64,000 nucleotides of DNA, from the IMG/VR virus record IMGVR_UViG_3300036985_002287, positions 30,613-94,612 of that record. One strand, written 5' to 3'. Below, one piece after another: positions 1 to 64,000 of this stretch (position 1 is the stretch's first letter; each line of letters begins with the position of its first letter). The translations under genes were made by a program, and so were the position numbers. The notes beneath the pieces are model-generated. The model was not told the DNA's origin. It did not search any database and saw nothing but the letters and a program-made list of their open reading frames with translations. This DNA is from a virus. Its lineage: Duplodnaviria; Heunggongvirae; Uroviricota; Caudoviricetes.

Positions 1-109
1 TCTTGGCATTGAAGATAGCTTGTGCAAGTGATTTCTTGCTTGGTGCCTTCGGAGCGGCAACAACAGCTTCAACTTCAGTGGTAACAGCGGTATCTTTAGT
101 CATTTTCAT
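1..109 (-). CDS. hypothetical protein (5' part only; gene runs off left edge)
   Basis: ATG at 109 (or 103) just downstream of AAAGGAA; frame MKMTKDTAVTTEVEAVVAAPKAPSKK... stays open to position 1. Confidence 0.45.
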   Translation of the reverse strand, partial: MKMTKDTAVTTEVEAVVAAPKAPSKKSLAQAIFNAK

Positions 110-204
110 TTCCTTTGTGTGTGTTTAATTGACTCTACTTACTCTACAGTTAACAAACCTCTTTTGCTAACATGTCCTTATTATGCAGGAAGATTACATC
201 CTTG

Positions 205-450
205 TCAAGCCTCCGTCACAACCATTACTTCAAAATCTGCATCTAAATTTACTTTGATCCAGCGTGATGCCTTATGCATATGGCCTTCGCCTTCAGGAGC
301 AATAAATAGCCAAGGACCAAATACGCCAGGTGCAAATAGGATGGTATCGGTCTCTGCCAATACAGTCCATTCATTACCGTGTTCACGCACTCGGTTCTTA
401 CCTTTTTGGGTAATACCCTTTAGCTTGATTTTACTTCCGAGCAAACTCAT
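205..450 (-). CDS. hypothetical protein
   Basis: 81 aa ORF on dominant strand; 4-nt overlap with upstream ORF; opposite-strand ORF 119-475 judged a shadow. Confidence 0.5.
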   Translation of the reverse strand: MSLLGSKIKLKGITQKGKNRVREHGNEWTVLAETDTILFAPGVFGPWLFIAPEGEGHMHKASRWIKVNLDADFEVMVVTEA

Positions 451-644
451 ATTGGGCTCAGACTTTCCGATCTAGGAGATATCTTATTAAGAGTATCTTC
501 GAACGATCCTATCACACTGAAACTATTAGTTTGCAAGTGTATGATACAATTCGACCAATCCGGCGCTATCTCTTCAACCATTGCCACATTTTCAGGTCTG
601 ATGGCAATTTTAGTGCCCATTACAGTTGTAAACGTAAGTAACAT
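447..644 (-). CDS. hypothetical protein
   Basis: 65 aa ORF; junctions overlap both neighbours (644 and 447-450). Confidence 0.5.
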   Translation of the reverse strand: MLLTFTTVMGTKIAIRPENVAMVEEIAPDWSNCIIHLQTNSFSVIGSFEDTLNKISPRSESLSPI

Positions 645-874
645 TATTCGTCCTCCTCATCTTCCAATGCATCTACCAAAGCATCGATGTCGGCATTGTC
701 GGTTTTAATTTTCCTGTTCACATTAACTGTGGCTACAGTGATAGGGCGATAAGCCCATAGTGGACACGACTTGACACTTGTGCAGGCCTCGACCTGTTCC
801 CGCCATGTACCGGGTGTTTTCGGATCGTATATACACATCTTGCACATATCGTTGATAGCTTTGGTGCGACTCAT
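644..874 (-). CDS. small Cys-rich protein
   Basis: 76 aa; CKMC...C...C pattern; AAGGA SD; consensus promoter 899-926 upstream. Confidence 0.55.
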   Translation of the reverse strand: MSRTKAINDMCKMCIYDPKTPGTWREQVEACTSVKSCPLWAYRPITVATVNVNRKIKTDNADIDALVDALEDEEDE

Positions 875-898
875 GTAATTCCTTGTTGCGTTCTATGT

Positions 899-926
899 AT
901 TATAGCAGATGTAGGAAAAATGTCAA
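899..926 (-). promoter_or_regulatory. sigma70-type promoter TTGACA-N16-TATAAT
   Basis: minus strand reads TTGACA (926-921), 16 nt, TATAAT (904-899); 24 nt leader with SD before ATG 874. Confidence 0.7.
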
Positions 927-931
927 TAGGA

Positions 932-1318
932 TTAAGACTTAATCTTATTTAACCGTTTCCACGATGGATAAAAAGTAGGACCCACATCCATAGAAACGTA
1001 ATCTTCTCCCTGCATGTCTTTTTCACCATACTTTATATTTCGTACAGAATTAGCACTGAAGCCAATAATCTGAAGACCTTTCTTAAATTCTTTTATCCAC
1101 AACTTATCTGTACAGATAAGGCCGTGGCCATCCACATTCCGGGAGCCCTGTGTGAACCCGTGTGGCTCGTAGTATGCACGAAGTTCACCAGTGAAAGGAT
1201 CTTCAGGATAGTATTTTAGGCTCGAGTATCCAATTTCGAGTTTGGTAATAAGGACCTCTCGCACTTCTTGCGACCAAAGACCTTTACCATTTGTGAGTGT
1301 GACAATATTAGTTTTCAT
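932..1318 (-). CDS. hypothetical protein
   Basis: 128 aa ORF; 4-nt overlap with upstream ORF. Confidence 0.55.
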   Translation of the reverse strand: MKTNIVTLTNGKGLWSQEVREVLITKLEIGYSSLKYYPEDPFTGELRAYYEPHGFTQGSRNVDGHGLICTDKLWIKEFKKGLQIIGFSANSVRNIKYGEKDMQGEDYVSMDVGPTFYPSWKRLNKIKS

Positions 1319-1656
1319 ATTTGCTTGATAGGCCTCTTCGAAACACGATACCCCATCCTTGCTGCCAAGTCCTTCAGCAAGGCAAGATTGACATCGCCGA
1401 CCTGCTGGTGGCGATTCCAGTGCGTATATGCTACAGGCCTTCCACCATATCCGTCCAATACCGCTAATGTTTGTGTATCAGCATGAACTTGTTCAACAAT
1501 CTGCCCGTATTGAAAGTTTTCAAATCCGTATGATACCGATGATGCCGACTCCCAAATCTTGCGACCTAGTTCGGCGTCTTTTTCCCATACGTGGGCAAGA
1601 TCGTTTGATAATACAACTACAGTTCGAAAGCCCATGTTAGCCAACCTTTCCAACAT
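1315..1656 (-). CDS. hypothetical protein
   Basis: 113 aa ORF; overlaps neighbours at both ends. Confidence 0.55.
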   Translation of the reverse strand: MLERLANMGFRTVVVLSNDLAHVWEKDAELGRKIWESASSVSYGFENFQYGQIVEQVHADTQTLAVLDGYGGRPVAYTHWNRHQQVGDVNLALLKDLAARMGYRVSKRPIKQI

Positions 1657-1843
1657 ATTCCGCTCTCATATACCAGTCCGGAACTGTGGTTGCTGTGTTG
1701 TATTTGGCATTGTATGCACGAGCATATTCTTTTGCTTCGGCCCCATTATCGAAATAGATTGTTTCATCAATCTTGGAACCCCATCCGCGTTCGCTTTCGA
1801 TAATGTCTACACGGAAAGCTGTGTTAAGTTGAACTCTTGCCAT
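1637..1843 (-). CDS. hypothetical protein
   Basis: 68 aa ORF on dominant strand. Confidence 0.5.
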   Translation of the reverse strand: MARVQLNTAFRVDIIESERGWGSKIDETIYFDNGAEAKEYARAYNAKYNTATTVPDWYMRAEYVGKVG

Positions 1844-1853
1844 ATCTTACTCC

Positions 1854-2024
1854 TTATTTTACTATTTCGATTTGGATACACCGTGAACGGGCACCGCTAT
1901 CTTTAGCCATTTCCTGCATACGTTGGCAACTAGCTAGGTCAGCCACAGGCGGGGAATAACTGAGCTGATTACCATTGTGTCCACCCGAAGTGATGAGCAC
2001 CCAGACTAAGAAGATCGATTTCAT
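1854..2024 (-). CDS. small secreted protein (signal-peptide-like N-terminus)
   Basis: Track ORF 1854-2147 trimmed to internal MKSIFLVWVLITSGG... because promoter 2050-2077 and terminator 2092-2120 lie inside the longer version. Confidence 0.45.
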   Translation of the reverse strand: MKSIFLVWVLITSGGHNGNQLSYSPPVADLASCQRMQEMAKDSGARSRCIQIEIVK

Positions 2025-2049
2025 TTTGCTTCCTTGTTGCAATACACTC

Positions 2050-2077
2050 ATTATAGCATAACGCAGCATAAGGTCAA
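2050..2077 (-). promoter_or_regulatory. sigma70-type promoter TTGACC-N16-TATAAT
   Basis: rev-comp of ggtcaa (2072-2077) and attata (2050-2055). Confidence 0.6.
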
Positions 2078-2091
2078 TAGGATATGTACTC

Positions 2092-2120
2092 AAAAGAAAA
2101 GCCCGGGCGATAGGCCCAGG
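2092..2120 (-). terminator. intrinsic terminator of the ncRNA unit
   Basis: minus strand CCTGGGC-CTATC-GCCCGGG (7 bp incl. one G-U) followed by CTTTTCTTTT. Confidence 0.7.
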
Positions 2121-2451
2121 CTTCAATGTCTTTATCACTGACGGCACCAGGAACCCCTAGAACCGCTCTTCGTCACCACCCTCTACGGCGCTGTGTGACT
2201 ACCTATTTTCTAACTTCTCTTTATATTATTGACATTATTATCTCTCCAATGAGCTGATAATAAGCGGCCGGGGTTCTACCCCATCTATATTAGTTTTATC
2301 ATTTTAGTTCTTTGGATATATCTCCTCTGCGAGTGGATAATCGCTCAGTTACCTTTAGCCCTTATTTCATATATCATCTCGACAATTCCTACCACTGGTT
2401 AATAGGCTGTGGAGAGAGGATTTGTGTAGCGTACCGGTGCCATTGCTTCTA

Positions 2452-2577
2452 ACACAATACCATAAAACGAGAAGTCCTTTCTTAGTCTCAGCTACTCCAT
2501 AAATTTAAGCGAGTTAAAAAGTTCCCAACGCTTCTACAAGTCTTACAGTTTCGTCCTTCCGGACTCATCAGTTGTGT
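2452..2577 (-). ncRNA. hammerhead self-cleaving ribozyme (type I topology, long stem III insertion)
   Basis: CUGAUGA-GUCC-GGAA-GGAC-GAAA at 2571-2549; stem III ACUGUAAGAC/GUUUUAUGGU; GUA cleavage triplet (cut 2458|2457); stem I ACACAA/UUGUGU. Confidence 0.75.
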
Positions 2578-3103
2578 AATACTATTTATATCAACTACCC
2601 TTGCTCCGGTCTTGAACCGGACACCGAATGGTCACTAAGGCATGCTTGCAGGACCCGATGACAAAACTCATTCAATGCATCCCCATTTCAAGAGTGTATC
2701 AAAAATTCCTAAGGGGACTCGAAACCCCAAACTGATATATTAAAAGAATACCAGCGCGGCCGTTTAAGACGTAGGATGCAGGCCCACTGTCTCATACAGG
2801 AACTTATAGAAACAAGCTAAAAGGTGAAATAACACTACGGTGCCCTAAGTCAGCGAACCAACATTAGAACCAAACCGGGCCAGGGGACACCTCTCTAGCT
2901 GCAACAAGACTTGACAGAATCCACTTGCAGGTGGTAATCTTTCTCGTCAGCTTGCTTCTATAAATTCCCTACAATAACTAAAGTGAAACACATTATGACC
3001 GGGCTGTTATACTCTCTACTAATACCACCAGGGTATTCGGGTCGTTAGTCCGACTTAGTTACCTATCAACTAATGTATCTCACTTTAGCTATCGTATGTG
3101 TTT

Positions 3104-3132
3104 ATTATAATGCCGTTTACTTACACTGTCAA
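3104..3132 (-). promoter_or_regulatory. perfect consensus promoter TTGACA-N17-TATAAT
   Basis: tgtcaa 3127-3132 and attata 3104-3109 on plus strand; overlaps stop of HD gene; drives the ORF-free unit. Confidence 0.75.
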
Positions 3133-3723
3133 CGGTTGTTCCTTACAATACCGTTCTATGTTTGCCCTTGCCTGTTGCTCCCACCTTTCCCGAGCAAAGT
3201 CGGTATGGTAGATGAATTCACGACAGGTTAGAAACTGCTTTAGGAAGGTAGCACTTTTCGATTGATCTGCTGGATAAGAACCGCCATTCTCTTCAATAAT
3301 GTTTATTTGGTTCTGGATAAAGTCTTCATATGGAAGACAGAGTGAAAAGAGATCAGCATCGAGCAAGGTTCCCAGATCACCTCCTAGATCATCTACCATT
3401 CGCTTATTACTTAGATGAATTTCTATACAAGTATATAGAATCAGTTGTGCAGCCTTATCCACCGCTACCATATTATCGGGCGTCATATCACGCCCTGTCA
3501 GTAGAAGTGCAGCAGCAGAGCATCGTTCGTTAGCATCGGATCCAGCACCCGGAATATAGATAGCATCGTGCCAGTATGCTGCCAGTATCAGTTCAGGTGA
3601 TGCTTTCTCATCGATGATCTGAACACCTTTTACAACATTGAGAGCGTGGCCCCAATTATGATAATGACGACTCTTCCAATTGATATCATACCAATACTGT
3701 GCAGAAGTAGCAATGTCTTTCAT
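3121..3723 (-). CDS. HD-superfamily metal-dependent phosphohydrolase
   Basis: RHYHNWGHALNV...AAYWHDAIY (H..HD pattern); start moved to MKDIATS (ATGA overlap with upstream stop). Confidence 0.65.
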   Translation of the reverse strand: MKDIATSAQYWYDINWKSRHYHNWGHALNVVKGVQIIDEKASPELILAAYWHDAIYIPGAGSDANERCSAAALLLTGRDMTPDNMVAVDKAAQLILYTCIEIHLSNKRMVDDLGGDLGTLLDADLFSLCLPYEDFIQNQINIIEENGGSYPADQSKSATFLKQFLTCREFIYHTDFARERWEQQARANIERYCKEQPLTV

Positions 3724-3938
3724 TTTATTTTCCTTGCTGCCTGTGTTTTCCATCCCTCCAACCAGGCACACCATCTTGCTTGAGTCATTACATCTACAAA
3801 ATTTCTCAACAACTTCGGACCACCGTCTGGGCGTGGATCAACTATTAGTCTATCAGGAAACATAGAGCAATACTCGTTAAATGCCTTGCGGCATACCCTG
3901 AGTTCCTTTAATGATAAATCTGGAACATCTTCTTTCAT
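3720..3938 (-). CDS. hypothetical protein
   Basis: 72 aa ORF; ATGA-type overlaps on both sides. Confidence 0.5.
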   Translation of the reverse strand: MKEDVPDLSLKELRVCRKAFNEYCSMFPDRLIVDPRPDGGPKLLRNFVDVMTQARWCAWLEGWKTQAARKIK

Positions 3939-5332
3939 TCTTCAATCTCCACTTTTTCCGGCTTGATAGCAGCAGCGAACTGAGCTTCAACTTCTGCGAA
4001 ACTATCGGCAACCGTTTTGTCATCGCGGACCTCAATCAATCGTGGTAGGAACAGCGAGTGCTTCTTACCGGCCTTAGTGGAATACATAATACCATTAGAA
4101 CGAATGACAGCAATCTTGTTCATGTATTCGGCGCGGTTGTTATGTATTTCGTTCCGCAAATCATCTGGAATACCCGAAGCATTGACCAAAAGCAGGCCGC
4201 AGCTACTCTCACAGATAAGCGAACCAAATAAGTGAGCAAACTTATTTTTACCTGGTGTAAATCCTTTAATTTCAAGGTCGACGTCAACAACTTCCTTCTG
4301 CTTAACTTGATCTTTGCTTGTACCATCCTTCCAGATTGCGTGACGACTCTTACATACTGTGCCTTCCAACTTACGCCGACGAGCATCACGATAATGTGCA
4401 AGTGCTTCATCGGGAGAATAAACAATCTTTGTTTCAATCAGCTGGATCTGAATAACATCTGTACCTTGTAAGACAGGCTTCATTACCTGTTTTTCAAGCG
4501 AAATAAACCGTTCATGATAAGGAATATTATATTTGCCCTTAGAAACAAATTCTTCTAGCGGAATCTGATCCCAACAATCAAAAACGACCACCTCACCTTC
4601 GCCGAGCGACCCACCTTTGGAAACAGAATTCAAAATCCCATTTCCAATTTGGCGTTCCAACATCACACCGTTACGATACACAGTAAGTTCGCCATGTGTG
4701 CTCGTTCCGTGTGTAAATGTTTTCGCAGCATAATCTTCAATGCCGAGCGCATCCTGAGGCATTACTGTACCACCACGTGAGGTGATTTGAACAAATCCAT
4801 CCTTGCCGACATTCACATAAGCAAACATTCCGTCTGCTTTGATTTGTGAATACACACCTTCGGAATAGTCCCACTCTTCCATATTAGAAGATTCGGGCAA
4901 AGAGCAGCGCATATAAGGAGTGACAGGAATTTCGTAATCCTTGTTTACACCTTTGACAGCTTTGTTTACTGTGGATTCACTAAATCCAGAACCCAAGTCT
5001 TTGATAAGAATCTTGCGATACCAACCATTCCATTGATCATTAGTTGATCGCAGCATGGACATATTGATCGCATCCAGCGCCGCGTGACCTGTTAATACCC
5101 GTTTAGTCAAGCCAACAGCCAGCAGCTTAAACATGTCGAATGGCAATCCTGCTCCATCTGCACCGCTGCGGATAGGAACCTTCTTCACACCAAATGTATC
5201 GATGTTATCCAGCGCATAGCGCAAGCCGGCAAAGAATTCGGTATTGCCTGCCTTAGCTTCACGAGCAATAACACCCTGTTTGAAGAGTTTGCCATTGTCG
5301 GATGCGATTTCTGTAAGTAGTTGGTGTGTCAT
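3935..5332 (-). CDS. ATP-dependent DNA ligase
   Basis: Adenylation motif I KADG (SQIKADGMFAY), EGTVCK (motif IV-like), later K-rich motif; 465 aa. Confidence 0.8.
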   Translation of the reverse strand: MTHQLLTEIASDNGKLFKQGVIAREAKAGNTEFFAGLRYALDNIDTFGVKKVPIRSGADGAGLPFDMFKLLAVGLTKRVLTGHAALDAINMSMLRSTNDQWNGWYRKILIKDLGSGFSESTVNKAVKGVNKDYEIPVTPYMRCSLPESSNMEEWDYSEGVYSQIKADGMFAYVNVGKDGFVQITSRGGTVMPQDALGIEDYAAKTFTHGTSTHGELTVYRNGVMLERQIGNGILNSVSKGGSLGEGEVVVFDCWDQIPLEEFVSKGKYNIPYHERFISLEKQVMKPVLQGTDVIQIQLIETKIVYSPDEALAHYRDARRRKLEGTVCKSRHAIWKDGTSKDQVKQKEVVDVDLEIKGFTPGKNKFAHLFGSLICESSCGLLLVNASGIPDDLRNEIHNNRAEYMNKIAVIRSNGIMYSTKAGKKHSLFLPRLIEVRDDKTVADSFAEVEAQFAAAIKPEKVEIEE

Positions 5333-5333
5333 A

Positions 5334-5768
5334 TTAAACCTTTAGGTATGCGATTTGTTCTTTGATTGCGTGTTTTTGGTCAGGCGTCAGCTTATCCCAT
5401 ACCATATTCGCAACAATGCGGCGATCATTGTATTCGTCTTGTGCTTTCTTAAGCTCGTTTAGCTTTCGTTCAAGTGATTCGAGTTCCCATTCTTCTGTAT
5501 TGTATGTAATGATATCATCAATATAGATTTTATTGGTATGATCTTCACACTCAAATCTAACAGAAGGTCCTGTCTCAGTCAAAGATACATGCGTAGATAC
5601 ACCGAGGTGGCATGCCATTGCTTGAGCATCCATCAACCGTTTAGGAATGGTTGCTTTATACATTGCGATATGCTCGGCCTCATTTAATTCGTATTGTCTA
5701 CGAGTCTCAGCTTCTTCAGCTAAACGCTTTGCTCTGCGGCCGGAAGGGTCGATTACTTTTGTTGCCAT
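5334..5768 (-). CDS. hypothetical protein (probably leaderless mRNA)
   Basis: 144 aa ORF; ATG 6 nt downstream of TATAAT. Confidence 0.6.
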   Translation of the reverse strand: MATKVIDPSGRRAKRLAEEAETRRQYELNEAEHIAMYKATIPKRLMDAQAMACHLGVSTHVSLTETGPSVRFECEDHTNKIYIDDIITYNTEEWELESLERKLNELKKAQDEYNDRRIVANMVWDKLTPDQKHAIKEQIAYLKV

Positions 5769-5774
5769 GTGTAT

Positions 5775-5803
5775 ATTATAGTTGATTCGCTATAAAGAGT
5801 CAA
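5775..5803 (-). promoter_or_regulatory. promoter TTGACT-N17-TATAAT, 6 nt from ATG
   Basis: agtcaa 5798-5803, attata 5775-5780; ATG at 5768. Confidence 0.7.
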
Positions 5804-5808
5804 CAGGA

Positions 5809-6015
5809 TTATTTTAATAATTCCAATCCAAGCCGTCTAATTTCAGCAATGTCTTCGTCACTGTATTTGTCTTCGTCAAACCAACCATAGAAACCCTGAT
5901 GTGTTACTTCATTATCCATCCAGCGTTCTATCTGACCATTTAAGAACACCCTGAAACAACCTTCGTCTGTATCGATATACGCAATCTTTTCTACAAACTT
6001 ACTAATAATTTTCAT
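5809..6015 (-). CDS. hypothetical protein
   Basis: 68 aa ORF; 4-nt overlap upstream. Confidence 0.5.
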   Translation of the reverse strand: MKIISKFVEKIAYIDTDEGCFRVFLNGQIERWMDNEVTHQGFYGWFDEDKYSDEDIAEIRRLGLELLK

Positions 6016-6218
6016 TTTACTTTCCTCGGTTTCGGGAAATATCCTTCGGCAAGGTCGTCAGTGATAGAATTCATAAAGCGTGTCATACTTTCGACATCGC
6101 CGTGTGCCTGGAAAAATTTCTTCTTGGCACCGTCGGCAAACCGTGTAACAGTGATATGAAGATACTTATCGATGTCTTCAGTAACTTCAAAATCAAACAG
6201 TGTCATTAATTTCTGCAT
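6012..6218 (-). CDS. hypothetical protein
   Basis: 68 aa ORF. Confidence 0.5.
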   Translation of the reverse strand: MQKLMTLFDFEVTEDIDKYLHITVTRFADGAKKKFFQAHGDVESMTRFMNSITDDLAEGYFPKPRKVK

Positions 6219-6651
6219 CTTCGGCCTTTAGTTTTCTAAGTCTCAGAACTTCTTTTGTTTCGCCCTTGCTCTTCTTACCATTGCAGGGAGAGCACATAAT
6301 TTGCGTATTGGTAAGATCGTCTGCACCACCCAATGCCCTTGCTTTGATATGATCATGAGTGAATAGAATCTCCTCACCATCACGTACACCATATAGGTTG
6401 AGGTGCCAGGAATCTTGTCCAGGAGATTGCTCCACAGCGAAGAATGTAGCTTCCAAATCGCAGCATACGCACTTCATACCTTTAGCACTCAATCCAGCAC
6501 GAGCAAATGTTCTCATACGGCGAGAGGATACACCTACCCAAATGCCGGATGATCGTTGGATACGGACTCGCTTTTCTTTCCAATGTGTTTTCACATAAGG
6601 AATAATTTCAGAAATGGGTATTACTTCGGATCGAAGGTATCTTTGTGTCAT
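6193..6651 (-). CDS. HNH endonuclease
   Basis: FTHDHIKARALGGADDLTNTQIMCSPCNGKKS = HNH motif; Cys pairs upstream. Confidence 0.8.
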   Translation of the reverse strand: MTQRYLRSEVIPISEIIPYVKTHWKEKRVRIQRSSGIWVGVSSRRMRTFARAGLSAKGMKCVCCDLEATFFAVEQSPGQDSWHLNLYGVRDGEEILFTHDHIKARALGGADDLTNTQIMCSPCNGKKSKGETKEVLRLRKLKAEDAEINDTV

Positions 6652-6657
6652 GCTACT

Positions 6658-6685
6658 ATTATAACATAAGATATAGAAAAGACAA
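6658..6685 (-). promoter_or_regulatory. promoter TTGTCT-N16-TATAAT, 6 nt from ATG
   Basis: attata 6658-6663; weaker -35; ATG at 6651. Confidence 0.5.
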
Positions 6686-6692
6686 ATAGGTA

Positions 6693-6730
6693 GCAGTCGC
6701 GAATGAAAAATTGTTAATCATTCCACTGCC
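6693..6730. repeat. GGCAGTGG...TTCGCGACTGC hairpin element, copy 1
   Basis: gcagtcgcgaa...ccactgcc; related copies at 12314-12362 and 12156-12177. Confidence 0.45.
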
Positions 6731-6809
6731 TGTGCTTTGGTTCTTATGGGTTTAGGATGCTATTTTATAGCAGACGCCCGTAATCCTTTCGGATACCTGC
6801 CCTCACACC

Positions 6810-7697
6810 TTAAATTATATTCTTTGCAACAGAGTCCACGATTACTTTCATATGCTTCGGACCTATATCTACACTCTCCGAAAAATCAATTACGAAGTCT
6901 TTTCTTGTTAGTGGATCTTCGAGATATTCTTTAACTAATTTGTTCCAAAATACTAAATTTTCTTGTCGAGCATCTTTAGGAAGCACAATACAATACCCAT
7001 CTGCATCTTGCCATAGTGGATAAACTTTATTTAGAATAGGAACGAATTCCGAATCGTGTAAAGGTTTTCTATTGCTCAAAGCAAGTAATCGTAACTTTCC
7101 TGCATCTATCATCGGCTTTGCAAGTATCAACGGAAGTATAGCAACGTCGACATGACCACCCATTACATCTGTCATTAACGGTGCACCACCTTTATATGCG
7201 ACCAATGTGGGTGGCCGCCTTCCATTTTTAAGATCTGTAAACTTGAATAGTTCTTCCATTAGAATCTTTTGTGCTGGTGCTCCATAGCCAAATGATTTTT
7301 TGGTGTCTACTTTGCTCAACTCGTTTTGAACTTCTGACAACGATTGTAGGCTATTAGCAGACCCAGTTACAAGTGCAAAGATCGACGTTCTTATCATAGA
7401 TACATATTCAAATTGATAATTAGGGTTCTTATTTTGATAGACTGCTACAGTAGCCACAGTACCAAAACCGATTGTGCTGTCGTCGGCAGAAGCAACTTCT
7501 CCCATCCCTATTAAGCCGTCTGCACCACTTTTATAATTTGCAATAATATTGATTCCTCGTGAATCGGCATATTTTTGAAAATGTCGAAAGGCAATATCGG
7601 CGCCGCCGCCTGGCGGAAATGGTATAATGGCTTTATATGGGTCGGCGTGAGCAATGGCGCATATTAAAATTAACGCTGCGATTATAATTTTTCTCAT
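6810..7697 (-). CDS. TctC/Bug-family periplasmic solute-binding protein (tripartite tricarboxylate transporter receptor)
   Basis: Signal peptide MRKIIIAALILICAIAHA; PFPPGGGADI..., YKGGAPLMTDVMGGHVDV, AGKLRLLAL family signatures. Confidence 0.8.
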   Translation of the reverse strand: MRKIIIAALILICAIAHADPYKAIIPFPPGGGADIAFRHFQKYADSRGINIIANYKSGADGLIGMGEVASADDSTIGFGTVATVAVYQNKNPNYQFEYVSMIRTSIFALVTGSANSLQSLSEVQNELSKVDTKKSFGYGAPAQKILMEELFKFTDLKNGRRPPTLVAYKGGAPLMTDVMGGHVDVAILPLILAKPMIDAGKLRLLALSNRKPLHDSEFVPILNKVYPLWQDADGYCIVLPKDARQENLVFWNKLVKEYLEDPLTRKDFVIDFSESVDIGPKHMKVIVDSVAKNII

Positions 7698-8866
7698 GGT
7701 GTCTTATCGAACTGTCCTATGTTATAAAATCGAGAAAATATCGATTTTGTTGCAATTTTGTTACCTAGCGGATCTAAATCACAATACATGGCATCAATAT
7801 CATCCATCTCGGATGAATAATTATGGCGCCACGCTGCGATCGAATCTTTCAATTCTGGATGAGAATATAACCAGTAGTCCTTATCTTCTCTAAATACACT
7901 CTTAGGCTTCTCAGCCTGAAAGCGACTAAAATCCCAATCTTTATATATTATAGTACGAATAGCATGTTGCGCCAATTCTGCGGCAGCATGGGCTTGATCT
8001 TTTGTTTCTGTATCCCATTTTCTTTGAATGAGAGGTCTCATAGCAGGATTATTATTAAAATATTGGAATACTTGATAGGCCTGCTCGTACACTAATTCGG
8101 GCATATTGGGTGCCCAATAAAATAATTCTAATCCCTCTGTATTCTCGTGATAAGGTGTACTGACTGCAATTATACCATCATTAAATACCATACCAACATC
8201 ACCTTCGTCGTCGGCTACTACAATCGGTTTATCGACCCCCCATATCTCTGCAACCCGCTTACCTGCAGATAACCACTTTTTCTCGTTTTCGGAGAATGTC
8301 TGCATACGCATAAGATTTGCTGCCGAGTGCAGATGCTGTTGTGTTTCAAATAGTGAATCCTTAAAGTATTCAGGACTACATTTATCGACCCATTCGGCAA
8401 CTTCGATTTTTATTTCTGGATGATTTTGTGCAAGCCATTCCAGATCTTTTTTAATCACAAGATCCCATTCACTCATGAAATTGTAGGCGCTCTTGTCATC
8501 TGATCTGACCCGGTGTAGTGGTTGCGCCTTCATGGGCCAGCGAACAAATATACAATCCAGTTTTATATTATTTTTTAAGAAAGTATTCAGAACAGTCCAG
8601 CTATCGCTACCTCCACTGTAATATAACACGAGGTAATCATATGAATCCCTTATCTGTTGAGCTCTTTCTTTATATAATGTTTCTAACGGAGTTTTTCCTA
8701 ATATAGATTTATCGAAATTTAACCATGTATTAAAGAAATAGGAATAGTGTACCCGAGTTTTACTTTTCGATGCCTGCACTAATGCTTCGATCTTATTATA
8801 GTATTTTACATACTTCCCGGCATCATTCTGTGCCCACCATTCTCCATTCTTGTATAAATGTTTCAT
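7694..8866 (-). CDS. PP-loop (SGGxDS) ATP pyrophosphatase-family protein
   Basis: LVLYYSGGSDSWTVL PP-loop motif about 85 aa from N-terminus; 390 aa; ATGA overlap with downstream TctC gene. Confidence 0.55.
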   Translation of the reverse strand: MKHLYKNGEWWAQNDAGKYVKYYNKIEALVQASKSKTRVHYSYFFNTWLNFDKSILGKTPLETLYKERAQQIRDSYDYLVLYYSGGSDSWTVLNTFLKNNIKLDCIFVRWPMKAQPLHRVRSDDKSAYNFMSEWDLVIKKDLEWLAQNHPEIKIEVAEWVDKCSPEYFKDSLFETQQHLHSAANLMRMQTFSENEKKWLSAGKRVAEIWGVDKPIVVADDEGDVGMVFNDGIIAVSTPYHENTEGLELFYWAPNMPELVYEQAYQVFQYFNNNPAMRPLIQRKWDTETKDQAHAAAELAQHAIRTIIYKDWDFSRFQAEKPKSVFREDKDYWLYSHPELKDSIAAWRHNYSSEMDDIDAMYCDLDPLGNKIATKSIFSRFYNIGQFDKTP

Positions 8867-10050
8867 TACGGTATAATCTCCACAAAATCGTATATTGATG
8901 CAGTAGTTACTAATTGTTTATCTTCTACCGATAATTTACTGAACCATTTTACTGGATCACCTTCTGCCATCCGTCTGCCTAAATATTTAACTAATTCGCA
9001 AACGGGCTCGACTACTTCTGTACGATAGCTATCATTCTTAAGGACATAAGCTATATGCAAATTCTTCATGCAGTTACCACGACACCATTCCACGGCTTCA
9101 CATCTATGGCATGGCATATCTGGATGCATCTGCAAAGGGCTATGTGTTAAAGTATTATCGGTAATGGAACCATGCTGCATATCGGGCACCCATGTCATAT
9201 CTGTACACGCAAATATTTTTCCATCAGGGCTTATATTAACTGCATTAGTTGAAGACCGACACTGTGCTTTACCCGAACATTGTGCAGCAGCCGCACCAGG
9301 CACCGCCATGTTACGCGCAATGCCCATTAATGGTACAATAGGGTAGACACCGTCATAGGAATAGAATCTATCTACCAATTGGTCGATCACTCGTTTTTTT
9401 GCTTCCATATGTTCGGGGTAATATACACCTTTTTGTTGAGCAAATTGAAAATGCACCCAATCAAATGTTTCTAATAATTTATCGAAAGCTTCAGAAGGTA
9501 AGTCTGGATCACACCAAGTAACTCTTGCAGTCAGTGTACCTGTTACCCTGGACTGTATTGCTCCTACATTTTTCATAATGTTAGCAAATACATTCTTACC
9601 ACGATACTTATTCGTTATTTGTTCGGTACCATCTATCGATATAAGGAAATTTGTAAAGCGTGATAGCACATCGTCATCTATTTTATTCAATAGTGTGCCA
9701 TTTGTTATAATTTGATATTCCGCAAAAGGAAACCGATCCATAACTTCTGTTATGAACGGCCTGTTCATTAACGGCTCGCCGCCAAAGAATGTGAAATAGA
9801 TATCCTTATCAGACAAGTGAGTATCAACAAATGTCTCTAATTCGTCTAAAGAATATGTAGGTTTTCCTTGAGATGAGAGAATATCTCCTTCGCCTAACAC
9901 ACAGTAAGAACAACTAAGATTGCACTTCAGTGTAGTAGATATCTGGATTTCAACTCTGTTACCACTAATTGCTGGCAGAATTACTGTATCCATGCTCTTT
10001 CTATTATCGATCAACTTCTGTTTTAATAAAATTTGCAAGTTTTGCAGCAT
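8866..10050 (-). CDS. radical SAM enzyme with C-terminal SPASM-like Cys cluster
   Basis: CNLSCSYC (CxxxCxxC), FGGEPLMN, ITNGTLL, C-terminal CxxC...C...C (CHRCEAVEWCRGNC); start may be ATG 9993 (MDTVIL). Confidence 0.8.
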   Translation of the reverse strand: MLQNLQILLKQKLIDNRKSMDTVILPAISGNRVEIQISTTLKCNLSCSYCVLGEGDILSSQGKPTYSLDELETFVDTHLSDKDIYFTFFGGEPLMNRPFITEVMDRFPFAEYQIITNGTLLNKIDDDVLSRFTNFLISIDGTEQITNKYRGKNVFANIMKNVGAIQSRVTGTLTARVTWCDPDLPSEAFDKLLETFDWVHFQFAQQKGVYYPEHMEAKKRVIDQLVDRFYSYDGVYPIVPLMGIARNMAVPGAAAAQCSGKAQCRSSTNAVNISPDGKIFACTDMTWVPDMQHGSITDNTLTHSPLQMHPDMPCHRCEAVEWCRGNCMKNLHIAYVLKNDSYRTEVVEPVCELVKYLGRRMAEGDPVKWFSKLSVEDKQLVTTASIYDFVEIIP

Positions 10051-10216
10051 CCTCGGGAGATAGAATAAGTTCGGTCATCACCCGTTCATTAGTTGGATCT
10101 AATGCTGTATCGAATGTAGATAGGAATCGTAGTTGATATTCATTTGATCGAGGATTAGCATCACGCATCTCTACATAGACTGAATACGATCCGTTTGTAC
10201 TAAGAAGTTGTTTCAT
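10004..10216 (-). CDS. hypothetical protein
   Basis: 70 aa ORF immediately upstream of radical SAM gene. Confidence 0.45.
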   Translation of the reverse strand: MKQLLSTNGSYSVYVEMRDANPRSNEYQLRFLSTFDTALDPTNERVMTELILSPEDAAKLANFIKTEVDR

Positions 10217-10413
10217 CGATCGCCTTCGAATGCGGCCTCCGCCGCCATTACTAAATTGTCATAACCGATGTCATACAATTCGGCAGGATCTAATTCATTC
10301 AGCTCTTCTTCTGTCATATCAAGTCCGTCGTCCCAGCAACCTTCTGTAGCATAGAAGCCATCATCCATGTCGCCTTCGACTACAACGCTATTCCAATCAA
10401 CTTCTTTACTCAT
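10213..10413 (-). CDS. small highly acidic protein
   Basis: 66 aa, D/E-rich (EGDMDDGFYATEGCWDDGLDMTEEELNELD); AGGAG SD. Confidence 0.5.
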   Translation of the reverse strand: MSKEVDWNSVVVEGDMDDGFYATEGCWDDGLDMTEEELNELDPAELYDIGYDNLVMAAEAAFEGDR

Positions 10414-10757
10414 GTTTTACTCCTGTGTATTATATTGAAATACACTGGCAATACTGAGGAGCCAGTTCCGCAGGCAAATACGAGTTCTCGTAGATGAATG
10501 CACCTGGAGCCATTTTCATACCAATATACTTCAATATGATCACAAATAAAAGTGTTCTGGCGACTCCACCACAAAGTCCCAGAACCGGGCTATTAATCCA
10601 TTCATCTAATATCTGTCACGTTTGGCCAAATTAGAACTGACCTACGATTTTTCCAGGCTCCCCTACAAGGGGACTATGAGGCTGATCGTATGCGTACCCG
10701 GCAACTATGGTCTCTTGCCTAACCCACTTCACATAACGGAAAAGTGTACTCCGGGTC

Positions 10758-10961
10758 CTATTTTGAAGAACTTGTATCTTGTTCTAATAATCGTTCTTCA
10801 TATTCTTCTTCGGTCAACGAGTGACTACCATTACAATAACCTGTGGTACTACGACCACATCCGCATGGTTGTTTGTGGTCTGTGCCAAAAATCATATCCC
10901 ATCTCTGCGAGTATTCCTCGTTAGAAACACTCCGGGGTCTTTGCTTACTTCCCTTACTCAT
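10758..10961 (-). CDS. hypothetical protein
   Basis: 67 aa; CGCG...GYCNGSH Cys/His cluster. Confidence 0.5.
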   Translation of the reverse strand: MSKGSKQRPRSVSNEEYSQRWDMIFGTDHKQPCGCGRSTTGYCNGSHSLTEEEYEERLLEQDTSSSK

Positions 10962-11053
10962 TATTATCTTATCCTTTTAAAATTGCGATACTGTGCTTCA
11001 TCCTGATCAGGGCCTATACACAGTGGTGCTCCCGTCTTTCAACATCGCAAACT

Positions 11054-11138
11054 TGGTGCGGCTGGCCGGACTCGAACCGGCACACCTTTCGGCGAGAGAT
11101 TTTAAGTCTCTTGTGTCTACCAATTTCACCACAGCCGC
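11054..11138 (-). tRNA. tRNA-Leu (anticodon TAA), CCA encoded
   Basis: GCGGCTGTGGTGAAATTGGTAGACACAAGAGACTTAAAATCTCT-long variable arm-GCCGGTTCGAGTCCGGCCAGCCGCACCA; class II cloverleaf. Confidence 0.9.
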
Positions 11139-11168
11139 AGTATTCACTAATAAGTATTTATTATATAC

Positions 11169-11501
11169 TTATTCATAGTATATGTCAATATAGGCCAAGG
11201 CATCCATTTCTTCTTGCAGTGCAGTGGCAACGGATTCCTTCACACGCAGCGGATCATTAATCACAACTTCGCGAACCTTATTTGCGATCGAGTCGCGACC
11301 ATTTAGGTACGCAATTAGTCGACCGGATGCAATCGCTCGGCCAACCTTCTTATTGAATACATCAGTTGTATTACACCGAGCAATGGAAACAAGAACCTTA
11401 TTGTTATCGGCTGGCAGAATTGCAATTGTGGCGCCACCACGCGAACTCATTTCCATGTCCATGTTGAAGTACCGATAATGCATAAATTCTAGCTTATTCA
11501 T
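11169..11501 (-). CDS. hypothetical protein
   Basis: 110 aa ORF; AAGGAA SD. Confidence 0.55.
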   Translation of the reverse strand: MNKLEFMHYRYFNMDMEMSSRGGATIAILPADNNKVLVSIARCNTTDVFNKKVGRAIASGRLIAYLNGRDSIANKVREVVINDPLRVKESVATALQEEMDALAYIDIYYE

Positions 11502-11538
11502 TGTGTTCCTTTGTGTGTTAAAGCGTTTATAAGTTTAT

Positions 11539-11567
11539 ATTTTACAGTAAGGCAAGCTGCCTGTCAA
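11539..11567 (-). promoter_or_regulatory. promoter TTGACA-N17-TAAAAT
   Basis: tgtcaa 11562-11567; atttta 11539-11544. Confidence 0.55.
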
Positions 11568-11574
11568 CTATCTT

Positions 11575-12102
11575 TTACTTTGGCCTGTAAAATTTGTGAT
11601 TGTCGATTATTGCCATCACCTCAAATTGTTTTGACCAGATAGGATATTTGTAACCTTTAGCTTTCATCACTTTGTCAGCAAGGTAAAATGTTGCGCCACC
11701 GGTCGGATCGGGTACTGTTCGGTGTGCCACTTTATGTGCTACCTGCATGGCCATTTGCCAACTTTGCTTGTCGATTTCGTTCTTTTGATTCGGTATTTTG
11801 TTTGGGCTAACTGCTATATTTCTAAGTGTAGCGTTATTATTAAATACGCTATACTGCTTAGGCTGTAATACGACCTGGCATAACGTCTTTTTAACCGCCC
11901 TATTTAATGCTGTGTATGCCACAGCTACCTGACCACGCTCCGGCTCGCTACGAGCTTCGCCGTATATAGCAGTAGCCAAACACTTGATCTGCTTCATATC
12001 AACCTTAACTACTTTCGGAGTATGATGCGGTTTAAAACACATTGTCGGCTGACCCAGACCTAATGTGGTAGGCACTAATGCTAGTAAGAGTAATTGCTTC
12101 AT
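11575..12102 (-). CDS. SleB-like cell-wall hydrolase, secreted
   Basis: Signal peptide; AIYGEARSEP...VAYTALNR...PKQYSVFN signature of SleB/Hydrolase_2 family. Confidence 0.7.
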   Translation of the reverse strand: MKQLLLLALVPTTLGLGQPTMCFKPHHTPKVVKVDMKQIKCLATAIYGEARSEPERGQVAVAYTALNRAVKKTLCQVVLQPKQYSVFNNNATLRNIAVSPNKIPNQKNEIDKQSWQMAMQVAHKVAHRTVPDPTGGATFYLADKVMKAKGYKYPIWSKQFEVMAIIDNHKFYRPK

Positions 12103-12109
12103 ACTTCCT

Positions 12110-12138
12110 ATTATATCTTAAATAGGAGTATGAGTCAA
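12110..12138 (-). promoter_or_regulatory. promoter TTGACT-N17-TATAAT, 7 nt from ATG
   Basis: agtcaa 12133-12138; attata 12110-12115; ATG 12102. Confidence 0.65.
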
Positions 12139-12155
12139 TAGGAATTAGAATAAGC

Positions 12156-12177
12156 GGCAGTCACGAAAAGTAGTGCC
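12156..12177. repeat. GGCAGT...hairpin element, short copy
   Basis: ggcagtcacgaaaagtagtgcc; shares TTCGYGACTGCC half with the other copies. Confidence 0.3.
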
Positions 12178-12313
12178 GAACCAGAACCCAATCCGGTCGA
12201 GATGCTTTTCTACTGTCTGTTCCGACATGTATTAGGAACCTTTATAAGAAGTTTACAGCCCTTTCGGGATTGGCTCCACTTATGCCGTGGTGAGCATTCT
12301 TATATTAAAAATT

Positions 12314-12362
12314 GGCAGTCGCGAAAGTAACGATCTTTAACTATCTTGATACTACCACTGCC
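12314..12362. repeat. GGCAGTGG...TTCGCGACTGCC hairpin element, copy 2
   Basis: ggcagtcgcgaaag...ccactgcc, immediately downstream (minus sense) of tRNA 12401-12477. Confidence 0.45.
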
Positions 12363-12400
12363 GGTAATGTTTCTTGACTATCCACATCACCTTTTAAAAA

Positions 12401-12477
12401 TGGTAGGCCGGGTGGGAGTCTAACCCACGATCAACGGTTTATGAGACCGCTGCTTTAGGACACTAAGCTACCAGCCT
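12401..12477 (-). tRNA. tRNA with CAT anticodon (Met or lysidine-dependent Ile2), CCA encoded
   Basis: AGGCTGGTAGCTTAGT...GCGGTCTCATAAACCGT...GTGGGTTAGACTCCCACCCGGCCTACCA; A1-U72 and acceptor resemble E. coli ileX as I recall it. Confidence 0.85.
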
Positions 12478-12482
12478 AAATT

Positions 12483-12674
12483 TTATTTCTTGGTTTTTCT
12501 TGGGTCATCATCCATTAACCCTTGCGCCAATAAGGCATCGCATACACCATTCATGATGATCCACAATTTCCAGTCGGTAGCGCCGCCTTGCTTAACCATT
12601 TCTCTCAATTGTGTATTTGTTTCCTGCAATTCTTGCAGAATTGCATCTAATACTTCTTCTTTACTCTTAGCCAT
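12483..12674 (-). CDS. hypothetical protein
   Basis: 63 aa ORF. Confidence 0.5.
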   Translation of the reverse strand: MAKSKEEVLDAILQELQETNTQLREMVKQGGATDWKLWIIMNGVCDALLAQGLMDDDPRKTKK

Positions 12675-12698
12675 TATATCGCCTTTGTTTGTTATTTA

Positions 12699-12971
12699 CT
12701 ATTTCTTAAACCAAATCTTTGCAATCGCGGTAGCAACTATTAGTGATAAATGGTTGCTACAGAGAACATTTTCGCGTCGTGCAATCTTCGAAACTTCGTG
12801 GCTAAGATAATACCTAACCCAGCTCAACAGACCTTTCGCCTTAGCAAAACTGTCGTGTACATCTTTTCTGCTGTTAAATTCCGCATCACATATTTCGAAT
12901 AATGTATCAACTGCCCCTATCTCAGAGTTCATACAATGATACAATTCGATATGATTTCTTGGAGACAGCAT
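12699..12971 (-). CDS. hypothetical protein
   Basis: 90 aa ORF; 1-nt overlap upstream. Confidence 0.5.
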   Translation of the reverse strand: MLSPRNHIELYHCMNSEIGAVDTLFEICDAEFNSRKDVHDSFAKAKGLLSWVRYYLSHEVSKIARRENVLCSNHLSLIVATAIAKIWFKK

Positions 12972-13273
12972 TATTTGGCCAAACTAATGAAATGTCGTGG
13001 TGTTTTGAACTCTGCATCACCTTTTGCTCGCCATTGCGCCGGTGTCTGAGCTACCTTGGCAATCTTTGCGGCTGGCTTAACCATTTCGCGATTGATATAC
13101 CATGTAAGCATTTTGGCCTTAACTTGGTCTGCTACACTGCCATATTCGGGATCGTGGCTAAATCTAATCGGCGAATCCGCCCATGCATTGCGCGTCATGA
13201 AGGATGCCACTGCCTTCCTGTGCAATTTATTATTCGCATCAAATGCAACTGTGTTCATTTTATGAAGAATCAT
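12971..13273 (-). CDS. hypothetical protein
   Basis: 100 aa ORF; AAGGAAAC SD. Confidence 0.55.
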   Translation of the reverse strand: MILHKMNTVAFDANNKLHRKAVASFMTRNAWADSPIRFSHDPEYGSVADQVKAKMLTWYINREMVKPAAKIAKVAQTPAQWRAKGDAEFKTPRHFISLAK

Positions 13274-13291
13274 TTTGTTTCCTTAGTGTGT

Positions 13292-13366
13292 TGGTCCGGC
13301 GTACAGGAATCGAACCTGTATTAATAGCTTAGAAGGCTACTGTTCTTTCCATTGAACTAACGCCAG
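13292..13366 (-). tRNA. tRNA-Arg (anticodon TCT), CCA encoded
   Basis: CTGGCGTTAGTTCAATGGAAAGAACAGTAGCCTTCTAAGCTATTAATACAGGTTCGATTCCTGTACGCCGGACCA folds as cloverleaf. Confidence 0.9.
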
Positions 13367-13370
13367 AATG

Positions 13371-13484
13371 TTAAAGCTTTGACAAAACTGGTATTACGGT
13401 GAGAGCAACAAACTGCCAATTGACTACAATGTTTTCTGTAATAAATTCCACTATAAATTCCAAAATAGATTCTATCGTCTTCAT
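13371..13484 (-). CDS. possible 37-aa hydrophobic peptide
   Basis: MKTIESILEFIVEFITENIVVNWQFVALTVIPVLSKL; AAGGA SD and promoter 13509-13537 upstream; below ORF-track cutoff. Confidence 0.3.
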   Translation of the reverse strand: MKTIESILEFIVEFITENIVVNWQFVALTVIPVLSKL

Positions 13485-13508
13485 ATAGTCCTTTGTTGCT
13501 ATGTATTT

Positions 13509-13537
13509 ATTATATATAGATTAAGGCTCTCTGTCAA
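13509..13537 (-). promoter_or_regulatory. promoter TTGACA-N17-TATAAT
   Basis: tgtcaa 13532-13537; attata 13509-13514; upstream of small ORF and tRNA-Arg. Confidence 0.7.
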
Positions 13538-13763
13538 TGTCTTTCCAAATATGCAATTCACACATACCATGCTCGGTCCAGCCCGAGTATGCTCGGCCTT
13601 CCAGCCCGATGCATATGAATCCTTTTGGTACACTACATACACAGCCTTTATGATTTTCACTACCTACTGTAGTACAATGAAGATAATCTGTAAGACGAAA
13701 CTCACAATTACAGCAACATCGTCCTGCCGAACTCTCGGGCCAGCCTTGAAAACATTTATTCAT
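13521..13763 (-). CDS. Cys-rich small protein
   Basis: 80 aa with 11 Cys (CCCNC, HCT, CVC, CIG, CELH). Confidence 0.5.
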   Translation of the reverse strand: MNKCFQGWPESSAGRCCCNCEFRLTDYLHCTTVGSENHKGCVCSVPKGFICIGLEGRAYSGWTEHGMCELHIWKDIDREP

Positions 13764-13773
13764 TTCGGATATT

Positions 13774-13798
13774 AAAAAAGGGCCCAGGGACCCTTTTT
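13774..13798 (-). terminator. intrinsic terminator
   Basis: AAAAAGGG...CCCTTTTT GC hairpin with flanking T run after stop of 13814-14014. Confidence 0.65.
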
Positions 13799-13813
13799 AC
13801 TGTTTAGCTGATA

Positions 13814-14014
13814 TTACTTAGCAGCTGAAGCAGGAGCGGCCTTCTTTGCAGCAACTTTCTTTGCTGGCTTCTTAGCAACCACAGTCTTCGTAGCTGCTGC
13901 TGGTGCTGCCGCTGCTGGTGCTGCCGCTGCTGCTGGTGCTGCCGCTGCTGCTGGTGTGGCAGCGAAGGCGCTGAATGCAAATGCCGTAACGATAAGGGCG
14001 ATAACATGTTTCAT
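13814..14014 (-). CDS. secreted Ala/Pro/Lys-rich low-complexity protein
   Basis: Signal peptide MKHVIALIVTAFAFSAFA then (AAAAP)n and KK-rich tail; own promoter and terminator. Confidence 0.55.
   Translation of the reverse strand: MKHVIALIVTAFAFSAFAATPAAAAAPAAAAAPAAAAPAAATKTVVAKKPAKKVAAKKAAPASAAK
13893..13956. repeat. imperfect tandem repeat (about 18-nt unit) inside coding sequence
   Basis: gctgctggtgctgccgct reiterated about 3.5 times; encodes the AAAPAA repeats. Confidence 0.7.
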
Positions 14015-14096
14015 AATTTTTCCTTTTAAAAACGTGAATTACTATTTACAATCTTTATCCGGCAACCTAGCCGAAGATTGGGTGATTTAAGCTACT

Positions 14097-14125
14097 ATTG
14101 TATTATCTTTAACAATTTTTGTCAA
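14097..14125 (-). promoter_or_regulatory. promoter TTGACA-N17-TACAAT
   Basis: tgtcaa 14120-14125; attgta 14097-14102. Confidence 0.65.
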
Positions 14126-14137
14126 CTAATCCTTTTA

Positions 14138-14491
14138 TTAATGCAAAATATGTGGTTCGGAAGCATTGTCTTTTTCTATTATATGATTAATTGCTACATT
14201 CATCATATCACGCATCTTACGCTCATTACGAATGATCATTCGGACAATATTTCTGCAATGTTCGACTGAGATATCCTGTACTTGAAGCATTTCACCTGCC
14301 TCAGTGAACCAAATTTCTTCAGGGAATACTTCACCATCTTGTGCCGTGTAGGTTTTATGTTCTTGCCACTGTACCTTGTACCCCGCACCGTTAGGTAGTT
14401 CCTGAATGTCGATTGCGTATTTGCCTTCGAGCATTAACGGTGCTATAAATTTCTCGAGTTCTTCGGGAGTTTTAATTTCTTTATTCATCAT
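14138..14491 (-). CDS. hypothetical protein
   Basis: 117 aa ORF directly abutting upstream gene. Confidence 0.55.
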   Translation of the reverse strand: MMNKEIKTPEELEKFIAPLMLEGKYAIDIQELPNGAGYKVQWQEHKTYTAQDGEVFPEEIWFTEAGEMLQVQDISVEHCRNIVRMIIRNERKMRDMMNVAINHIIEKDNASEPHILH

Positions 14492-14731
14492 TTATGCTCG
14501 TGTATTCCATTTTTCAATTGCTTCCTCTTTAGAGTCAGCGGACATTTCACACCCGCAGCCACCGGCGGTTGTGGGACAATTAAAACTCCAGCACCACTGC
14601 TCTTTAGGTACTTCTCTAAATGAGTGATACGATCTGCCAAACTCATTATCCTTCCAGCCAGTACCGCTTGGATATAGTGTGTCTCCATCGTCGAGATCAA
14701 CTTCGTGACCGCAAAACGGGCAGGGTTTCAT
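14492..14731 (-). CDS. Lar-family restriction-alleviation-like protein
   Basis: MKPCPFCG...CP...CGC...EEAIEKWNTRA matches the Lar family pattern; start at internal ATG (ATGA overlap). Confidence 0.55.
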   Translation of the reverse strand: MKPCPFCGHEVDLDDGDTLYPSGTGWKDNEFGRSYHSFREVPKEQWCWSFNCPTTAGGCGCEMSADSKEEAIEKWNTRA

Positions 14732-14955
14732 TTTACTACTTTCATAATTTGCCAACAATTACTTGTACCTTCCACACCGTCGTCATATCGTACACAAACA
14801 TTCCCCCAGAAAGATTCGGATCCGTCGTGATGCAGCACTTGTTCGATTATAGTAGCTTCCATCTTTAGTGGTGTAACATATACACGATCACCTTTTTTCC
14901 ACAGTGGCCTTCGGCCCTCGCTGTCAACTCTTTTCATCTTGACGTTCTTTAGCAT
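14728..14955 (-). CDS. hypothetical protein
   Basis: 75 aa ORF. Confidence 0.5.
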   Translation of the reverse strand: MLKNVKMKRVDSEGRRPLWKKGDRVYVTPLKMEATIIEQVLHHDGSESFWGNVCVRYDDGVEGTSNCWQIMKVVK

Positions 14956-15064
14956 CTCTCTTCTGAGCTTGCCGTTCAGACTTCCAGAAAATGCGTTTCC
15001 AGTCTCTTAAATGCTTCCACCATTGCGGCGCAGGCGTGAGCTGCCCTTGTCTTTTTTGTGCCAT
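14924..15064 (-). CDS. possible 46-aa basic Trp-rich peptide (leaderless)
   Basis: MAQKRQGQLTPAPQWWKHLRDWKRIFWKSERQ...; ATG 5 nt after TATAAT of promoter 15070-15098; below track cutoff. Confidence 0.3.
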   Translation of the reverse strand: MAQKRQGQLTPAPQWWKHLRDWKRIFWKSERQAQKRDAKERQDEKS

Positions 15065-15069
15065 AGTAT

Positions 15070-15098
15070 ATTATAGTTGTAATTAAGTTTAATGTCAA
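15070..15098 (-). promoter_or_regulatory. perfect promoter TTGACA-N17-TATAAT
   Basis: tgtcaa 15093-15098; attata 15070-15075. Confidence 0.7.
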
Positions 15099-15304
15099 TG
15101 TCTGAATTGAGGTTTATCGAATTTAGCTAAACTTGCCGCCACAATATCTTTTGCATCACTCTCTGACAAACTGTTTGTTTCTTCCCATTGTTCATTATCT
15201 TCGTTCCAAATAAGAATGCCACCTAGGTTATTGATTTTGTAGAAACCCGAAATAGTATGAACCAATACATATTGAAGAATGATTGCTTTGTGTGCTTGCA
15301 TCAT
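15095..15304 (-). CDS. hypothetical protein
   Basis: 69 aa ORF; ATGA overlap with GGDEF gene. Confidence 0.5.
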   Translation of the reverse strand: MMQAHKAIILQYVLVHTISGFYKINNLGGILIWNEDNEQWEETNSLSESDAKDIVAASLAKFDKPQFRH

Positions 15305-15978
15305 CTATTTATTACTTCTGGAGGTATTCCATGATATAGGTCGATACCGGACTTCTTAGCATAATACATGGCGCAATCAGCGTGATACATCAATGAAGTA
15401 TAATCTTCACCGTGAATTGGGTAAGTAGTCACTCCTACACTGAGACCAACACTAAGATTAGTTCCAGAAATCTCCATTGGCAATTCGACACTCTTTATTA
15501 GATTAATATATTCCACATCAGATAATTCGCCCTTGACTAATATAACAAATTCGTCGCCGCCCAGCCTAGCTGAAATATCACCTTTTCTTAAAGAATCCTG
15601 CATTCTTTCAGCTATGATCTTTAATACGTCGTCGCCCACACGATGCCCGTAGGTATCGTTTATGTATTTGAATTTACATAAATCTATCAATACTAGTTGA
15701 AATTTATCTCCTCGCTTAATAAATTTCTTAAATTCCTTATTAAAGGAACTTCGATTGAATAACCCTGTGAGTGCATCATATTTTGCAAGAGTGACCATTT
15801 CGGACCAGGAAGAATATTGTATAACCATAGGGATAAGTAATAAACATGATACCACAGCATCTACTAAATAATGTAGAACATGTGGCAACACGATTAGTTC
15901 ATGCATAAGATGGATGATAGATATACACCCGGAGAATGCTAGGCATAATACCGTAGCATGAATGATATTTGCTTTCAT
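15301..15978 (-). CDS. membrane-anchored GGDEF-domain diguanylate cyclase
   Basis: Two N-terminal hydrophobic helices; YDALTGLFNR, HRVGDDVL, RLGGDEFVIL (GGDEF) motifs. Confidence 0.8.
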   Translation of the reverse strand: MKANIIHATVLCLAFSGCISIIHLMHELIVLPHVLHYLVDAVVSCLLLIPMVIQYSSWSEMVTLAKYDALTGLFNRSSFNKEFKKFIKRGDKFQLVLIDLCKFKYINDTYGHRVGDDVLKIIAERMQDSLRKGDISARLGGDEFVILVKGELSDVEYINLIKSVELPMEISGTNLSVGLSVGVTTYPIHGEDYTSLMYHADCAMYYAKKSGIDLYHGIPPEVINR

Positions 15979-15989
15979 CTAATATTTAT

Positions 15990-16193
15990 TTAAGATCCAA
16001 TAATTTTAACACGAGATAGGTATGATCGAGCACCCACTAATTCAATCTCTAACTGATCAAGTGCCTTTACAAAGTGCCCACGCATATGCTTTTCGTGAGT
16101 TATCTTTCTAACTTGATTTCCTAACGACCTGACAGAGTCGAATGCCTCTTGTGTTAATCGAAATGCTTCCTCTGCCTTTTCGAGTTCAGTCAT
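15990..16193 (-). CDS. hypothetical protein
   Basis: Track ORF trimmed to MTELEKAEE (8-nt overlap with upstream stop). Confidence 0.45.
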   Translation of the reverse strand: MTELEKAEEAFRLTQEAFDSVRSLGNQVRKITHEKHMRGHFVKALDQLEIELVGARSYLSRVKIIGS

Positions 16194-16371
16194 TTTGAAA
16201 TTCTCTATCTCTTGTTTGATCAGCAAGCCATTCTCCGTATGCAGCCCACCGTTCTGGGATTGGATTACCGCCTATGTCGTAACGTCCGCTGGCAGAAATA
16301 TTCCCTCTTGCATCATAATATTCGTCGTCATATTCATCATCAAGCTCTAGAGCTTCAATCTGTTTTCTCAT
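16186..16371 (-). CDS. hypothetical protein
   Basis: 61 aa acidic ORF. Confidence 0.45.
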   Translation of the reverse strand: MRKQIEALELDDEYDDEYYDARGNISASGRYDIGGNPIPERWAAYGEWLADQTRDREFQND

Positions 16372-16433
16372 ATTGACTCCTGTAAAGTTTATTCTTCAGC
16401 TAACTTAGGAACTCCAGTAGGTACCGGGTCGAC

Positions 16434-16907
16434 CTACGGCTCAGACTCTTCGTGTCTTTCGCGATGATGCCTTTCGCATAATGTCTTAGTCCAACCGTCG
16501 CTGCGTGGCTCACCCGGTGCACCGCACATTTCGCATACGCGGAAAGACATAGATTCGGCAAAATCTATATAATTATGCACTTCATCTGATGCACCATTGA
16601 CATAAAATCGCAAGCCACCAAATTTTTCCTTGACTTGCATAATAGTAGGGAGATCCTCTAATGCATCTGCTACTTCCTTTTCGAGTTTAGGAATGTATTC
16701 GGGATCACCCGAAGGAGTTGGGCACTCTAGTGCAAATTTTAGTCGTCTCTTAGCACTTTCTACCCTGTGTGATATTAAACTGCATAAGGTATCAATTATG
16801 CCGGTCCATCCTATCTCTACGCCGAAATAATCGACATTAGCTTTTTCGTATAGGTCGGGCCAGCGTTTAGCTAAATCTTCAAAATGTTGGTCAATATCTG
16901 GAGTCAT
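16434..16907 (-). CDS. hypothetical protein (leaderless)
   Basis: 157 aa; KEKFGGLRFY and CEMCG motifs; ATG 6 nt after TAAAAT. Confidence 0.55.
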   Translation of the reverse strand: MTPDIDQHFEDLAKRWPDLYEKANVDYFGVEIGWTGIIDTLCSLISHRVESAKRRLKFALECPTPSGDPEYIPKLEKEVADALEDLPTIMQVKEKFGGLRFYVNGASDEVHNYIDFAESMSFRVCEMCGAPGEPRSDGWTKTLCERHHRERHEESEP

Positions 16908-16913
16908 GCTATT

Positions 16914-16942
16914 ATTTTAATACCTTATTATGTAACTGTCTA
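16914..16942 (-). promoter_or_regulatory. promoter TAGACA-N17-TAAAAT, 6 nt from ATG
   Basis: tgtcta 16937-16942; atttta 16914-16919. Confidence 0.5.
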
Positions 16943-16997
16943 TACCTTCATACGCTTATATGCGCGAATTTTGTACGCGATTTTGGTGCAGGATTTC

Positions 16998-17032
16998 TAT
17001 TTTAAAATCCAAATCCCAAATTTAAATCTGAG
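16998..17032. promoter_or_regulatory. 35-nt conserved intergenic element, copy A
   Basis: tattttaaaatccaaatcccaaatttaaatctgag; 31/35 identical to 43391-43425. Confidence 0.6.
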
Positions 17033-17034
17033 AT

Positions 17035-17283
17035 TCAAATCTCGGATTCGTAATTAGGATCGTTGGTCTTACCTTCTTTACAATGTAGCCGACTAATTCT
17101 CTCTGCTGTTGCTGCTAGGCGAACAAAGAGTAATTCATACTTAGATAAGGATACAATATACCCTAATTTATTCTCTCGATCACTTTTCACAACCGATTCT
17201 ATCTTCATGTTCGCTCTACTAAGAAAGCTATGTAATTCTTTTTCCTGATCTTGTGTGATGTCTATTCTATATTTATTTCTCAT
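17035..17283 (-). CDS. hypothetical protein
   Basis: 82 aa ORF. Confidence 0.5.
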   Translation of the reverse strand: MRNKYRIDITQDQEKELHSFLSRANMKIESVVKSDRENKLGYIVSLSKYELLFVRLAATAERISRLHCKEGKTNDPNYESEI

Positions 17284-17633
17284 CGTAACTGGATTCCTTT
17301 TAGTTTTTCAGCCAGCACGTTAGGGTCCGATAAGTCTTCACTACCAGTATGTACTGTAATCTTAATCGTATGCTGATCATTTATTCGTTTTTCTTCTGCT
17401 AACTCTTCTTCAGTGCGTTCACGCCGAATCTTTACCGTCTTCATACCTAACCGGAATGTCAGTGCAGATTCCGCATCCATATCTATAATAGTCTGCCTAT
17501 TTGATGTCCGTAAATTTTCAGTGTCGACTGGATGAATTTCTTCTACCACACTGTATTCGTCGTCATCCAATCTTCCTAAGATTCTACGGAATTTAGTTTC
17601 TTCTTCTGCATCTATTGTAAATGTATATTTCAT
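17280..17633 (-). CDS. hypothetical protein
   Basis: 117 aa ORF; ATGA overlaps. Confidence 0.5.
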   Translation of the reverse strand: MKYTFTIDAEEETKFRRILGRLDDDEYSVVEEIHPVDTENLRTSNRQTIIDMDAESALTFRLGMKTVKIRRERTEEELAEEKRINDQHTIKITVHTGSEDLSDPNVLAEKLKGIQLR

Positions 17634-17869
17634 GTTATTTCCTGTTCGTTATTAACTATGCCCATTATAGGACAAGACAATTTTAGTGCAACCAAGTCAT
17701 TCCTGGTTGCTTTTATCGAATACATTGCTGTCAGCATTCCTGATCCGGAGCCTTCATGCCCTGGTATAAGATCGTAAGATATTGCCTTATGAATTATATC
17801 ATTAGCAGTCAAATATTCCTCTAGCACTGTCGAGTCTTCAAATTTTATTCTAACAAATGATCCACTCAT
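17630..17869 (-). CDS. hypothetical protein
   Basis: 79 aa ORF. Confidence 0.5.
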   Translation of the reverse strand: MSGSFVRIKFEDSTVLEEYLTANDIIHKAISYDLIPGHEGSGSGMLTAMYSIKATRNDLVALKLSCPIMGIVNNEQEIT

Positions 17870-18084
17870 ACCATGTGATCCCTGAAGGTTCCTGCGGGGT
17901 ATTTTAATTTAAGAACTATTTCTAATTCCTCATCGTCAACACAGAATACAAATTGTGTAAGCGGTCCTACTCCTCTAGGATCTATCTCTATTTTTCTAAA
18001 TATAGGCACTCCTACCTCTTCTTTTAACCATTTTTCCTTCATCTGCGCTATTGACGAGATGCATGTATAAGACATAATTCGCAT
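17866..18084 (-). CDS. hypothetical protein
   Basis: 72 aa ORF. Confidence 0.5.
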   Translation of the reverse strand: MRIMSYTCISSIAQMKEKWLKEEVGVPIFRKIEIDPRGVGPLTQFVFCVDDEELEIVLKLKYPAGTFRDHMV

Positions 18085-18845
18085 TATACGCCCTTTATTA
18101 GTTGTAGCATATCGGGAATTCTAGTATGTGAATTCTTACTCCCTAACAATATATACATTCGTTTCCCTACATCAGAATTTAATATCATTACAAGACACCC
18201 TCCTGCTGGATTAGTAAATCCAGTTTTAGATAATTGTATATCAAACTGCGATGTTAGTGGATTCGTATTATGTAATTTAATCAATCTCTTATTTGTCCGT
18301 ATTTCGGCATTAGGCTGACCCGATATTTCACTAATTGTATTATTTAATGTAGCCACCATTAACAATTTCAATAAATCATGTGCTGTGCTAACATTGCCTT
18401 TATCTAATCCGGTGGGTTCTTGATATCGGGTGCTTGTCATTCCTAACTCTGCTGCCTTATCATTCATTTTCTCTACACAAGATGGCAAGTTGATACATAA
18501 TATTTGTGCTGCGAAATTATCCGATCTAACAAGTGCTAGTGTCAATAATTCACGTCTAGATAGATTATGTGTTGTCCTCGGTATGCTACTTTGTACTTGA
18601 CGCTTATTGGGTATAGATAAAGCTTCGGTCAAGTCTTGTTCGGACGAAAGAAGCGCAACCATTAATTTACTGATACTTGCTATAGGGCGTATTGTATCGC
18701 CGTCTTGTTCTTTCAGTATTGTGCCATCCTCTGTAGCCACAATATAACTTTTCGAACTAAAGGGTATTACTCGATGATTGCCTTTGGCCGCAGCATTACT
18801 TATGAGAAGAGCAGATGCACATATAGCTAGAATAAGAGTCTTCAT
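18084..18845 (-). CDS. secreted D-alanyl-D-alanine carboxy/endopeptidase (S11, PBP5/7-like)
   Basis: Signal peptide; SISK (SxxK), SDN, KTG active-site triad motifs in correct order. Confidence 0.75.
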   Translation of the reverse strand: MKTLILAICASALLISNAAAKGNHRVIPFSSKSYIVATEDGTILKEQDGDTIRPIASISKLMVALLSSEQDLTEALSIPNKRQVQSSIPRTTHNLSRRELLTLALVRSDNFAAQILCINLPSCVEKMNDKAAELGMTSTRYQEPTGLDKGNVSTAHDLLKLLMVATLNNTISEISGQPNAEIRTNKRLIKLHNTNPLTSQFDIQLSKTGFTNPAGGCLVMILNSDVGKRMYILLGSKNSHTRIPDMLQLIKGV

Positions 18846-18851
18846 CTCTTT

Positions 18852-18880
18852 ATTATACTACATATATTATTTAATGTCAA
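18852..18880 (-). promoter_or_regulatory. perfect promoter TTGACA-N17-TATAAT, 6 nt from ATG
   Basis: tgtcaa 18875-18880; attata 18852-18857; ATG 18845. Confidence 0.7.
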
Positions 18881-19260
18881 CCTGTGTTCAGGCCTACTGC
18901 CGGTGCCGTCCATAATGGACCTACAGAGGTTGGGCCGTATGTTACGACAGGGAAAGATATTGTACTACCATCATTTATTTGGAAACTAATGCGGCCACCG
19001 CGATCAGTAATATCTAAAAGGTTATCTGTTACCTTAACCATACAGGTGCCTATCGTATCATCTACAGGAATGAATTGTCGAGTTTCGAATATTACGCTTG
19101 CTCGATTTTCGGGATACCAATTAAAGGAGATAATGTTACTTAGTTCCGATCCTACGACCTTAAAGTAACTGGGAACTCCACTTGTTATAACTATCGCTAC
19201 TAGGCCGGAACCTGCAAATGGGCTGGTCGGTAATGCTTGAACTTCGTCTATGGTTGTCAT
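18877..19260 (-). CDS. hypothetical protein
   Basis: 127 aa ORF. Confidence 0.5.
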   Translation of the reverse strand: MTTIDEVQALPTSPFAGSGLVAIVITSGVPSYFKVVGSELSNIISFNWYPENRASVIFETRQFIPVDDTIGTCMVKVTDNLLDITDRGGRISFQINDGSTISFPVVTYGPTSVGPLWTAPAVGLNTG

Positions 19261-19272
19261 CCACTATTTATC

Positions 19273-19530
19273 TTATCGCCGATACTTATTTTTAAGGTCG
19301 TCAGAAATATAGGATATTCGCATATGCTCTGCAAAATATGAATCGCGTAATTTTATAACAGATGCATATGAAGAATTGATTTTACCCCACACTGTGGCCT
19401 GCCCGCTTTCTACATCAGTAAAAAGATGTACAATTTCAAACTCATCCTTATCTAATGCATGAACTTTTTCTAGTAAAATAGACCCGCCGTCTACATCAGA
19501 CAAGAATTCTACCAATATCAGTTCGTTCAT
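19273..19530 (-). CDS. hypothetical protein
   Basis: 85 aa ORF. Confidence 0.5.
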   Translation of the reverse strand: MNELILVEFLSDVDGGSILLEKVHALDKDEFEIVHLFTDVESGQATVWGKINSSYASVIKLRDSYFAEHMRISYISDDLKNKYRR

Positions 19531-19829
19531 ACGCTAATTGATTTTTTAAATATAATACGAAGCAGAGATGGTTTTAATTTAGTGCATAGTGGTTTATACA
19601 CTTCGCCTTCTATCACAAATTCTTGAACATCTAGTTCTTTTATAGCATTGATACAGGATAGTTCTTTATTAAGATGAACGTCAAGATATATTGTATCGTC
19701 AGTTGTCTTTATGACTATTTCGTCTATCGATTGCCTGTTGGTTTCGATTATGGAACGTTCGTTAACAAGCCCATTTACTGATAGAATAGACAGCACTAGA
19801 ATAATTACAATTAAATATTTCACCGACAT
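19527..19829 (-). CDS. hypothetical secreted/membrane protein
   Basis: 100 aa; N-terminal hydrophobic segment YLIVIILVLSILSV. Confidence 0.5.
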   Translation of the reverse strand: MSVKYLIVIILVLSILSVNGLVNERSIIETNRQSIDEIVIKTTDDTIYLDVHLNKELSCINAIKELDVQEFVIEGEVYKPLCTKLKPSLLRIIFKKSISV

Positions 19830-19832
19830 TCC

Positions 19833-19861
19833 TTGATATTGAACATATTATAGTATATAAT
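19833..19861 (+). promoter_or_regulatory. plus-strand promoter TTGATA-N17-TATAAT
   Basis: ttgata 19833-19838, tataat 19856-19861; interdigitated with divergent minus-strand promoter. Confidence 0.55.
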
Positions 19862-19875
19862 ATTATTTTAATCAA
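19847..19875 (-). promoter_or_regulatory. promoter TTGATT-N17-TATAAT
   Basis: aatcaa 19870-19875; attata 19847-19852; AAGGA SD before ATG 19829. Confidence 0.55.
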
Positions 19876-19915
19876 CAGAAGTAAGATAAATAAGTACATA
19901 CTTAACGGAATTCAG

Positions 19916-21055
19916 ATGAGACAGAATGTTTATATAATTTACGATAAGCAGACAGAATATGTTTGTGACAAGATTTGCAAGAAGTTAGATGTAGATGGAA
20001 AATTCATGTCTGAAAATTCCGAATTAACAACCGAAATTTTAGTATCGATAGCAAAGAATTGTAGCAGTAGATACTTCTATATTATTAAAACAGATAAAGA
20101 AATTATATTCGATAAATTTGATTTTTCATATATACCTAAGGTCGTAAAATGGGACAGAAATTATATTCATGTATGGAATAATGATACATCTGTGAGATTA
20201 TATGACTCTGTCGAAGTATTAGACGAACCCGAAATATTTAACGACACTGCACTAAAGAATGGTACAATTAAGATTAAAAATATTGCCGATAAGATATACA
20301 CATATCCGTATTTTGATATAATATTTTTAAGCTACGACGAAGAATATAGCGATGCAAACTATAAGAAATTATTAGATAGATTTCCTAAGGCAAAAAGATT
20401 ACACGGAGTAAAAGGTATCTTGAAGGCTCATAAGATGGCGGCCCGTCTGGCAGAGACCGATATGTTTTATATTATTGATGCCGATGCTGAAATCGTATCT
20501 ACATTTGATTTTTCATACCAACCACAGTCACTCGAAAGGCAATCTGTTCATGTCTGGTACTCGCATAATCCAGTTAATGATTTGGAATATGGGTATGGTG
20601 GCGTAAAATTATTTCCCACACTTGGATTAATAAGATATATAGGTTCTCCCGTAGACTTTACTACCACCGTATCTAAGAGTCTTGTTGTAAAAGAGGAAGT
20701 TAGCAATATCACCCGATTTAACACAGATCCTTTTTCAGCCTGGAGAAGTGGTTTTAGAGAGTGTGTGAAATTAGCATCTAAGATAATACCTAATCATAAT
20801 AATGAAGAAACGGAATACAGATTAAATGAGTGGTGTACTAAGGGAGCAGATAGAGAATTTGGAGAATTTACTATTAAGGGTGCAGTCGAAGGTGCTGTAT
20901 ATGGTAAAATGTTTAGCACTCGCCCTGAACGGCTCTCGATGATAAATGATTTTGCATGGTTAGAAGATAGATTTAGTAGAAATATTAAAATTGTTAAATG
21001 GGATTGGTCCCGTAAAACAAACAAAACATTGACAAAAGACTGTTCCGATTCTTAA
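19916..21055 (+). CDS. hypothetical protein, AT-rich plus-strand gene (possible DxD glycosyltransferase-like)
   Basis: 379 aa; IIDADAE motif; K/I/N/Y/F/D-rich composition; one of only three plus-strand genes. Confidence 0.55.
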   Translation: MRQNVYIIYDKQTEYVCDKICKKLDVDGKFMSENSELTTEILVSIAKNCSSRYFYIIKTDKEIIFDKFDFSYIPKVVKWDRNYIHVWNNDTSVRLYDSVEVLDEPEIFNDTALKNGTIKIKNIADKIYTYPYFDIIFLSYDEEYSDANYKKLLDRFPKAKRLHGVKGILKAHKMAARLAETDMFYIIDADAEIVSTFDFSYQPQSLERQSVHVWYSHNPVNDLEYGYGGVKLFPTLGLIRYIGSPVDFTTTVSKSLVVKEEVSNITRFNTDPFSAWRSGFRECVKLASKIIPNHNNEETEYRLNEWCTKGADREFGEFTIKGAVEGAVYGKMFSTRPERLSMINDFAWLEDRFSRNIKIVKWDWSRKTNKTLTKDCSDS

Positions 21056-21387
21056 CAGTAACTACCTAAGTATCTTTCTACTGTATTATTGATATCGTCT
21101 TCTAACTTATCAGCCTTTATAAAGATTTCTATATCTTTCATTTGTTTAAAGGGATGATCTAGCATATTACATAATGCAGATTTATCTATTAGGACAGGAT
21201 TAAGTAAGTCATCACCTGTCAATTCTACTATATTACCATCTGTATAGAGTACAAGAATCTGATCTATATATTCTAATGGAATTTCTTTAGCATCTATCTC
21301 CCTGACTATACGATCGAATACAGATGGTTTACTTGTTCTACTAATAGCCTTATTAATACTAAAGCTTGTCACTGTTTTCTTTGCCAT
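21052..21387 (-). CDS. hypothetical protein
   Basis: 111 aa; 3' end overlaps convergent plus-strand gene by 4 nt. Confidence 0.5.
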   Translation of the reverse strand: MAKKTVTSFSINKAISRTSKPSVFDRIVREIDAKEIPLEYIDQILVLYTDGNIVELTGDDLLNPVLIDKSALCNMLDHPFKQMKDIEIFIKADKLEDDINNTVERYLGSYC

Positions 21388-21413
21388 ATTATCTCCCGTA
21401 TAGTATATTTATA

Positions 21414-21440
21414 CAAAAATAGGTCGAATGATCGACCTAT
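21414..21440 (-). terminator. intrinsic terminator
   Basis: 9-bp stem ATAGGTCGA/TCGACCTAT, 4-nt loop, followed by TTTTG on minus strand. Confidence 0.6.
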
Positions 21441-21460
21441 TACTCGATGGGATAATATTA

Positions 21461-22186
21461 TTATCTAGCAGCATCTCTCTTTAATTTTGCCGCAACTTTG
21501 GTGCTAATTGCAGAATCCACCTTATCTACTTTGGCCGCTGCTGCTTTAGCTCTGTCACGTTCTCTACGCTTAACCTTTTGTTCTTCTAGCTTTACGGCCT
21601 TTACATCCACCGGTAAAGCTGGTCTTCCTTTACCTGGTCTTGAGCTGGGATCTAATGCGTAAGCCTCCTCGCGCTTTGCTGCTGCATCTTTCTCTAGTAA
21701 CTCTGCTTGAAGAAGTAATCCTTTAGCAATTGCCGATGTATCTATACCTGGAACTGCCGGTATTGTAGGAAGTACAACTGGCTCAACTACTTGCTGACCT
21801 GCTTGTTTAGCCTTATATTCGTCAACCTTCTTATCGATAGTTGCATTAATAAGTGCTAAAGGGACCATGTGTCCTGGTAAAGGAATCATTGTGATATTAG
21901 ATACAGGCTCCTTCCTTAAGAATCCACGTTGATGCAATGCAGTTAAACAATTCTGCCCGTCTGGGAATGTTCTTCGATTCAGAACTTCATAGAATTCATT
22001 TGTTTCGGCTGCTTCTTTGCTGTTAGCACATTGTATCATGTAATCATGATAACTATCCGGGATACGCTCTGTTTCAACAATTAAGCAATTTGTTTCGTCG
22101 TTTGGTAGTTTTCTAAATACAACTGCAACTCGTACACCTGTATTATTTAATGTTCCTACATGCTTTTTTAAATTTTCGATAGCCAT
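21461..22186 (-). CDS. hypothetical protein with Lys/Ala-rich C-terminal tail
   Basis: 241 aa ORF; C-terminal KRRERDRAKAAAAKVDK... basic tail. Confidence 0.55.
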   Translation of the reverse strand: MAIENLKKHVGTLNNTGVRVAVVFRKLPNDETNCLIVETERIPDSYHDYMIQCANSKEAAETNEFYEVLNRRTFPDGQNCLTALHQRGFLRKEPVSNITMIPLPGHMVPLALINATIDKKVDEYKAKQAGQQVVEPVVLPTIPAVPGIDTSAIAKGLLLQAELLEKDAAAKREEAYALDPSSRPGKGRPALPVDVKAVKLEEQKVKRRERDRAKAAAAKVDKVDSAISTKVAAKLKRDAAR

Positions 22187-22195
22187 ATTATCTCC

Positions 22196-22471
22196 TTATT
22201 GAGCCTTCGGCTCTTTTTTCTTTTCTTCGTTCTCTACCCAGGCAAGAAAGCCTGTGAGCTTGTTAAATGCTGTACCTACATCAGCCAACTCAACCGCCTG
22301 AAATGCTCCCCTTCGAGATGCCAAATCAATAATTCGGGCAAGTAGTTGAAGGTCGTTTACTGTTAGCTGCACCGGCTGCGGCTCTTTTTCGGGTAATTGT
22401 AATGAATCATCGGGTAATCCCGACAGTGTTTTTTGTGATAATTTATCAGCATTTACCATTATTGTCTCCAT
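22196..22471 (-). CDS. hypothetical protein
   Basis: 91 aa ORF. Confidence 0.5.
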   Translation of the reverse strand: METIMVNADKLSQKTLSGLPDDSLQLPEKEPQPVQLTVNDLQLLARIIDLASRRGAFQAVELADVGTAFNKLTGFLAWVENEEKKKEPKAQ

Positions 22472-22554
22472 AAAATTAAATACATACTATTCTATATGTA
22501 TTTTATTTATCTCTTCGTGGAGGAAAATGGTATTTTATTGGACGAAAAGTCAAT

Positions 22555-22579
22555 AAAAAGGACCCGAAGGTCCCTTTTT
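22555..22579 (-). terminator. intrinsic terminator
   Basis: AAAGGGACC-TTCG-GGTCCTTTTT on minus strand directly after stop of HNH gene. Confidence 0.65.
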
Positions 22580-23165
22580 AAGTGGCATGCCCAGTTGGCT
22601 GTGGCAGAACAGTTACTAAGTGATCCGGCCAATCCACATAAAACTTCCATTCTTCATCTCTAATATGCAAGGGCAAAGTTTTGCGCTTTGCAAGAATTTC
22701 GTAGTATGTGGGTTTAACAGGCTTCTTTTTTGGCACAATAGTATGATCATCACCCTTATCGCTATTACACGCCTTGCAGGATGTACATACATTGTTCCAA
22801 ACAGTCTTACCACCATGCGAACGCGGAATAACATGGTCGAGTGTTAAGTCGACAAACTTTACCTTACCTGCACGATCCCTGCACCTGCTTGTTGTCTGTA
22901 ACTGGCAGGTAAAATCGTCTCGCAGATACACATTGGCGCGGCTGTACTTCAATGTCTTAGCCCACTTAACCTGTTCTGTCATGATAATGATAGAAGGGAT
23001 AGCCATATCTAAATATTGCGATCTGGCAGTCCAGCTATCGTATGACTTCAATACCTTCACTTTATCAGTGAAAACTAATCTCATAGCGACTTGCCAGCTC
23101 ACAACAGAGAGCGGGATAAGCGATAAGGGCATGCCATTGGCATTTAAAAGTAAGGTATCCGACAT
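22578..23165 (-). CDS. HNH endonuclease
   Basis: LTLDHVIPRSHGGKTVWNNVCTSCKACNSDKG. Confidence 0.8.
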   Translation of the reverse strand: MSDTLLLNANGMPLSLIPLSVVSWQVAMRLVFTDKVKVLKSYDSWTARSQYLDMAIPSIIIMTEQVKWAKTLKYSRANVYLRDDFTCQLQTTSRCRDRAGKVKFVDLTLDHVIPRSHGGKTVWNNVCTSCKACNSDKGDDHTIVPKKKPVKPTYYEILAKRKTLPLHIRDEEWKFYVDWPDHLVTVLPQPTGHAT

Positions 23166-23205
23166 ATTATTCTTAATTTAAAGGATCATTGTGATCCAAT
23201 AGTAC

Positions 23206-23234
23206 ATTATACCGCAGTATAACGTAATTGTCAA
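23206..23234 (-). promoter_or_regulatory. perfect promoter TTGACA-N17-TATAAT
   Basis: tgtcaa 23229-23234; attata 23206-23211; leader contains inverted repeat GGATCA-CAA-TGATCC. Confidence 0.7.
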
Positions 23235-23240
23235 CTCGTC

Positions 23241-23501
23241 TTAAGCAACAAATTCGACATAGTGTTGTAGTTCGGATGGGACACCTTTTAATCTAAGTGC
23301 TACAGCATCTTCTCTTCTATCAAAATCCACTATATATGTTTCTTCGACAATGCGCGGAGTCACAGTTGTTCTTTCGAGTCTGTAACTAACTTCATTATTA
23401 CAAGAATCGTCTATCCAAGCTTTAAAGAAAATATCTAAAAGAGGATGTTTATTTAAAGATTCAGGATTTTTAAGCTTGAATAATAATGAGGTCGAGGACA
23501 T
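23241..23501 (-). CDS. hypothetical protein
   Basis: 86 aa ORF. Confidence 0.5.
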   Translation of the reverse strand: MSSTSLLFKLKNPESLNKHPLLDIFFKAWIDDSCNNEVSYRLERTTVTPRIVEETYIVDFDRREDAVALRLKGVPSELQHYVEFVA

Positions 23502-23544
23502 TAAAAGTATTTATCTATACTTTTAATGTTTGATGAAATTACTG

Positions 23545-23793
23545 TTACAGTACGGGTGTTTTCAGAGGAGTTTTTGTTCCGACGGGACAAAACGTCTCAT
23601 CAACCAATACAAAGATAGGCACAATGATTGTTTCTGAAAATACAATTGCCAAGAATGTATTCCATACACTTAGTTTATAAACAAGTTCTGGATTCTTATC
23701 ATCGGCAATACCAACACAGTGACCAAACTGAGTGGTAGATGTGCAGCCAGAAAGCATAGCGGCTGCTAAGATAATAGCAATAAGTTTTTTCAT
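23545..23793 (-). CDS. small lipoprotein
   Basis: MKKLIAIILAAAMLSGC lipobox; start trimmed to this ATG, 1 nt after VWA gene stop. Confidence 0.6.
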   Translation of the reverse strand: MKKLIAIILAAAMLSGCTSTTQFGHCVGIADDKNPELVYKLSVWNTFLAIVFSETIIVPIFVLVDETFCPVGTKTPLKTPVL

Positions 23794-23794
23794 T

Positions 23795-24997
23795 TCATTT
23801 TTTCCTGTTTTGCGGTGAATGGCTATCTGCCTCATACCAAGCTGTCATACCGAACGGCGCAACCAATTTGCGACCGGGGTCTCCGTGAATAAGAAAGAGT
23901 GTATCACAGTAATCCGGGTCTCCCCAGGATCCGCATGGATATCCATCGGTCATCATAATGAATCTTTCAGGACAAATACCTTTCTCCTTCATGAATTTCC
24001 AATTACACATGAAGTCAGTCCCGCCTCCGCCCTTTATATCATACTGGTCGATATCGTCGAGCGTATCTGGCGTAAACTTTTGATAGTTATAAACCTTTGT
24101 ATCAAAAGTCCAAACTTCTAACTCAAAGTCCATGAACTGTTGCATAATACCTTTTGTTTCGGTTAGTAAATCACGCAGCATATCGTCACTCATAGAGCCG
24201 GAAGCGTCTACGCCTACAGCCGCTTTAACTTTGAAATCGTTCTTTGTAGCAGGCAGATATATGCCGCTTGCTTGCATCTTACGCGAGCAACGATCCCAGG
24301 TAAAATCTGCCTTTACCATAGACTGCAATTTCATATTAAGCACCTCTCTCCAATCCATCTGTGGCTCAACAAGATCCTTCAACAGGCGCCGAACACCTGC
24401 CGGTGTATGTCCGGCGCCTGCAGCCTTAGCCGCTTGCATAACAGCATTGCGAATTTCATCTGACAGAACACGTTGTTCTTCTTCTGTCATCGGCTCACCT
24501 TTGCCATCACCTGGTTCCAAGTGAATATCGAACTCGGGCCAATTGGAGTTAGGATCCTTAAGAAGCAGTTCATACACTTCTTCTGTACACATTCCTTTGT
24601 ACTTTTTATCGAAACATGCAGTTACCCCGGATGTTTTTGGATTAGGTAAAACACCGATGTGATGTTCGTCCAACTCGCAATTAATGACATAGTCAGCAGC
24701 AGCATTCCACATCTTTGGTTTGCGGCTACCTCGTCTGTCCATGTGGTCATATACGCAGTGTTCTACTTCGTGTCCTACCAGGAAGATGCACTCGGGTCGA
24801 TCGAGCTTGCTAATGAAGTCTCTGTTGTAATAGAAGTATCTACCGTCCGTCGCCGCGGTTTTACACCAAGGATCGTCTGTAGCATCCCTCAGAATCAGTC
24901 GTGTTGCAAGTGTTCCCCAAAATGGTTGTTGGAGAAGTAATGAGATTCGAGCCCTTGTCAATTGCTCCAATACTGCTTCGGCACTATTGTTAATCAT
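23795..24997 (-). CDS. VWA-domain protein with N-terminal HExxH metallopeptidase-like domain
   Basis: GHEVEHC (HExxH); MIDAS-like DASGSMSD; standard partner of MoxR ATPases. Confidence 0.7.
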   Translation of the reverse strand: MINNSAEAVLEQLTRARISLLLQQPFWGTLATRLILRDATDDPWCKTAATDGRYFYYNRDFISKLDRPECIFLVGHEVEHCVYDHMDRRGSRKPKMWNAAADYVINCELDEHHIGVLPNPKTSGVTACFDKKYKGMCTEEVYELLLKDPNSNWPEFDIHLEPGDGKGEPMTEEEQRVLSDEIRNAVMQAAKAAGAGHTPAGVRRLLKDLVEPQMDWREVLNMKLQSMVKADFTWDRCSRKMQASGIYLPATKNDFKVKAAVGVDASGSMSDDMLRDLLTETKGIMQQFMDFELEVWTFDTKVYNYQKFTPDTLDDIDQYDIKGGGGTDFMCNWKFMKEKGICPERFIMMTDGYPCGSWGDPDYCDTLFLIHGDPGRKLVAPFGMTAWYEADSHSPQNRKK

Positions 24998-25017
24998 TTA
25001 ATTCCTTTGTTGTATGT

Positions 25018-25046
25018 ATTATACATTTATACAGTTAAACAGTCAA
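25018..25046 (-). promoter_or_regulatory. promoter TTGACT-N17-TATAAT
   Basis: agtcaa 25041-25046; attata 25018-25023. Confidence 0.65.
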
Positions 25047-25050
25047 GTGG

Positions 25051-25072
25051 AAAAGGCCCTTGCGGGCCTTTT
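25051..25072 (-). terminator. intrinsic terminator (weak T tract)
   Basis: AAAAGGCCC-GCAA-GGGCCTTTT hairpin abutting MoxR stop. Confidence 0.5.
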
Positions 25073-26167
25073 TTAATCTTCCAGGATGTATTTACCGTAT
25101 TTTTCTTGGAATGTCTTGAACGTCTTCAGTTGCCGGTGACGAATAGGCAGGTTGTAATCACGTAGTGCAGTCTTAGCACCGAGCACAATCATTTCTGTCT
25201 GGAAATTGCTCATCATGTATGCAAAGAAGTGATCGATGCACTCATGCCATGTGTCCATATTGAACCCGTCTTCTTTTGCATTAGCCTTCGCAACCCATTC
25301 GTTCAGTGTGTAACACATAGAAATAGTCAGCGAATACATTGCGCTCAAGTCCTTAACATTAAGGGACTTTTCCTTACCCATCAGCACATCTTCCGACTTA
25401 GGCATGCGAGCCGAAATCTTTCTATGAGCACTAAACTCTGTTGCCAAGCCATCACCGACAGTGCCAGCAACCAGCGCCGTATTCATCGACTCAGGAATAT
25501 CATCGCTAATCAGTTGCGAAACGAATACCCAAGTACGCGGGGTAGCGAATGCCTTGTCCGGGCTCTTGCTGTCGAAGTTAAACAATTTTTGTTTGTGATG
25601 CGACAAGAAACCTACCACGTCTGGATGGATGCGGTTAGCGATTGCCCATTTTTGCCAATCTTCAAAGTTGGCCGCCATTTCCATGTGAACCAAACGATTA
25701 GCCAACGGACTTGGCATACGATATGTCACACCCTTGTCGCTATCCCTATTCCCTGCACAGACGATAGATACACCTTTTGGCAAGTGATATTCGCCGACGC
25801 GCCGATTAAGAATAAGCTGATATGCAGCAGCTTGAACGCTGGGCGGTGCAGCATTGATTTCGTCCAAGAAGAGAATGGCATTTGCCATATATGTGTCGGT
25901 AGGCAAGTCAGCAGGCTGTGCCCACTTCATTGTCTTTGACTCGGGATCGAAGTACGGAATACCTTTAATATCGGTAGGTTCCAATAACAGCAGACGCATA
26001 TCAATCACAGGGCGACCAGTTTCTTCACCGATCTCTGCAATCAATTCAGATTTACCAATACCAGGCGGTCCCCAAATCATTGCAGGACGACCTACCTTCA
26101 TACAACGAGTAAGAAGGGTGCGTACATCACGTGGACGTTCGACGCGGGAGGTATCAAGTGTAGCCAT
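25073..26167 (-). CDS. MoxR/AAA_5-family AAA+ ATPase
   Basis: Walker A GPPGIGKS, Walker B LFLDEINAA; 364 aa. Confidence 0.8.
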   Translation of the reverse strand: MATLDTSRVERPRDVRTLLTRCMKVGRPAMIWGPPGIGKSELIAEIGEETGRPVIDMRLLLLEPTDIKGIPYFDPESKTMKWAQPADLPTDTYMANAILFLDEINAAPPSVQAAAYQLILNRRVGEYHLPKGVSIVCAGNRDSDKGVTYRMPSPLANRLVHMEMAANFEDWQKWAIANRIHPDVVGFLSHHKQKLFNFDSKSPDKAFATPRTWVFVSQLISDDIPESMNTALVAGTVGDGLATEFSAHRKISARMPKSEDVLMGKEKSLNVKDLSAMYSLTISMCYTLNEWVAKANAKEDGFNMDTWHECIDHFFAYMMSNFQTEMIVLGAKTALRDYNLPIRHRQLKTFKTFQEKYGKYILED

Positions 26168-26207
26168 TTAAATTATTCTCCAAGGGTTAAAAAGTTGCTA
26201 TCTGTAT

Positions 26208-26236
26208 ATTATACGTTTATTGGCAGTATGTGTCAA
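26208..26236 (-). promoter_or_regulatory. perfect promoter TTGACA-N17-TATAAT
   Basis: tgtcaa 26231-26236; attata 26208-26213. Confidence 0.7.
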
Positions 26237-26240
26237 TTGG

Positions 26241-26570
26241 CTACTTTACGTGGCCTGCTAACAATTCCATAATCAATTTGCCTTCCATGTCTTCTTTGAA
26301 GGTTGGCCAAATTTGGTAGAGTCTATCTTCAGTGATAGGCACATAGCCTTTCTTGCGTTTGGAATTAACGAGCTTGTCCAACTCATACCCGGTGACGTCG
26401 GCCTTAAACTGCATAGCTTTGCCACGCGCTGCCCAAAATTTAGCACAATTCCAGCCGACACGCTTGGTCGCCCACTTGCGGGCATTGGGCGTCGGACGGT
26501 ACAAATATCCCCAGATTTTGTCATGATTATCTTCATTGCACCAGCCAATCCAGCCAAATTCAGCAGCCAT
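26241..26570 (-). CDS. hypothetical protein, possibly WGR-domain-like
   Basis: HDKIWGY...AKFWAARGKAMQFK...KLVNSKRKKGY loosely resembles the WGR pattern. Confidence 0.5.
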   Translation of the reverse strand: MAAEFGWIGWCNEDNHDKIWGYLYRPTPNARKWATKRVGWNCAKFWAARGKAMQFKADVTGYELDKLVNSKRKKGYVPITEDRLYQIWPTFKEDMEGKLIMELLAGHVK

Positions 26571-26598
26571 ATTGCACTCCTATCTATTGTATGCCTTA

Positions 26599-26627
26599 AT
26601 TATAGCACTAATAGTGGAACCTGTCAA
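26599..26627 (-). promoter_or_regulatory. perfect promoter TTGACA-N17-TATAAT
   Basis: tgtcaa 26622-26627; attata 26599-26604; AGGAG SD. Confidence 0.7.
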
Positions 26628-26634
26628 CAGGATA

Positions 26635-27099
26635 TTACACGGGCATTTTGCCGTCAATTAACCAAACATAGGTAGGATATGTTACCGTCTCTTCAATAAT
26701 GGTAGAAATAATATTCCAATTGCCGCCACCTAATCCGGCGCCAATTAAAGGGATATGTAATTCGGACACAACATCTTCTAAGAATGACACAGCATGATTG
26801 ATTTGCTCGAAGCAGGACTGTATTGCATCATAACTACAATTTCTTGTAGGCATGCCAAATCCGTCCTGCGTAATTGCATTCCATATGACAAGCTCGGCGG
26901 TAGGACAGAAAGGGTATGCAAAACCTAAATCGAGTCCTTCCTCTTCGTGGATAGTGACATAGTCGGTATACGCTCCGGGATATTTCCTCTTTACTGCTAA
27001 GGCAACACCGGAACCCATAACACCTTGTGCATTGCATCCGTGAACAATATGACCGGATGTCACATCAAGTAAATTGCCAGTTCTATAAATAAGTTTCAT
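26635..27099 (-). CDS. macro-domain protein (ADP-ribose binding/hydrolase)
   Basis: TGNLLD...HGCNAQGVMGSGVALAVKRKYP...IGAGLGGG; start at MKLIYRTG (1-nt overlap with upstream stop). Confidence 0.75.
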   Translation of the reverse strand: MKLIYRTGNLLDVTSGHIVHGCNAQGVMGSGVALAVKRKYPGAYTDYVTIHEEEGLDLGFAYPFCPTAELVIWNAITQDGFGMPTRNCSYDAIQSCFEQINHAVSFLEDVVSELHIPLIGAGLGGGNWNIISTIIEETVTYPTYVWLIDGKMPV

Positions 27100-27395
27100 T
27101 AAATCTTCCTTGTTGTATTTCGAAAATTGTTGTCCCAAACCGGATCAAGTAAAGGTTTAAATTTGGGATAGTATGCATCATGCAAATCGACGAGCGCATC
27201 TATTGCCAATACCGCATCAAATGGAAAACCTTGCCTATTTGGTCGATCAGAATATGTTAAGCTAGTTAATAACTCTCTGCCTGCCTTGTATCCCCAATGT
27301 AAACGCAATTTATTTTGTATATGCGGAAATTTTTCCAAACGCTCAATCAAATTGATTACTTCCTCGTTTTGATTCTTGTTTTGATCTTTTGTCAT
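27099..27395 (-). CDS. hypothetical protein
   Basis: 98 aa ORF. Confidence 0.5.
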   Translation of the reverse strand: MTKDQNKNQNEEVINLIERLEKFPHIQNKLRLHWGYKAGRELLTSLTYSDRPNRQGFPFDAVLAIDALVDLHDAYYPKFKPLLDPVWDNNFRNTTRKI

Positions 27396-27406
27396 ATATC
27401 ATATAT

Positions 27407-27658
27407 TTATTTCTGCTTCAATAATTTACTTATATCACGCAGTTGAACTATCTCATGTGCTGCCTCTTCCAATAGGTCTGCTATGCGATCCGGTTTGTTT
27501 TCCTGAACACTCTTTCTACCCGGAATCTGCCGGCGTATGCGGGCTCGCTCCTTCAGGCGATATACGATGTCCTGTTCCGGCGCCAGCTGTTGTTTGTCAT
27601 AGATTGACACCAGCCGTTCATTGTCGTATACTGATTCTGGGTTAATTTTCTTATTCAT
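27407..27658 (-). CDS. hypothetical protein
   Basis: 83 aa ORF. Confidence 0.5.
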   Translation of the reverse strand: MNKKINPESVYDNERLVSIYDKQQLAPEQDIVYRLKERARIRRQIPGRKSVQENKPDRIADLLEEAAHEIVQLRDISKLLKQK

Positions 27659-27848
27659 CTTCTTGTATACTTTTCAGTATGCTAATTAGTTGTGGGATTG
27701 CTTTGCGGTCCATGTGAAACACACTATTAAATGGCATTCCTTTAACCTGCATCTTCAACACAGTATCGGACGCCCACACATCAGCATACCAAGACGGTTC
27801 AAACTTTCCCTGATGTGTAGTGTCATACTGAGTGATTGTGTGTTTCAT
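27651..27848 (-). CDS. hypothetical protein
   Basis: 65 aa ORF. Confidence 0.5.
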   Translation of the reverse strand: MKHTITQYDTTHQGKFEPSWYADVWASDTVLKMQVKGMPFNSVFHMDRKAIPQLISILKSIQEDE

Positions 27849-28627
27849 TTTATATTACAAGTATTGTTTAAATTTTGCATATCGGCGCATGTATATGCTT
27901 GATAAGAATCTTTTAAAATATCCGGCATATCGATGTACTCGACTCTTGCATTATACTCCTTTGCAATTGTACGAGCAACCAACTCAAAAGATGATGCCTG
28001 CCCTGTTCCCAGATTCCATAATCCACTTTTATTAATATTCAAAAAATCCAGATGAGTTTTTATTACTTTCTGGACTTGAATAAAATCTCTCATAAAATTT
28101 TCACTATTTTTAAATAACTTAATTACACCAGTTTCCTTAGCCTGCTTTGTAAATTTAAAATGTGGGCTTGCTTGATCGCCTTTATGTTCTTCACCTTCGG
28201 GCCCATAGACATTAAAATATCTAAATCCTTGAATAATATTGCCACCGGGATGATCACGCACATATCGTTCAAATAAGTATTTACTCCATGCATACGGAGT
28301 GCGAGGATCCAATCGGGCATCTTCCTTGAATGTGCTGTTTAGTCCGTAAACGCTTGCACTACTCGAATATTGAAAATTAACTCCGTATGTTTTACAAGCA
28401 TTATACAATTGACGACTAAAATCAAAATTTTGTCTCATTACCTTTTCTATATCTCTATCAGTTGTGCTACTGATTGCACCAATATGTATAACCCAATCTT
28501 GTTCCATAACACTAGGGAGATTACTCTCGCCCCATTCATAAGTTGACACAGAATGTCCTGCAGATTCTAGTGCGGTCAACATATGACCGCCTATAAATCC
28601 TTTATAACCAGTTAATATAATATTCAC
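27845..28627 (-). CDS. NAD-dependent sugar epimerase, HldD (ADP-glyceromanno-heptose 6-epimerase)-like, short form
   Basis: ILTGYKGFIGGH Rossmann; GAISSTT...FQYSSSASVYG resembles the HldD pattern GACSSTTE...YASSAATYG. Confidence 0.6.
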   Translation of the reverse strand: MNIILTGYKGFIGGHMLTALESAGHSVSTYEWGESNLPSVMEQDWVIHIGAISSTTDRDIEKVMRQNFDFSRQLYNACKTYGVNFQYSSSASVYGLNSTFKEDARLDPRTPYAWSKYLFERYVRDHPGGNIIQGFRYFNVYGPEGEEHKGDQASPHFKFTKQAKETGVIKLFKNSENFMRDFIQVQKVIKTHLDFLNINKSGLWNLGTGQASSFELVARTIAKEYNARVEYIDMPDILKDSYQAYTCADMQNLNNTCNIK

Positions 28628-28980
28628 TTCTGGCTATCTCCCGGCATAACACGATAATTATCTTCTACACTATCCGGTGTACTAACTTCCAGAATAGTGC
28701 CTGCTTCAAGACAGATAACTTGATGCGGAGATAGTGGTGGATTATGGTGTATCATCCCTGCTTCTAAAGTACATTCAAATATCTGTGCATTACTTGTCTG
28801 AATATATCTGACTAAGAACTTGCCACTCATGATACGCCATGTTTCTTCTTTAACTGAATGAAAGTGCATACTGAATCTAGAATCTTTATCGAAATGCATT
28901 AGTTTACTACAATATTTGTCATTAGATATCCAAATTTCTTCCGATCCCCAACCTTTTTTTACTCGGCCATTTAATCTCAT
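28624..28980 (-). CDS. cupin-fold protein (sugar isomerase/epimerase-like)
   Basis: WGSEEIW...MHFHSVKEETW...G pattern of small cupins; ATGA-coupled to the epimerase. Confidence 0.5.
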   Translation of the reverse strand: MRLNGRVKKGWGSEEIWISNDKYCSKLMHFDKDSRFSMHFHSVKEETWRIMSGKFLVRYIQTSNAQIFECTLEAGMIHHNPPLSPHQVICLEAGTILEVSTPDSVEDNYRVMPGDSQK

Positions 28981-29186
28981 ATATTACCTCTTCCTATTCT
29001 GCTGTAACCTAACTCACTCATTGTGTCACGCCGACCTTCTCGCTTGTCGTTTTCGTATTGTTGAATGACAAGCATGGCAAACTTTTCCAATTCTGATTCA
29101 CTAAAATTCCAGGGCTGTTTATGGTACTTTTCATAATCTCTTTGCCCGCCGGCCTTAAGAGTAAGTTGTCGAATTCGTTCATTCAT
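28977..29186 (-). CDS. MNE-paralog family member (divergent)
   Basis: MNERIRQLTLKAGG...KFAMLVIQQ; ATGAATGA junction with upstream paralog. Confidence 0.5.
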   Translation of the reverse strand: MNERIRQLTLKAGGQRDYEKYHKQPWNFSESELEKFAMLVIQQYENDKREGRRDTMSELGYSRIGRGNI

Positions 29187-29397
29187 CACTAACTCCAAAA
29201 TGTTCTAAAATAGAAGGCCGGACTAATCTTGCCTCACCGTGTGTCGCTGCATGATTACCAATGTCAGCACACTCCTGCACGATAAGTTCGGCAAACTTAC
29301 CAAGTTGGATCATGGCGAACTGATTGTCACCTTCTTGTGTGTGCTTGTCTGCATACGCATAGGCTTGCTTTTGCAGGGCTAAAAGTCGTTCATTCAT
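29179..29397 (-). CDS. MNE / FAELIVRE / HFGV paralog
   Basis: MNERLLALQKQ...FAELIVQECA...EHFGVSDE. Confidence 0.55.
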   Translation of the reverse strand: MNERLLALQKQAYAYADKHTQEGDNQFAMIQLGKFAELIVQECADIGNHAATHGEARLVRPSILEHFGVSDE

Positions 29398-29600
29398 TCT
29401 TCAACTCCGAAATGTTTAAACATCGCAACTACCCCTTCATGATCGTGCCCGCAAAACTCACCACATTCCCGAACAATCAACTCGGCGAACTTTTTCATCA
29501 CAGTAGAGTCCAGAGTATCTTTTGGATCGTACATATACACAGCATCACCCCACACGGCAATACCAGCCTGTTCAGCAAGTAGTCGAATTCGTTCGTTCAT
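29394..29600 (-). CDS. MNE / FAELIVRE / HFGVEE paralog
   Basis: MNERIRLLAEQAGI...FAELIVRECG...KHFGVEE. Confidence 0.55.
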   Translation of the reverse strand: MNERIRLLAEQAGIAVWGDAVYMYDPKDTLDSTVMKKFAELIVRECGEFCGHDHEGVVAMFKHFGVEE

Positions 29601-29770
29601 TCTTCTACTCCAAAGTGTTGTTTAATCACCAACTTATATTCAAGCGCCCGTGGATCAATTGGCGGCTCTACTTTTTCATGAACTAGTTGGTGTCTACCTT
29701 CAGTGTTTGTTACACCAAGTAATACACCATTATGATATACTTCCCATTCGTATCTATTTTCGTCAATCAT
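29597..29770 (-). CDS. 57-aa protein sharing only the HFGVEE tail
   Basis: MIDENRYEWEVYHNG...KQHFGVEE; ATGA overlaps at both ends; below track cutoff. Confidence 0.45.
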   Translation of the reverse strand: MIDENRYEWEVYHNGVLLGVTNTEGRHQLVHEKVEPPIDPRALEYKLVIKQHFGVEE

Positions 29771-29982
29771 TCTTCTACTCCAAAGTGTTCTCTTATAATC
29801 TCTGCACCAGAAATACCGTAATCATTAACACGCAGGTTTTTAACTTGTTCGGCACATTCCCGAACAATAAGTTCGGCAAACTTTTCTTGTTGTTCTACCC
29901 ACGCTTCACAATATTCTCTGCCGTGAAAATCTAAAAACTTAATATCAGCCTGCGTGGCAAGTTCTTTAATTAGTTCATTCAT
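29767..29982 (-). CDS. MNE / FAELIVRE / HFGVEE paralog
   Basis: MNELIKELATQADI...FAELIVRECA...EHFGVEE. Confidence 0.55.
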   Translation of the reverse strand: MNELIKELATQADIKFLDFHGREYCEAWVEQQEKFAELIVRECAEQVKNLRVNDYGISGAEIIREHFGVEE

Positions 29983-30193
29983 GCTTCGGCTCCAGACTAC
30001 CGCGTTCTAACCAAAGCGCAATGGCATTGTTGGATGTGTGGGATACATGTTCAATCCCTTTACTATCCACAAAAATAATGTCTTTACCGTCAAACTTTAG
30101 GTGACCATTCTCTGGTCCGATGATCATGTCATACGAATCATTGTGTGTCAGAAAACCTAACACAACGGGCCGCAGGATTGTATATTCATTCAT
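29975..30193 (-). CDS. small protein with EPKHE tail
   Basis: MNEYTIL...SLEPKHE; ATGAATGA junctions. Confidence 0.5.
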   Translation of the reverse strand: MNEYTILRPVVLGFLTHNDSYDMIIGPENGHLKFDGKDIIFVDSKGIEHVSHTSNNAIALWLERGSLEPKHE

Positions 30194-30425
30194 GCTTCGG
30201 CTCCCGAGGGTCTTTGAAATACAATTTTTGATAATCAGGTGTAGATTTACCCAATGGTTGGATCATTGGTAATGTTCCGCCCAATTCAATTACTTGCCTA
30301 CGCAACTCTGTTATTTCTTCTAAAGAAGCCAGGTATAATGTGTCCCATGGCTTACCGTAGTTCAACGCATTTTCCAATACAGGCACAATGTCCTGGTCTC
30401 TGATTTGTTTTACTTGTTCATTCAT
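30186..30425 (-). CDS. small protein with EPKHE tail
   Basis: MNEQVKQIRDQ...PREPKHE; start trimmed to the MNE ATG. Confidence 0.5.
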   Translation of the reverse strand: MNEQVKQIRDQDIVPVLENALNYGKPWDTLYLASLEEITELRRQVIELGGTLPMIQPLGKSTPDYQKLYFKDPREPKHE

Positions 30426-30624
30426 GCTTCGGCTCCACACCCTCTGGGTTTAACAGTTGAAAACAAAAATACTCCTCGCAATCGCTGCCAGGATCTCTCT
30501 TTTCTTTATGCAGGCGACACCAACCATCGCCGGTGTAGCAACCTTCAGCATCACCGTTGAAGTTATAGTAAGCACAGTGGTCACAGCAAGTGAACCCTGG
30601 AGCGCAATCAGGACATAGTTTCAT
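30418..30624 (-). CDS. Cys-rich small protein with EPKHE tail
   Basis: MKLCPDCAPGFTCCDHCAYY...GVEPKHE; N-terminal extension of track ORF displaced by 30626-30802. Confidence 0.5.
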   Translation of the reverse strand: MKLCPDCAPGFTCCDHCAYYNFNGDAEGCYTGDGWCRLHKEKRDPGSDCEEYFCFQLLNPEGVEPKHE

Positions 30625-30625
30625 T

Positions 30626-30802
30626 TCATTTCCACATTGTGGCTCCGCACTTGGTGCAATCATACGCAGTATCATTATGTCCATGACCAGCAAAACGCCA
30701 ATAGTGTTCACAGGTTCGTTGTTTCTCTTTTAAATCTACTGCTGCTTTAATCTTGGCACGATGATCCAGCACTAGTTGCTTTTCTTCTTCAGTTAGTTTC
30801 AT
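30626..30802 (-). CDS. 58-aa zinc-ribbon-like protein
   Basis: MKLTEEEKQLV...CEHYW...HGH...DCTKCGATMWK; ATGA overlap with upstream stop; below track cutoff. Confidence 0.45.
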   Translation of the reverse strand: MKLTEEEKQLVLDHRAKIKAAVDLKEKQRTCEHYWRFAGHGHNDTAYDCTKCGATMWK

Positions 30803-31275
30803 GTGTTGCCGCCAGCTTCTACAAAATTAATTTTAACACAGAATTTTTCCTTCCAGCTCCTGTAGGCGTGTTTCACAAAACCGTCCGGTCTATTTCGATA
30901 TTCGGTGCTTCTCTTGCGTTCGATATACCATTTAAACAGAAATGTCATCCCGAAGGTCGCAACAACCAGAAGAGTGATAATCATGGTTACTTCCGCCCAA
31001 GAAGAGAAGAACCAAGTACCGAGCATGAAACTGAACCAAACACCGATCAGGACGTGTGCCAGAAGAAAACCGACCAAACCTATTAAGGCAGCGGCTATTG
31101 CCAATAGCAATGCACCGCCCATAACATGCTTGGAGTATGTGCAGATATCTGCACTATCTCCGTATGTATAAAACTCACCGTCGCTATATTCGCAGACGCT
31201 GGGCACCCTGTAGTTGGCTACTTTTGTAGCAAGCAAAAAGTGCCAGCTGTTTACATTAAATGTAAGTGTTTTCAT
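30799..31275 (-). CDS. integral membrane protein
   Basis: Start at MKTLTF (AGGAAA SD; longer track start would include the promoter); three hydrophobic helices. Confidence 0.55.
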   Translation of the reverse strand: MKTLTFNVNSWHFLLATKVANYRVPSVCEYSDGEFYTYGDSADICTYSKHVMGGALLLAIAAALIGLVGFLLAHVLIGVWFSFMLGTWFFSSWAEVTMIITLLVVATFGMTFLFKWYIERKRSTEYRNRPDGFVKHAYRSWKEKFCVKINFVEAGGNT

Positions 31276-31306
31276 TTTGTTTCCTAAAAATAAAGGGGTT
31301 ACACAC

Positions 31307-31335
31307 ATTATAGCGTATAACCCCTAATATTGCAA
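31307..31335 (-). promoter_or_regulatory. promoter TTGCAA-N17-TATAAT
   Basis: ttgcaa 31330-31335; attata 31307-31312. Confidence 0.6.
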
Positions 31336-31357
31336 TAGGTGTTGCCACCTATGTTTC

Positions 31358-32581
31358 TTACTTAGAAGTCTTGCCCTTAGTGACAGACATATCAATACCA
31401 AGTTCTCGCGCAGTCTTAGCAGTGAGCATTTCAACAAGAGCAGCAGCACCGTTTCCGCCTTGGGCACTATTACCCATCACTACACTCGGAACCCAAGCGC
31501 CTTGATATTCACCCATTGCAGTTGCATAAGCCTTTGATACAGTTACATACGCTTCCAGCTTTGCATCCAAAGCACCGTCCGCGTTCATTCGCAGAGACTT
31601 TGCTTGTGCATCACCTTCACCACGAAGAATTTGTTCCTTCTTGTATTGTTCAGCAGCCTTTGCACCTAGCGTTGCCACAGCCACAGCCTTTTCAGCGAAA
31701 GCAATTTCCTTGGCATTCAGTGTTTCTTGTTCCCACTTTGCCTTAGCCGCAGTTGCCTTACCTTGTTGCTCAGTTGTGATCGCATCTTGTTCAGCTTTCT
31801 TTGCGTTGGCGATAGAGATTTGAACACCAGTTGTTGACTGTTGACGTTGCTTGATCTGGTCTTCAACGATCTGGTCGTACTTGATTTCGTTGATTGAGAC
31901 CGGCTGTAAAATGATGCCATACTTCGTAATCTGGGATTCAGATTCACGCATCGGCTGACCCTTGTCATTCATTGCAATCTGCACCACAGCCACTTGCTTA
32001 TCAGCACCAGTGATCGGATCCTTCTGCGTGACTGTGACAGTCTTTGTCAGATACGGACCGTGAATCAACTGATCGTCAATGTACTTCGGAATCTCAGGAC
32101 GCTTTTCAGCCGATGATTCAGTTGAACTCATTGTGGGTCCGACGTTGTAAATAACTTTCTGCATCGCCGGGCGAATCAATTGCTGCTCAATGGCGCCGAC
32201 TGATCCAAAGTCCTTGTGAAGCGCCACGATCTGTTCGTGCTTCAACGGCATCTGCCAGTTCACTGTTCCGGAGATGTTACCGTGACCACCGTCATTGAAG
32301 CGAGTGGAGATTGATTCATCAGTCGTTTTTCCCTGATCTTTCACGGAACTAAACGAGAACTGATCACGCCGTTGATACGTTGTAACTTTGCCGAACGCCT
32401 GGGCTTTCCAACCGGGTTCAGTAAAAGTATTCAGATCGCCGCCAAGTGCCTGAATCACCATGAGGTTCTTCGCATCAAGATTTTCCACCAGCATTGGCAG
32501 ACATATCAGAAGTGCGAAAAATGCAAGCCCTGATAGAGCGCCGACTAGAATTCGGCGCGGGGTAATTGTGGGGGTGTTCAT
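31358..32581 (-). CDS. SPFH/band-7 (prohibitin/flotillin-like) membrane protein
   Basis: N-terminal TM helix, SPFH-like core, C-terminal Ala/Lys/Glu/Gln coiled coil; start at MNTPT (AAGGA SD), alternative ATG 32602. Confidence 0.55.
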   Translation of the reverse strand: MNTPTITPRRILVGALSGLAFFALLICLPMLVENLDAKNLMVIQALGGDLNTFTEPGWKAQAFGKVTTYQRRDQFSFSSVKDQGKTTDESISTRFNDGGHGNISGTVNWQMPLKHEQIVALHKDFGSVGAIEQQLIRPAMQKVIYNVGPTMSSTESSAEKRPEIPKYIDDQLIHGPYLTKTVTVTQKDPITGADKQVAVVQIAMNDKGQPMRESESQITKYGIILQPVSINEIKYDQIVEDQIKQRQQSTTGVQISIANAKKAEQDAITTEQQGKATAAKAKWEQETLNAKEIAFAEKAVAVATLGAKAAEQYKKEQILRGEGDAQAKSLRMNADGALDAKLEAYVTVSKAYATAMGEYQGAWVPSVVMGNSAQGGNGAAALVEMLTAKTARELGIDMSVTKGKTSK

Positions 32582-32604
32582 GTAGTTTTTCCTTGGTAAC
32601 ATGA

Positions 32605-32874
32605 TTAAGATTTGACTATCGATGCTTCGACAATCTTCTGCTCAAGGGCAGCTTGCTCTTGATTTAAATCGAACAGTCGCTTTTGAAGGCGATACAGTTC
32701 GGTCTTTTCTTCCAGTTCGTGTTCAGCTTCCTCAACTGCAACAAGCAGAGGAGTAACCTTACGGAACATAGGAAAGAAAGGGGTGCTGAACAAGAAGGGC
32801 ATCACTATTTGAGTCAGAAACCCAATGAATAGCACCAGTGCCACAAACCCGCCAACCAATTCTAAAAAGATCAT
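32605..32874 (-). CDS. small membrane / coiled-coil protein
   Basis: 89 aa; TM helix then heptad-like acidic helix. Confidence 0.5.
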   Translation of the reverse strand: MIFLELVGGFVALVLFIGFLTQIVMPFLFSTPFFPMFRKVTPLLVAVEEAEHELEEKTELYRLQKRLFDLNQEQAALEQKIVEASIVKS

Positions 32875-32897
32875 ATAAACTCCTTTGTGTGTAGTGT

Positions 32898-32926
32898 ATT
32901 ATATGTAATTGATTATTAATTGTCTA
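32898..32926 (-). promoter_or_regulatory. promoter TAGACA-N17-TATAAT
   Basis: tgtcta 32921-32926; attata 32898-32903. Confidence 0.55.
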
Positions 32927-33152
32927 GTGGATTAAGGTTACTTTTGAAATGGTTGTTTACTACAGAAGCAAAATATTCTCGACGATATCGGTCTTTGGTC
33001 ATAATAACATCGGAGCATTCTTTAACAATTAATCTAGCAAATTCTTCTAATGCTTCTTCAGGGCAAATTACATAAGCAGGTGCTGACCCAGATACTACTC
33101 GAACGAACGGTATACCGGCCTGTTCGGCAAGTTGTTTCAGTTGTTCATTCAT
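32916..33152 (-). CDS. MNE-paralog family member
   Basis: MNEQLKQLAEQAGIPF...FARLIVKECS. Confidence 0.5.
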   Translation of the reverse strand: MNEQLKQLAEQAGIPFVRVVSGSAPAYVICPEEALEEFARLIVKECSDVIMTKDRYRREYFASVVNNHFKSNLNPLDN

Positions 33153-33346
33153 TACCAACCTTCTACGCCGGATACTTCAATCTTAAATTCGCCCTCTTCA
33201 CCCTCGATTGTGGTCCGTATTGTCATAGAAGTGGTTGAACCTATGCCGCTCGAATTATCCTGTTCAATTAAGAAGGTTTCGATATTAGGAAATTTATCCA
33301 TAATCTCTACCATCTTCTTTAAATCATCTCTGTGTATGTACATCAT
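33152..33346 (-). CDS. hypothetical protein
   Basis: 64 aa ORF. Confidence 0.45.
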   Translation of the reverse strand: MMYIHRDDLKKMVEIMDKFPNIETFLIEQDNSSGIGSTTSMTIRTTIEGEEGEFKIEVSGVEGW

Positions 33347-33363
33347 TTAACTCCGAATATTAA

Positions 33364-33807
33364 TTAGATCGAATACTCGTAATTAACGGTATCCGTGTTT
33401 TCCCTAAAAATCGCAGCACCATTCTTTAAATGGAATCGGCGAGCCATAGGCGTTTTAGGACTTAGTGTGACAAATCGTGTTACTGTTGGATATTGTATGC
33501 GAATGCTATCGACAGCCTTTAGTAACAGTTCGGCGCCTGCACCTGGTTTGTAACTCCATATTGTATAAAACACCGCCATAGTTGGATTATCGGTATTAGT
33601 TGATAGTTCGGCAACGTTCTCGGGAATCTCAGAATGGAAGCTGACACATACCATAGCATCAGGCGTACTATTCGATAAATCGTTGGATAGTGCAATAACT
33701 ATACGGCCGTCACTTACTCGGAACTCAGTTGGAATTTCCGGGCGGACAGGATCGTCTTTGATAAAGGATAGAAAGGAATTTAGGGTGTCTTTTATGTAAT
33801 GTATCAT
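33364..33807 (-). CDS. possible GNAT-fold acetyltransferase
   Basis: KPGAGAELLLKAV and ARRFHLKNGA resemble the GNAT acetyl-CoA-binding segment; weak. Confidence 0.45.
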   Translation of the reverse strand: MIHYIKDTLNSFLSFIKDDPVRPEIPTEFRVSDGRIVIALSNDLSNSTPDAMVCVSFHSEIPENVAELSTNTDNPTMAVFYTIWSYKPGAGAELLLKAVDSIRIQYPTVTRFVTLSPKTPMARRFHLKNGAAIFRENTDTVNYEYSI

Positions 33808-33864
33808 GATAATGATATTTATTATCTGCCGCTAAAAAATGAAATATTAGCACGTTATTTGACT

Positions 33865-34062
33865 TCAGTGTATTTTCTTTCTGAATATCTTAGCTTCCAA
33901 AAGTACATAAAAAGCCATAACCAAATTAATCATAGGCACCAAAGAGACGACCGCGCCGATGCAAATATCAACAATAGTGATAGAGCCTCGCTGCTTTCGA
34001 GTGCCGTAGAAAATACACACAAACGAAAGTAATACTGTTAATAAATAAATAGTTCCCATCAT
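33865..34062 (-). CDS. small membrane protein
   Basis: 65 aa, two hydrophobic helices. Confidence 0.5.
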   Translation of the reverse strand: MMGTIYLLTVLLSFVCIFYGTRKQRGSITIVDICIGAVVSLVPMINLVMAFYVLLEAKIFRKKIH

Positions 34063-34200
34063 TTCTTTCCCATCTCATAACGCCACGAATTATACGCATC
34101 GATACCCCAGCGGCGTTTCAACGATTCTTTTCCCATACATTCAATAAGAAGCTGATAATAACAAACTCGGAAATTACTATACTTGCCCAATATAAAATAG

Positions 34201-34452
34201 TCATTCTTCAACTCCAAAATGTCCTTCGAGTGTTCTTATCGCAACGAGTAACCCATCGTCGAATGCTCGATCATACACTTGACCAGCGGTGCCAACTTTG
34301 ATCGCTCTTACTTCTTCAATTTGATTAATACTTTCACGAATGATTAATTCTGCGAATTTTCTGTAGTCAAAATCACGTAACCCCTCGTGATCGCTTCCAT
34401 AAGGGGCAATCAATCCAGCTTTTCTTGCTAGGTCTCTCGTAATATCAATCAT
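34201..34452 (-). CDS. MNE / FAELIIRE / HFGVEE paralog
   Basis: MIDITRDLARKAGL...FAELIIRES...GHFGVEE; start trimmed. Confidence 0.5.
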   Translation of the reverse strand: MIDITRDLARKAGLIAPYGSDHEGLRDFDYRKFAELIIRESINQIEEVRAIKVGTAGQVYDRAFDDGLLVAIRTLEGHFGVEE

Positions 34453-34723
34453 ATACCTTCCAACAGTTGTTGTCATAGTCCCAGTGTCGGGTGTCGTAAA
34501 TCTGCACTTCCACACCGTATCCGAATAAGCATAACTCCAACGACGGTCCGGCGTGGTCGCACCGCACTGACCAATTAAAACTTATCTTGAGTAAGTCATA
34601 CGAATAGCGACAAATTTCAAATTCCCACGCTTTGTGCTCGGTAATCTTACAGGAACGGCAAAACAAGTTTTGGAAGTTTTCCGTGTACCACGGATTGGTA
34701 ATACTAAGTTGTAGATTTATCAT
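34445..34723 (-). CDS. hypothetical protein
   Basis: Start uncertain (ATGs at 34723-34753); track start 34843 would overlap the upstream gene extensively. Confidence 0.4.
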   Translation of the reverse strand: MINLQLSITNPWYTENFQNLFCRSCKITEHKAWEFEICRYSYDLLKISFNWSVRCDHAGPSLELCLFGYGVEVQIYDTRHWDYDNNCWKVYD

Positions 34724-34928
34724 GAAGTTTATTCGCTTCATTTTCATCGCCATCCATAATTTCGAGCGTGCCGTCGAAATTGTAGCCAATGCCTTTGAGC
34801 CAATCCTGAATATGATTAAGCAAGTCCGGCCAAGTCTGTTCACCTGTGATAGTATGCTTTATTTCACGACCTGGGCCAAAGGATGTAACTTCGTCATCCT
34901 CATATATAAGAGTATATTTGCTCGTCAT
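34704..34928 (-). CDS. hypothetical protein
   Basis: 74 aa ORF. Confidence 0.5.
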   Translation of the reverse strand: MTSKYTLIYEDDEVTSFGPGREIKHTITGEQTWPDLLNHIQDWLKGIGYNFDGTLEIMDGDENEANKLHDKSTT

Positions 34929-34929
34929 A

Positions 34930-35478
34930 TTATTTCTCGATTGAAAATTTTGCTATTGCTTCTCTGAGGATATGTTCAACATAGTGGTTGAGAGTCATAT
35001 CAGCTTCGTGAGCTTGCGTCATCAATAACAATTTGGTTTCATCATCCAAATTTAATGTTATCGTTATGCGTGTATCATATTCTTTACCAGCAGCAATGGC
35101 AGTAGCCTTTTTCAAGATATCTTCTTCGACATCTAAATCGATGAACTTACTATCGTCCAGCGATGCTTCAAAATCTACGCCGCGGCAATCTGCCTCTGCC
35201 TTGTGTGCTTCCAGATAGTCCGGATGAATCCAGCGATATTCGCGATGGTTAGCATAGTCCCACGCTTGCATTTCATATACAACTTGAGTCTTTGTATCAA
35301 AGATGACACTTATCGAGCAGCCTGTGTCGTCATGTTTCTGGTTCCAGAAATCCATGTTATAGGCATCCGGACCATAACATGCCCAACCGTAGGTACTACC
35401 TTCAGTAATTTTATACTGAGTGCATTCCATAAAATCTTTAAGAGTAATAATAGTCATTTCGGGTCCTTTATATACCAA
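34930..35478 (-). CDS. hypothetical protein (C-terminal ribbon-helix-helix-like tail?)
   Basis: 182 aa; tail ...MTLNHYVEHILREAIAKF weakly RHH-like. Confidence 0.5.
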   Translation of the reverse strand: MVYKGPEMTIITLKDFMECTQYKITEGSTYGWACYGPDAYNMDFWNQKHDDTGCSISVIFDTKTQVVYEMQAWDYANHREYRWIHPDYLEAHKAEADCRGVDFEASLDDSKFIDLDVEEDILKKATAIAAGKEYDTRITITLNLDDETKLLLMTQAHEADMTLNHYVEHILREAIAKFSIEK

Positions 35479-35642
35479 CCAGTCTTCAACTCTGAGTTCA
35501 ACTTACCTTTTTTCTCATAATGTGTCTTTGTAAATTCAGACATAGTATGAAATTCTGTAATTTTCCGCAAGATTTCTTCAATATTTTTTCCTGCAACTTG
35601 TGTGCTGTATTCTTTGCCCATTTTAATTTCAGCAGTAATCAT
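35454..35642 (-). CDS. hypothetical protein
   Basis: 62 aa ORF. Confidence 0.45.
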   Translation of the reverse strand: MITAEIKMGKEYSTQVAGKNIEEILRKITEFHTMSEFTKTHYEKKGKLNSELKTGWYIKDPK

Positions 35643-36106
35643 TTCGGTTCCTTGGTTAATTTACAAATTAGCATAAATTCTTCATACGCATTTCTCACTG
35701 CCTGGTTATTTAACAGTTTATCAGCTTCTTCCTGCATCGCTTTTACGGCGGCATCGGTTGCTTCTTGTGCAGATGGCCACTGAAGTGCATGTGTTTCTTC
35801 ACCAAACGATGCTGCCAATGCAGCCCATGCAATCCGTTGTTCCTCAGTCAATAGAGTACTTCCTCTAGCTGCTCTTAAATCTGACTCACGCATTATAACA
35901 CGTGAGATAGCATCTTTGCAATATCTACCAGCTGCAATCATCGGTGCAAATGCAGGATCAATGTCGTAATTCCGTTGCTCGCCGTTCTTATATTTCATCA
36001 CTAAGTGATTACCATACGGCATAGCATTATAGAACTTGGTCCTATCGTCATATTCCCTAACAGGAATATATTTACGACCTTCTTTTTTATAGAATATTGT
36101 TTTCAT
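35639..36106 (-). CDS. hypothetical protein
   Basis: 155 aa ORF. Confidence 0.5.
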   Translation of the reverse strand: MKTIFYKKEGRKYIPVREYDDRTKFYNAMPYGNHLVMKYKNGEQRNYDIDPAFAPMIAAGRYCKDAISRVIMRESDLRAARGSTLLTEEQRIAWAALAASFGEETHALQWPSAQEATDAAVKAMQEEADKLLNNQAVRNAYEEFMLICKLTKEPK

Positions 36107-36470
36107 TACCCGTGTATGTTAATGTTATATCTTCAACTTCGGGATTAGCATTCATGGCTAACCAGCGACCCCATACATACATAGCATCGCCATTGTATCC
36201 CGGGTCGCCCGATAATAGATAAACTCGACCGCTACCTGTTACACCTTTGCGTGATTTGACATCAAAGGTTTGGACAGCAGAACAAACACGACCTTCATAG
36301 CCGGCATATCCTACAAAATGGATAGTATCTCCTGTTCCGTGAAAATCCCCCTTAACACGATAGATTCTCCATTGTGTCAGAGTTGTATTTGGTTCCTGTG
36401 TCACATCAGCAGGTTTCCATATGCTAATGCTTTCTAAATGGTCCATAAGTTTTTCAAAATTTGTTGTCAT
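36087..36470 (-). CDS. hypothetical protein
   Basis: 127 aa ORF; AAGGA SD; promoter upstream. Confidence 0.55.
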   Translation of the reverse strand: MTTNFEKLMDHLESISIWKPADVTQEPNTTLTQWRIYRVKGDFHGTGDTIHFVGYAGYEGRVCSAVQTFDVKSRKGVTGSGRVYLLSGDPGYNGDAMYVWGRWLAMNANPEVEDITLTYTGNENNIL

Positions 36471-36487
36471 ATCCGATCCTTTGTCCT

Positions 36488-36516
36488 ATTATAGTACAGA
36501 GTTTAAAACTAGTCAA
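36488..36516 (-). promoter_or_regulatory. promoter TTGACT-N17-TATAAT
   Basis: agtcaa 36511-36516; attata 36488-36493. Confidence 0.65.
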
Positions 36517-37439
36517 TCTTTTAGATCTACCTTGTTCACAACAAAAGGCTCTATTTCCTTAAACTCGGTTTCAGTGGCCTGGTAGAATTTCCATTCATTT
36601 AATTCGACACAAGTTAATCCAGCCCATTTCTTCGGCGCCACACCATGCTGCGAATATCCGCCTGTATTCGACCAGCGACATTGCCATGCGCCGGTATCGA
36701 TACAAGTCTGCCCTACTATAGTAATTGGTTGATGTAATGTTGTATGGCCACAGATGATGTGTGATAGCTCATCATTAAACATACCAGTCATGTCGTTATA
36801 TTTAATTACTCTGACTATCTTATCTCTATTACTTAAATCGCGTTCATACATCTCGTAGAATATACATCTATGCCATGTAAGTGAATCACCTTCATAACAT
36901 GGAACAGTTGCTATTTTTCTTACGTCATCCGGGTCAGATAAAATTTCATCCGAAAGAGGTACCCGTACCTCCGGGAATTCTGCGTGAATGATATGAAACT
37001 TTTTACCATTCTTTACATCTACTGTAATAAGGTAAGGCAATTCCTCTACAAGTGGCAGTAGATCAAACAGGGCAACACTATGATCGGAAGGTATCAGTGC
37101 CGGATTCTTTTTATCGTTTATTGCTTCTATTCCCCATTGTCCACCATTATTAAACCACATACTATCAGTCCCGTGCGGCCAGTGGAATTTTTCAAGCATC
37201 ATCTGTTCATGATTACCTAACACAGCATGAAACCAAGGCTCTCTAATTAGTTCCAAACATTTGAGATGGTCGGGACCTCGGTCGACCAAGTCACCAACGG
37301 AAATCATACGGTCGATGGTAGTATCGAAATTAATATTCTTTAGCAAATTCTGAAGCACATCGTAGCATCCGTGGAGGTCTCCGATCACGAAATCGCGACC
37401 TAATAAATTCGTCTCTAATGTCTTTAATGCATCCTTCAT
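36513..37439 (-). CDS. Ser/Thr protein phosphatase-family metallophosphoesterase (lambda PP / ApaH-like)
   Basis: GDLHGCYD, GDLVDRGP, GNHE motifs in order. Confidence 0.8.
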   Translation of the reverse strand: MKDALKTLETNLLGRDFVIGDLHGCYDVLQNLLKNINFDTTIDRMISVGDLVDRGPDHLKCLELIREPWFHAVLGNHEQMMLEKFHWPHGTDSMWFNNGGQWGIEAINDKKNPALIPSDHSVALFDLLPLVEELPYLITVDVKNGKKFHIIHAEFPEVRVPLSDEILSDPDDVRKIATVPCYEGDSLTWHRCIFYEMYERDLSNRDKIVRVIKYNDMTGMFNDELSHIICGHTTLHQPITIVGQTCIDTGAWQCRWSNTGGYSQHGVAPKKWAGLTCVELNEWKFYQATETEFKEIEPFVVNKVDLKD

Positions 37440-37705
37440 TCTTTAATTCCCCATACTTTCTTTGTAGCTTCTAATGTAAATGCACCACTCGTTGTAATGC
37501 GAGTTAAAAAATCTTCCTCTTCCTGTGTTAGTACGGGAATCGGTCTAATCTCATACCAAAATTCGTAAGAATCGTTTTTACCGAAATCTTCCTCTTGTCT
37601 TGCACACTTATCGCAAAATGGATGATCGCCCGCAAACTGAGTTGAACGAATCCATACAGTGGGAGCATTGCATATTATACAAAATTCCTCTTTTATTTTT
37701 GTCAT
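37436..37705 (-). CDS. small zinc-ribbon-like protein
   Basis: 89 aa; CIIC...CDKC. Confidence 0.5.
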   Translation of the reverse strand: MTKIKEEFCIICNAPTVWIRSTQFAGDHPFCDKCARQEEDFGKNDSYEFWYEIRPIPVLTQEEEDFLTRITTSGAFTLEATKKVWGIKE

Positions 37706-37980
37706 TCTTCAACTCCGAAGTGTTCACTAATGCTATCTCTGATTGTTTGGGCAGTATCATCATTATCCCAATTAAACTCCAATGCGTTCTTATGTTCTTG
37801 GTGGACAATACCCAAACATTCCCGAACAATAAGTTCGGCGAACTTTTCCGGGCTAAACTTAGTTTCGGTAGTAGTTACATAACGATAAGGCGGCCGATCA
37901 TTATCCCATGCACCCGAAATTTCCCGAGTTTCGATTGTGATAATAGATTGTTTTTCAAGTTCTTGCAGTCGTTTATTCAT
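37702..37980 (-). CDS. MNE / FAELIVRE / HFGVEE paralog
   Basis: MNKRLQELEKQ...FAELIVRECL...EHFGVEE; start trimmed (ATGA overlap). Confidence 0.5.
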   Translation of the reverse strand: MNKRLQELEKQSIITIETREISGAWDNDRPPYRYVTTTETKFSPEKFAELIVRECLGIVHQEHKNALEFNWDNDDTAQTIRDSISEHFGVEE

Positions 37981-38303
37981 TTTATTCCTGCTAATACATT
38001 TAACACGTTTTCCTGATCTGCCCATGCTTTTTCCTGATCAACCCTAATCTTCAGATACTCGCGTATGTGTCTGCGATTGCTCCAAATAAACTTTTCGTAT
38101 TTTAACAAACTTTTAGCACACCCTTCGCATCCATAAACAAATAACATACCGGCGAGTTCGATATAACCAAAAGAATCATCGCTATCCTCCGGAAAGCTAT
38201 GATCCTTACCGCAGCCACAATGCACCCACGGGCCACCACCACCCAGGCCAGCATCCCACATCATATCACTGGCTCTATCGGTGGGTTCTGTATAATTTGG
38301 CAT
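37977..38303 (-). CDS. hypothetical Cys-rich protein
   Basis: 108 aa; HCGCG...CEGC. Confidence 0.5.
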   Translation of the reverse strand: MPNYTEPTDRASDMMWDAGLGGGGPWVHCGCGKDHSFPEDSDDSFGYIELAGMLFVYGCEGCAKSLLKYEKFIWSNRRHIREYLKIRVDQEKAWADQENVLNVLAGIK

Positions 38304-38497
38304 TAATCGTCCCCGTATAAAGCATCGCCCAAACTTTGCTCGAGCTCGCTGATTTTATCTTCCAGTCGCTCAACTACTTTATCCTTTTCGTCCTCGAGGC
38401 TAGATAGTTGTTCCTGCAGATATGTTATCTGTCCACGCAGACGAATATTTTCCTGTTGTAGTTCAAATATTCGTTCGTCCTTCAAGTCATCCATCAT
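38303..38497 (-). CDS. small coiled-coil protein
   Basis: 64 aa, heptad-like acidic helix. Confidence 0.45.
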   Translation of the reverse strand: MMDDLKDERIFELQQENIRLRGQITYLQEQLSSLEDEKDKVVERLEDKISELEQSLGDALYGDD

Positions 38498-38973
38498 TTT
38501 ATAAGTCCTTTGCGCTTTCTGCGTTCAATTTCTTTCTTATATTCTTTCGGAGACCATTGCTGCCCGTTGATCCAATATTCTTTTGGATGTCCTGTAGCAT
38601 CAACTGCCGGCCCATCCAGACGATGCAATTTTCCATCTACAAACCAAAACCTACTCTGCTTATGTCTATATGCGGGGCCGTCTTCACGATGAAGTTCACC
38701 GTCTTTATACCAACCTTCGAAATCATACTTTCTACTAATATGTGATGGACCAAAGAGTCTATGAAGTACCTTCTTTTCTGCGAAGGCCGATTCGGGTTGT
38801 GGACTACTCGATTTACGATATATAACATCCATGGCACCTGTGCCAGATCCCCACCAGTCTTCCCACAGCTTACCACGCACATAATAATGCGGTCTAACAG
38901 GGTTCATAAATTCTTTATCGATGGTAAGAGCTTCAATTAGCCGATCACCTTCTCTATCGTCGTGCTTAGTCAT
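38494..38973 (-). CDS. MORN-repeat-like protein
   Basis: Repeats GELHREDGPA / GKLHRLDGPA / WINGQ; start uncertain (38973, 39033 or GTG 39039). Confidence 0.5.
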   Translation of the reverse strand: MTKHDDREGDRLIEALTIDKEFMNPVRPHYYVRGKLWEDWWGSGTGAMDVIYRKSSSPQPESAFAEKKVLHRLFGPSHISRKYDFEGWYKDGELHREDGPAYRHKQSRFWFVDGKLHRLDGPAVDATGHPKEYWINGQQWSPKEYKKEIERRKRKGLIK

Positions 38974-38989
38974 ATTATTGTATTTTACA

Positions 38990-39334
38990 CTATCTGTCAA
39001 AGGTAGAGTATGTCTCCAAGAACCGTTCGACATCGCCACATAATTTTATCGTAATAGCATCACTCTCTGAAAATAATATCAATCTCTTTTTTGTAACAAA
39101 ATAAGGATAATCTATCTTCGACATCGCCCGTTGATGTCTGGATTTAATTGTATCTGGCAATTCGAATGAATAAACAGTAAAGATAGACTTAACAATAATA
39201 AAGCCGGTCAGTGACAATCTCACACCATCAGGATGATGAAATAAGAGTTTATTGAGTTGGTTATCGTCTAACGATGCTGCCGTCTCATGCTTACTCCTGA
39301 CCTCGGTAAATATAGCCGCTTTAAGTGGTAACAT
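38990..39334 (-). CDS. hypothetical protein
   Basis: 114 aa ORF. Confidence 0.5.
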   Translation of the reverse strand: MLPLKAAIFTEVRSKHETAASLDDNQLNKLLFHHPDGVRLSLTGFIIVKSIFTVYSFELPDTIKSRHQRAMSKIDYPYFVTKKRLILFSESDAITIKLCGDVERFLETYSTFDR

Positions 39335-39341
39335 AAACTAT

Positions 39342-39566
39342 TTATAATAACCAACGAACAATACCTACAAGATTTATAACAACAAAGAAATAACTTTGAT
39401 ATATTATAGATTTAGAAGCATCCGAATCTTTTAATAAATAAATTGTTGCTATGTTAGATAAAAGAAATAACAGGAATGCCCAGCCTGACACAGAAATTTT
39501 CAGTGCCATGAGCATCGAGCCTGCGACCGCTCCCCAGAATGATGTGTGATCTAAAAATGATTTCAT
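39342..39566 (-). CDS. small membrane protein (leaderless)
   Basis: 74 aa, three hydrophobic helices; ATG 5 nt after TATAAT. Confidence 0.5.
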   Translation of the reverse strand: MKSFLDHTSFWGAVAGSMLMALKISVSGWAFLLFLLSNIATIYLLKDSDASKSIIYQSYFFVVINLVGIVRWLL

Positions 39567-39571
39567 ATTAC

Positions 39572-39600
39572 ATTATAACACATGATAAGATAAATAGCAA
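39572..39600 (-). promoter_or_regulatory. promoter TTGCTA-N17-TATAAT, 5 nt from ATG
   Basis: tagcaa 39595-39600; attata 39572-39577. Confidence 0.55.
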
Positions 39601-39601
39601 T

Positions 39602-39979
39602 ATGAAGATTAAAGAAGCTATATTAGAACCTGCAATATCTCACTTAATTCAGCTTTGTAAAGAGGAATTAGGTATAACTGAATTGCCACACATCCATCTT
39701 ATAAGTAATCAATCCTTTATTGAATCCGGAGATAAGAAATCTTTCGGTGAGTTCAATGGAAACCACGTTAAGGTAATTACAAAAGGTAGACACCCATTGG
39801 ATGTCATGCGAACACTTGCCCATGAACTAACACATTGGAAACAACAGTTAGAAGGTGACGTGATGGATGGCGAAGACGGCAGTGATGTAGAAAATGAAGC
39901 TAATAGCACTGCCGGGGTAATTATGCGTAAATTCGCAGAAAAATATCCCGACTCTTTCTTAAGTTCTATACCAGATTAA
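39602..39979 (+). CDS. HExxH motif protein (putative small metallopeptidase)
   Basis: LAHELTHWKQQ; start at MKIKEAIL; plus strand. Confidence 0.45.
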   Translation: MKIKEAILEPAISHLIQLCKEELGITELPHIHLISNQSFIESGDKKSFGEFNGNHVKVITKGRHPLDVMRTLAHELTHWKQQLEGDVMDGEDGSDVENEANSTAGVIMRKFAEKYPDSFLSSIPD

Positions 39980-40269
39980 TCATCTGCCTCGGTACACTGT
40001 ACTCCAGTAACTAATTTAAATACAGAAAAATCACTTGTCTTGAACATCTTGTTTAATCTCTCTGCTAGATTAAAAGCATGGCCAGAGTTAGAAAAGGATA
40101 CCTTCTTATACTTAGGACCAGGATAAGAAATTAAGTGGCTTAGTGTACGAAGATTTATAGGCTTTTCTTGATAAAATACAGCATAGATAGCATCAGCATT
40201 CAACACTTGTTCTGCCTTGTATTGTTTGTTAACATTCTCTAAAAGTATGGTGGGTTTTGGTCTCGCCAT
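39976..40269 (-). CDS. hypothetical protein
   Basis: Start trimmed to MARPKPT; 4-nt tail overlap with convergent gene. Confidence 0.45.
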   Translation of the reverse strand: MARPKPTILLENVNKQYKAEQVLNADAIYAVFYQEKPINLRTLSHLISYPGPKYKKVSFSNSGHAFNLAERLNKMFKTSDFSVFKLVTGVQCTEADD

Positions 40270-40353
40270 GTAAGTATTCTCCAATAATATGTATATATTT
40301 ATCAAAAAATACACTTTTAATGAGTTTCTAAAATATCAGATAAATAATAGATT

Positions 40354-40596
40354 ATGAAATTACAAGAATTAATCCGAGAAAACAGATTAGAGCAGGCCCG
40401 ATATAATGCCGAATTCGACAAGGCTAACGGTCAGTGGGAACCTAGCCGTCCCAAAATGATACCTACTTATTCAGTCTTTATAAATGGTAAACACTGGAGA
40501 GATTTTGAATCGGAAGATGCAGCTATGAAATCTGCAAATACAGTGTATAACAAGAAACCCCGTTGCAGGGTAGATGTTATGCCGTATAAAAGGTAA
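40354..40596 (+). CDS. hypothetical protein
   Basis: 80 aa plus-strand ORF ending in the convergent hairpin. Confidence 0.45.
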   Translation: MKLQELIRENRLEQARYNAEFDKANGQWEPSRPKMIPTYSVFINGKHWRDFESEDAAMKSANTVYNKKPRCRVDVMPYKR

Positions 40597-40612
40597 GACC
40601 CGAAGGTCTTAC
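40593..40612. terminator. hairpin between convergent genes
   Basis: GTAAGACC-CGAA-GGTCTTAC (8 bp) overlapping both stop codons; T tract only in minus sense. Confidence 0.5.
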
Positions 40613-40809
40613 TATAGATGCCCGCCGTCTATTATTCGAGTTGTTTCGGCGGGTGCATTGATAACCACTTCGAGTGGTTTTTCTTTTTGTATTAGAAGAC
40701 CCTCAATCTCTTTCAACAATTGCTTCGCTTGTGTCATGGACATCCTGTATTCCACAACATCTTTTTTAACGTTCTGTAAACGTAATTTGAATTTATTTAT
40801 TTCCTGCAT
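40612..40809 (-). CDS. hypothetical protein
   Basis: 65 aa ORF. Confidence 0.45.
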   Translation of the reverse strand: MQEINKFKLRLQNVKKDVVEYRMSMTQAKQLLKEIEGLLIQKEKPLEVVINAPAETTRIIDGGHL

Positions 40810-41299
40810 TGTCTGAATTCTTTTGTTTGCGATTTTTTGTCAAGGCACTTCTCATCTCTAATTCTGTCTTAAATGGGCCTGCATATTCGTATGTTTCTAA
40901 GGTAGAAAATTTAGGACAAAATGCGGGCATCCAATTCTTAGGAAAATGCAAGCAATAATAACCTGCACTATAGTACACATTGCTAGTCGCTTTTTTACTA
41001 AAAAGAGGTAACTTATTGCCTTTTATTAATACCTCGGTAGGACTATCGAAATCTACTGGGTAGCCGTTTATGAAATAATTAGTTACACTTTCTTTCTCTG
41101 TCTTATCAACTACATTTTCAAACACATCTTCATTAAAGAATTTGTTAACTTCTTTTCTATCAACGAATTGTTGTTTTACTCCCTTAACCATTAATACATA
41201 TTGGTTACGGATTTCAGTTAATAATCCTACACGACTATCTTCTGTATCACTAATCACCAGCCAGCTGGTTTCCGTGATCGGTTTTAATTTTACGGACAT
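40793..41299 (-). CDS. hypothetical protein
   Basis: 168 aa ORF. Confidence 0.55.
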   Translation of the reverse strand: MSVKLKPITETSWLVISDTEDSRVGLLTEIRNQYVLMVKGVKQQFVDRKEVNKFFNEDVFENVVDKTEKESVTNYFINGYPVDFDSPTEVLIKGNKLPLFSKKATSNVYYSAGYYCLHFPKNWMPAFCPKFSTLETYEYAGPFKTELEMRSALTKNRKQKNSDNAGNK

Positions 41300-41310
41300 T
41301 CTTTTTCCTT

Positions 41311-42348
41311 TTAAGAAATGTATTTAGCACGAAGCATAGGCATAAAATCTACAGAGTTATCGCCTATCTTCTTTAATCCCCATCTACCACAAAATTTCAT
41401 GAAATGGTGTCCGATCTCAATTGCTGGAACTGCTTTTCTTCCAGTCTCCTCTGCAATGATTTGTAGACATTCTATCTTGATATCGTCCGGTATCTGTGTT
41501 AAGTCTATCAGCATACGATTAAATTCATAACGCTCTCTAACGATTTGTTCTTGTTGGTTATGGTCTACCCATTTCTGCAACATAAAATTATGCCAGCTAA
41601 ATCCTTTGGCTGTCTGATCGCCGAATGCTTCGCGGATACCCACACTCGACTTTGTGCCTTTTTCCCGAACACCGGGGTAGGCACTAAAAATATTGTCTGT
41701 CTTATCCCCGCGGACGCATTTTAAGAACAAAGCATATTCATACCACTTATCTTCACACACAAAGGTAGGATTTCGTTTTCCGGGCTTAATCTTAGCATCG
41801 GATGACAAGATGAATTCGAGTCTCTTCCCGTTATCGTCATAAACTCCATCTTGTTTTATCTGGATGTCCTTGACAGGATCATACAACATAACACCGGGGT
41901 ACCGTAATAACTGAAAGAAATCTGAGTCTGAGCTGATTACTATGTGTTTATCGTCTGGGTGTGCCTCGATAAACATAGCAATCATGTCATCTGCTTCTGC
42001 ATGTTTGTTCTGCAATACAGTTACATTAGTCTTGGTGTCTAAATACTCTACAAGATCATCGAATGCTTCTGTAAGAATGGCATGATCTTCTTGTTCTTTT
42101 TGTGTCAGCAATGCTCTGGCCGCTGTACGATTACCCTTGTAATCGGGGTAGACGTGTTTTCTCCACGAGTGACCTTCTATAAAGAATACAGTATGAGTAC
42201 CATTAAATTTATTGTACTCTTTTTTCATACTGCTAAGAATAAGGTGCAATGCCATCCCTATCATACTATCGATGCCCAATGCAGGATTGGTCATTTTAAT
42301 TTGGCGGTGAAATAGATTTGCGCCGTCTGTATGGATAAATGTGTGCAT
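41311..42348 (-). CDS. 5'-3' exonuclease / flap endonuclease (T4 RNase H / PolA-N family)
   Basis: DGANLFHR, HAEADDMIA, SSDSDFFQL acidic-cluster motifs; leaderless start. Confidence 0.75.
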   Translation of the reverse strand: MHTFIHTDGANLFHRQIKMTNPALGIDSMIGMALHLILSSMKKEYNKFNGTHTVFFIEGHSWRKHVYPDYKGNRTAARALLTQKEQEDHAILTEAFDDLVEYLDTKTNVTVLQNKHAEADDMIAMFIEAHPDDKHIVISSDSDFFQLLRYPGVMLYDPVKDIQIKQDGVYDDNGKRLEFILSSDAKIKPGKRNPTFVCEDKWYEYALFLKCVRGDKTDNIFSAYPGVREKGTKSSVGIREAFGDQTAKGFSWHNFMLQKWVDHNQQEQIVRERYEFNRMLIDLTQIPDDIKIECLQIIAEETGRKAVPAIEIGHHFMKFCGRWGLKKIGDNSVDFMPMLRAKYIS

Positions 42349-42353
42349 GTCTG

Positions 42354-42382
42354 ATTATACTATATTTAAGGGTGACTGTCTA
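42354..42382 (-). promoter_or_regulatory. promoter TAGACA-N17-TATAAT, 5 nt from ATG
   Basis: tgtcta 42377-42382; attata 42354-42359; ATG 42348. Confidence 0.55.
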
Positions 42383-42399
42383 CTGGCTAGATTGTAAAC

Positions 42400-42672
42400 T
42401 TACAACGAGTCGCTTACACTAGGTCGACGCTTAACAACATTGACCTGTTCAAGAAGCGCCTGGTATTCTGCTGGGTGTGAACGCCAATATACTACGCAGG
42501 ATTTCTGGGGGCGTTCGACGTAATGATTGAATAGGATTTCTTGGCGTTTCGGATGGATTTCATGCTGAAGGCACCCGGGGACTGGATAATATTTCCAGCA
42601 GAGTTTCTGATGTTTTGTCATTTTCTCGCCACCTAATCTGGCCTTCATAGCATAGTAGGTCCTTAAGTGCAT
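42400..42672 (-). CDS. hypothetical protein
   Basis: 90 aa ORF. Confidence 0.5.
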   Translation of the reverse strand: MHLRTYYAMKARLGGEKMTKHQKLCWKYYPVPGCLQHEIHPKRQEILFNHYVERPQKSCVVYWRSHPAEYQALLEQVNVVKRRPSVSDSL

Positions 42673-43322
42673 TATTTGTATCCACGTCTACCTTCACCAA
42701 ACGCCTTAGGGGTCGAATTATCGTTTGCATTCCAGCGTCTCATTGCTTCCATGTTGGCATCCGAATCTGCAGTGAAATCACCCGTACCATCGAATTCTTC
42801 TAACGCTACATTTCTGCATACTTCCATAAACCACTGATTAACAATGCTATCTGGAGTCAGCCCTTCATAACCTTCTTTCTTAAGATTCTCTACAAACAAC
42901 TCATTCCAATCTAATTCGAAGCTACCTTCTAATGATTTCTTTCCACCAAAGTCCATGCTTAATACAGTTACCCATGGCTCACCTTTTAATGTAGCAGTTT
43001 GTTTGCCGTGTTCGAGTTCGGTAATCTTTCCTTGTTCCTTTTTAAGGTTCAACAATGCTTGTTTTCTTTCACCGTCGTCTTTAATGAGTGTTAGAAGTAA
43101 GTGATCATATTCGTCCTTGTCTATTACACCTCTTCTTAATTCCAGATCATTAAATCGTTTAAAATAAGTATCCTCGTCGAGCTCGTCTTTGGATAACTCG
43201 AGTAATTTCCGCTCTAATTCGAACCCTGATAATTCATACTCAGCTCTGGCTCGCTCTCTTGTTTTTCCGGCCATCCCCCATGTAAATGGCAATAATGAAA
43301 AGGGTATTAATTTTTTTGACAT
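42672..43322 (-). CDS. hypothetical protein
   Basis: 216 aa ORF downstream of palindrome-rich control region. Confidence 0.55.
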   Translation of the reverse strand: MSKKLIPFSLLPFTWGMAGKTRERARAEYELSGFELERKLLELSKDELDEDTYFKRFNDLELRRGVIDKDEYDHLLLTLIKDDGERKQALLNLKKEQGKITELEHGKQTATLKGEPWVTVLSMDFGGKKSLEGSFELDWNELFVENLKKEGYEGLTPDSIVNQWFMEVCRNVALEEFDGTGDFTADSDANMEAMRRWNANDNSTPKAFGEGRRGYK

Positions 43323-43341
43323 CGTTATTCCTGTGTATAGG

Positions 43342-43365
43342 TAGAAAATTTACGTAAATTTTCTA
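43342..43365. promoter_or_regulatory. 24-nt perfect palindrome (operator-like)
   Basis: TAGAAAATTTACGTAAATTTTCTA equals its own reverse complement. Confidence 0.7.
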
Positions 43366-43368
43366 GGT

Positions 43369-43384
43369 TCAGATTTTAATCTGA
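43369..43384. promoter_or_regulatory. 7-2-7 inverted repeat
   Basis: TCAGATT-TT-AATCTGA. Confidence 0.6.
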
Positions 43385-43390
43385 GAATGA

Positions 43391-43425
43391 TATTTTAAAA
43401 TCCAAATCTGAAATGTAAATCTGAC
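43391..43425. promoter_or_regulatory. 35-nt conserved intergenic element, copy B
   Basis: tattttaaaatccaaatctgaaatgtaaatctgac; 31/35 identical to 16998-17032; carries AATCTGA repeats. Confidence 0.6.
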
Positions 43426-43437
43426 TTTGATATTCCA

Positions 43438-44340
43438 TTATGCCATGCTTACATATAAATGCTGTTGTAGGTTCAGCTTGAATCCATGATCAAGACAGTA
43501 TTTACCTGTGTATTCGTGATTACGTTGATTTTCTACTAAGTTTAATAATCCAGGTTCCCAGAAAGAAATTACCTCATCTACTGTAGATCGTTCTGCCATT
43601 GTGATCTCACCTTTCTCTGCTCGAAGTAATTTAATCTTCTGCGGAAAGTCATTATATACATTCATAGGGGAACAATAGATTTCTTTCTCCGGATTAAGTC
43701 TTTTCCATTCGTGTGCCCATTCCGGGACTGTGCTATATGGACTTACCGGGTCCGCACTCATTACAAACTTAAGGCAGTCGGCCCGCTTAAGAATCATATC
43801 AGTCGGTGCTAAATACTTTGTTGCTACACCGTTCTTTTCCGAACACTTGGGAGAACATACAACAGTGACGTGACTGGCTATATATGGATTGCTTATTGTG
43901 CCATTAGTTTCGATTTGAATTGCCTTAAATACCGGTTCAACACTATCCATAAAACCTAATAAATTAGATTGCAACATCGGCTCGCCACCCGTGATAACTA
44001 AGACAATGTTCGGCCAATGGAAGCTTGGCTGTGGCCGAGGGAAACGAGTCATTGCCCACTCCGGCGGCACTTCTGGCGGTGTCCGTGTAGCCCAATAATT
44101 ACGAATAGTATCAAATGCCTTATGCTGAATTTCATCATATGTCATCCATGTACCGTCATCAAAGAAAGTATCGCAGAAAGAACATGCTAGGTTACACTTT
44201 GCTAATCTGATGAATAGTGCAGGTAGACCAGCATAGGGTCCTTCTCCTTGCAACGTAAAGAACATACTTGTAACATACAAGCTGCCTTTAGGTGCTTTAT
44301 CAAAAAATTTCTTGCCAATTATTGTATTAGTTCCGAACAT
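43438..44340 (-). CDS. queE: 7-carboxy-7-deazaguanine synthase (QueE-like radical SAM)
   Basis: LQGEGPYAGLPALFIRLAKCNLACSFCDT is the QueE N-terminal signature. Confidence 0.7.
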   Translation of the reverse strand: MFGTNTIIGKKFFDKAPKGSLYVTSMFFTLQGEGPYAGLPALFIRLAKCNLACSFCDTFFDDGTWMTYDEIQHKAFDTIRNYWATRTPPEVPPEWAMTRFPRPQPSFHWPNIVLVITGGEPMLQSNLLGFMDSVEPVFKAIQIETNGTISNPYIASHVTVVCSPKCSEKNGVATKYLAPTDMILKRADCLKFVMSADPVSPYSTVPEWAHEWKRLNPEKEIYCSPMNVYNDFPQKIKLLRAEKGEITMAERSTVDEVISFWEPGLLNLVENQRNHEYTGKYCLDHGFKLNLQQHLYVSMA

Positions 44341-44516
44341 TATTCTTTATCCTCGAATTTAACAAGTTTAACTCTGACGCCTTCAAATTCATTATCGAAC
44401 GCAACAGTGACAACTTCCAAAACTTCTTCACAGCCTGTTACGCCACGATCATTTATGTCATTCCAGAACTCATCATCGCCTTCTTCTATAACAAATTCGA
44501 ATATGTATCTTTTCAT
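44340..44516 (-). CDS. 58-aa acidic protein
   Basis: MKRYIFEFVIEEGDDEFWNDINDRG...; AAGGA SD, own promoter, TAATG junction with queE; below track cutoff. Confidence 0.5.
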   Translation of the reverse strand: MKRYIFEFVIEEGDDEFWNDINDRGVTGCEEVLEVVTVAFDNEFEGVRVKLVKFEDKE

Positions 44517-44534
44517 ATATAGTCCTTATCTGTT

Positions 44535-44563
44535 ATTATAGCGATTTTCGATATGTAAGTCAA
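44535..44563 (-). promoter_or_regulatory. promoter TTGACT-N17-TATAAT
   Basis: agtcaa 44558-44563; attata 44535-44540. Confidence 0.65.
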
Positions 44564-44576
44564 GTCACCTATCGAA

Positions 44577-44900
44577 TTATACACCAGATGAGTCGCCCCA
44601 TGTATGCATATATTTAGATAGTCTTATCATCTTATTAACACGGGCTTTTTCTATACCAGAAGCGGTAACACCGAGATTCGCGTTAGTAACCATATCTACC
44701 AACGCCAATACATCTCCTAATTCCATTTCTAAATTTTCAAGATTAGTTGTTGTAGAAGCAGGGTTCTTACCCACTACACCAAATCGTTTAATTTTAGATG
44801 CTGCCTGAATTACTTCGGCACATTCTTCCTGAAGAATATTAAGACATTCTTCCTGATGATCATTTACTTGTTTCAAATTTTTTCTCCCAATTCCATGCAT
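44577..44900 (-). CDS. MazG-like nucleotide pyrophosphohydrolase
   Basis: CLNILQEECAEVIQAASKIKRFG...ELGDVLALV: EExxE/D helices of the small all-alpha MazG family. Confidence 0.6.
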   Translation of the reverse strand: MHGIGRKNLKQVNDHQEECLNILQEECAEVIQAASKIKRFGVVGKNPASTTTNLENLEMELGDVLALVDMVTNANLGVTASGIEKARVNKMIRLSKYMHTWGDSSGV

Positions 44901-45828
44901 GTGATATAATATCTTTTATATTATATTGAGGTTCCCAATGTAATATATTCTTAGCCTTATCTATACATGCCGTCAATATTGCAGGATCTCCTTTGCGAGG
45001 TGCAACATATTCATATATAGGCTCTTTACCAACTACTTCACCTGCATATTTAACTAGCTCTGTTAAACTTATGCCACCGGTACCACCACCTAAGTTAAAT
45101 ATTTCATTACTGAAACCGGCATTAAGGAATTCTATCGCCTGTACGTGACCTTCTGCTAAGTCAGACACATGAATATAGTCCCTAACACAAGTTCCGTCTT
45201 TTGTAGCATAGTTGTTACCGAATATTTGAAATACTTCATTATTCATTATTTTATTACATATAATAGGAATAACATGAGTAGCAGGGCGCTGTGTATATCC
45301 GAATCGACATTCTGGATCAGCACCTGCGGCATTAAAATATCTAAATGTGATATACTTGATACCATATGCTCTTGCATAATCCCTGATCATTAATTCTCCT
45401 GCTGTCTTTGACGATGCATAGGAATTTTCTGGATCATAATACATATCTTCTTTTAGATATAGAGCTCTGCCTTGCCTACCATATAAATTTCCGGTAGAAC
45501 TAAAGACGATATTTTTTATGCCTATAGCGACCATATGATCGAGCATAACCTGCATTTTTACCACATTATTCGTGTAATATTTAGCCGGCTCTGACAGGCT
45601 TTGCGGCACAATATGCTCCGCTGCCAGATGCACTATTGTATCAAATTTAGTTGTATTTGTTTTAATGAAGTCACAATAATCTGATTCAATAACTTCGCCT
45701 GGACCATTCCAGTTCTGTGTATTCTTATCCACAATAGTAATTTTGTGACCTTCTTCGTGTAATTTATATACTACTTGCGTACCTATAAATCCACAGCCTC
45801 CGGTAACTAGAATATTATGTCTTCTCAT
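44860..45828 (-). CDS. NAD-dependent sugar-nucleotide epimerase/dehydratase (GalE-like SDR)
   Basis: VTGGCGFIGTQV Rossmann, YASSKTAGE (YxxxK). Confidence 0.8.
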   Translation of the reverse strand: MRRHNILVTGGCGFIGTQVVYKLHEEGHKITIVDKNTQNWNGPGEVIESDYCDFIKTNTTKFDTIVHLAAEHIVPQSLSEPAKYYTNNVVKMQVMLDHMVAIGIKNIVFSSTGNLYGRQGRALYLKEDMYYDPENSYASSKTAGELMIRDYARAYGIKYITFRYFNAAGADPECRFGYTQRPATHVIPIICNKIMNNEVFQIFGNNYATKDGTCVRDYIHVSDLAEGHVQAIEFLNAGFSNEIFNLGGGTGGISLTELVKYAGEVVGKEPIYEYVAPRKGDPAILTACIDKAKNILHWEPQYNIKDIISHAWNWEKKFETSK

Positions 45829-46202
45829 TAGTTGGGAAAATATTCTAATATTCCACCATTAATATTATCTTCGTAAATCTCTACCTTAATGTATCTACCT
45901 TCATACCTGTATCGAATTTTATCGATAAGCTGTTCTGCTAACATCTCACAGCTCATATAGTCCATTTTTAGTTCTTCCACATATAAGGATTCCAGCCATC
46001 GTCTAAACTGAATGAATTCTATATCACGATTGTTCTGGAATACTTCCACAGTTACAACAAAGTAAAAATAGTGGAAGTGTTCGTGTCCTAAGAAAGATAC
46101 ATCATCCCACTTACCCGTCTTTAAGGTAGGATCTGTTAATGCTTCCGGATACCTATGTGTACCTTCTTTAGTAAATTTTACGTTTATATATCGCTTAATC
46201 AT
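45828..46202 (-). CDS. queD: 6-carboxytetrahydropterin synthase (QueD / PTPS-like)
   Basis: FTKEGTHRYP...LGHEHFHYFYFVVTVE...SCEMLAEQL aligns by eye with E. coli QueD FEAAHRLP...LHGHSFMVRLEI...TSEVLAKW. Confidence 0.65.
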   Translation of the reverse strand: MIKRYINVKFTKEGTHRYPEALTDPTLKTGKWDDVSFLGHEHFHYFYFVVTVEVFQNNRDIEFIQFRRWLESLYVEELKMDYMSCEMLAEQLIDKIRYRYEGRYIKVEIYEDNINGGILEYFPN

Positions 46203-46357
46203 ACAATCTCTTCGATAATACCTAATATCTCTGCAACTACAATCATTGTACCTGCAAAAAACAGATTTCCTGCAGCAAGACTACATCCTGCCACAATGCG
46301 TAATGCGCTCTTAACGAAACTAATTCGTTGATGTAATTTAGGATCTGGCTGTCTCAT
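46199..46357 (-). CDS. 52-aa hydrophobic peptide
   Basis: MRQPDPKLHQRISFVKSALRIVAGCSLAAGNLFFAGTMIVVAEILGIIEEIV; ATGA overlaps on both sides; below track cutoff. Confidence 0.45.
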   Translation of the reverse strand: MRQPDPKLHQRISFVKSALRIVAGCSLAAGNLFFAGTMIVVAEILGIIEEIV

Positions 46358-47142
46358 TTCTTAGCCTTTACTGTTTTCGGTTCTTTCGCAGATAGCGGGT
46401 CTTTCGTAGTACCAGCCGTATATGCTTCAACTGCATCATTAGTAGTCTGAATAGTACTCGTTTTGATGGTCTGGATTTGCGTTTCTTCATCTTCCGGTTT
46501 CAGTTGTGATTTAGCGTCTGGATCAAGTCCTAACTCTGCTTGATTCTTTACATCGCTCAATGGCTTATTTAGCGCCTGTTTGGGCTGCTCTGTTGTAATA
46601 ATAACATCATCTACATATTCACTCCAACTTGTGAAGCGATTGCTATCCGTTACTTCATGATGATTCATACACCATACACCGGGATTTGTTGCACCAAAAT
46701 TAATATCATCAATCTTAATTGTTAAATTAATGTTGGATGTATTTACGTGTGGAATTGCAACACTGAGCACCGGTACAAAGTTTCTGGATTGCCATACATC
46801 CTGATTCAAAATATTAAGTACCATAGCATGTTTATGTGCTGGATAATCTAAAGATACCATAAATCCTGCATTAAGCAAGAACAAGATTTGTTTATCCCAA
46901 TCAGAAGCCAGTGTGTTACCGACCATATACTTTCCGTTTACCATGTCGACAGAATCAAAAGATCTGTTAGCACTCAAGAAGATGTGCTTGACTCCATACT
47001 TTTTAGCATGATCCAAGATAGTTTGTGTATCTTGTAGTCCTACCACAAATAATGTCTTCTTGTTAAATGCAGGTGTCTGCTCAATTTCGGGGCCTACAAA
47101 AAATGTTACGCCTTCATGACCTTTTCTTACAAATTCGCTCAT
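46354..47142 (-). CDS. hypothetical protein in modification cluster
   Basis: 262 aa; no motif recognised; Pro/Lys-rich C-terminal tail. Confidence 0.55.
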   Translation of the reverse strand: MSEFVRKGHEGVTFFVGPEIEQTPAFNKKTLFVVGLQDTQTILDHAKKYGVKHIFLSANRSFDSVDMVNGKYMVGNTLASDWDKQILFLLNAGFMVSLDYPAHKHAMVLNILNQDVWQSRNFVPVLSVAIPHVNTSNINLTIKIDDINFGATNPGVWCMNHHEVTDSNRFTSWSEYVDDVIITTEQPKQALNKPLSDVKNQAELGLDPDAKSQLKPEDEETQIQTIKTSTIQTTNDAVEAYTAGTTKDPLSAKEPKTVKAKK

Positions 47143-47143
47143 A

Positions 47144-48232
47144 TTATTTCCTTAATAATTGGTTTATTAAACCGTATGCTGTGAAGTATTCCTTCAGTAA
47201 ATGCGGGGCCAACCTGCCCTTAGTATCCTTACTAATAATATCATATTGACCCATAGTATTCTTTATCAAAGTTATAATATCGGTCTTATGTTTATAATAG
47301 TTTTCCATGCTACTTGTCCACTCATCTGGATATAAGTATCTTACGTCATACATCTCACTATAACTCAATCTATCAGGTAATAAAGGTATGACACCTAGTA
47401 ATGCACCTTCGAACGGACTTATACCTAATGTTTCTTGTAAATTAGCCGACCACATAATCTTCGACTTAGCTAATAATTTATGATATTCTTGCTTTGTTAG
47501 CTTATTATCCTGGCACACAACAAATTTATACTCGGGTAGTGATTCTGCCAGATCTCTAAATATCTCTACCTGCTTTTCGGGTGCAAGACGATGCGGGAAA
47601 ATAATGATATCTTCTTTTTCGCTAGTATCATATTCCTTAAACAGGTCGGGCATATATTCCATAGGCCATCCGGTGCCTATAATTTTCTTCGACTGAATAT
47701 CATCCAGCATATTGGTACCTAACAGATTCAACATAAACATCTCTATGTGAAAATCCGTAGCAAAATAATTATGATCGAATGAATGGTAGAAGCTACGCTC
47801 TGCATTTCTTACCCACGCAGCAGGTCCTATCAATCTGCCCAGGAAATCGTATGCATCATAACTTCCTGCATGCCACATTCCGTGCAGTGTCCAATTATGC
47901 CCCAACAAGTCATTCATATATCTTAGTTGAACAACAGTGGGATTCCACGCATCTGTAAATAAAAAATGATCGTCGGGTGTTACCTTACCGCTATTATAGA
48001 ATTCTATCCAGTTACACAACTGCGAACTTTTCCAATAATTAGTATCCGAGAAGTTTAAGAACGCACCCGGAGTGACTTGTGTATTTTTTTGAATTCCATC
48101 CACTTGAACAATGTTGAATTTATGTCCGCATTGTTTTTCTAACATAGCAGGAACACGACTGTGCCATTGTCCCGTATATCGCGTCTCTATGGGCTCTATA
48201 CTAAAAATCCAGATTGTCGGTTTTACTTCCAT
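47144..48232 (-). CDS. GT-B-type glycosyltransferase
   Basis: C-terminal QETLGISPFEGALLGVIPLL (E-x7-E-like) and overall two-Rossmann layout. Confidence 0.55.
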   Translation of the reverse strand: MEVKPTIWIFSIEPIETRYTGQWHSRVPAMLEKQCGHKFNIVQVDGIQKNTQVTPGAFLNFSDTNYWKSSQLCNWIEFYNSGKVTPDDHFLFTDAWNPTVVQLRYMNDLLGHNWTLHGMWHAGSYDAYDFLGRLIGPAAWVRNAERSFYHSFDHNYFATDFHIEMFMLNLLGTNMLDDIQSKKIIGTGWPMEYMPDLFKEYDTSEKEDIIIFPHRLAPEKQVEIFRDLAESLPEYKFVVCQDNKLTKQEYHKLLAKSKIMWSANLQETLGISPFEGALLGVIPLLPDRLSYSEMYDVRYLYPDEWTSSMENYYKHKTDIITLIKNTMGQYDIISKDTKGRLAPHLLKEYFTAYGLINQLLRK

Positions 48233-49125
48233 TCAATATATCCTCTAGAATAATTTTGCGGCCTATTAAGCCCCTCATCAAATGCTAGTTTAACTTCTGT
48301 CTCCCTATCATATGACTTTGTCCATAACCCGCTTACATCCAAATCGCCATATCTTAGCAGTTCTTCTGCTAATACCATTGCACTGTAGAATGATTCGTTT
48401 CTCGGACTTGGAAACTTCACATCCACTGCGTTCCAGAGGAACTGTGAGAACGATGTTACTGCTGGCGGATGCTTTTCTGCAGCAAGTACAATTGTAGCAC
48501 GTTCCTTATAAACATTCAAGTTTAGATACTCTGGTTTATCAGATAAGTCTATGATATATTCGAAGCCTTTATTCTGGACATCTTTTAATTGTTTTACTTC
48601 TGCATTATTCTGTTTTGACCAGAAATCTTTGTTGGCTTCGCCGACTACAACTACTTTATTTTCCCAATATCTATCGAGTATTGTATAAACAACTGTTGCT
48701 AAAAATCCTGTACCTAACAATAAAATATCTGCATTTGTAGTCGGCACTATACTCTTTGCAATGTTAATGCCGCAAGCGATAGGTTCTAAAATAAATCTAG
48801 GATTACAATCAGGCACCTTAACAAACATCTTATCCGGGCAGTTATAATAATCAGCAAATGCTGGTTCTCCGCGAGTACCAACATAGTCGCCTTCCTTAAC
48901 AGTTGATATATCTTTACCTACCTTAGTAACTACACCCAGACTTTCGTGTCCTTGTATAGTCTTGGGTAGCATCTGAAATGTACCACAATACATATCGATG
49001 TCAGAACGACAAACACCTGTATAGATAGACTTTACTTCGATCTCATTTGATTTGGGTTCAGGTTTATTCCATTCTTCCTCTATGATGTCTTTGTTGCCTG
49101 TAGTATAGAAAAGTCTTGTCTTCAT
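48223..49125 (-). CDS. zinc-dependent medium-chain dehydrogenase/reductase
   Basis: GVCRSDIDMY (catalytic Cys) and GHESLG motifs. Confidence 0.7.
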   Translation of the reverse strand: MKTRLFYTTGNKDIIEEEWNKPEPKSNEIEVKSIYTGVCRSDIDMYCGTFQMLPKTIQGHESLGVVTKVGKDISTVKEGDYVGTRGEPAFADYYNCPDKMFVKVPDCNPRFILEPIACGINIAKSIVPTTNADILLLGTGFLATVVYTILDRYWENKVVVVGEANKDFWSKQNNAEVKQLKDVQNKGFEYIIDLSDKPEYLNLNVYKERATIVLAAEKHPPAVTSFSQFLWNAVDVKFPSPRNESFYSAMVLAEELLRYGDLDVSGLWTKSYDRETEVKLAFDEGLNRPQNYSRGYIEWK

Positions 49126-49985
49126 TAAAATCTCTCCAAAAATCTATGAATTTCTAAATCCAATGAATAGCTATCGGATGTATTTGTTAACATTTTACCG
49201 TATGCTTCTGCGGGACATAATCCAAACACCCATTCATATGTTGTGCCGTCTTTAAAATACAAAGTGATAGATTGTTTATCATACCCTTCTTTCCATGCGG
49301 CATATAATTTTACAGAAATTCCGTCTATTGTTGCAATTGCAAATGCTGTATCATCTACGTCATATACACCGTTAGGATAAACTGTTCCATAATCTGTAGA
49401 AGAGATTGACGAGAGATCCCATCTCTGATAACTAGATTGTTTAAATACCGATTTCTTTACAGTATCTTCACCAAATAATTTTACAGCAAAACAATACAGG
49501 TGTGGCATTAAATCTCGGGAGATACCTCCAAAGGAAGAATCCTTATCTGTAAACCAACTACCGGGATTAGGAATACGATTATCATTTATCCAATTAATGT
49601 CGACGCCTATTACTTTTTTGCTTCGCATTAATTCCAATACATCGCCATAACTATCTCTGTACAAGTTATTTTTTACTAAATGGAATGTTGTGTTGGTATA
49701 CTTATATTTAAGTCGACTCCATGCCCATGAATCTACAAGGCCCGGCTTCTCTACGAAGATTTGTTTTGTACCTGTCTCTGCCAATCTTTCTGCGATAGGT
49801 CCGTGCGTAAAATTGGGTGTACAAATTACTGCTATATCGTATGCTTTGTTGATTTCCGATGCATCTTTATATATCGCATTATCTGTTCTTGCATCTAATA
49901 CATCTATATCATAACCTAACTTTTGTAATTCGGGCCAATAGACGTTAGCGCCTATTCCACCGAACCCTGCCAATAATGCCTTCAT
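49125..49985 (-). CDS. Gfo/Idh/MocA-family oxidoreductase
   Basis: N-terminal MKALLAGFGGIGANVY Rossmann, ICTPNFTH, FVEKP. Confidence 0.6.
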   Translation of the reverse strand: MKALLAGFGGIGANVYWPELQKLGYDIDVLDARTDNAIYKDASEINKAYDIAVICTPNFTHGPIAERLAETGTKQIFVEKPGLVDSWAWSRLKYKYTNTTFHLVKNNLYRDSYGDVLELMRSKKVIGVDINWINDNRIPNPGSWFTDKDSSFGGISRDLMPHLYCFAVKLFGEDTVKKSVFKQSSYQRWDLSSISSTDYGTVYPNGVYDVDDTAFAIATIDGISVKLYAAWKEGYDKQSITLYFKDGTTYEWVFGLCPAEAYGKMLTNTSDSYSLDLEIHRFLERF

Positions 49986-50231
49986 TTAATCTCCTGAATG
50001 TTTTAATAGATACACTATCATATCTGATTCTTGTAATAGTATTGCTTGTTTTGGATATATAAGATAAGATTTTTTTCCATACGATGATATAGATATAACC
50101 CGTATTAGTTTAGGAGTTACTTTAATTACTGCACCCAATACTAGATTATTGTTTCTACAAAAGGCAACGTGATTTCCTACTGAAATCGCATTGTCTAATA
50201 AATCAGTATGGACTATGCTTTTTGCCGCCAT
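49986..50231 (-). CDS. hypothetical protein
   Basis: 81 aa ORF. Confidence 0.45.
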   Translation of the reverse strand: MAAKSIVHTDLLDNAISVGNHVAFCRNNNLVLGAVIKVTPKLIRVISISSYGKKSYLIYPKQAILLQESDMIVYLLKHSGD

Positions 50232-50499
50232 ACATTGTCTGCAACTCTTTTATTATTTCGTTATCTATTTCTTTGGTTATCTCTGCTGACATAACAGCCA
50301 AGATCTCATCTTCTAAACGCTCGTCGAGTGTTTTATAAGGTTGGCTTAGACGGCGAACAATCTCGTCTGCCCGCTCGTCTTCAGTCATATCTTTGACGTT
50401 CTTAAAATACTCCCGAGGACGGATATCCTGGATGTAATTAATCGATATACTTTCGGATATACCGACAGGCTTTATCTTATCTGTCATAGTCGATAACAC
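50203..50499 (-). CDS. hypothetical protein
   Basis: 98 aa ORF. Confidence 0.45.
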   Translation of the reverse strand: MLSTMTDKIKPVGISESISINYIQDIRPREYFKNVKDMTEDERADEIVRRLSQPYKTLDERLEDEILAVMSAEITKEIDNEIIKELQTMYGGKKHSPY

Positions 50500-50773
50500 G
50501 AATCAACTTATCACCCATCCAATGAGAACAATTTTCATTATCATCTTTTGCTAAGTCTTTGAGCATATTGTCGAATTCTTTCTTAGTGATTTCTCTTCCA
50601 TCAATGATAGTTTCGCCCAAGTGGCGCTGTGTTACTTCTGCGAACATATCAGCTTCACTGCCGGAACTAACCATTGTTACTTCGTCATAAGCATGTTCGA
50701 GCTCATCTGCTTCAATAACATAACGGCATCTAAATGTAGAAATTGTATCTACGATGTATAGTTTCTTTTTCAT
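50477..50773 (-). CDS. hypothetical protein
   Basis: 98 aa ORF. Confidence 0.45.
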   Translation of the reverse strand: MKKKLYIVDTISTFRCRYVIEADELEHAYDEVTMVSSGSEADMFAEVTQRHLGETIIDGREITKKEFDNMLKDLAKDDNENCSHWMGDKLIRVIDYDR

Positions 50774-51000
50774 ATTATTCTCTTATTACTTTTATGCCGT
50801 ATTTTGGCATGTTTTTTTCTTATAGGTCTTATATAAAAATCTGGATCATGCGAATCCGCGAATATTGAGTGGGCACATATAAGCCCGTTCAACATTCCGT
50901 GCATATATTGTACACTAGGGTCGCCGGCAATTACACAATCCGTTTGTATACCGATCATGTTCTCTAGAGTACTAAGATCCTTTTGTAATCTCTCATTCAT
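50770..51000 (-). CDS. hypothetical protein (MNE start)
   Basis: 76 aa; ATGAATGA junction with the DpdA-like gene. Confidence 0.45.
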   Translation of the reverse strand: MNERLQKDLSTLENMIGIQTDCVIAGDPSVQYMHGMLNGLICAHSIFADSHDPDFYIRPIRKKHAKIRHKSNKRII

Positions 51001-52561
51001 CTTCTTCAGCTAAATGTACATCGTCCATATCAGCCATATCTTGCACTGTTGGTAATTCATCAACTGGTTCTGTAGTAGGTTGTCCCCACATATCGACATT
51101 TTCTATAGTAGTAACAGTTTTCTTATCACCAAAACTAATACTTTCCAAGAAGTCCTTATAAGTTTCTAACATTTTATATGGGTCCTTATTATTTGGATCA
51201 AATAATTCCTCAACAAACTTATTAAAATAAATTATATCATTCGGAACAAAATCGCTCTTATTAGAAACCTTACCTTTCTTCCCTCTATACTGATACCAAT
51301 CTCTAAAATCTACACTTGGCAGCGTAGCATGAGCTATGTCTGCCAACCGATTGATTTCTTGAACTGCATGTATATGATTATACACATTGTGGGCCATAAC
51401 AAGAGCATAGCTAGTTGTATCCCAGCTTGTTTTACCTATCTTTTTATTCTTATTTGTATCAGTTGGACCCATAACACAAATGTCACCACTTGTTAATCTG
51501 TCATTAATGGGACTTTGATAAGGCATGGCATATCTTGTATTTTTCAATCCCTTATCATCCAAGCCCTTACCCATAGAATAAGTCAGTCTATCTGACGAGA
51601 AGTGAGTGTAGTCGTAAGATAAAGCATATCCACCTGCTGCAACAAACGGTGATGCAGCATCAAAGCTAATGCTAATGTTAGGATTGTGATACTTCTTAAT
51701 TTGTCTTTCGATGGATGTTAAGTAACAAGCCCAATCGAGTCTGCCAATACCCAAGAAGTGAATCCAGTCTTTACCTTCCAGTAAACCATCATCACGTAAG
51801 TTCAGTAATCGTTCGAGTGTTACTCTCATACGGCGCATATTACAACCTGCAAATGCCCAGCCTTCTAATGTCCTATCACGCGAATAACCCAATGCTTCTA
51901 CTATATCTGGTTGGCTAAACACTTTTACAGATTCGTACCACACTTTGGAATTTTCATTATCGCTACCCGATAATACATTAAGAAATTTTGTAGCACCGGG
52001 AATACGATTCTTCATGAAGTAATGAAGATTACATTCAGTAACATCCAGACATTCTTGAAAACTTGTTAAACCAGTCTTTGCACTAAATGGAGGTTTAGCG
52101 GCAAATGCAGGTACATCTAATGTCATAGACCAATCCGAAGTGTGTTCTAAGTATCGTAGAATTTCTTCTCTTAGCTTATCGCCCTCGGGACCTTTAACAG
52201 TTTTCCAATCTAACTTAATAACACCGGTCGCTACCTGAAACCCGCCCGAATCGCCAACAATAATTGTTTTCTCGCGATTACGCTTATGGATCATCGGCTC
52301 TTTAATATCACATCTATCCAGACGTCTTTCGGCGTGCCCTGCTGAAAATAATCCGTAGCCATAATGATAGTAAGAATTATCAGGTTCTAAAAAGTCCAAA
52401 CCTTGTATACCATGTTCGAATTTTTCCGGCACACGTTCTTTAGGAATAAATGTCGGATCAGAAAGATCCTTTCCTAAGTGAGTAGTATAGAACCCGCTGA
52501 TTGCAGGTAGATACTTAGCCCACTTACCGTCGTCGTGACGCTTTGTTAGATTAATACCCAT
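50993..52561 (-). CDS. tRNA-guanine-transglycosylase-fold protein, DpdA-like DNA transglycosylase candidate
   Basis: IIVGDSGGFQV (TGT catalytic DSGGFQ), WAFAGCNM and IHFLGIGRLD resembling TGT YAIGGL / LMGVG segments; acidic tail. Confidence 0.6.
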   Translation of the reverse strand: MGINLTKRHDDGKWAKYLPAISGFYTTHLGKDLSDPTFIPKERVPEKFEHGIQGLDFLEPDNSYYHYGYGLFSAGHAERRLDRCDIKEPMIHKRNREKTIIVGDSGGFQVATGVIKLDWKTVKGPEGDKLREEILRYLEHTSDWSMTLDVPAFAAKPPFSAKTGLTSFQECLDVTECNLHYFMKNRIPGATKFLNVLSGSDNENSKVWYESVKVFSQPDIVEALGYSRDRTLEGWAFAGCNMRRMRVTLERLLNLRDDGLLEGKDWIHFLGIGRLDWACYLTSIERQIKKYHNPNISISFDAASPFVAAGGYALSYDYTHFSSDRLTYSMGKGLDDKGLKNTRYAMPYQSPINDRLTSGDICVMGPTDTNKNKKIGKTSWDTTSYALVMAHNVYNHIHAVQEINRLADIAHATLPSVDFRDWYQYRGKKGKVSNKSDFVPNDIIYFNKFVEELFDPNNKDPYKMLETYKDFLESISFGDKKTVTTIENVDMWGQPTTEPVDELPTVQDMADMDDVHLAEEDE

Positions 52562-52569
52562 CTTAGATC

Positions 52570-53313
52570 TTACGCCTTGCCAGCTGGCAGAAGATAGGTA
52601 TACTTTCCTATACCACTGTCAATATCAATCTTCAATACGCCCATGTCGGAGAAGCTCATAGTAGCTGTAGCTGTCTCTGTCAATTTCAAGATACTGAGAA
52701 CTTGTGACAAAGGCCACGACCACTGATGCTTCAATGTACCTGTTACATTTTCTGCAAAAGAAATATCCATCTTATCTGCAGGACCCGATCCCACAGCAAA
52801 TACCAATGTACCTTTAGTATTCACACTAACAGTAAATCTCTTTTCTAAAGAACCTAATGCGCCTTGCATATAAGACAGTTCGGTAATTCTCTTCTTCTCT
52901 GGTGTAATAACTACATTCCATGTTGCACCCTTAAATGGTGGAACTTTAATTTGTTCATTAACCATTGACTCGCCCATAAAGCGATAATTTGCAGAAGATT
53001 CGCCGCTGTCAAACTTAACTCCAGTTGGAACAGTAACACCCGCACGAGATTCTGTAACTACTTCCGTAGTTGCCTTTGATCCAGAATATGGTGGAAAGTC
53101 AATAAAGCTCTTTAACACTGGAATGCGAGATAATCCCACAACAGAATCAATACCTGCGATAGGCTGATACATAGTTCCAAAAATAACAACAGTCTTATCT
53201 GCATCTAGTGCTTCAATCTTTGCATCTGTTGCTGTACCTACAATTTTTACCATATCAATAAAGCCTAACGAATTTGTGTGCTTAATGATATCCTTAAATG
53301 AATCTAATAACAT
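52570..53313 (-). CDS. possible sliding clamp (gp45-like)
   Basis: 247 aa, immediately downstream of DNA polymerase; size and loose resemblance only. Confidence 0.35.
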   Translation of the reverse strand: MLLDSFKDIIKHTNSLGFIDMVKIVGTATDAKIEALDADKTVVIFGTMYQPIAGIDSVVGLSRIPVLKSFIDFPPYSGSKATTEVVTESRAGVTVPTGVKFDSGESSANYRFMGESMVNEQIKVPPFKGATWNVVITPEKKRITELSYMQGALGSLEKRFTVSVNTKGTLVFAVGSGPADKMDISFAENVTGTLKHQWSWPLSQVLSILKLTETATATMSFSDMGVLKIDIDSGIGKYTYLLPAGKA

Positions 53314-53333
53314 GTGAGATCTCCCTTTTGTTT

Positions 53334-53362
53334 AGTGTATAATATTTCGTGACTGTTGTCAA
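53334..53362 (-). promoter_or_regulatory. promoter TTGACA-N17-TACACT
   Basis: tgtcaa 53357-53362; agtgta 53334-53339; AGGGAG SD. Confidence 0.45.
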
Positions 53363-53367
53363 ACGTT

Positions 53368-56316
53368 TCAGCAGTTGCTGAAGTCAAACAACGTTTCCAG
53401 GTGTGCATGTTCTTTGTTGGTTCTGCTAAGATCCCATTTAAGCACACCTAATAAATTTTCGACCTTCTTATCGACAATGCCTGCCATCATATCGTCACTG
53501 TCGAATGGCAAACTTAAGAACCATTCCGGTAAATGTGTTTCGTCTACAGGATATGCAATACTAGACAATCTATTTTCGGTTGTTTCTTTTAACTTACAAA
53601 CAATAATCTTTTGGCCGTCGACGATACGCATTGCATGTTGGTCTTGATTAATTTCCTTTAACTTGTTCCATGCAAGACTAGCAGATACATGACCCGGTAC
53701 ATGCAAGTTTCCGGATTCTATACCCTTCAACTTTTTAACACCGGCATCTTCTATCTTTTCTCTATAATGCGTTAATCTATTAACTGCGCGAGGAGTGCCT
53801 TGCTGCCATGGTTTCATGCTTTCGAATGTTTCCTTGAATAGCTTAATCTTTTCTATGACAGCATTCTCGCCCTTACCAGTCAATGTATCCATCAATATTT
53901 CTGATAAGAATTTTTGAACAAACTTAGGTGTATCAGCTCTCTTCAGATCCAGTCCCATTGCCTTTACCTTACCTACTTTGCCACTAGCATCAAGTCGAAT
54001 TCCGTCCTTATCATACATAAGACAAGCATAACGTTTCTTAACAATCCATAATCCTGTTTCGGACACTGTTTCACGAGAACTAGCAATTACACCAGTGGAT
54101 CGCTTAATGGGCACATTTAGTCGTCCTAATAAGAACTCCGGGAATGTTGCAGATACTGCTTTGGCTAAGGAATTGTACAAATCTACAATGCTTTCCTTTG
54201 TCCACTCTATCTCACCCCTGTCAATCTCTTCTTTAAGAATAGGATATGCGGAGAAATAACACGAGTCAGTATCGCCATATACGATGCACTTACCATAATG
54301 ATCATATTCATTTGTTATCATCTCATTAGTCTTAGCAGCCATATGTTTAGTAATTGTTCTGCCAGTTAATGTAGTAGATTGTCCGAGGCGTTGATCAAAG
54401 AATCTGCTTCCAGCATTTAACAAAGCGCCGTATGCGGAGTTCAGGTTAATTTTCTTAACTAACTGCCTCTTGTCCCAGAAACCAATGATAGATTTCAGTG
54501 ACTTCTGGTCACGATGAATTGCTTTACCATCTTTTACCATTAAGTTATGTTGGTTCATATATTGAACAACACGCTTCTTATGACCTTCGGAAATAATTTC
54601 TTTCAGTTTCTTTGGTCTATATGCTTCGGAATCCAGGAAAGGATCTGCCTTTGATTCTACATCACTTATGTCATCGTTCGTAAACAAATCTGCAGAAACC
54701 TTTACGCCGTCGATCTTAGCATTATCTTCTATATCCTGATAATTTACCATGAGACCCTGAAGTATCTTACGCTCGTTATACCAACGAGTTAATAGACTAG
54801 GAATAACACCGTCTGTATCAGTTTTGAATATTGTGCCATTTGCGCTAATGCACCAAGGCTGTCCACTCTCAAATATTAAGTCATGAAGTTCTTTACCTGT
54901 CACTTCAAATTCGGAACCATCTTCCATATCTAATATCATAGATGTGCCGATATCTTGATTATAGAAATCTTCCATCTCTAACACATTAAATCTGTCGTTC
55001 CACCAAGATGCAAATGTATATTTTGCGCCTTTCTTTTCCCAGTCAGCAATTGCCTGATTAGTACGATCCAATCTAATCTGCCCGATAATCATTTCAGGGC
55101 TCATATTAAGAGTTCTAATAACAGATGGATACAGAGACTTCATGTCGGTAGAAGCGATCCATCTATGCAAACCCTTCTTAGGTGTTGCTACCCACCCGCC
55201 TGCTGCTCTAGTTTCTCTATCTTCGCCATGCTTCTTATCCGGGCACACCATATTACGGTTGTGCGCTTCTATAAGAATGTTTTGATCAGTAACTGCCACA
55301 ACACCCATAATTGTCTGAATTAACACACAACTCGAATGTGCAATAGAATTAGCCAAATCAATAAACTGTAATTTTCTATCAAGCTGATCCAGCAGTCGTG
55401 TATCTTGTATGTTATACTCTAAAAACTTCTTAAAATCGTCATTGTATAATTCATCTAGAGTACCTTCATATTGTACTTTAGTTTCGCCTAGTTCAATTTC
55501 TGCAATTGCATTAAGCGCATAACTATGCCGTTCTTCATAGTTGAACTTCTTATAAATTTGCATATAGTCGATAGATATTCTGCCGATCAGATCGTATGTA
55601 AATGCTTCTTTTCCGCCTCTGTCGTATTTTCTTTCTTTAGGCATTTGTTCCCAGAGACATAGCTTTCGGGCCGCTTGTTTTCCTAATACTTTCTTTATAC
55701 GATTAACTACATACGGAATATCATATACTTCCGAATTCCATCCAGATAATACATCGGCATCTTCTACAATGTCCATGAAGGCATTTAACATCTCGCCTTC
55801 ATCTTTGAATAATACAGTATTACCTACCTGATTAGCAATTTCATTTGCTTCTTCCCAGGTATGTGTATCTGGTGGAATAGCCAAACAAATAATTTCATCC
55901 TGCCACTGTAAGTGTACTGATATAGCTGTTATGTAATTATCTGCATCGGCTGGATCAGACCAACCACGTTCTTTATCGAAACTAGTTTCTATATCGAAAA
56001 ATGCTACATTTAATTTAGGTGCTTCGCCACTGTGATAATTATGTTCGAGACATCGAAAGACAGGATCTACGTCAGATTCCCAACTCTTGACATTACTGGA
56101 TAATGTTTTAACAAGTTTTTGTTTTTCGCCAAATGAGCGCGGCGTTACTTTTTTGACTGCGTCGCCAAAAATACTTTTGTGTGAACCACGCGGATCAGTG
56201 ACAAAGAAATGGAAATCAGGTTGGTACTCTTTATAAACACGAGCCCCGTTTATTCTTTCTACTATCCTGATTGTTTCTTCTTCGCCCGATCTCTTGAAGG
56301 AGGCATCAATATACAC
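53368..56316 (-). CDS. family-B DNA polymerase with 3'-5' exonuclease domain
   Basis: FDIETS (ExoI), DMKSLYPS (motif A), KINLNSAYG (motif B), YGDTDS (motif C). Confidence 0.95.
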   Translation of the reverse strand: MYIDASFKRSGEEETIRIVERINGARVYKEYQPDFHFFVTDPRGSHKSIFGDAVKKVTPRSFGEKQKLVKTLSSNVKSWESDVDPVFRCLEHNYHSGEAPKLNVAFFDIETSFDKERGWSDPADADNYITAISVHLQWQDEIICLAIPPDTHTWEEANEIANQVGNTVLFKDEGEMLNAFMDIVEDADVLSGWNSEVYDIPYVVNRIKKVLGKQAARKLCLWEQMPKERKYDRGGKEAFTYDLIGRISIDYMQIYKKFNYEERHSYALNAIAEIELGETKVQYEGTLDELYNDDFKKFLEYNIQDTRLLDQLDRKLQFIDLANSIAHSSCVLIQTIMGVVAVTDQNILIEAHNRNMVCPDKKHGEDRETRAAGGWVATPKKGLHRWIASTDMKSLYPSVIRTLNMSPEMIIGQIRLDRTNQAIADWEKKGAKYTFASWWNDRFNVLEMEDFYNQDIGTSMILDMEDGSEFEVTGKELHDLIFESGQPWCISANGTIFKTDTDGVIPSLLTRWYNERKILQGLMVNYQDIEDNAKIDGVKVSADLFTNDDISDVESKADPFLDSEAYRPKKLKEIISEGHKKRVVQYMNQHNLMVKDGKAIHRDQKSLKSIIGFWDKRQLVKKINLNSAYGALLNAGSRFFDQRLGQSTTLTGRTITKHMAAKTNEMITNEYDHYGKCIVYGDTDSCYFSAYPILKEEIDRGEIEWTKESIVDLYNSLAKAVSATFPEFLLGRLNVPIKRSTGVIASSRETVSETGLWIVKKRYACLMYDKDGIRLDASGKVGKVKAMGLDLKRADTPKFVQKFLSEILMDTLTGKGENAVIEKIKLFKETFESMKPWQQGTPRAVNRLTHYREKIEDAGVKKLKGIESGNLHVPGHVSASLAWNKLKEINQDQHAMRIVDGQKIIVCKLKETTENRLSSIAYPVDETHLPEWFLSLPFDSDDMMAGIVDKKVENLLGVLKWDLSRTNKEHAHLETLFDFSNC

Positions 56317-56568
56317 TTAACCTAAGCCTCCGGCTTTATACAGTTCTTCTAGCTCGTCGAATGCTTCGCGCTGATCATTCATAGTGCCTTTTTGTACAGC
56401 CTTTATCAACTTGTTTAGTTGTGCAGGTTTTACTTCTAACTCTTCTGCTATTGCTTTAACAGTGTCGCTTAAACCTTCCTTCAAGTCCTCACATTCTTGT
56501 AATACTTGAACTCCGTCTGCAACCAATTGTTTCAATCGTGCAATATTTTCTGGTGATAGTTTCGCCAT
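56317..56568 (-). CDS. hypothetical protein
   Basis: 83 aa ORF abutting the polymerase start. Confidence 0.5.
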   Translation of the reverse strand: MAKLSPENIARLKQLVADGVQVLQECEDLKEGLSDTVKAIAEELEVKPAQLNKLIKAVQKGTMNDQREAFDELEELYKAGGLG

Positions 56569-56645
56569 GTTACTCCTTGAATCTTAGTGTTTTACTTAGC
56601 ATTTAAGCTAGTGTAACACCGATCTTTACGAAAGTATAGAGTTTC

Positions 56646-57054
56646 TTAGTTGCAGGCGCATCGGGCAACTTCCTTGCCACGATAATCAGCAATTGCTGCC
56701 TTCACTGCATCCTCTGCAAGAATTGAGCAATGTATCTTAACCGGAGGTAGTGCCAATTCTTCTGCAATTTGCGAATTCTTAATAGTTGCTGCTTCGTCTA
56801 GTGTCTTACCTTTTACCCATTCGGTAACTAAAGAACTCGACGCAATAGCTGACCCGCAACCATATGTCTTAAATTTTGCATCTTCGATGATGCCTGTAGC
56901 GGGATTTACTTTTATTTGGAGTTTCATTACATCTCCGTTAACCGCACGCTGGGGCGCCGACAATGCCGGTTCCAACGTGCGTATTCTCCTTATCTAAATT
57001 CCCGACATTACGGGGGTTTTCATAGTGGTCAATCACTTGTTTACTATAGGACAT
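56646..57054 (-). pseudogene. iscU: IscU Fe-S scaffold gene interrupted by a 7-nt insertion (in-frame TAA after Cys of GAPACG)
   Basis: ATG 57054: MSYSKQVIDHYENPRNVG...GAPACG-stop; removing TAACGGA restores ...ACGDVMKLQIKV...TYGCGSAIASSSLVTEWVKGK...PPVKIHCSILAEDA. Confidence 0.7.
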
Positions 57055-57628
57055 TTTTAGTTCTCCTTCTCTCATGAGCAAGTTTCATGGATATAGATCT
57101 CTTGAGACGTGTTTCTTCGGAGACCTCCTTACCTCTGTTTCCTGCTTGAATCTTTAATTTAGTTTCCGCGGAATGTTGTTTACCTAACATGGGGCCGGGT
57201 TTACCATATCCGTGATGTTTTTCTCCAGAAAACTGTTTTAATTTTGTTTTTTGTTCTTCAGACATAATCCTGCCAAAACAAACATTCTTCTCCCCGAGCA
57301 TAGATTCGCTTTTCTTACGTTTTTCTTCTTCTGTCCAGGCTCTTCCACCCTTAGAATGGCCTATCTTACCCACATTACCTTCGCCGCCATCGGATTTATT
57401 CTGTAATATGCCTGTATTAATATCTTTTCTTCCCCACCACGCAATCATCCTGCGTTCTATCGCCCAGGCACCTATCTCGGATAATTTAGATTCAAGAATC
57501 ACAATTTTCGACTTATCGTTAGGTCTGTTTATGTTTGTGTGCTTTTCCCAGGCTCTCCTGTTTTTACCTTTCCCTATGTAGTAAGGTTTACCGGAGTTAC
57601 CTATATATGCATATACATAGAACATCAT
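57044..57628 (-). mobile_element. GIY-YIG homing-endonuclease gene (Seg-like, NUMOD3-type repeats)
   Basis: YVYAYIGNSGKPYYIGKG (GIY-YIG); repeated G..HSxETKxK motifs; free-standing between sigma-like gene and iscU, overlapping both. Confidence 0.75.
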
Positions 57629-58761
57629 ACACGTCCAAATGCGTTGCCGGTAAGTGCTTCATTTGAGCCTTTATATTGGTGTGGATCGTATCCATGTATA
57701 GGAGAAAAGAGTCCTTTGCGTTCGTTTTCGTCTGCCCTCGGTTGGCCAAAACGATGCATCTGATCCGGCATTACTCTATCTAACCAAGAGACCACGAATG
57801 GACGGATATCTCGATTAGGCTCGGTGTCCTCTAGTGTTCTTATTTGATCATTCAACTCGTCATCATCTATAATTTCTATTAGGTAGATAGATGCTACTGC
57901 TGCTGGAATAGGATTTTCCATTATTCGCTTAACTACTTCGAAATCATCGTCTGTCAACGGTAACTTGTTCACTGATTCATTGACTCTACCTACTGGTCTG
58001 AAATCGTATTTGTCTGGATTTTTATCTTCTCTGCCTAAGAATACGGCGGTGTTACTGGCCTTCCCTGGCGTTTTATATATGTGGCCGGGAACCCTTTTGT
58101 TCGTAGATTTATCGTATATTTCGTAATATTTAACATCTCCGGCAGTAGCATTGTTAGTAATATTAGGTGTAGGAATCTTAGATAACTCCTTAGCCCGGTC
58201 GATATAAGCTGCCTTCATGATTCCCCGTAATCCACTTGCTTCGAGTTGTCTGATTCTTTCTCTGGTGACACCCATTTGTTCCGCAATTTCCTGGTATGTC
58301 ATTTCACCAAATACTCTCATCTTAATTACTTCGGCAATTCTGTCGGGTAGCATTGACATATACTTTTTAATAACCTGATCTCGGGTCATTGGGCTAAGTT
58401 CTTCTTCATATCCGTCGTCAGGTACTGAACTTAGTGGTTCAGCATTATCTGCCGGGTCAGGTCTTAAAGTGGGCATCTGCTCTCCACGATAGGTAGCGCC
58501 ATCCGGATTATATAGACTCATCTGTTGTTTAGGATTTGCTTCAGTTATAGCAATTTCTTTTATTGCTGCTTTGAATTCATCATAGTCTGTCTTCAAATGT
58601 GCTTTTAAGAATTCTTTTCCAGACTTAGATGTTTTAGGATCACATATCTTATCTACATATCCGGTCATGCGCTTTTGCAAGGCATCGATCTTTTTGATTT
58701 TTTGAGGCGATAGACTCTTGTCGGAAGTGCCTTTAGGTAATAGGATTTCTAAAATTCTCAT
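57625..58761 (-). CDS. sigma-70 region-4-like HTH protein (atypical sigma factor or transcription regulator)
   Basis: RIAEVIKMRVFGEMTYQEIAEQMGVTRERIRQLEASGLRGI = region 4.2 signature in mid-protein; no region 2 recognised. Confidence 0.5.
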   Translation of the reverse strand: MRILEILLPKGTSDKSLSPQKIKKIDALQKRMTGYVDKICDPKTSKSGKEFLKAHLKTDYDEFKAAIKEIAITEANPKQQMSLYNPDGATYRGEQMPTLRPDPADNAEPLSSVPDDGYEEELSPMTRDQVIKKYMSMLPDRIAEVIKMRVFGEMTYQEIAEQMGVTRERIRQLEASGLRGIMKAAYIDRAKELSKIPTPNITNNATAGDVKYYEIYDKSTNKRVPGHIYKTPGKASNTAVFLGREDKNPDKYDFRPVGRVNESVNKLPLTDDDFEVVKRIMENPIPAAVASIYLIEIIDDDELNDQIRTLEDTEPNRDIRPFVVSWLDRVMPDQMHRFGQPRADENERKGLFSPIHGYDPHQYKGSNEALTGNAFGRV

Positions 58762-58790
58762 ATTGTATTTATCTTATTTATTGCGTAGTC

Positions 58791-58817
58791 AAAAGAAAAG
58801 GGGCACGAGCCCCTTTT
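58791..58817 (-). terminator. intrinsic terminator
   Basis: GGGGC-TCGT-GCCCC followed by TTTTCTTTT on minus strand. Confidence 0.7.
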
Positions 58818-58832
58818 CAGACATTATCAATA

Positions 58833-59198
58833 TTAGATATTGAATTCTGTAGCAATAGACTTAGGAACTAAGTCGATACTATATTCCTTAGCTTTTCCAA
58901 TGATTGTAGGAAGAGCGAAAATAGCACCTGGCACGGCCACAAGTGCTGCGAATGAAGTTGCCTTCATTAATTCTTTAGCATTTGTATTGGCAGCAGCAAG
59001 TTCTTTTGGAGTTGCATCACCCAACATAGCTTTCTGATAGACACGTGTCATCTCTTGAGCATTGGTAACTTCTGTAGTAATAACAGATTGTACTTTTTCA
59101 AATACAACTTTTGCTGCCTGAGGTGTCTTAGGGATAGATTCAAACATGTCTGTCATAGACTTGATGAAGGCTTGTGGGGTTTTGATAGATGTGAACAT
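58833..59198 (-). CDS. hypothetical protein
   Basis: 121 aa ORF with own terminator. Confidence 0.55.
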   Translation of the reverse strand: MFTSIKTPQAFIKSMTDMFESIPKTPQAAKVVFEKVQSVITTEVTNAQEMTRVYQKAMLGDATPKELAAANTNAKELMKATSFAALVAVPGAIFALPTIIGKAKEYSIDLVPKSIATEFNI

Positions 59199-59321
59199 TT
59201 TTAATTTCCTTATAAAGTGCCATAATTGGCCACTATTGCAATTTACTGCCTCACCATGAGCACAGTTCTTGTAGTGTAACAGTATTTATGTGCGGTCGCA
59301 ACAATTCTGTATAATATCGGT

Positions 59322-59555
59322 TTATAATGTCGGTTTTGGCTCTGTTGATTCTTTAATCTTAACACCAGCACTGCCCGCGCCTAAGAGTGATCCGTATGCT
59401 AGGCCGAAATTTACCATATCAAAAGCACCGCTCTTGTATATTTGGAATCCTGAAAATCCTAAGAAACAAACTACACCAACGATCCATAACCATCTTGCCG
59501 GATCATGCGTCTCGCCGTCCGGGCCTGTGAGTAAATCTTTAATCATTCTATTCAT
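59322..59555 (-). CDS. small membrane protein
   Basis: 77 aa; hydrophobic helices WLWIVGVVCFLGFSGF and GLAYGSLLGAGSAG. Confidence 0.5.
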   Translation of the reverse strand: MNRMIKDLLTGPDGETHDPARWLWIVGVVCFLGFSGFQIYKSGAFDMVNFGLAYGSLLGAGSAGVKIKESTEPKPTL

Positions 59556-59567
59556 TTTTACCTCCTA

Positions 59568-60533
59568 TTATTGCGGAACCTGATAAGAGTATATAATATG
59601 GCACAAACCGCTGCCCGAAGATCCTGCAACAGTTGCTATAACTTGCTCGGAGGCCCCTATTGTGAAGAATATATCGGCCTCATATATACCTGCAGTTTGT
59701 AAATCATTCTCCGTTGTTAACATAAATGCATCTATACCATCTGTAACAGATCCTACGCAAAGTGTAGCTGTAGTGTCGGGTACATCTACTAATACCTTGA
59801 CTGATAGAAGTGTCGAATTCGTAGGAATAAAGGTTCCTATCACAGTTGTGCCATCGACATTTAATGGTACTTCTGTCTGTAAAGATTTCACGGCCCCTGC
59901 TGCTGCGCCTGTTGTTATCGCATTATCTACATAAAATTTATTTGTTAAATCGTTTTCTGCAAGGCCTGTTGCATAGTCAACTGCTGTAGGCCCTATAATA
60001 GACAATTTATTAGTAATTCCTGCCGGCAATGATAGATATAGTGAGCCGAGTATAGAGGTTAATGTTAGTGTAGTATTACCCACTACTTCTAAGGATTCCG
60101 CAGCAGCCGATTCTAATATACCGCCGCCAGTTGTGCCTATTATAACCGACCCATTTCCATTCGGTATGAGTGTTATACTATAATTAGGTGCAATAGATGA
60201 TAGTGTTACACCTAGAGTATCTGTTGCAAGCCTGGCGCCATTTAGCCCGCCTATGAATAATGTACCATTTAGTCCATCCGGTATAAATGCTAATGCAGGA
60301 TCGGTTTGTAAAGGTAGCGTACCTTTGCCAAAAAGAATTTGGTTAGGTTCGAAATAATCGTTTCCAGTACCTCCCGACGGTACATCAAGTATAGTCGTAT
60401 TGCTATTTTGTTCGGCATTAATAAATGCCTTTCTTACCGAATCATATACAAGTGTTTGTCCTTGTTGTATATTCTTTATGAAGAATGTCGGTACATACTG
60501 ATTTAGTAAGGTGTTTTGTCCTACAATTGACAT
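59568..60533 (-). CDS. putative virion / fibre-like protein
   Basis: 321 aa, Gly/Thr/Asn/Ser/Leu-rich beta-type composition; no motif. Confidence 0.4.
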   Translation of the reverse strand: MSIVGQNTLLNQYVPTFFIKNIQQGQTLVYDSVRKAFINAEQNSNTTILDVPSGGTGNDYFEPNQILFGKGTLPLQTDPALAFIPDGLNGTLFIGGLNGARLATDTLGVTLSSIAPNYSITLIPNGNGSVIIGTTGGGILESAAAESLEVVGNTTLTLTSILGSLYLSLPAGITNKLSIIGPTAVDYATGLAENDLTNKFYVDNAITTGAAAGAVKSLQTEVPLNVDGTTVIGTFIPTNSTLLSVKVLVDVPDTTATLCVGSVTDGIDAFMLTTENDLQTAGIYEADIFFTIGASEQVIATVAGSSGSGLCHIIYSYQVPQ

Positions 60534-60545
60534 CGATATTATCCT

Positions 60546-60983
60546 TTATAAACTCAACAGAACACAATCAATTTGTCCATATTGCCATGTACTCCATTGT
60601 GGATTGACAACTACAGGTTGTAAATAATCGCGAGTTAATACTGCTCTCAGAAATACAAAATTTCCAATAAATGTGACTGCCATAGACCCGGTATCTCCAC
60701 CATTATTTCCTGTAGGTGCATAAGGGTCGAGTGGATATGGAATGAAGGGGGTATTAACGTCACCGTTTGGATTTAACTTAATCCAAAACCAATCTTCAGG
60801 TTGCGGATTTATGGCAAGAGTTCCTTGTATGCCAAATCCACCTACAAGATTTTGATATATTACTTGAACTGTGCATACTCCGTTGTCGTACCCGTAATAG
60901 GCATTTCCGCGAATAGGTTCCCCGATAACATTCCAATTTGTGCCTGTATTAGATAGCATCATTATACTTTTTCTGATAGCCAT
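60546..60983 (-). CDS. hypothetical protein
   Basis: Start trimmed to MAIRKS (GAAGGAA SD). Confidence 0.5.
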   Translation of the reverse strand: MAIRKSIMMLSNTGTNWNVIGEPIRGNAYYGYDNGVCTVQVIYQNLVGGFGIQGTLAINPQPEDWFWIKLNPNGDVNTPFIPYPLDPYAPTGNNGGDTGSMAVTFIGNFVFLRAVLTRDYLQPVVVNPQWSTWQYGQIDCVLLSL

Positions 60984-61040
60984 TCTTGTTCCTTCTTGTT
61001 CTCTATTATTTATCATAAGTAGACAAGAATTATAACCCAT

Positions 61041-61066
61041 AAAAAAGCCGCCTACTGGCGGCTTTC
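61041..61066 (-). terminator. intrinsic terminator
   Basis: AAGCCGCC-AGTA-GGCGGCTT followed by TTTTTT on minus strand after ClpA-like gene. Confidence 0.75.
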
Positions 61067-61079
61067 TATATTAGCTTAT

Positions 61080-63296
61080 TTAATTTAATATTTCTTCTAA
61101 GATAGGAGATATAACGTCAATACTCAATGCATCTCCTACAATGTCATAATCGACGTTTGCTCTACCGCCATTTCTTAATTTTCCGAATAAGATTTCTTTA
61201 GACAGTGGCTTTTTAACTTTCTCTTCAAACAACCGTTCAAATGGTCGCGCACCCATCTTAGGATCATATCCATTCTTAGCTAACCAGTCACGTGCTTGTT
61301 GAGTAACATTTATGCTAATATTCTTAGGAGAAAGCATTACGTCAAGCTTCTCTACCTCGGCGTTAACAATTAAGTTCATGCCAGACATAGTTAATTTATT
61401 AAATGTCACTATACCATCTAATCTATTTCTAAATTCCGGAGTAAAGAAGCGTTTAACTTCTGCTTCTACTGCATTACTATTGTCCTGATTGCCAAATCCG
61501 ATTTTTAATTTTTCAGTTTCGGCGGCACCCAGATTAGCCGACATAATAATTATCACATTTGAAAAATCAATTGTCTTACCTTTAGACGAAGTAAGCCGGC
61601 CGGCATCCATAACTTGTAATAATACACTAAGAACGTCCGGATTAGCCTTCTCAATTTCATCTAACAGTAATACACAGTTAGGATGTGTATCAATCGTCTG
61701 GATTAGTTGTCCCTCACCCATCTTACCTTCGCCGTGTCCTACATACCCGGGAGGCGCACCAATAAATTTAGATACAGTATGCTTTTCCATATACTCGGAC
61801 ATATCAAATCTAGCAAAATGTACACCCAATGTTTCGGCAAGTTTACTAGCCGTATAAGTCTTACCAGTTCCTGTAGGGCCAGTAAACAAGAAACTACCGA
61901 TGGGCTTAGATGGATTTCGTAATCCTGCCTTAGACATAAAAATAGCTTCGACTAATTTATCAATTGCTTCATCTTGTTCATATACCTTGTCCTTCATACG
62001 CGGAGCAAGATTCTCGAGTGAAGTATTCTCTTTCATATCAATCATATCAACAGGCATATGTGCAATCTTTGCCGCCTGCTGCACAATAGTATCGATAGTA
62101 ACGACTGTCTGATCCATCAGTTTAGTTATCGCGCCAGCTGAATCCATAATATCGATTGCTTTGTCAGGGAAGAACTTCGACTTCAGATATCGGTCAGCTA
62201 AATCCACGCACATATCTGTGGCACCTTCCTCGAAAGTAACACCATGGAATTTTTCGTATTGATAAGCAATACCTTTAAGAATTAATTTAGTCTCTATTGC
62301 GGACGGTTGTTCAATATCATATTTTTGGAAGCGACGAAGCAATGCTTTGTCCTTCTCGAAGTGTTGATGGAACTCGTCGTATGTGGTCGCACCTACACAA
62401 GTTAATTGTCCTTTGGCAAGCATAGGTTTCAACAAATTGCCTGCATCCATTTGACCACCACCTGCGGCGCCCGCACCTAAGATCATATGAATTTCATCAA
62501 TGAACATAATGCAGTTGCCCATTTTCTTAACTTGCTCTAAAACACCTTTAAGACGTTCTTCAAAGTCTCCACGGAATTTTGTGCCAGCAATCAGTGCGCC
62601 AACATCTAAACTATATACTACTTTGTTCTGTAATGCTTTAGGCACTTCTTTATTAACAATTTTTAATGCAAGTCCTTCAGCAAGTGCTGTCTTTCCAACA
62701 CCGGGTTCGCCCACGTAAACTACGTTATTCTTTCTGCGTCTAGCAAGAATTTCGATAGTATCCATAACTTCTTTTTCTCTACCGATTACAGGATCGATAG
62801 ATCCGTCAGTAGCTTCCTTATTCAGATTACGTGCATATTGATCTAAGAAAGTCTCATTAGGTCCTTGCTTTTCTTCCGACTTACGCAGTTGTCCCATAAT
62901 CTTTTCTCTGGTAACACCGTGTTTACCTAAGTAATAGAATGCATGACTAGTTTCTTCACTAAGGATACTCAGTAGAATACCTTCGTTAGTCAATTCTCTG
63001 CGACCCGAAAATATTACTTGAGTTAATGCACGTTGAAACGTGCGATTTAATACTGATGTACGCTTTGCCGGCACATCTTTGAGTGCATCAGGTTTCTTTA
63101 GTGCAGGATCACCCAAAAATTGGACAGTTTCGACCTTAATCTTAGCCGGTTGTCCGCCTACTGCAAGTATAAGTTCGTTAACTTCTTTCTCATGCAACAG
63201 AGATAATAGCATATGTTCTAAGGTTACATATTCGTGATTATTGTCATTAGCGAGAGTCACTGCTCTCTCGATCATCTTTTCTACTTTTTTAGTCAT
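61080..63296 (-). CDS. ClpA/ClpB-family double-AAA+ chaperone (ClpA-like length)
   Basis: Clp_N repeat; [15 protein letters not shown] and [15 protein letters not shown]alker A motifs; 738 aa, no long M-domain. Confidence 0.85.
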
Positions 63297-63303
63297 GTTT
63301 ACC

Positions 63304-64000
63304 TTAAATATTTATAGATTCTCTGTGATTCAAAGACTTCATAATGTCCTTCTCTGCGTCACTTAAATTTTTAGGAATACTGATATTGATCCTAACCAAG
63401 ATATCGCCCTGCCTATCTATCTCGGGATTGTTCATACCTTTCCCACCTAATTTAACTATTTGCCCGGGCTGAATACCTGCCGGTATTGTAAACTGTAGTT
63501 TAGCACCGTCTATATGATCGAGTATAGCCTCCACGCCCAGAGCAGCTTCAGCGGAATTAATATTTACATCGACTAATAAGTCGTCGTTCGCCCTCTTAAA
63601 TTTATAATGAGGTTGAACATCTATACGGTATAATTTATTATCAGCGAAGAATCGTGTACCCGACCGTACTCCTCTAGGAATAGTCAAAGTAACTGACGAA
63701 TCGACCCTAATTACCTTACCCGAATAAGCATCTGCTAATGAAATATTTATAACAGTTATTTGTTGGCGGCGCTGAGTGCCACTATAGGGGTCGAATGATG
63801 CATTAGTTCCAAAGAATGATTTAAGCATATCTTCGACATCTCGTTGGTTAGTCGTACCATGTGCCCATTGCTGTGCATTTCCACCAGATAGACCTTCGTG
63901 ACCGTGTATATCGTACTGTCGACGCTTCTCGACATCGGCAAGAATTTCGTATGCCTCTTTAACTTCCTTGAAGTTAGCTTCGGCGGTCAGTTTTTCGGGC
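63304..64000 (-). CDS. DnaJ/CbpA-like J-domain co-chaperone (5' end beyond window)
   Basis: Frame stays open upstream of track ATG: ...FKEVKEAYEILADVEKRRQYDIHG (end of J domain), then DnaJ C-terminal beta-domains; no Zn-finger CxxCxGxG. Confidence 0.75.
   Translation of the reverse strand, partial: PEKLTAEANFKEVKEAYEILADVEKRRQYDIHGHEGLSGGNAQQWAHGTTNQRDVEDMLKSFFGTNASFDPYSGTQRRQQITVINISLADAYSGKVIRVDSSVTLTIPRGVRSGTRFFADNKLYRIDVQPHYKFKRANDDLLVDVNINSAEAALGVEAILDHIDGAKLQFTIPAGIQPGQIVKLGGKGMNNPEIDRQGDILVRINISIPKNLSDAEKDIMKSLNHRESINI

What the first reader, a model, noticed from the sequence alone, without database searches (positions are those of the whole stretch)
2452..2577. Complete hammerhead ribozyme core with all three helices inside the ORF-free unit
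Minus strand 2571-2549 reads CUGAUGA-GUCC-GGAA-GGAC-GAAA. That covers every invariant hammerhead nucleotide: C3 U4 G5 A6 N7 G8 A9, the G10.1:C11.1 pair, G12 A13 A14 and A15.1. Stem II is 4 bp capped by a GNRA tetraloop. A matching substrate strand lies about 80 nt downstream: GUUUUAUGG-UA|UUGUGU (2468-2452). It forms a 10-bp stem III (ACUGUAAGAC 2549-2540 with GUUUUAUGGU 2468-2459, including three G-U pairs and the A15.1:U16.1 pair). The cleavage triplet is a legal GUA, with the cut predicted between 2458 and 2457. Stem I is 6 bp (ACACAA 2577-2572 with UUGUGU 2457-2452). The topology is type I with a 71-nt insertion (2539-2469) in the stem III loop. Cleavage would split the approximately 1 kb transcript into 5' and 3' parts of roughly 640 and 360 nt. 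Chance occurrence of the core plus three compatible helices in this much sequence seems very unlikely. That is my rough judgement, not a computed value.
Basis: seen in the sequence. Interest (0 to 1): 0.9.

Follow-up and report, generated by a model that had tools for sequence, protein, structure and literature searches.

The report
Hammerhead ribozyme inside phage noncoding RNA
The flagged motif is a genuine, evolutionarily conserved type I hammerhead self-cleaving ribozyme, and it sits in the middle of a roughly 1 kb, previously uncatalogued structured noncoding RNA of a T4-like freshwater phage, which it should cut into two pieces.

Summary
The minus strand 2577-2452 carries every invariant hammerhead nucleotide. 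It has stem II of 4 bp with a GGAA loop, stem III of 10 bp closed by a 71-nt insert, a GUA cleavage triplet (cut between 2458 and 2457) and a 6-bp stem I.

- **Chance:** 300 dinucleotide shuffles of the window gave no complete motif. The core plus stem II alone appeared 0.003 times per window.
- **Conservation:** nine distinct relatives from phage and metagenome contigs keep the core, the cleavage triplet and stem I. Stems II and III are rewritten by compensatory changes. 98% of cells are paired, 13 of 24 pairs change on both sides, and 0 of 500 shuffles match this.
- **Context:** the ribozyme lies in a promoter-to-terminator unit (about 3097 to 2092, minus strand) with no ORF. Upstream is a covarying domain with a tRNA-like layout. 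Downstream is a structured 3' domain of about 365 nt. Rfam 15 matches nothing in the unit except the hammerhead core, and that match is below threshold.
- **Relatives:** the spot beside the ribozyme takes variable inserts, including small ORFs and two unrelated homing endonuclease genes.
- **Likely role (inferred):** co-transcriptional cleavage gives the 3' domain a defined 5'-OH end.

Hammerheads are already common in phages, so this is a new member of a known kind in an unusual host RNA. Self-cleavage itself is untested.

The parts
3104..3132 (-). Promoter of the noncoding unit: TTGACA, 17-nt spacer, TATAAT (12 of 12 consensus positions). Transcription should start near 3097.
   Evidence: The promoter is conserved in relatives.
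2970..3096 (-). 5'-terminal long hairpin of the transcript. It is a variable module: replaced in L002 and absent in L003 and L102.
   Evidence: I1, 26-nt arms, 85% complementary.
2799..2968 (-). Module closed by a 20-bp helix (2968-2949 with 2818-2799). It contains hairpins with CUGCAA and UUGCAG loops.
   Evidence: I2. Compensatory changes between the window and L003/L010: AAGCU/AGCUU becomes CACAC/GUGUG, and CCAC/GUGG becomes CGCC/GGCG.
2700..2798 (-). Optional sub-block containing the hairpin GGGG-UUUCGAGU-CCCC (2728-2713). It is 93-100% identical in L001, L002, L003 and L010, and absent in L078, L099 and L102.
2597..2695 (-). Conserved domain with a tRNA-like layout. A 7-bp closing stem (2695-2689 with 2603-2597) is followed by AAAUGGGGAU, then a long arm carrying the loop CUGCAAGCAUGCC. 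A T-arm-like hairpin UCCGG-UUCAAGA-CCGGA (2621-2605) comes last.
   Evidence: RNAalifold on 8 sequences gives 28 pairs, 12 with compensatory changes. ARAGORN and the Rfam tRNA/tmRNA models are negative.
2578..2596 (-). Variable slot between the tRNA-like domain and the ribozyme. It is about 20 nt here. In relatives it is about 100 nt (L003), about 330 nt with a 74-aa ORF (L002), or about 1.08 kb with a 67-aa ORF and a 277-aa homing endonuclease (L010).
2572..2577 (-). Hammerhead stem I, 5' strand: ACACAA.
2565..2571 (-). Hammerhead core C3 U4 G5 A6 U7 G8 A9 (CUGAUGA). It is invariant in all nine variants.
2553..2564 (-). Stem II (GUCC/GGAC, including G10.1:C11.1) capped by the GNRA loop GGAA.
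   Evidence: Three of its 4 pairs change on both sides in relatives.
2549..2552 (-). Core G12 A13 A14 and A15.1 (GAAA). Invariant.
2459..2549 (-). Stem III: ACUGUAAGAC (2549-2540) pairs with GUUUUAUGGU (2468-2459). It is closed by a 71-nt structured extension (2539-2469), which begins with a second covarying helix (AGAAG/CUUCU) after a small internal loop.
   Evidence: helix 3: 8 of 10 pairs change on both sides; helix 4: 2 of 4.
2457..2458 (-). Predicted scissile bond. A2458 (H17 of the GUA triplet) would carry the 2',3'-cyclic phosphate and U2457 the 5'-OH.
   Evidence: The position follows from hammerhead numbering. The triplet is invariant in all variants. Cleavage was not tested.
2452..2457 (-). 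Hammerhead stem I, 3' strand: UUGUGU. This is also the 5' end of the downstream RNA.
2125..2457 (-). 3' domain, a structured RNA that would begin with a 5'-OH. It has conserved blocks (AAGGGCUAAAGGUAACU, GGAGAUAUAUCCAAAG, GGGGUAGAACCCCGGCC) and covarying hairpins.
   Evidence: 93 predicted pairs, 11 with compensatory changes.
2092..2124 (-). Intrinsic terminator: an 11-bp G+C-rich stem followed by a U-tract.
   Evidence: terminator-like matches.

Best explanation
Positions 2577-2452 (minus strand) encode a functional type I hammerhead ribozyme. It is embedded in a noncoding phage transcript of about 1.0 kb, which runs from the promoter at 3132-3104 to the terminator at 2124-2092.

Proposed sequence of events:
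- As the RNA is made, stem I 5' strand, the core, stem II and the long stem III hairpin fold first.
- Once UUGUGU (2457-2452) emerges, stem I closes and the RNA cuts itself between A2458 and U2457.
- The 5' product is about 640 nt. It holds the upstream modules, the tRNA-like domain and the whole ribozyme, and ends in a 2',3'-cyclic phosphate.
- The 3' product is about 366 nt and begins with a 5'-OH. It carries only six ribozyme-derived nucleotides.

In type I topology the entire catalytic scaffold stays on the upstream fragment. The most economical reading is therefore that the ribozyme makes a precise 5' end for the conserved 3' domain. It would also insulate that domain from whatever lies upstream, which differs widely between relatives.

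Shown: the motif, its conservation and covariation, and the transcription-unit signals. Inferred: catalysis, co-transcriptional timing, the end chemistry in vivo, and which fragment benefits.
For: - **Sequence:** it matches every invariant hammerhead position.
- **Uniqueness:** there is one complete motif in 128 kb of sequence (both strands), against 0 in 300 shuffles.
- **Folding:** the minimum-energy fold gives the three-way junction.
- **Rfam:** the type III model aligns the core and stem II.
- **Relatives by direct counting:** nine distinct relatives from at least ten independent samples keep the core, the GUA triplet and all helices with no mismatches.
- **Stem II variants:** GUCC/GGAC, GUCG/CGAC, GUCG/CGGC, GCCG/CGGC, GACC/GGUC and GAAGC/GCUUC.
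- **Stem III variants:** ACUGUAAGAC, ACUUUUGAAAC, ACGUCUGAAGC, AUCGAUAAGU and ACCAUAGGAUC, each with a matching partner strand.
- **Covariance model:** a model built from 4 sequences finds five further variants at 67-122 bits, E-values 1e-25 to 5e-13.
- **Covariation statistics:** on that alignment 98.1% of cells pair and 13 of 24 pairs change on both sides. No shuffle of 500 reaches any measure, and slid controls give at most 5 such pairs and about 42% pairing.
- **Transcription unit:** the promoter matches 12 of 12 positions and a terminator is present. There is no ORF of 40 aa or more on either strand between 2452 and 3073.
- **Independence from inserts:** the ribozyme is kept whether the upstream slot is empty (window, L001) or holds ORFs (L002, L010), and also in the minimal unit of L102.
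Against: - No biochemical or transcript-end evidence was available.
- Rfam gathering scores are not reached: 28 bits against 48.5 for the type III model, and the type I model gave no hit.
- Stem I is short and A/U-rich (4 A:U and 2 C:G pairs) and shows no compensatory change, only one A:U to G:U change. No stem I to loop II tertiary contact could be identified, so fast cleavage at physiological Mg2+ is not assured.
- The alignment used for one search was fitted to the model structure, which favours pairing.
- In L099 a homing endonuclease gene replaces the first ~120 nt of the 3' domain. The idea that the 3' domain needs this exact 5' end is therefore not universal.
- The refolding hairpin proposed for the new 5' end is weak (-5.9 kcal/mol) and is not recovered in all relatives.
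Confidence: 0.8

Rival explanations
1. The hammerhead mainly serves the variable insert next to it. It would form the 3' end of, or stabilise, mRNAs of genes inserted in the upstream slot (small ORFs, homing endonuclease). Alternatively it travels with such mobile genes. The window would then carry an 'empty' copy. This rival is not exclusive with the main explanation.
For: - L002 has a 74-aa ORF ending 8 nt before stem I.
- L010 has a 67-aa ORF ending in the TGATGA of a remnant half-hammerhead. It also has a 277-aa homing endonuclease (phrog_655, E = 4e-36) whose last 12 codons read through the active core and stem II.
- L099 has an HNH_3 gene inserted 8 nt after the cleavage site.
- Processing of mRNAs and polycistronic transcripts is the role proposed in the literature for bacterial and phage hammerheads (PMC3088659, PMC6765202).
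Against: - The ribozyme is equally conserved where the slot is empty (window, L001) and in the minimal unit of L102.
- Among 61 IMG/VR loci encoding relatives of the L010 endonuclease, none has a credible hammerhead beside the gene. The two are not a travelling cassette.
- The two endonuclease genes are unrelated, lie on opposite sides and on opposite strands. That looks like independent invasion of a conserved target rather than a shared function.
Confidence: 0.25
2. The sequence folds as a hammerhead-like three-way junction that is kept as architecture of the large RNA, or as a decayed relic, but no longer cleaves.
For: There is no activity data. No stem I to loop II tertiary contact was identified. 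Stem I is weak. Perreault et al. report hammerhead-like sequences, including phage ones, that were inactive in vitro (PMC3088659).
Against: All 13 core positions, the A15.1:U16.1 pair and the GUA triplet are invariant in nine variants. The adjacent helices have diverged by up to about half of their positions over the same set. A purely architectural junction would not need G5, G8, G12 or H17. The geometry is that of active natural hammerheads: 4-bp stem II with a closing loop and 6-bp stem I followed by unpaired flanks.
Confidence: 0.07
3. The motif is a chance match in an A/T-rich intergenic region.
For: None beyond the sub-threshold Rfam score.
Against: No complete motif appeared in 300 shuffles. 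The motif is conserved with compensatory changes in nine variants.
Confidence: 0.01

Closest known systems
Type I hammerhead ribozymes (Rfam RF00163, clan CL00010), including the many bacterial and phage hammerheads of Perreault et al. 2011 (PMC3088659)
   Same: It has an identical catalytic core, G10.1:C11.1, A15.1:U16.1 and a GUA cleavage triplet. Three helices surround the core and stem I is open. It lies in a phage intergenic setting. A pattern scan of IMG/VR returned about 25 further phage hammerheads of types I and III, so the class is common in phages.
   Different: Stem III is closed by a conserved, structured extension of 42-71 nt rather than a short loop. This keeps it below Rfam thresholds. 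It sits inside a dedicated noncoding transcription unit between two structured RNA domains, not between protein genes. No pseudoknot or loop-loop tertiary contact was recognised.
Discontinuous or extended hammerheads, for example those in mammalian CLEC2 3' UTRs
   Same: Conserved core elements are separated by a long intervening sequence, so standard models miss them.
   Different: In those cases the long insert lies between the enzyme and substrate strands and spans hundreds of nucleotides of a eukaryotic mRNA. Here the insert is a compact, conserved extension of stem III in a phage RNA.
Large structured bacterial and phage noncoding RNAs: GOLLD, ROOL, OLE (PMC12286853, PMC5737381)
   Same: The host unit is long (0.65-2 kb), phage-encoded, modular and rich in covarying helices. 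It has optional modules, and three tRNA genes lie about 8-10 kb away. It comes from lake-type metagenomes.
   Different: No Rfam model for these families matches, even at E <= 10. None of those families is described as carrying an internal self-cleaving ribozyme.
Phage T4 stable RNAs rnaC and rnaD (species 1 and 2) in the tRNA cluster beside the segB homing endonuclease (NC_000866)
   Same: These are stable noncoding RNAs of unknown function in a T4-type phage. They have a tRNA-like T-arm/acceptor end and neighbour a homing endonuclease gene. The window's DNA ligase is of the T4 type.
   Different: No sequence similarity was seen. The T4 RNAs are 119-139 nt, are processed with the tRNAs and have no ribozyme. 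The resemblance is one of kind only.
Ribozyme 'insulators' and end-makers: engineered hammerhead cassettes, and phage theta/HDV-like ribozymes next to tRNAs (recalled, not re-read)
   Same: A self-cleaving RNA defines a precise end of a neighbouring functional RNA regardless of flanking sequence.
   Different: Here the arrangement is natural, uses a type I hammerhead, and would define a 5' end (5'-OH) of a ~366-nt RNA rather than a tRNA 3' end.

Membership tests
Hammerhead ribozyme (clan CL00010) | Invariant core nucleotides C3 U4 G5 A6 N7 G8 A9 and G12 A13 A14 | tested here: met
   CUGAUGA is at 2571-2565 and GAA at 2552-2550. Both are invariant in nine variants.
Hammerhead ribozyme (clan CL00010) | A15.1:U16.1 pair, and a cleavage-site nucleotide H17 that is not G, following U16.1 | tested here: met
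   A2549 pairs with U2459, and H17 is A2458, giving the triplet GUA. The same holds in all variants.
Hammerhead ribozyme (clan CL00010) | Three helices radiating from the core, supported by covariation, with G10.1:C11.1 closing stem II | tested here: met
   Stems I/II/III are 6/4/10 bp. 98.1% of cells are paired and 13 of 24 pairs change on both sides, with 0 of 500 shuffles matching. Stem I itself shows only one one-sided change.
Hammerhead ribozyme (clan CL00010) | Type I topology: stem I open, stems II and III closed | tested here: met
   The order along the strand is stem I 5' strand, core, stem II hairpin, GAAA, stem III hairpin with insert, H17, stem I 3' strand.
Hammerhead ribozyme (clan CL00010) | Score at or above the curated Rfam gathering threshold (an operational criterion, not a biochemical one) | tested here: inconclusive
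   There was no hit at gathering thresholds. RF00008 aligns only the core and stem II at 28 bits against 48.5. The 71-nt stem III insert and the permuted topology explain the shortfall.
Hammerhead ribozyme (clan CL00010) | Tertiary contact between stem I and stem II or loop II that gives fast cleavage at physiological Mg2+ | not tested
   Loop II is a GNRA tetraloop in 7 of 9 variants, and stem I is followed by unpaired flanks. This geometry is compatible with a contact. No covarying or pseudoknot contact was identified.
Hammerhead ribozyme (clan CL00010) | Site-specific self-cleavage giving 2',3'-cyclic phosphate and 5'-OH ends | not testable with these tools
   This needs in vitro transcription or end-specific RNA-seq.
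GOLLD / ROOL / OLE and other catalogued large RNAs; group I and group II introns | Match to the family covariance model | tested here: not met
   No match in the unit even at E <= 10 or in relatives.
tRNA / tmRNA (for the 2695-2597 domain) | Cloverleaf or tRNA-like domain recognised by ARAGORN or the Rfam models | tested here: not met
   ARAGORN finds only the three tRNAs at 11054-13366 and none in the units of relatives. Rfam tRNA and tmRNA models are silent there. Only the layout resembles tRNA: a closing stem plus a 5-bp hairpin with the loop UUCAAGA.

The most novel reading that the evidence does not exclude
The hammerhead may be the built-in maturation step of a previously undescribed family of modular structured RNAs (0.65-2 kb) in T4-like freshwater phages. 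The unit always follows an HD-superfamily phosphohydrolase gene. It consists of optional 5' modules, a covarying domain with a tRNA-like layout, the ribozyme, and a ~360-nt 3' domain that is released with a 5'-OH. The ribozyme region also appears to be a hotspot for homing endonuclease invasion. That could explain the mosaic pattern of near-identical blocks next to 75%-identical blocks between relatives.
Probability: 0.55. Interest if true: 0.65.

Novelty: new member of a known kind. Interest (0 to 1): 0.5.

Why it matters
The biological role of genomically encoded hammerheads in bacteria and phages is still open (PMC6765202). Most known cases lie between protein genes, where any effect is hard to separate from ordinary mRNA turnover.

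Here the ribozyme lies inside a self-contained noncoding unit with a consensus promoter and terminator. It separates two conserved structured RNAs, and natural variants exist with and without inserted genes. That makes a clean test case for whether a hammerhead is used to set a 5' end and insulate a functional RNA.

It also brings to light a sizeable structured phage RNA that Rfam 15 does not contain. In addition, it shows that stem III inserts hide real hammerheads from the standard models.

Tried and rejected
- **Long-range pairing of the two domains.** 2748-2734 could pair with 2322-2308 (I3). I rejected this. The 5' partner is absent in L078, L099 and L102 while the 3' segment stays conserved. 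In L104 the 5' segment covaries as a local hairpin instead. Pairing I8 (2930-2919 with 2338-2327) is also not supported in L002 or L003.
- **Endonuclease-plus-hammerhead as a mobile cassette.** 61 IMG/VR loci with relatives of the L010 endonuclease show no credible hammerhead next to the gene.
- **Refolding hairpin at the new 5' end.** UUGUGUUAG could pair with CUACACAA. It is predicted for the window and L003 only, and weakly. I kept it as a possibility, not a finding.
- **Known RNA families for the unit.** Rfam gave nothing at gathering thresholds or in E-value mode. ARAGORN found no tRNA or tmRNA in the unit.
- **DNA similarity.** There was no match to 50,697 GenBank phage records. A scan of 185,579 species genomes for one exact 20-mer from the conserved block found nothing. 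The host therefore remains unknown. The ligase's best matches are phages of Pseudomonas, Stenotrophomonas, Ralstonia and Variovorax at about 34-42% identity.
- **The upstream 217-aa protein.** Pfam, NCBIfam and PDB sequence searches gave nothing. PHROGs and JGI call it only an HD-superfamily phosphohydrolase. A link to 2',3'-cyclic phosphate chemistry is pure speculation.
- **A wasted scan.** One search used 12 N instead of 10 in the pattern and so found nothing. It was repeated correctly.
- **Single-sequence folding energies.** The z-scores were uninformative.
- **L007.** It shares only the 20-mer and looks unrelated.

Full report
**1. The observation**

The minus strand of the window reads as follows:
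- ACACAA (2577-2572)
- CUGAUGA (2571-2565)
- GUCC GGAA GGAC (2564-2553)
- GAAA (2552-2549), whose last A opens ACUGUAAGAC (2549-2540)
- 71 nt (2539-2469)
- GUUUUAUGGU (2468-2459), then A2458
- UUGUGU (2457-2452)

Every coordinate and pairing in the finding is correct. That includes the three G-U pairs in stem III, the A15.1:U16.1 pair, the GUA triplet and the type I order of elements.

**2. Is it more than chance?**

I wrote a hammerhead descriptor with these requirements:
- the core CUGAUGA;
- a stem II of at least 4 bp closed by G:C, followed by GAAA;
- a stem III of at least 5 bp starting with A:U, with a loop of up to 150 nt;
- an H17 that is not G;
- a stem I of at least 5 bp.

It finds exactly this one site on the two strands of the window. 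In 300 dinucleotide-preserving shuffles it found no complete motif. The core plus stem II alone occurred 0.003 times per window.

The RNAfold minimum-energy structure of 2445-2585(-) is exactly the three-way junction. The total energy is no better than shuffles (z = +0.8), as expected for an A/U-rich sequence with a large loop.

Rfam 15 at gathering thresholds reports only three tRNAs. In E-value mode the type III model RF00008 aligns the core and stem II at 28 bits against a gathering score of 48.5. The type I model gives nothing. This is what one expects when stem III carries a 71-nt insert.

**3. The transcription unit**

The motif lies in a stretch with no ORF of 40 aa or more on either strand between 2452 and 3073. 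The stretch is bounded as follows:
- a perfect sigma-70 promoter, TTGACA-17-TATAAT, at 3132-3104 on the minus strand, immediately after the stop codon of the upstream gene;
- an intrinsic terminator at 2124-2098 followed by a U-tract;
- a second near-consensus promoter (2077-2050) for the downstream small gene.

A transcript from about 3097 to about 2092 is about 1.0 kb.

The upstream genes on the same strand are a T4-type ATP-dependent DNA ligase (3935-5332) and a 217-aa HD-superfamily phosphohydrolase (3121-3774). The ligase's nearest cultured relatives are large phages of Pseudomonas, Stenotrophomonas, Ralstonia and Variovorax at 34-42% identity. There is no nucleotide match to GenBank phages.

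**4. Relatives and covariation**

I recovered relatives in three ways: the neighbouring protein, exact DNA patterns, and contigs encoding homologues of the HD protein. Sources were IMG/VR, JGI metagenomes, ENA and Logan assemblies. In all of them a gene-free unit follows the HD gene and contains a hammerhead.

Nine distinct versions exist:

| Locus | Stem II [loop II] | Stem III |
|---|---|---|
| window, L001 | GUCC[GGAA]GGAC | ACUGUAAGAC / GUUUUAUGGU |
| L002 | same | one G:U becomes G:C |
| L099 | GUCG[GUAA]CGAC | two G:U pairs become Watson-Crick (GUUUUACAGU) |
| L003, L100 | GUCG[GCAA]CGAC | ACUUUUGAAAC / GUUUCAAAGGU |
| L078, L101 | GUCG[GUAA]CGGC | ACGUCUGAAGC / GCUUCGGACGU |
| L102 | GCCG[GUAA]CGGC | ACCAUAGGAUC / GAUCCGUGGU (one bulge) |
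| L104 | GACC[UGAAA]GGUC | AUCGAUAAGU / ACUUAUCGAU |
| L010 | GAAGC[23 nt]GCUUC | as in the window; stem I is GACGCAA |

The core, the GUA triplet and the 3' strand of stem I never change.

A covariance model built from four close sequences detects the five more distant variants at 67-122 bits. On the resulting alignment:
- 98.1% of cells pair.
- 13 of 24 pairs show changes on both sides.
- None of 500 column shuffles reaches any of the five measures.
- Sliding the partners by 1-3 columns drops pairing to about 42% and double changes to 5 or fewer.

The caveat is that this alignment was fitted to the model. However, the helix-by-helix table was derived by direct base counting, without that model-fitted alignment, and shows no mismatch (L102 and L104 were paired by eye).

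**5. What surrounds it**

The unit is modular.

- **tRNA-like domain (2695-2597).** This sits directly upstream of the ribozyme and is present in every relative, including the minimal ~650-nt unit of L102. A 7-bp closing stem covaries: ACUCUUG/CAAGGGU, GCCUUUG/CAAAGGC, CUCCUG/CAGGAG and CUCUCG/CGAGAG. An invariant AAAUGGGGAUGC follows. A long arm carries the loop CUGCAAGCAUGCC. A 5-bp hairpin with the invariant loop UUCAAGA abuts the 3' strand of the closing stem. RNAalifold predicts this independently, with 12 of 28 pairs compensated. The layout recalls a tRNA or a tmRNA tRNA-like domain, but ARAGORN and Rfam do not accept it as one.
- **Optional 5' modules.** Further upstream the window has a terminal hairpin (3096-2970), a 20-bp-closed module (2968-2799), and a ~100-nt block with the hairpin GGGG-UUUCGAGU-CCCC. 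Relatives lack or replace these.
- **3' domain (2457-2125).** It has several conserved blocks and covarying hairpins.
- **Rfam.** No model matches any part of the unit other than the hammerhead core, even at E <= 10.

**6. The variable slot and the endonucleases**

The distance between the tRNA-like domain and stem I varies widely:
- About 20 nt in the window and L001.
- About 100 nt in L003.
- About 330 nt with a 74-aa ORF in L002.
- About 1.08 kb in L010.

In L010 a 67-aa ORF ends in the TGATGA of a remnant half-hammerhead (ACACAACTGATGAG). A 277-aa homing endonuclease follows (phrog_655, E = 4e-36). Its last codons read through the active CUGAUGAG and a remodelled stem II.

In L099 an unrelated HNH_3 gene lies antisense, 8 nt beyond the cleavage site. 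It replaces the first ~120 nt of the 3' domain and is flanked by an ATTGTGTTA repeat. L104 carries a 65-aa ORF elsewhere in the 5' domain.

Relatives of the L010 endonuclease at 61 other phage loci are not next to hammerheads. The association is therefore local. I read it as repeated invasion of a conserved DNA target, not as a ribozyme that belongs to the endonuclease.

The pattern of identity between relatives is strikingly mosaic. One example is 98% identity over 227 nt next to 76% identity, with a flanking protein only 69% identical. That fits either recombination and co-conversion around such sites or very strong constraint. More distant relatives (L099, L102, L104) show compensatory change in the same block, so it is truly structured.

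**7. Mechanism**

The shown facts are the motif, its conservation and the unit's boundaries. The rest of this section is inference.

In type I topology the whole catalytic scaffold is 5' of the scissile bond. The downstream RNA inherits only UUGUGU and a 5'-OH. The upstream RNA keeps the ribozyme and a 2',3'-cyclic phosphate.

The upstream side is the variable side and the downstream domain is the constant one. I therefore think the ribozyme most likely sets the 5' end of the 3' domain and isolates its folding from variable upstream sequence. By established knowledge of bacterial RNA decay, a 5'-OH would also make the RNA a poor substrate for 5'-end-dependent decay.

A supporting role in ending or stabilising slot-encoded mRNAs is possible in relatives. 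It cannot be the reason for conservation in the window. A hairpin that would sequester the new 5' end is only weakly supported. A proposed pairing between the two domains was rejected.

**8. Comparison and novelty**

By its defining sequence and structural features this is a hammerhead. The only criterion not met is an operational Rfam score, and catalysis is untested.

Hammerheads of all three topologies are known to be frequent in bacteria and phages (PMC3088659). A single pattern scan here returned about 25 more in IMG/VR. Their function remains undefined (PMC6765202).

The ribozyme is thus a new member of a known kind, with an unusually long conserved stem III extension. What is less ordinary is its host: a dedicated, modular, structured noncoding RNA that is not in Rfam 15. 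It resembles GOLLD, ROOL or the T4 stable RNAs only in kind.

**9. Verdict**

- Confidence that this is a real, selected hammerhead motif is about 0.95.
- Confidence that it self-cleaves at 2458/2457 and splits the transcript is about 0.8.
- Confidence that its purpose is to define the 5' end of the 3' domain is about 0.5.
- Interest is moderate (0.5). It would be higher if the surrounding RNA proves to be a new functional family.

Noticed in passing
window 2590-2821 (minus); L002, L003, L010: This block of the noncoding unit is 93-98% identical at the DNA level to relatives. The adjacent HD-phosphohydrolase protein in those relatives is only 69-87% identical, and their hammerhead and 3' domain are only 75-78% identical. 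The boundary falls at the variable slot beside the ribozyme. Either recent recombination or co-conversion, or extreme constraint, could explain it.
   Followed up: partly
window 2597-2695 (minus): A conserved, covarying domain with a tRNA-like layout: a 7-bp closing stem, AAAUGGGGAU, a long arm, and a 5-bp hairpin with the invariant loop UUCAAGA abutting the closing stem. No CCA is encoded. ARAGORN and the Rfam tRNA/tmRNA models do not recognise it.
   Followed up: partly
L010 4065-4898 (minus) and 4928-5131 (minus): A 277-aa homing endonuclease gene (phrog_655) is inserted just 5' of the hammerhead. Its last 12 codons run through CUGAUGAG and a remodelled stem II. Upstream, a 67-aa ORF ends in the TGATGA of a remnant half-hammerhead. 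CAACTGATGAG therefore occurs twice, flanking the insertion.
   Followed up: partly
L099 5510-6070 (minus): An unrelated HNH_3 endonuclease gene is inserted antisense, 8 nt after the predicted cleavage site. It replaces about 120 nt of the 3' domain and is flanked by the repeat ATTGTGTTA. This is a second, independent endonuclease invasion next to the ribozyme.
   Followed up: partly
L002 about 7230-7460; L104 4308-4505: Small ORFs (74 aa and 65 aa, no family match for the former) sit inside the otherwise noncoding unit at different positions. The unit tolerates inserted coding sequence.
   Followed up: no
window 2921-2934, 2880-2900 and 2645-2660 (minus): Three hairpin loops carry related motifs with palindromic cores: CUGCAA, UUGCAG and CUGCAAGCAUGCC. 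These could form kissing contacts within or between molecules.
   Followed up: no
window 2308-2325 (minus): GGAGAUAUAUCCAAAG, a Shine-Dalgarno-like block in the 3' domain, is conserved in all relatives. No conserved ORF follows it. Some relatives have a start codon for an 8-10-codon ORF 12 nt downstream; the window does not.
   Followed up: partly
L103 940-3065: In a relative whose HD protein is 62% identical, the same promoter position is followed by at least 2 kb with almost no called genes (a single 46-aa ORF at 949-1089) and no hammerhead. That stretch has many copies of the inverted repeat ATCATTTTAAA / TTTAAAATGAT bracketing ~80-100-nt segments, some with T-arm-like hairpins. ARAGORN and Rfam find nothing there.
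   Followed up: partly
L074-L098 (IMG/VR): The pattern CAACTGATGAG-N10-CGAAAC alone retrieved about 25 other phage contigs. Most have well-formed type I or type III hammerheads unrelated to this unit, and several form recurring sequence groups.
   Followed up: partly
window 2050-2077 (minus) and 1854-2024 (minus): A second near-consensus promoter (TTGACC-16-TATAAT with an extended TG) lies directly after the unit's terminator. It would drive a 56-aa ORF with a hydrophobic N-terminus and no family match.
   Followed up: no
window 11054-13366 (minus): Three phage tRNA genes on the same strand as the unit: Leu-UAA, Met-CAU and Arg-UCU. The Leu and Met genes are also present in relatives.
   Followed up: no
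L099, L100, L101, L102 downstream genes: Relatives encode a ribosomal protein L7/L12-like gene (PF00542) a few genes downstream of the unit. A more distant relative encodes an S21-like gene.
   Followed up: no

What the first reader, a model, noticed from the sequence alone, without database searches (positions are those of the whole stretch)
5766..42382. Genome-wide set of near-consensus sigma70 promoters, with at least eight placed 5-7 nt from the ATG (systematic leaderless mRNAs)
About 25 intergenic sites read (-35)-N16/17-(-10) on the coding strand. Most -35 hexamers are TTGACA or TTGACT, with weaker variants such as TAGACA, TTGCAA, TTGCTA and TTGTCT. Most -10 hexamers are TATAAT, with a few TAAAAT, TACAAT or TACACT. 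Seven are perfect TTGACA-N17-TATAAT: 3104, 13509, 15070, 18852, 23206, 26208 and 26599. In eight cases the -10 hexamer ends only 5-7 nt before the start codon, at ATGs 5768, 6651, 12102, 15064, 16907, 18845, 39566 and 42348. Transcription should therefore begin at or within about a nucleotide of the AUG, with no Shine-Dalgarno sequence. The other promoters are followed by 17-40 nt leaders with clear AAGGA or AGGAG sites. Two such distinct architectures used repeatedly suggest two translational regimes for early genes.
Basis: partly seen in the sequence, partly recalled or inferred. Interest (0 to 1): 0.6.

Follow-up and report, generated by a model that had tools for sequence, protein, structure and literature searches.

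The report
Leaderless genes in a giant phage
In this uncultured giant phage, about a third of the strong host-type promoters sit directly against the start codon, so those messages should have no leader and no ribosome-binding site; relatives keep the layout, but it is a new example of a known way to start translation.

Summary
The window comes from an uncultured jumbo phage. Its relatives have contigs of 360-385 kb, and its DNA polymerase is about 43% identical to the nearest cultured phages. Nine perfect TTGACA-N16/17-TATAAT sites occur where 0.1 is expected, all on the coding (-) strand. About 26 strong sites head transcription units.

At all eight claimed genes the -10 hexamer ends 5-7 nt before an ATG. 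That ATG is the first start of the ORF and has no Shine-Dalgarno sequence. No promoter-to-ATG distance falls between 8 and 16 nt. Of the 15 units with a leader, 14 have an AAGGA- or GGAG-type site.

The start codons are supported by a domain boundary, signal peptides, homologue N-termini and independent gene calls. Relatives keep the same geometry while the spacer sequence changes. When a relative has a leader instead, a Shine-Dalgarno sequence appears. The excess is specific to ATG (48, against 2 at offsets 9-13).

A second motif, ATAAATA, resembles the T4 late promoter and shows the same split: 4-8 nt or 17-28 nt before the ATG.

No transcription start sites were mapped and the host is unknown. 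I rate this a new member of a known kind, of moderate interest.

The parts
5766..5803 (-). Leaderless unit 1: TTGACT (5803-5798), N17, TATAAT (5780-5775), 6 nt, ATG 5768. CDS 5334-5768, 144 aa, function unknown.
   Evidence: Geometry kept in L048, L049 and L050; L050 is 78% aa identical with a different spacer. An independent gene call gives the same 144-aa product.
6649..6685 (-). Leaderless unit 2: TTGTCT (6685-6680), N16, TGn-extended TATAAT (ends 6658), 6 nt, ATG 6651. CDS 6193-6651, 152-aa HNH endonuclease.
   Evidence: The same layout is found in L046 and L049. An independent gene call gives 152 aa.
12100..12138 (-). Leaderless unit 3: TTGACT, N17, TATAAT (ends 12110), 7 nt, ATG 12102. 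CDS 11575-12102, 175-aa SleB-like cell-wall hydrolase with an N-terminal signal peptide. A terminator-like hairpin lies just upstream at 12196-12176.
   Evidence: Conserved in L046 and L047.
15062..15098 (-). Leaderless unit 4: perfect TTGACA-N17-TATAAT (ends 15070), 5 nt, ATG 15064. CDS 14924-15064, 46-aa basic protein.
   Evidence: The promoter and ATG are kept in L051, and four of the five codon changes I read at the 5' end of the ORF are synonymous.
16905..16942 (-). Leaderless unit 5: TAGACA, N17, TAAAAT (ends 16914), 6 nt, ATG 16907. CDS 16434-16907, 157 aa. There is no other in-frame start for 89 codons.
   Evidence: Homologues in L012, L014, L018, L021/22/28 and L042 (43-83% aa identity) also have a promoter 5-6 nt from their ATG.
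18843..18880 (-). Leaderless unit 6: perfect TTGACA-N17-TATAAT (ends 18852), 6 nt, ATG 18845. CDS 18084-18845, 253-aa S11 D-Ala-D-Ala carboxypeptidase with a signal peptide.
   Evidence: The same geometry is present in 25 of 35 homologous loci (18 distinct sequences, 57-96% aa identity). L027 instead has a 16-nt stretch with GAGG.
39564..39600 (-). Leaderless unit 7: TTGCTA, N17, TGn-extended TATAAT (ends 39572), 5 nt, ATG 39566. CDS 39342-39566, 74-aa membrane protein that looks like the N-terminal part of PnuC.
   Evidence: Only 35 bp separate this ATG from the divergent + strand ATG at 39602. The arrangement is not kept in L002.
42346..42382 (-). Leaderless unit 8: TAGACA, N17, TATAAT (ends 42354), 5 nt, ATG 42348. 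CDS 41311-42348, 345-aa T4 RNase H / 5'-3' exonuclease.
   Evidence: The Pfam 5_3_exonuc_N domain begins at residue 8. Relatives have leaders with a Shine-Dalgarno sequence instead.
899..53362 (-). Sigma70-type promoters followed by a leader. Listed as -35 start to -10 end: 53362-53334, 44563-44535, 36516-36488, 32926-32898, 31335-31307, 26627-26599, 26236-26208, 25046-25018, 23234-23206, 19875-19847, 14125-14097, 13537-13509, 11567-11539, 2077-2050, 926-899. Two more drive RNA: 11188-11160 (tRNA-Leu) and 3132-3104 (a non-coding unit of about 1 kb).
   Evidence: Distances from the -10 to the ATG are 17-54 nt (about 82 nt for 14125), and 14 of 15 have an AAGGA/AGGAG/GGAG site.
58759..58818 (-). 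Terminator hairpin (58818-58795), then two copies of ATAAATA (58781-58775 and 58772-58766), 4 nt, ATG 58761. CDS 57625-58761, 378-aa protein with a sigma-70 region 4 domain.
   Evidence: ATAAATA followed by 4-7 nt and the ATG is kept in at least 24 relatives, with variable spacer sequence.
19258..19271 (-). ATAAATA (19271-19265), 4 nt, ATG 19260. CDS 18877-19260, 127 aa, function unknown.
   Evidence: The motif sits 4 nt (7 nt in L021/22/28) before the ATG in about 30 relatives (52-99% aa identity), while the sequence further upstream is not conserved.
15976..39345 (-). Further ATAAATA motifs close to an ATG with no Shine-Dalgarno sequence. Motif start / ATG: 39345/39334 (4 nt), 33822/33807 (8 nt), 27410/27395 (8 nt), 23514/23501 (6 nt), 15989/15978 (4 nt; GGDEF protein).
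   Evidence: The GGDEF site is kept in L011.
39590..39604 (+). ATAAATA (39590-39596), 5 nt, ATG 39602. CDS 39602-39979, 125 aa. It is divergent from unit 7 and lies back to back with it. A second + strand case is ATAAATA 40340-40346, 7 nt, ATG 40354.
   Evidence: ATAAATA-N5-ATG is kept in L002 and L003 at 50-58% aa identity.

Best explanation
The window is an early-type region of an uncultured jumbo phage that relies on the host RNA polymerase. Near-consensus sigma70-type promoters stand at the head of about 26 short transcription units on one strand.

In 8 of roughly 23 protein-coding units, the -10 hexamer ends 5-7 nt before the true ATG. The polymerase should therefore start on the A of the ATG, or within a nucleotide of it, and the mRNA has no 5' leader. 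Such mRNAs are translated by the known leaderless route. In that route the ribosome, probably as a 70S particle, recognises the 5'-terminal AUG together with IF2 and initiator tRNA, without Shine-Dalgarno pairing.

The remaining units have minimal leaders. These are about 11-34 nt once the 6 nt before the start site are subtracted, and they hold little more than an AAGGA/GGAG site.

A second promoter-like motif, ATAAATA, resembles the T4 late promoter and is used in the same two ways. The choice between no leader and a Shine-Dalgarno leader is therefore a general design feature of this phage clade. By inference it reflects a host that translates leaderless mRNA well.

What is shown: the geometry, the statistics, the start-codon validity and the conservation. 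What is inferred: the transcription start sites, the timing, the polymerase and sigma factor involved, and the route of translation.
For: 1. Promoter excess and strand bias. There are 9 perfect sites where 0.1 is expected, all on the coding strand.

2. A gap in the distance distribution. In the window, 8 units lie at 5-7 nt, none at 8-16 nt and 14 at 17-54 nt. In relatives' loci, after removing duplicates, 34 of 100 lie at 4-8 nt and 3 at 9-14 nt.

3. The excess is specific to ATG. At offsets 4-8, codons that open at least 60 sense codons are ATG 48, GTG 3 and TTG 2. At offsets 9-13 they are ATG 2, GTG 4 and TTG 2. This fits the strict AUG requirement of leaderless initiation (PMC4611024).

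4. A pyrimidine precedes the A in 35 of 42 such sites, against 33 of 70 other genes (Fisher p = 1.4e-4). From my own knowledge, this matches the usual pyrimidine(-1)/purine(+1) preference at start sites.

5. The start codons hold up. The exonuclease domain starts at residue 8 of the 42348 product. The 18845 and 12102 products begin with signal peptides. Homologue N-termini coincide with the ATG. No downstream in-frame start has a Shine-Dalgarno sequence. Independent gene calls give the same 152-aa and 144-aa products. Four of the five codon changes I read at the 5' end of the 46-aa ORF are synonymous.

6. Conservation with turnover. The peptidase gene keeps the layout in 25 of 35 loci, down to 57% aa identity, with varying spacer sequence. 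L027 has a 16-nt stretch between the -10 and the ATG, with GAGG. The RNase H gene is leaderless here but has a promoter, leader and AAAGAGG in L004-L010. Other genes are leaderless only in relatives.

7. Only 35 bp separate the divergent ATGs at 39566 and 39602, and that stretch holds both promoters.

8. ATAAATA is bimodal too. In relatives it lies 4-5 nt before the ATG in 30 cases and 17-28 nt in about 35, far more than for permuted heptamers. In 606 kb around the DNA polymerase genes of the clade, 25 lie at 4-8 nt and 1 at 9-13 nt. A terminator lies directly upstream of the 58761 unit.
Against: No transcription start site, RNA or ribosome data exist for this phage, and it has no cultured relative. 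The host is unknown. In E. coli-like hosts, leaderless mRNAs are translated poorly.

Most of the eight promoters have no terminator upstream. Read-through transcripts from upstream units would therefore also carry these ORFs, now internal and without a Shine-Dalgarno sequence.

Two of the eight ORFs are small (46 and 74 aa), and the 74-aa one looks like a fragment of a PnuC-like gene. The RNase H and PnuC-like arrangements are not conserved.

In the unselected sample around the DNA polymerase genes, the sigma70-type enrichment at 4-8 nt is weak (9 against 4), because that region has few such promoters.

For ATAAATA followed by 4 nt, T4 geometry (motif at -13 to -6; PMC7892883) would place +1 on the U of the AUG. 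The start site would have to lie 1 nt closer to the motif than in T4.
Confidence: 0.8

Rival explanations
1. The promoters are real, but the eight proteins are made mainly from longer read-through transcripts. Initiation would be Shine-Dalgarno-independent, for example through ribosomal protein S1 binding to A/U-rich sequence. The promoter lies against the ATG only because the genome is compact.
For: Most leaderless promoters lack an upstream terminator, and the upstream genes end 30-160 nt away. Some internal genes in the window also lack a clear Shine-Dalgarno sequence.
Against: Compaction does not explain a sharp 5-7 nt peak with an empty 8-16 nt range. It does not explain the ATG-only excess or the pyrimidine at -1. 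It also does not explain why relatives gain a Shine-Dalgarno sequence exactly when a leader is present. The 58761 unit sits directly after a terminator.
Confidence: 0.1
2. The annotated ATGs are not the true starts. Translation begins at downstream in-frame codons, so the transcripts have ordinary leaders.
For: Downstream in-frame ATG, GTG or TTG codons exist in six of the eight ORFs. The 46-aa and 74-aa ORFs have no functional annotation.
Against: No alternative start has a Shine-Dalgarno sequence. The exonuclease domain, including its N-terminal catalytic strand, starts at residue 8. Two products begin with signal peptides. The 16907 ORF has no alternative start for 89 codons, and the 46-aa ORF has none at all. 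Homologue N-termini align to the ATG.
Confidence: 0.04
3. The -35/-10-like elements are read by a phage-encoded sigma factor, not by the host primary sigma. A candidate is the 378-aa protein with a sigma-70 region 4 domain at 57625-58761. The geometry, and so the leaderless outcome, would be the same, but the genes would not be 'early'.
For: A protein with sigma-70 region 4 is encoded in the window. A short CCTR context precedes many of the -35 hexamers, which may be specific to this phage clade.
Against: The hexamers and their spacing are the textbook primary-sigma consensus, and two weaker -35 sites carry a TGn extended -10. The phage protein shows only region 4 and no detected region 2.
Confidence: 0.08
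4. The matches are chance products of AT-rich intergenic DNA.
For: Weak 9-of-12 matches are not clearly above shuffles. TATAAT-N5-7-ATG alone occurs 13 times where 6 are expected.
Against: There are 9 perfect sites where 0.1 is expected, all on one strand. They lie at the heads of genes, and they are conserved in relatives.
Confidence: 0.01

Closest known systems
Leaderless mRNAs of bacteria and temperate phages (lambda cI from PRM, P2 gene V). The initiation route is reviewed in PMC4611024.
   Same: The promoter -10 lies about 6-7 nt from an ATG. There is no 5' UTR and no Shine-Dalgarno sequence, and AUG is required.
   Different: In those phages it is a single regulatory gene each. Here it is about a third of the strong-promoter units of a lytic-type jumbo phage, covering enzymes and secreted proteins. 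The layout is conserved across a clade and used with two promoter motifs.
Near-consensus sigma70 early promoters of T4 and T5, and the RpoD-like early promoters predicted in Rak2-like jumbo phages such as CBB and GAP32 (PMC5259590).
   Same: There are many strong TTGACA/TATAAT promoters on the coding strand ahead of small early-type genes. An ATAAATA motif is present as a putative late promoter.
   Different: Those descriptions do not report promoters lying against start codons. The present phage is only distantly related (DNA polymerase 38-43% identical).
Phages whose transcripts are largely leaderless because the host uses leaderless mRNAs widely. Examples from my own knowledge are Thermus phages such as P23-45 and actinobacteriophages. 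Host examples are in PMC4633059 and PMC4007540.
   Same: The phage makes systematic use of leaderless transcripts.
   Different: Here a Shine-Dalgarno sequence is clearly used by the other units (14 of 15), so the two modes coexist. The host is unknown and has a standard sigma70 consensus.
T4 late promoters (TATAAATA, read by gp55/gp33/gp45; PMC2988020, PMC7892883).
   Same: The core is ATAAATA with no conserved -35. The motif often follows a terminator. In the units with a leader it lies 17-28 nt before the ATG, as it does in the Vibrio jumbo phage control (16-28 nt).
   Different: In this clade a large share of the motifs sit 4-8 nt from the ATG. I did not see this in the control sample and do not know of it in T4. 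No gp55 homologue was identified in the window.
Jumbo phages with mapped transcription start sites (phiKZ, AR9).
   Same: They have large genomes with many promoters.
   Different: phiKZ showed no leaderless transcripts (PMC8244752). AR9 has UTRs of 26-491 nt (PMC5312081). Both use their own RNA polymerases.

Membership tests
Leaderless mRNA | The transcript's 5' end coincides with the start codon, or lies within a few nt of it | not testable with these tools
   This can only be predicted from geometry. The -10 ends 5-7 nt before the A, which places the A at the usual start-site distance of 6-8 nt from the -10. A pyrimidine occupies -1 in 35 of 42 sites.
Leaderless mRNA | The start codon is AUG; GUG and UUG do not substitute (PMC4611024) | tested here: met
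   All 8 in the window are ATG. In window plus relatives, offsets 4-8 give ATG 48, GTG 3 and TTG 2, against ATG 2 at offsets 9-13.
Leaderless mRNA | No Shine-Dalgarno sequence and no room for one | tested here: met
   None of the 8 has a Shine-Dalgarno sequence at a usable spacing (the 7 nt before ATG 12102 read AGGAAGT, only 1 nt from the ATG). Of 15 units with a leader, 14 have one.
Leaderless mRNA | The promoter-proximal ATG is the real start of a real gene | tested here: met
   Support comes from a domain boundary, signal peptides, homologue N-termini, mostly synonymous change in the 46-aa ORF and independent gene calls. It is weakest for the 74-aa ORF at 39566.
Sigma70-type promoter read by host RNA polymerase (phage early class) | -35 TTGACA and -10 TATAAT separated by 16-18 bp, more often than chance, on the coding strand ahead of genes | tested here: met
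Sigma70-type promoter read by host RNA polymerase (phage early class) | Used by unmodified host holoenzyme early in infection | not testable with these tools
   No culture and no RNA data. The timing is inferred by analogy with T4, T5 and Rak2-like phages.
T4-type late promoter | (T)ATAAATA box about one helical turn before the start site, with no conserved -35 | tested here: inconclusive
   The motif is conserved while upstream sequence is not. It is enriched over permuted heptamers and follows terminators. The start site is unknown, and the 4-nt spacing is 1 nt tighter than T4 geometry (PMC7892883).
T4-type late promoter | Dependence on gp55, gp33 and the sliding clamp; location ahead of late or structural genes | not tested
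   No gp55-like protein was recognised among the window proteins scanned. Structural genes of this clade were not retrieved.

The most novel reading that the evidence does not exclude
Placing the promoter against the start codon could be a deliberate switch. Under this reading, only transcripts that start at the gene's own promoter would carry a 5'-terminal AUG and be translated. Read-through RNA from upstream units would carry the same ORF silently, because it has no Shine-Dalgarno sequence. Protein output would then be tied to the activity of one promoter class, sigma70-type or ATAAATA.

A stronger version is that the phage shifts host ribosomes towards leaderless initiation as part of takeover. 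That would favour a defined set of its own mRNAs.
Probability: 0.15. Interest if true: 0.7.

Novelty: new member of a known kind. Interest (0 to 1): 0.45.

Why it matters
The result gives a sequence-only case for a whole clade of uncultured 360-385 kb phages mixing leaderless mRNAs with minimal Shine-Dalgarno leaders, under two promoter motifs. It has four practical consequences.

- Gene callers that expect a ribosome-binding site may misplace starts in these genomes.
- The layout is a usable signature for guessing host properties, namely efficient leaderless translation.
- It provides compact natural promoter-plus-start modules of about 35 bp.
- It offers a testable example of coupling translation to promoter choice.

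It does not reveal a new mechanism.

Tried and rejected
- **Cultured relatives.** Megablast of 6 kb against cultured phages found nothing. tblastn of the conserved 127-aa protein found nothing. The peptidase gave only distant hits of 28-34%. No cultured relative is available for the transcription start sites to be looked up.
- **RNA families.** Rfam at gathering thresholds found only the three tRNAs.
- **5' RNA structure.** I asked whether leaderless genes have less structured 5' coding ends. They do not: mean folding energy of the first 45 nt is -3.7 kcal/mol, against -3.8 for other genes. There is a slight C enrichment, but the sample is too small.
- **TATAAT-N5-7-ATG alone.** As a bare pattern it is only about 2-fold above shuffles (13 against 6). 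The signal needs the -35 and the ORF context.
- **Host assignment.** Homologues of the TctC-like gene are 25-32% identical and mostly from Burkholderiales, which may just reflect where that family is common. This is a weak hint only.
- **Exact-protein look-up.** The 174-aa protein at the edge of the window is not on record.
- **Site excluded.** I dropped the ATAAATA at 15312 from the leaderless list. Its ATG overlaps the upstream stop codon (ATGA), so translational coupling explains it.
- **Site not counted.** The promoter at 208-180 has an ATG 6 nt after the -10, but the ORF is only 7 codons long.
- **Unselected sample.** Around the DNA polymerase genes of the clade, ATAAATA is clearly bimodal, but the sigma70-type enrichment at 4-8 nt is weak, because that region has few such promoters.

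Full report
**What the window is**

Nearly all long ORFs lie on the - strand. GC content is 36-45%, and GC skew is negative in all but one 2-kb bin. The proteins include:
- a T4-type family B DNA polymerase (53368-56316);
- an ATP-dependent DNA ligase;
- a T4 RNase H / 5'-3' exonuclease;
- HNH and NUMOD3 homing endonucleases;
- a Lon-like protease;
- radical SAM proteins;
- sugar epimerases.

The polymerase is at most 43% identical to those of cultured jumbo phages: Sinorhizobium phage Phosso, Agrobacterium phage Atu_ph07, Vibrio phage 2.275.O and the Rak2-like phages. Megablast against cultured phages finds nothing.

In IMG/VR the window matches contig 3300021602_000003 closely, with RNase H and DNA polymerase 100% identical. 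One ORF is only 93.8% identical, however, so the window is a close strain or a different assembly. About 50 relatives have polymerases 77-86% identical, and some of their contigs are 360-385 kb. The window is therefore part of an uncultured jumbo-phage clade.

**Checking the observation**

TTGACA-N16-18-TATAAT occurs 9 times where 0.10 is expected, always on the - strand. It missed 11160-11188, which drives tRNA-Leu, and 899-926.

At a threshold of 10 matches out of 12 there are 39 sites on the - strand and 18 on the + strand. About 26 of the - strand sites stand at the head of a gene, a tRNA or a non-coding unit. Weak 9-of-12 matches are not above shuffles, so only the strong sites carry the signal. 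The strong sites are concentrated in roughly 1-45 kb. 'Genome-wide' therefore cannot be claimed from this window.

All eight promoter-proximal ATGs have the stated spacing of 5, 6 or 7 nt. Each is the first start codon of its ORF. A scan of all predicted gene starts found no other start that combines a good -10 and a good -35 at 4-8 nt.

**Is it more than chance?**

- The distance from the end of the -10 to the first ATG of an ORF of at least 40 codons has a gap. In the window, 8 lie at 5-7 nt, none at 8-16 nt and 14 at 17-54 nt. In relatives' loci, after removing duplicates, 34 of 100 lie at 4-8 nt and 3 at 9-14 nt.
- The excess is specific to ATG. At offsets 4-8, the codons that open at least 60 sense codons are ATG 48, GTG 3 and TTG 2. 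At offsets 9-13 they are ATG 2, GTG 4 and TTG 2. Leaderless initiation is known to need AUG specifically (PMC4611024).
- The base before the A is a pyrimidine in 35 of 42 such sites, against 33 of 70 other genes (p = 1.4e-4). This fits the usual start-site preference, which I state from my own knowledge. The sites in relatives are not all independent, so I treat this as supporting evidence only.
- A Shine-Dalgarno-like site is present in 14 of 15 units with a leader and in none of the 8.

**Are the ATGs the true starts?**

- The 42348 product begins MHTFIHTDGANLFHR, and the Pfam 5'-3' exonuclease domain aligns from residue 8.
- The 18845 product (S11 peptidase) and the 12102 product (SleB-like hydrolase) begin with typical signal peptides.
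- The 16907 ORF has no other in-frame start for 89 codons. The 46-aa ORF at 15064 has none at all.
- No alternative start in any of the eight has a Shine-Dalgarno sequence.
- In a related contig, the 46-aa ORF keeps its promoter and ATG, and four of the five codon changes I read at its 5' end are synonymous.
- Independent gene calls on a Logan contig give the same 152-aa and 144-aa products.
- The weakest case is the 74-aa ORF at 39566, which looks like the N-terminal part of a PnuC-like protein.

**Comparative evidence**

The S11 peptidase gene has the layout '-35, N16-17, -10, 4-7 nt, ATG' in 25 of 35 homologous loci. These represent 18 distinct sequences and go down to 57% aa identity. The spacer and the bases before the ATG differ freely among them. 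One relative (L027) instead has 16 nt between the -10 and the ATG, with GAGG.

The 16907, 5768, 12102, 6651 and 15064 genes keep the layout in the relatives that were found.

The RNase H gene is leaderless only in this phage. L004-L010 have a promoter, a leader and AAAGAGG, and L002 has AGGAAG upstream. Conversely, several genes that have a leader or are translationally coupled here are leaderless in relatives. These include homologues of the 72-aa product at 18084 and of the product at 19530, and secreted proteins of about 160 aa.

So the leaderless layout is gained and lost gene by gene. A Shine-Dalgarno sequence appears when a leader is present and is absent when it is not. That pattern is what two interchangeable, functional initiation modes would produce.

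**A second promoter-like motif behaves the same way**

ATAAATA, the core of the T4 late promoter TATAAATA, sits 4-8 nt before ATGs that lack a Shine-Dalgarno sequence. The ATGs are:
- on the - strand: 58761, 39334, 33807, 27395, 23501, 19260 and 15978;
- on the + strand: 39602 and 40354.

It also sits 12-32 nt before other genes, for example 21387 and 63296. At 21387 a GGGAG site lies between the motif and the ATG.

Across relatives the distance is again bimodal, with 30 cases at 4-5 nt and about 35 at 17-28 nt. Eight permuted heptamers give far fewer cases. In 606 kb around the DNA polymerase genes of the clade, 25 lie at 4-8 nt, 1 at 9-13 nt and 32 at 19-30 nt.

Three genes show the conservation clearly:
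- The 127-aa gene at 19260 keeps ATAAATA followed by 4 nt and the ATG in about 30 relatives (52-99% aa identity), while the sequence further upstream is not conserved.
- The gene for the 378-aa protein with sigma-70 region 4 (ATG 58761) keeps ATAAATA followed by 4-7 nt and the ATG in at least 24 relatives, with varying spacers. In the window it lies directly after a strong terminator.
- The divergent ATGs at 39566 and 39602 are only 35 bp apart. That stretch holds the sigma70-type promoter for one gene and ATAAATA-N5 for the other.

In a 50-kb sample of the cultured Vibrio jumbo phage 2.275.O, ATAAATA lies 16-28 nt from the ATG and never 8 nt or less.

Rak2-like phages have been reported to carry RpoD-like early promoters and ATAAATA late promoters (PMC5259590), with no mention of a leaderless placement.

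In T4 P23 the box spans -13 to -6 (PMC7892883). A 5-nt spacer would then put +1 on the A of the ATG, while the common 4-nt spacer needs a start 1 nt closer to the motif. I therefore hold the leaderless reading of this class at about 0.6. Its identity as a 'late' promoter is untested.

**Mechanism**

Shown: the promoter geometry, its statistics, the validity of the start codons and the conservation.

Inferred: host RNA polymerase with its primary sigma factor starts at the A, within 1 nt. The resulting 5'-AUG mRNA is translated by the leaderless route, which depends on IF2, is antagonised by IF3 and probably uses 70S ribosomes (PMC4611024).

The units with a leader are also minimal. After subtracting the 6 nt before +1, several leaders are only about 11-12 nt long and start with or 1 nt before the AAGGA (36516 and 44563).

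Because most leaderless promoters have no terminator upstream, read-through RNAs would carry the same ORFs without any ribosome-binding signal. One possibility is that the protein is made only when the gene's own promoter fires. That is speculation.

**Comparison with what is known, and novelty**

Leaderless mRNAs are well known. Examples are lambda cI and P2 gene V, and many genes in Actinobacteria and Deinococcus (PMC4633059, PMC4007540). From my own knowledge, Thermus phages also make many leaderless transcripts.

Among jumbo phages with mapped start sites, phiKZ had no leaderless transcripts (PMC8244752) and AR9 had UTRs of 26-491 nt (PMC5312081).

My literature searches found no description of systematic leaderless genes in T4-related or Rak2-related jumbo phages, or of ATAAATA boxes lying against start codons. 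I rate this a new member of a known kind. It is solid and conserved across a clade, but it is not a new mechanism.

**Limits**

There are no RNA data and no host. The TctC-like gene's homologues are mostly from Burkholderiales at 25-32% identity, which is a weak hint only. The samples of relatives used were centred on genes already known to be leaderless. The unselected sample confirms the ATAAATA pattern but is thin for sigma70-type sites.

Noticed in passing
window 2095-3132 (- strand): A perfect promoter (3132-3104) is followed by about 1 kb with no ORF of 40 aa or more on that strand, ending at a strong terminator (2124-2098). This looks like a long non-coding RNA unit. In relatives L048-L050 its aligned blocks are mostly 90-98% nt identical (two shorter blocks are 76-84%). 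The neighbouring 144-aa protein is only 78% aa identical in L050.
   Followed up: partly
window about 2455-2594 (- strand): A hammerhead ribozyme core (CUGAUGAG-UCCGGAAGGAC-GAAAC) lies inside that non-coding unit. It has a 10-bp stem III that encloses an insertion of about 70 nt, a possible stem I (ACACAA/UUGUGU) and a GUA cleavage site. Rfam Hammerhead_3 scores only 28 bits, below its threshold. The identical core occurs in clear hammerheads of six unrelated viral contigs.
   Followed up: partly
window 38990-39566 (- strand): A PnuC-like transporter appears split into a 74-aa ORF and a 114-aa ORF in different frames. The stop codon of the first lies inside the ATAAATA motif that precedes the second. 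L002 has the same two-ORF arrangement.
   Followed up: partly
window 15301-15978 (- strand): The phage encodes a GGDEF diguanylate cyclase (Pfam E = 6e-40) with a hydrophobic N-terminus. Its gene is preceded by ATAAATA, 4 nt and the ATG.
   Followed up: no
window 57625-58761 (- strand): A 378-aa protein has a sigma-70 region 4 domain but no detected region 2. Its gene lies directly after a terminator and two tandem ATAAATA boxes. It could be a phage transcription factor that regulates its own gene.
   Followed up: partly
window 13509-13537 and 11160-11188 (- strand): Two perfect sigma70-type promoters read TATAATAAATAC. An ATAAATA box therefore overlaps the -10, which may make them dual-class promoters.
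   Followed up: no
window, 4 bases 5' of many -35 hexamers (e.g. 926, 2077, 5803, 12138, 26627): A recurring CCTA or CCTG lies immediately upstream of TTGAC. This may be an extended -35 context specific to this clade.
   Followed up: no
window 11054-13366 (- strand): There are three tRNA genes: Leu-TAA, Met-CAT and Arg-TCT. tRNA-Leu begins 21 nt after the -10 of a perfect promoter.
   Followed up: no
window 180-208 (- strand): TTGACA-N17-CATAAT is followed after 6 nt by an ATG that opens only a 7-codon ORF. This is either a leaderless mini-ORF or a coincidence. The real downstream gene has a leader with AAGGA.
   Followed up: partly
window 6810-7697 (- strand): The phage encodes a TctC/Bug-family periplasmic solute-binding protein. 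Its bacterial homologues, at 25-32% identity, are mostly from Burkholderiales.
   Followed up: partly
window 6193-6651, 22578-23165, 23795-24997, 57044-57628 (- strand): There are four homing-endonuclease-type genes: three HNH and one NUMOD3. One of them lies two small ORFs (about 0.7 kb) upstream of the DNA polymerase gene.
   Followed up: no
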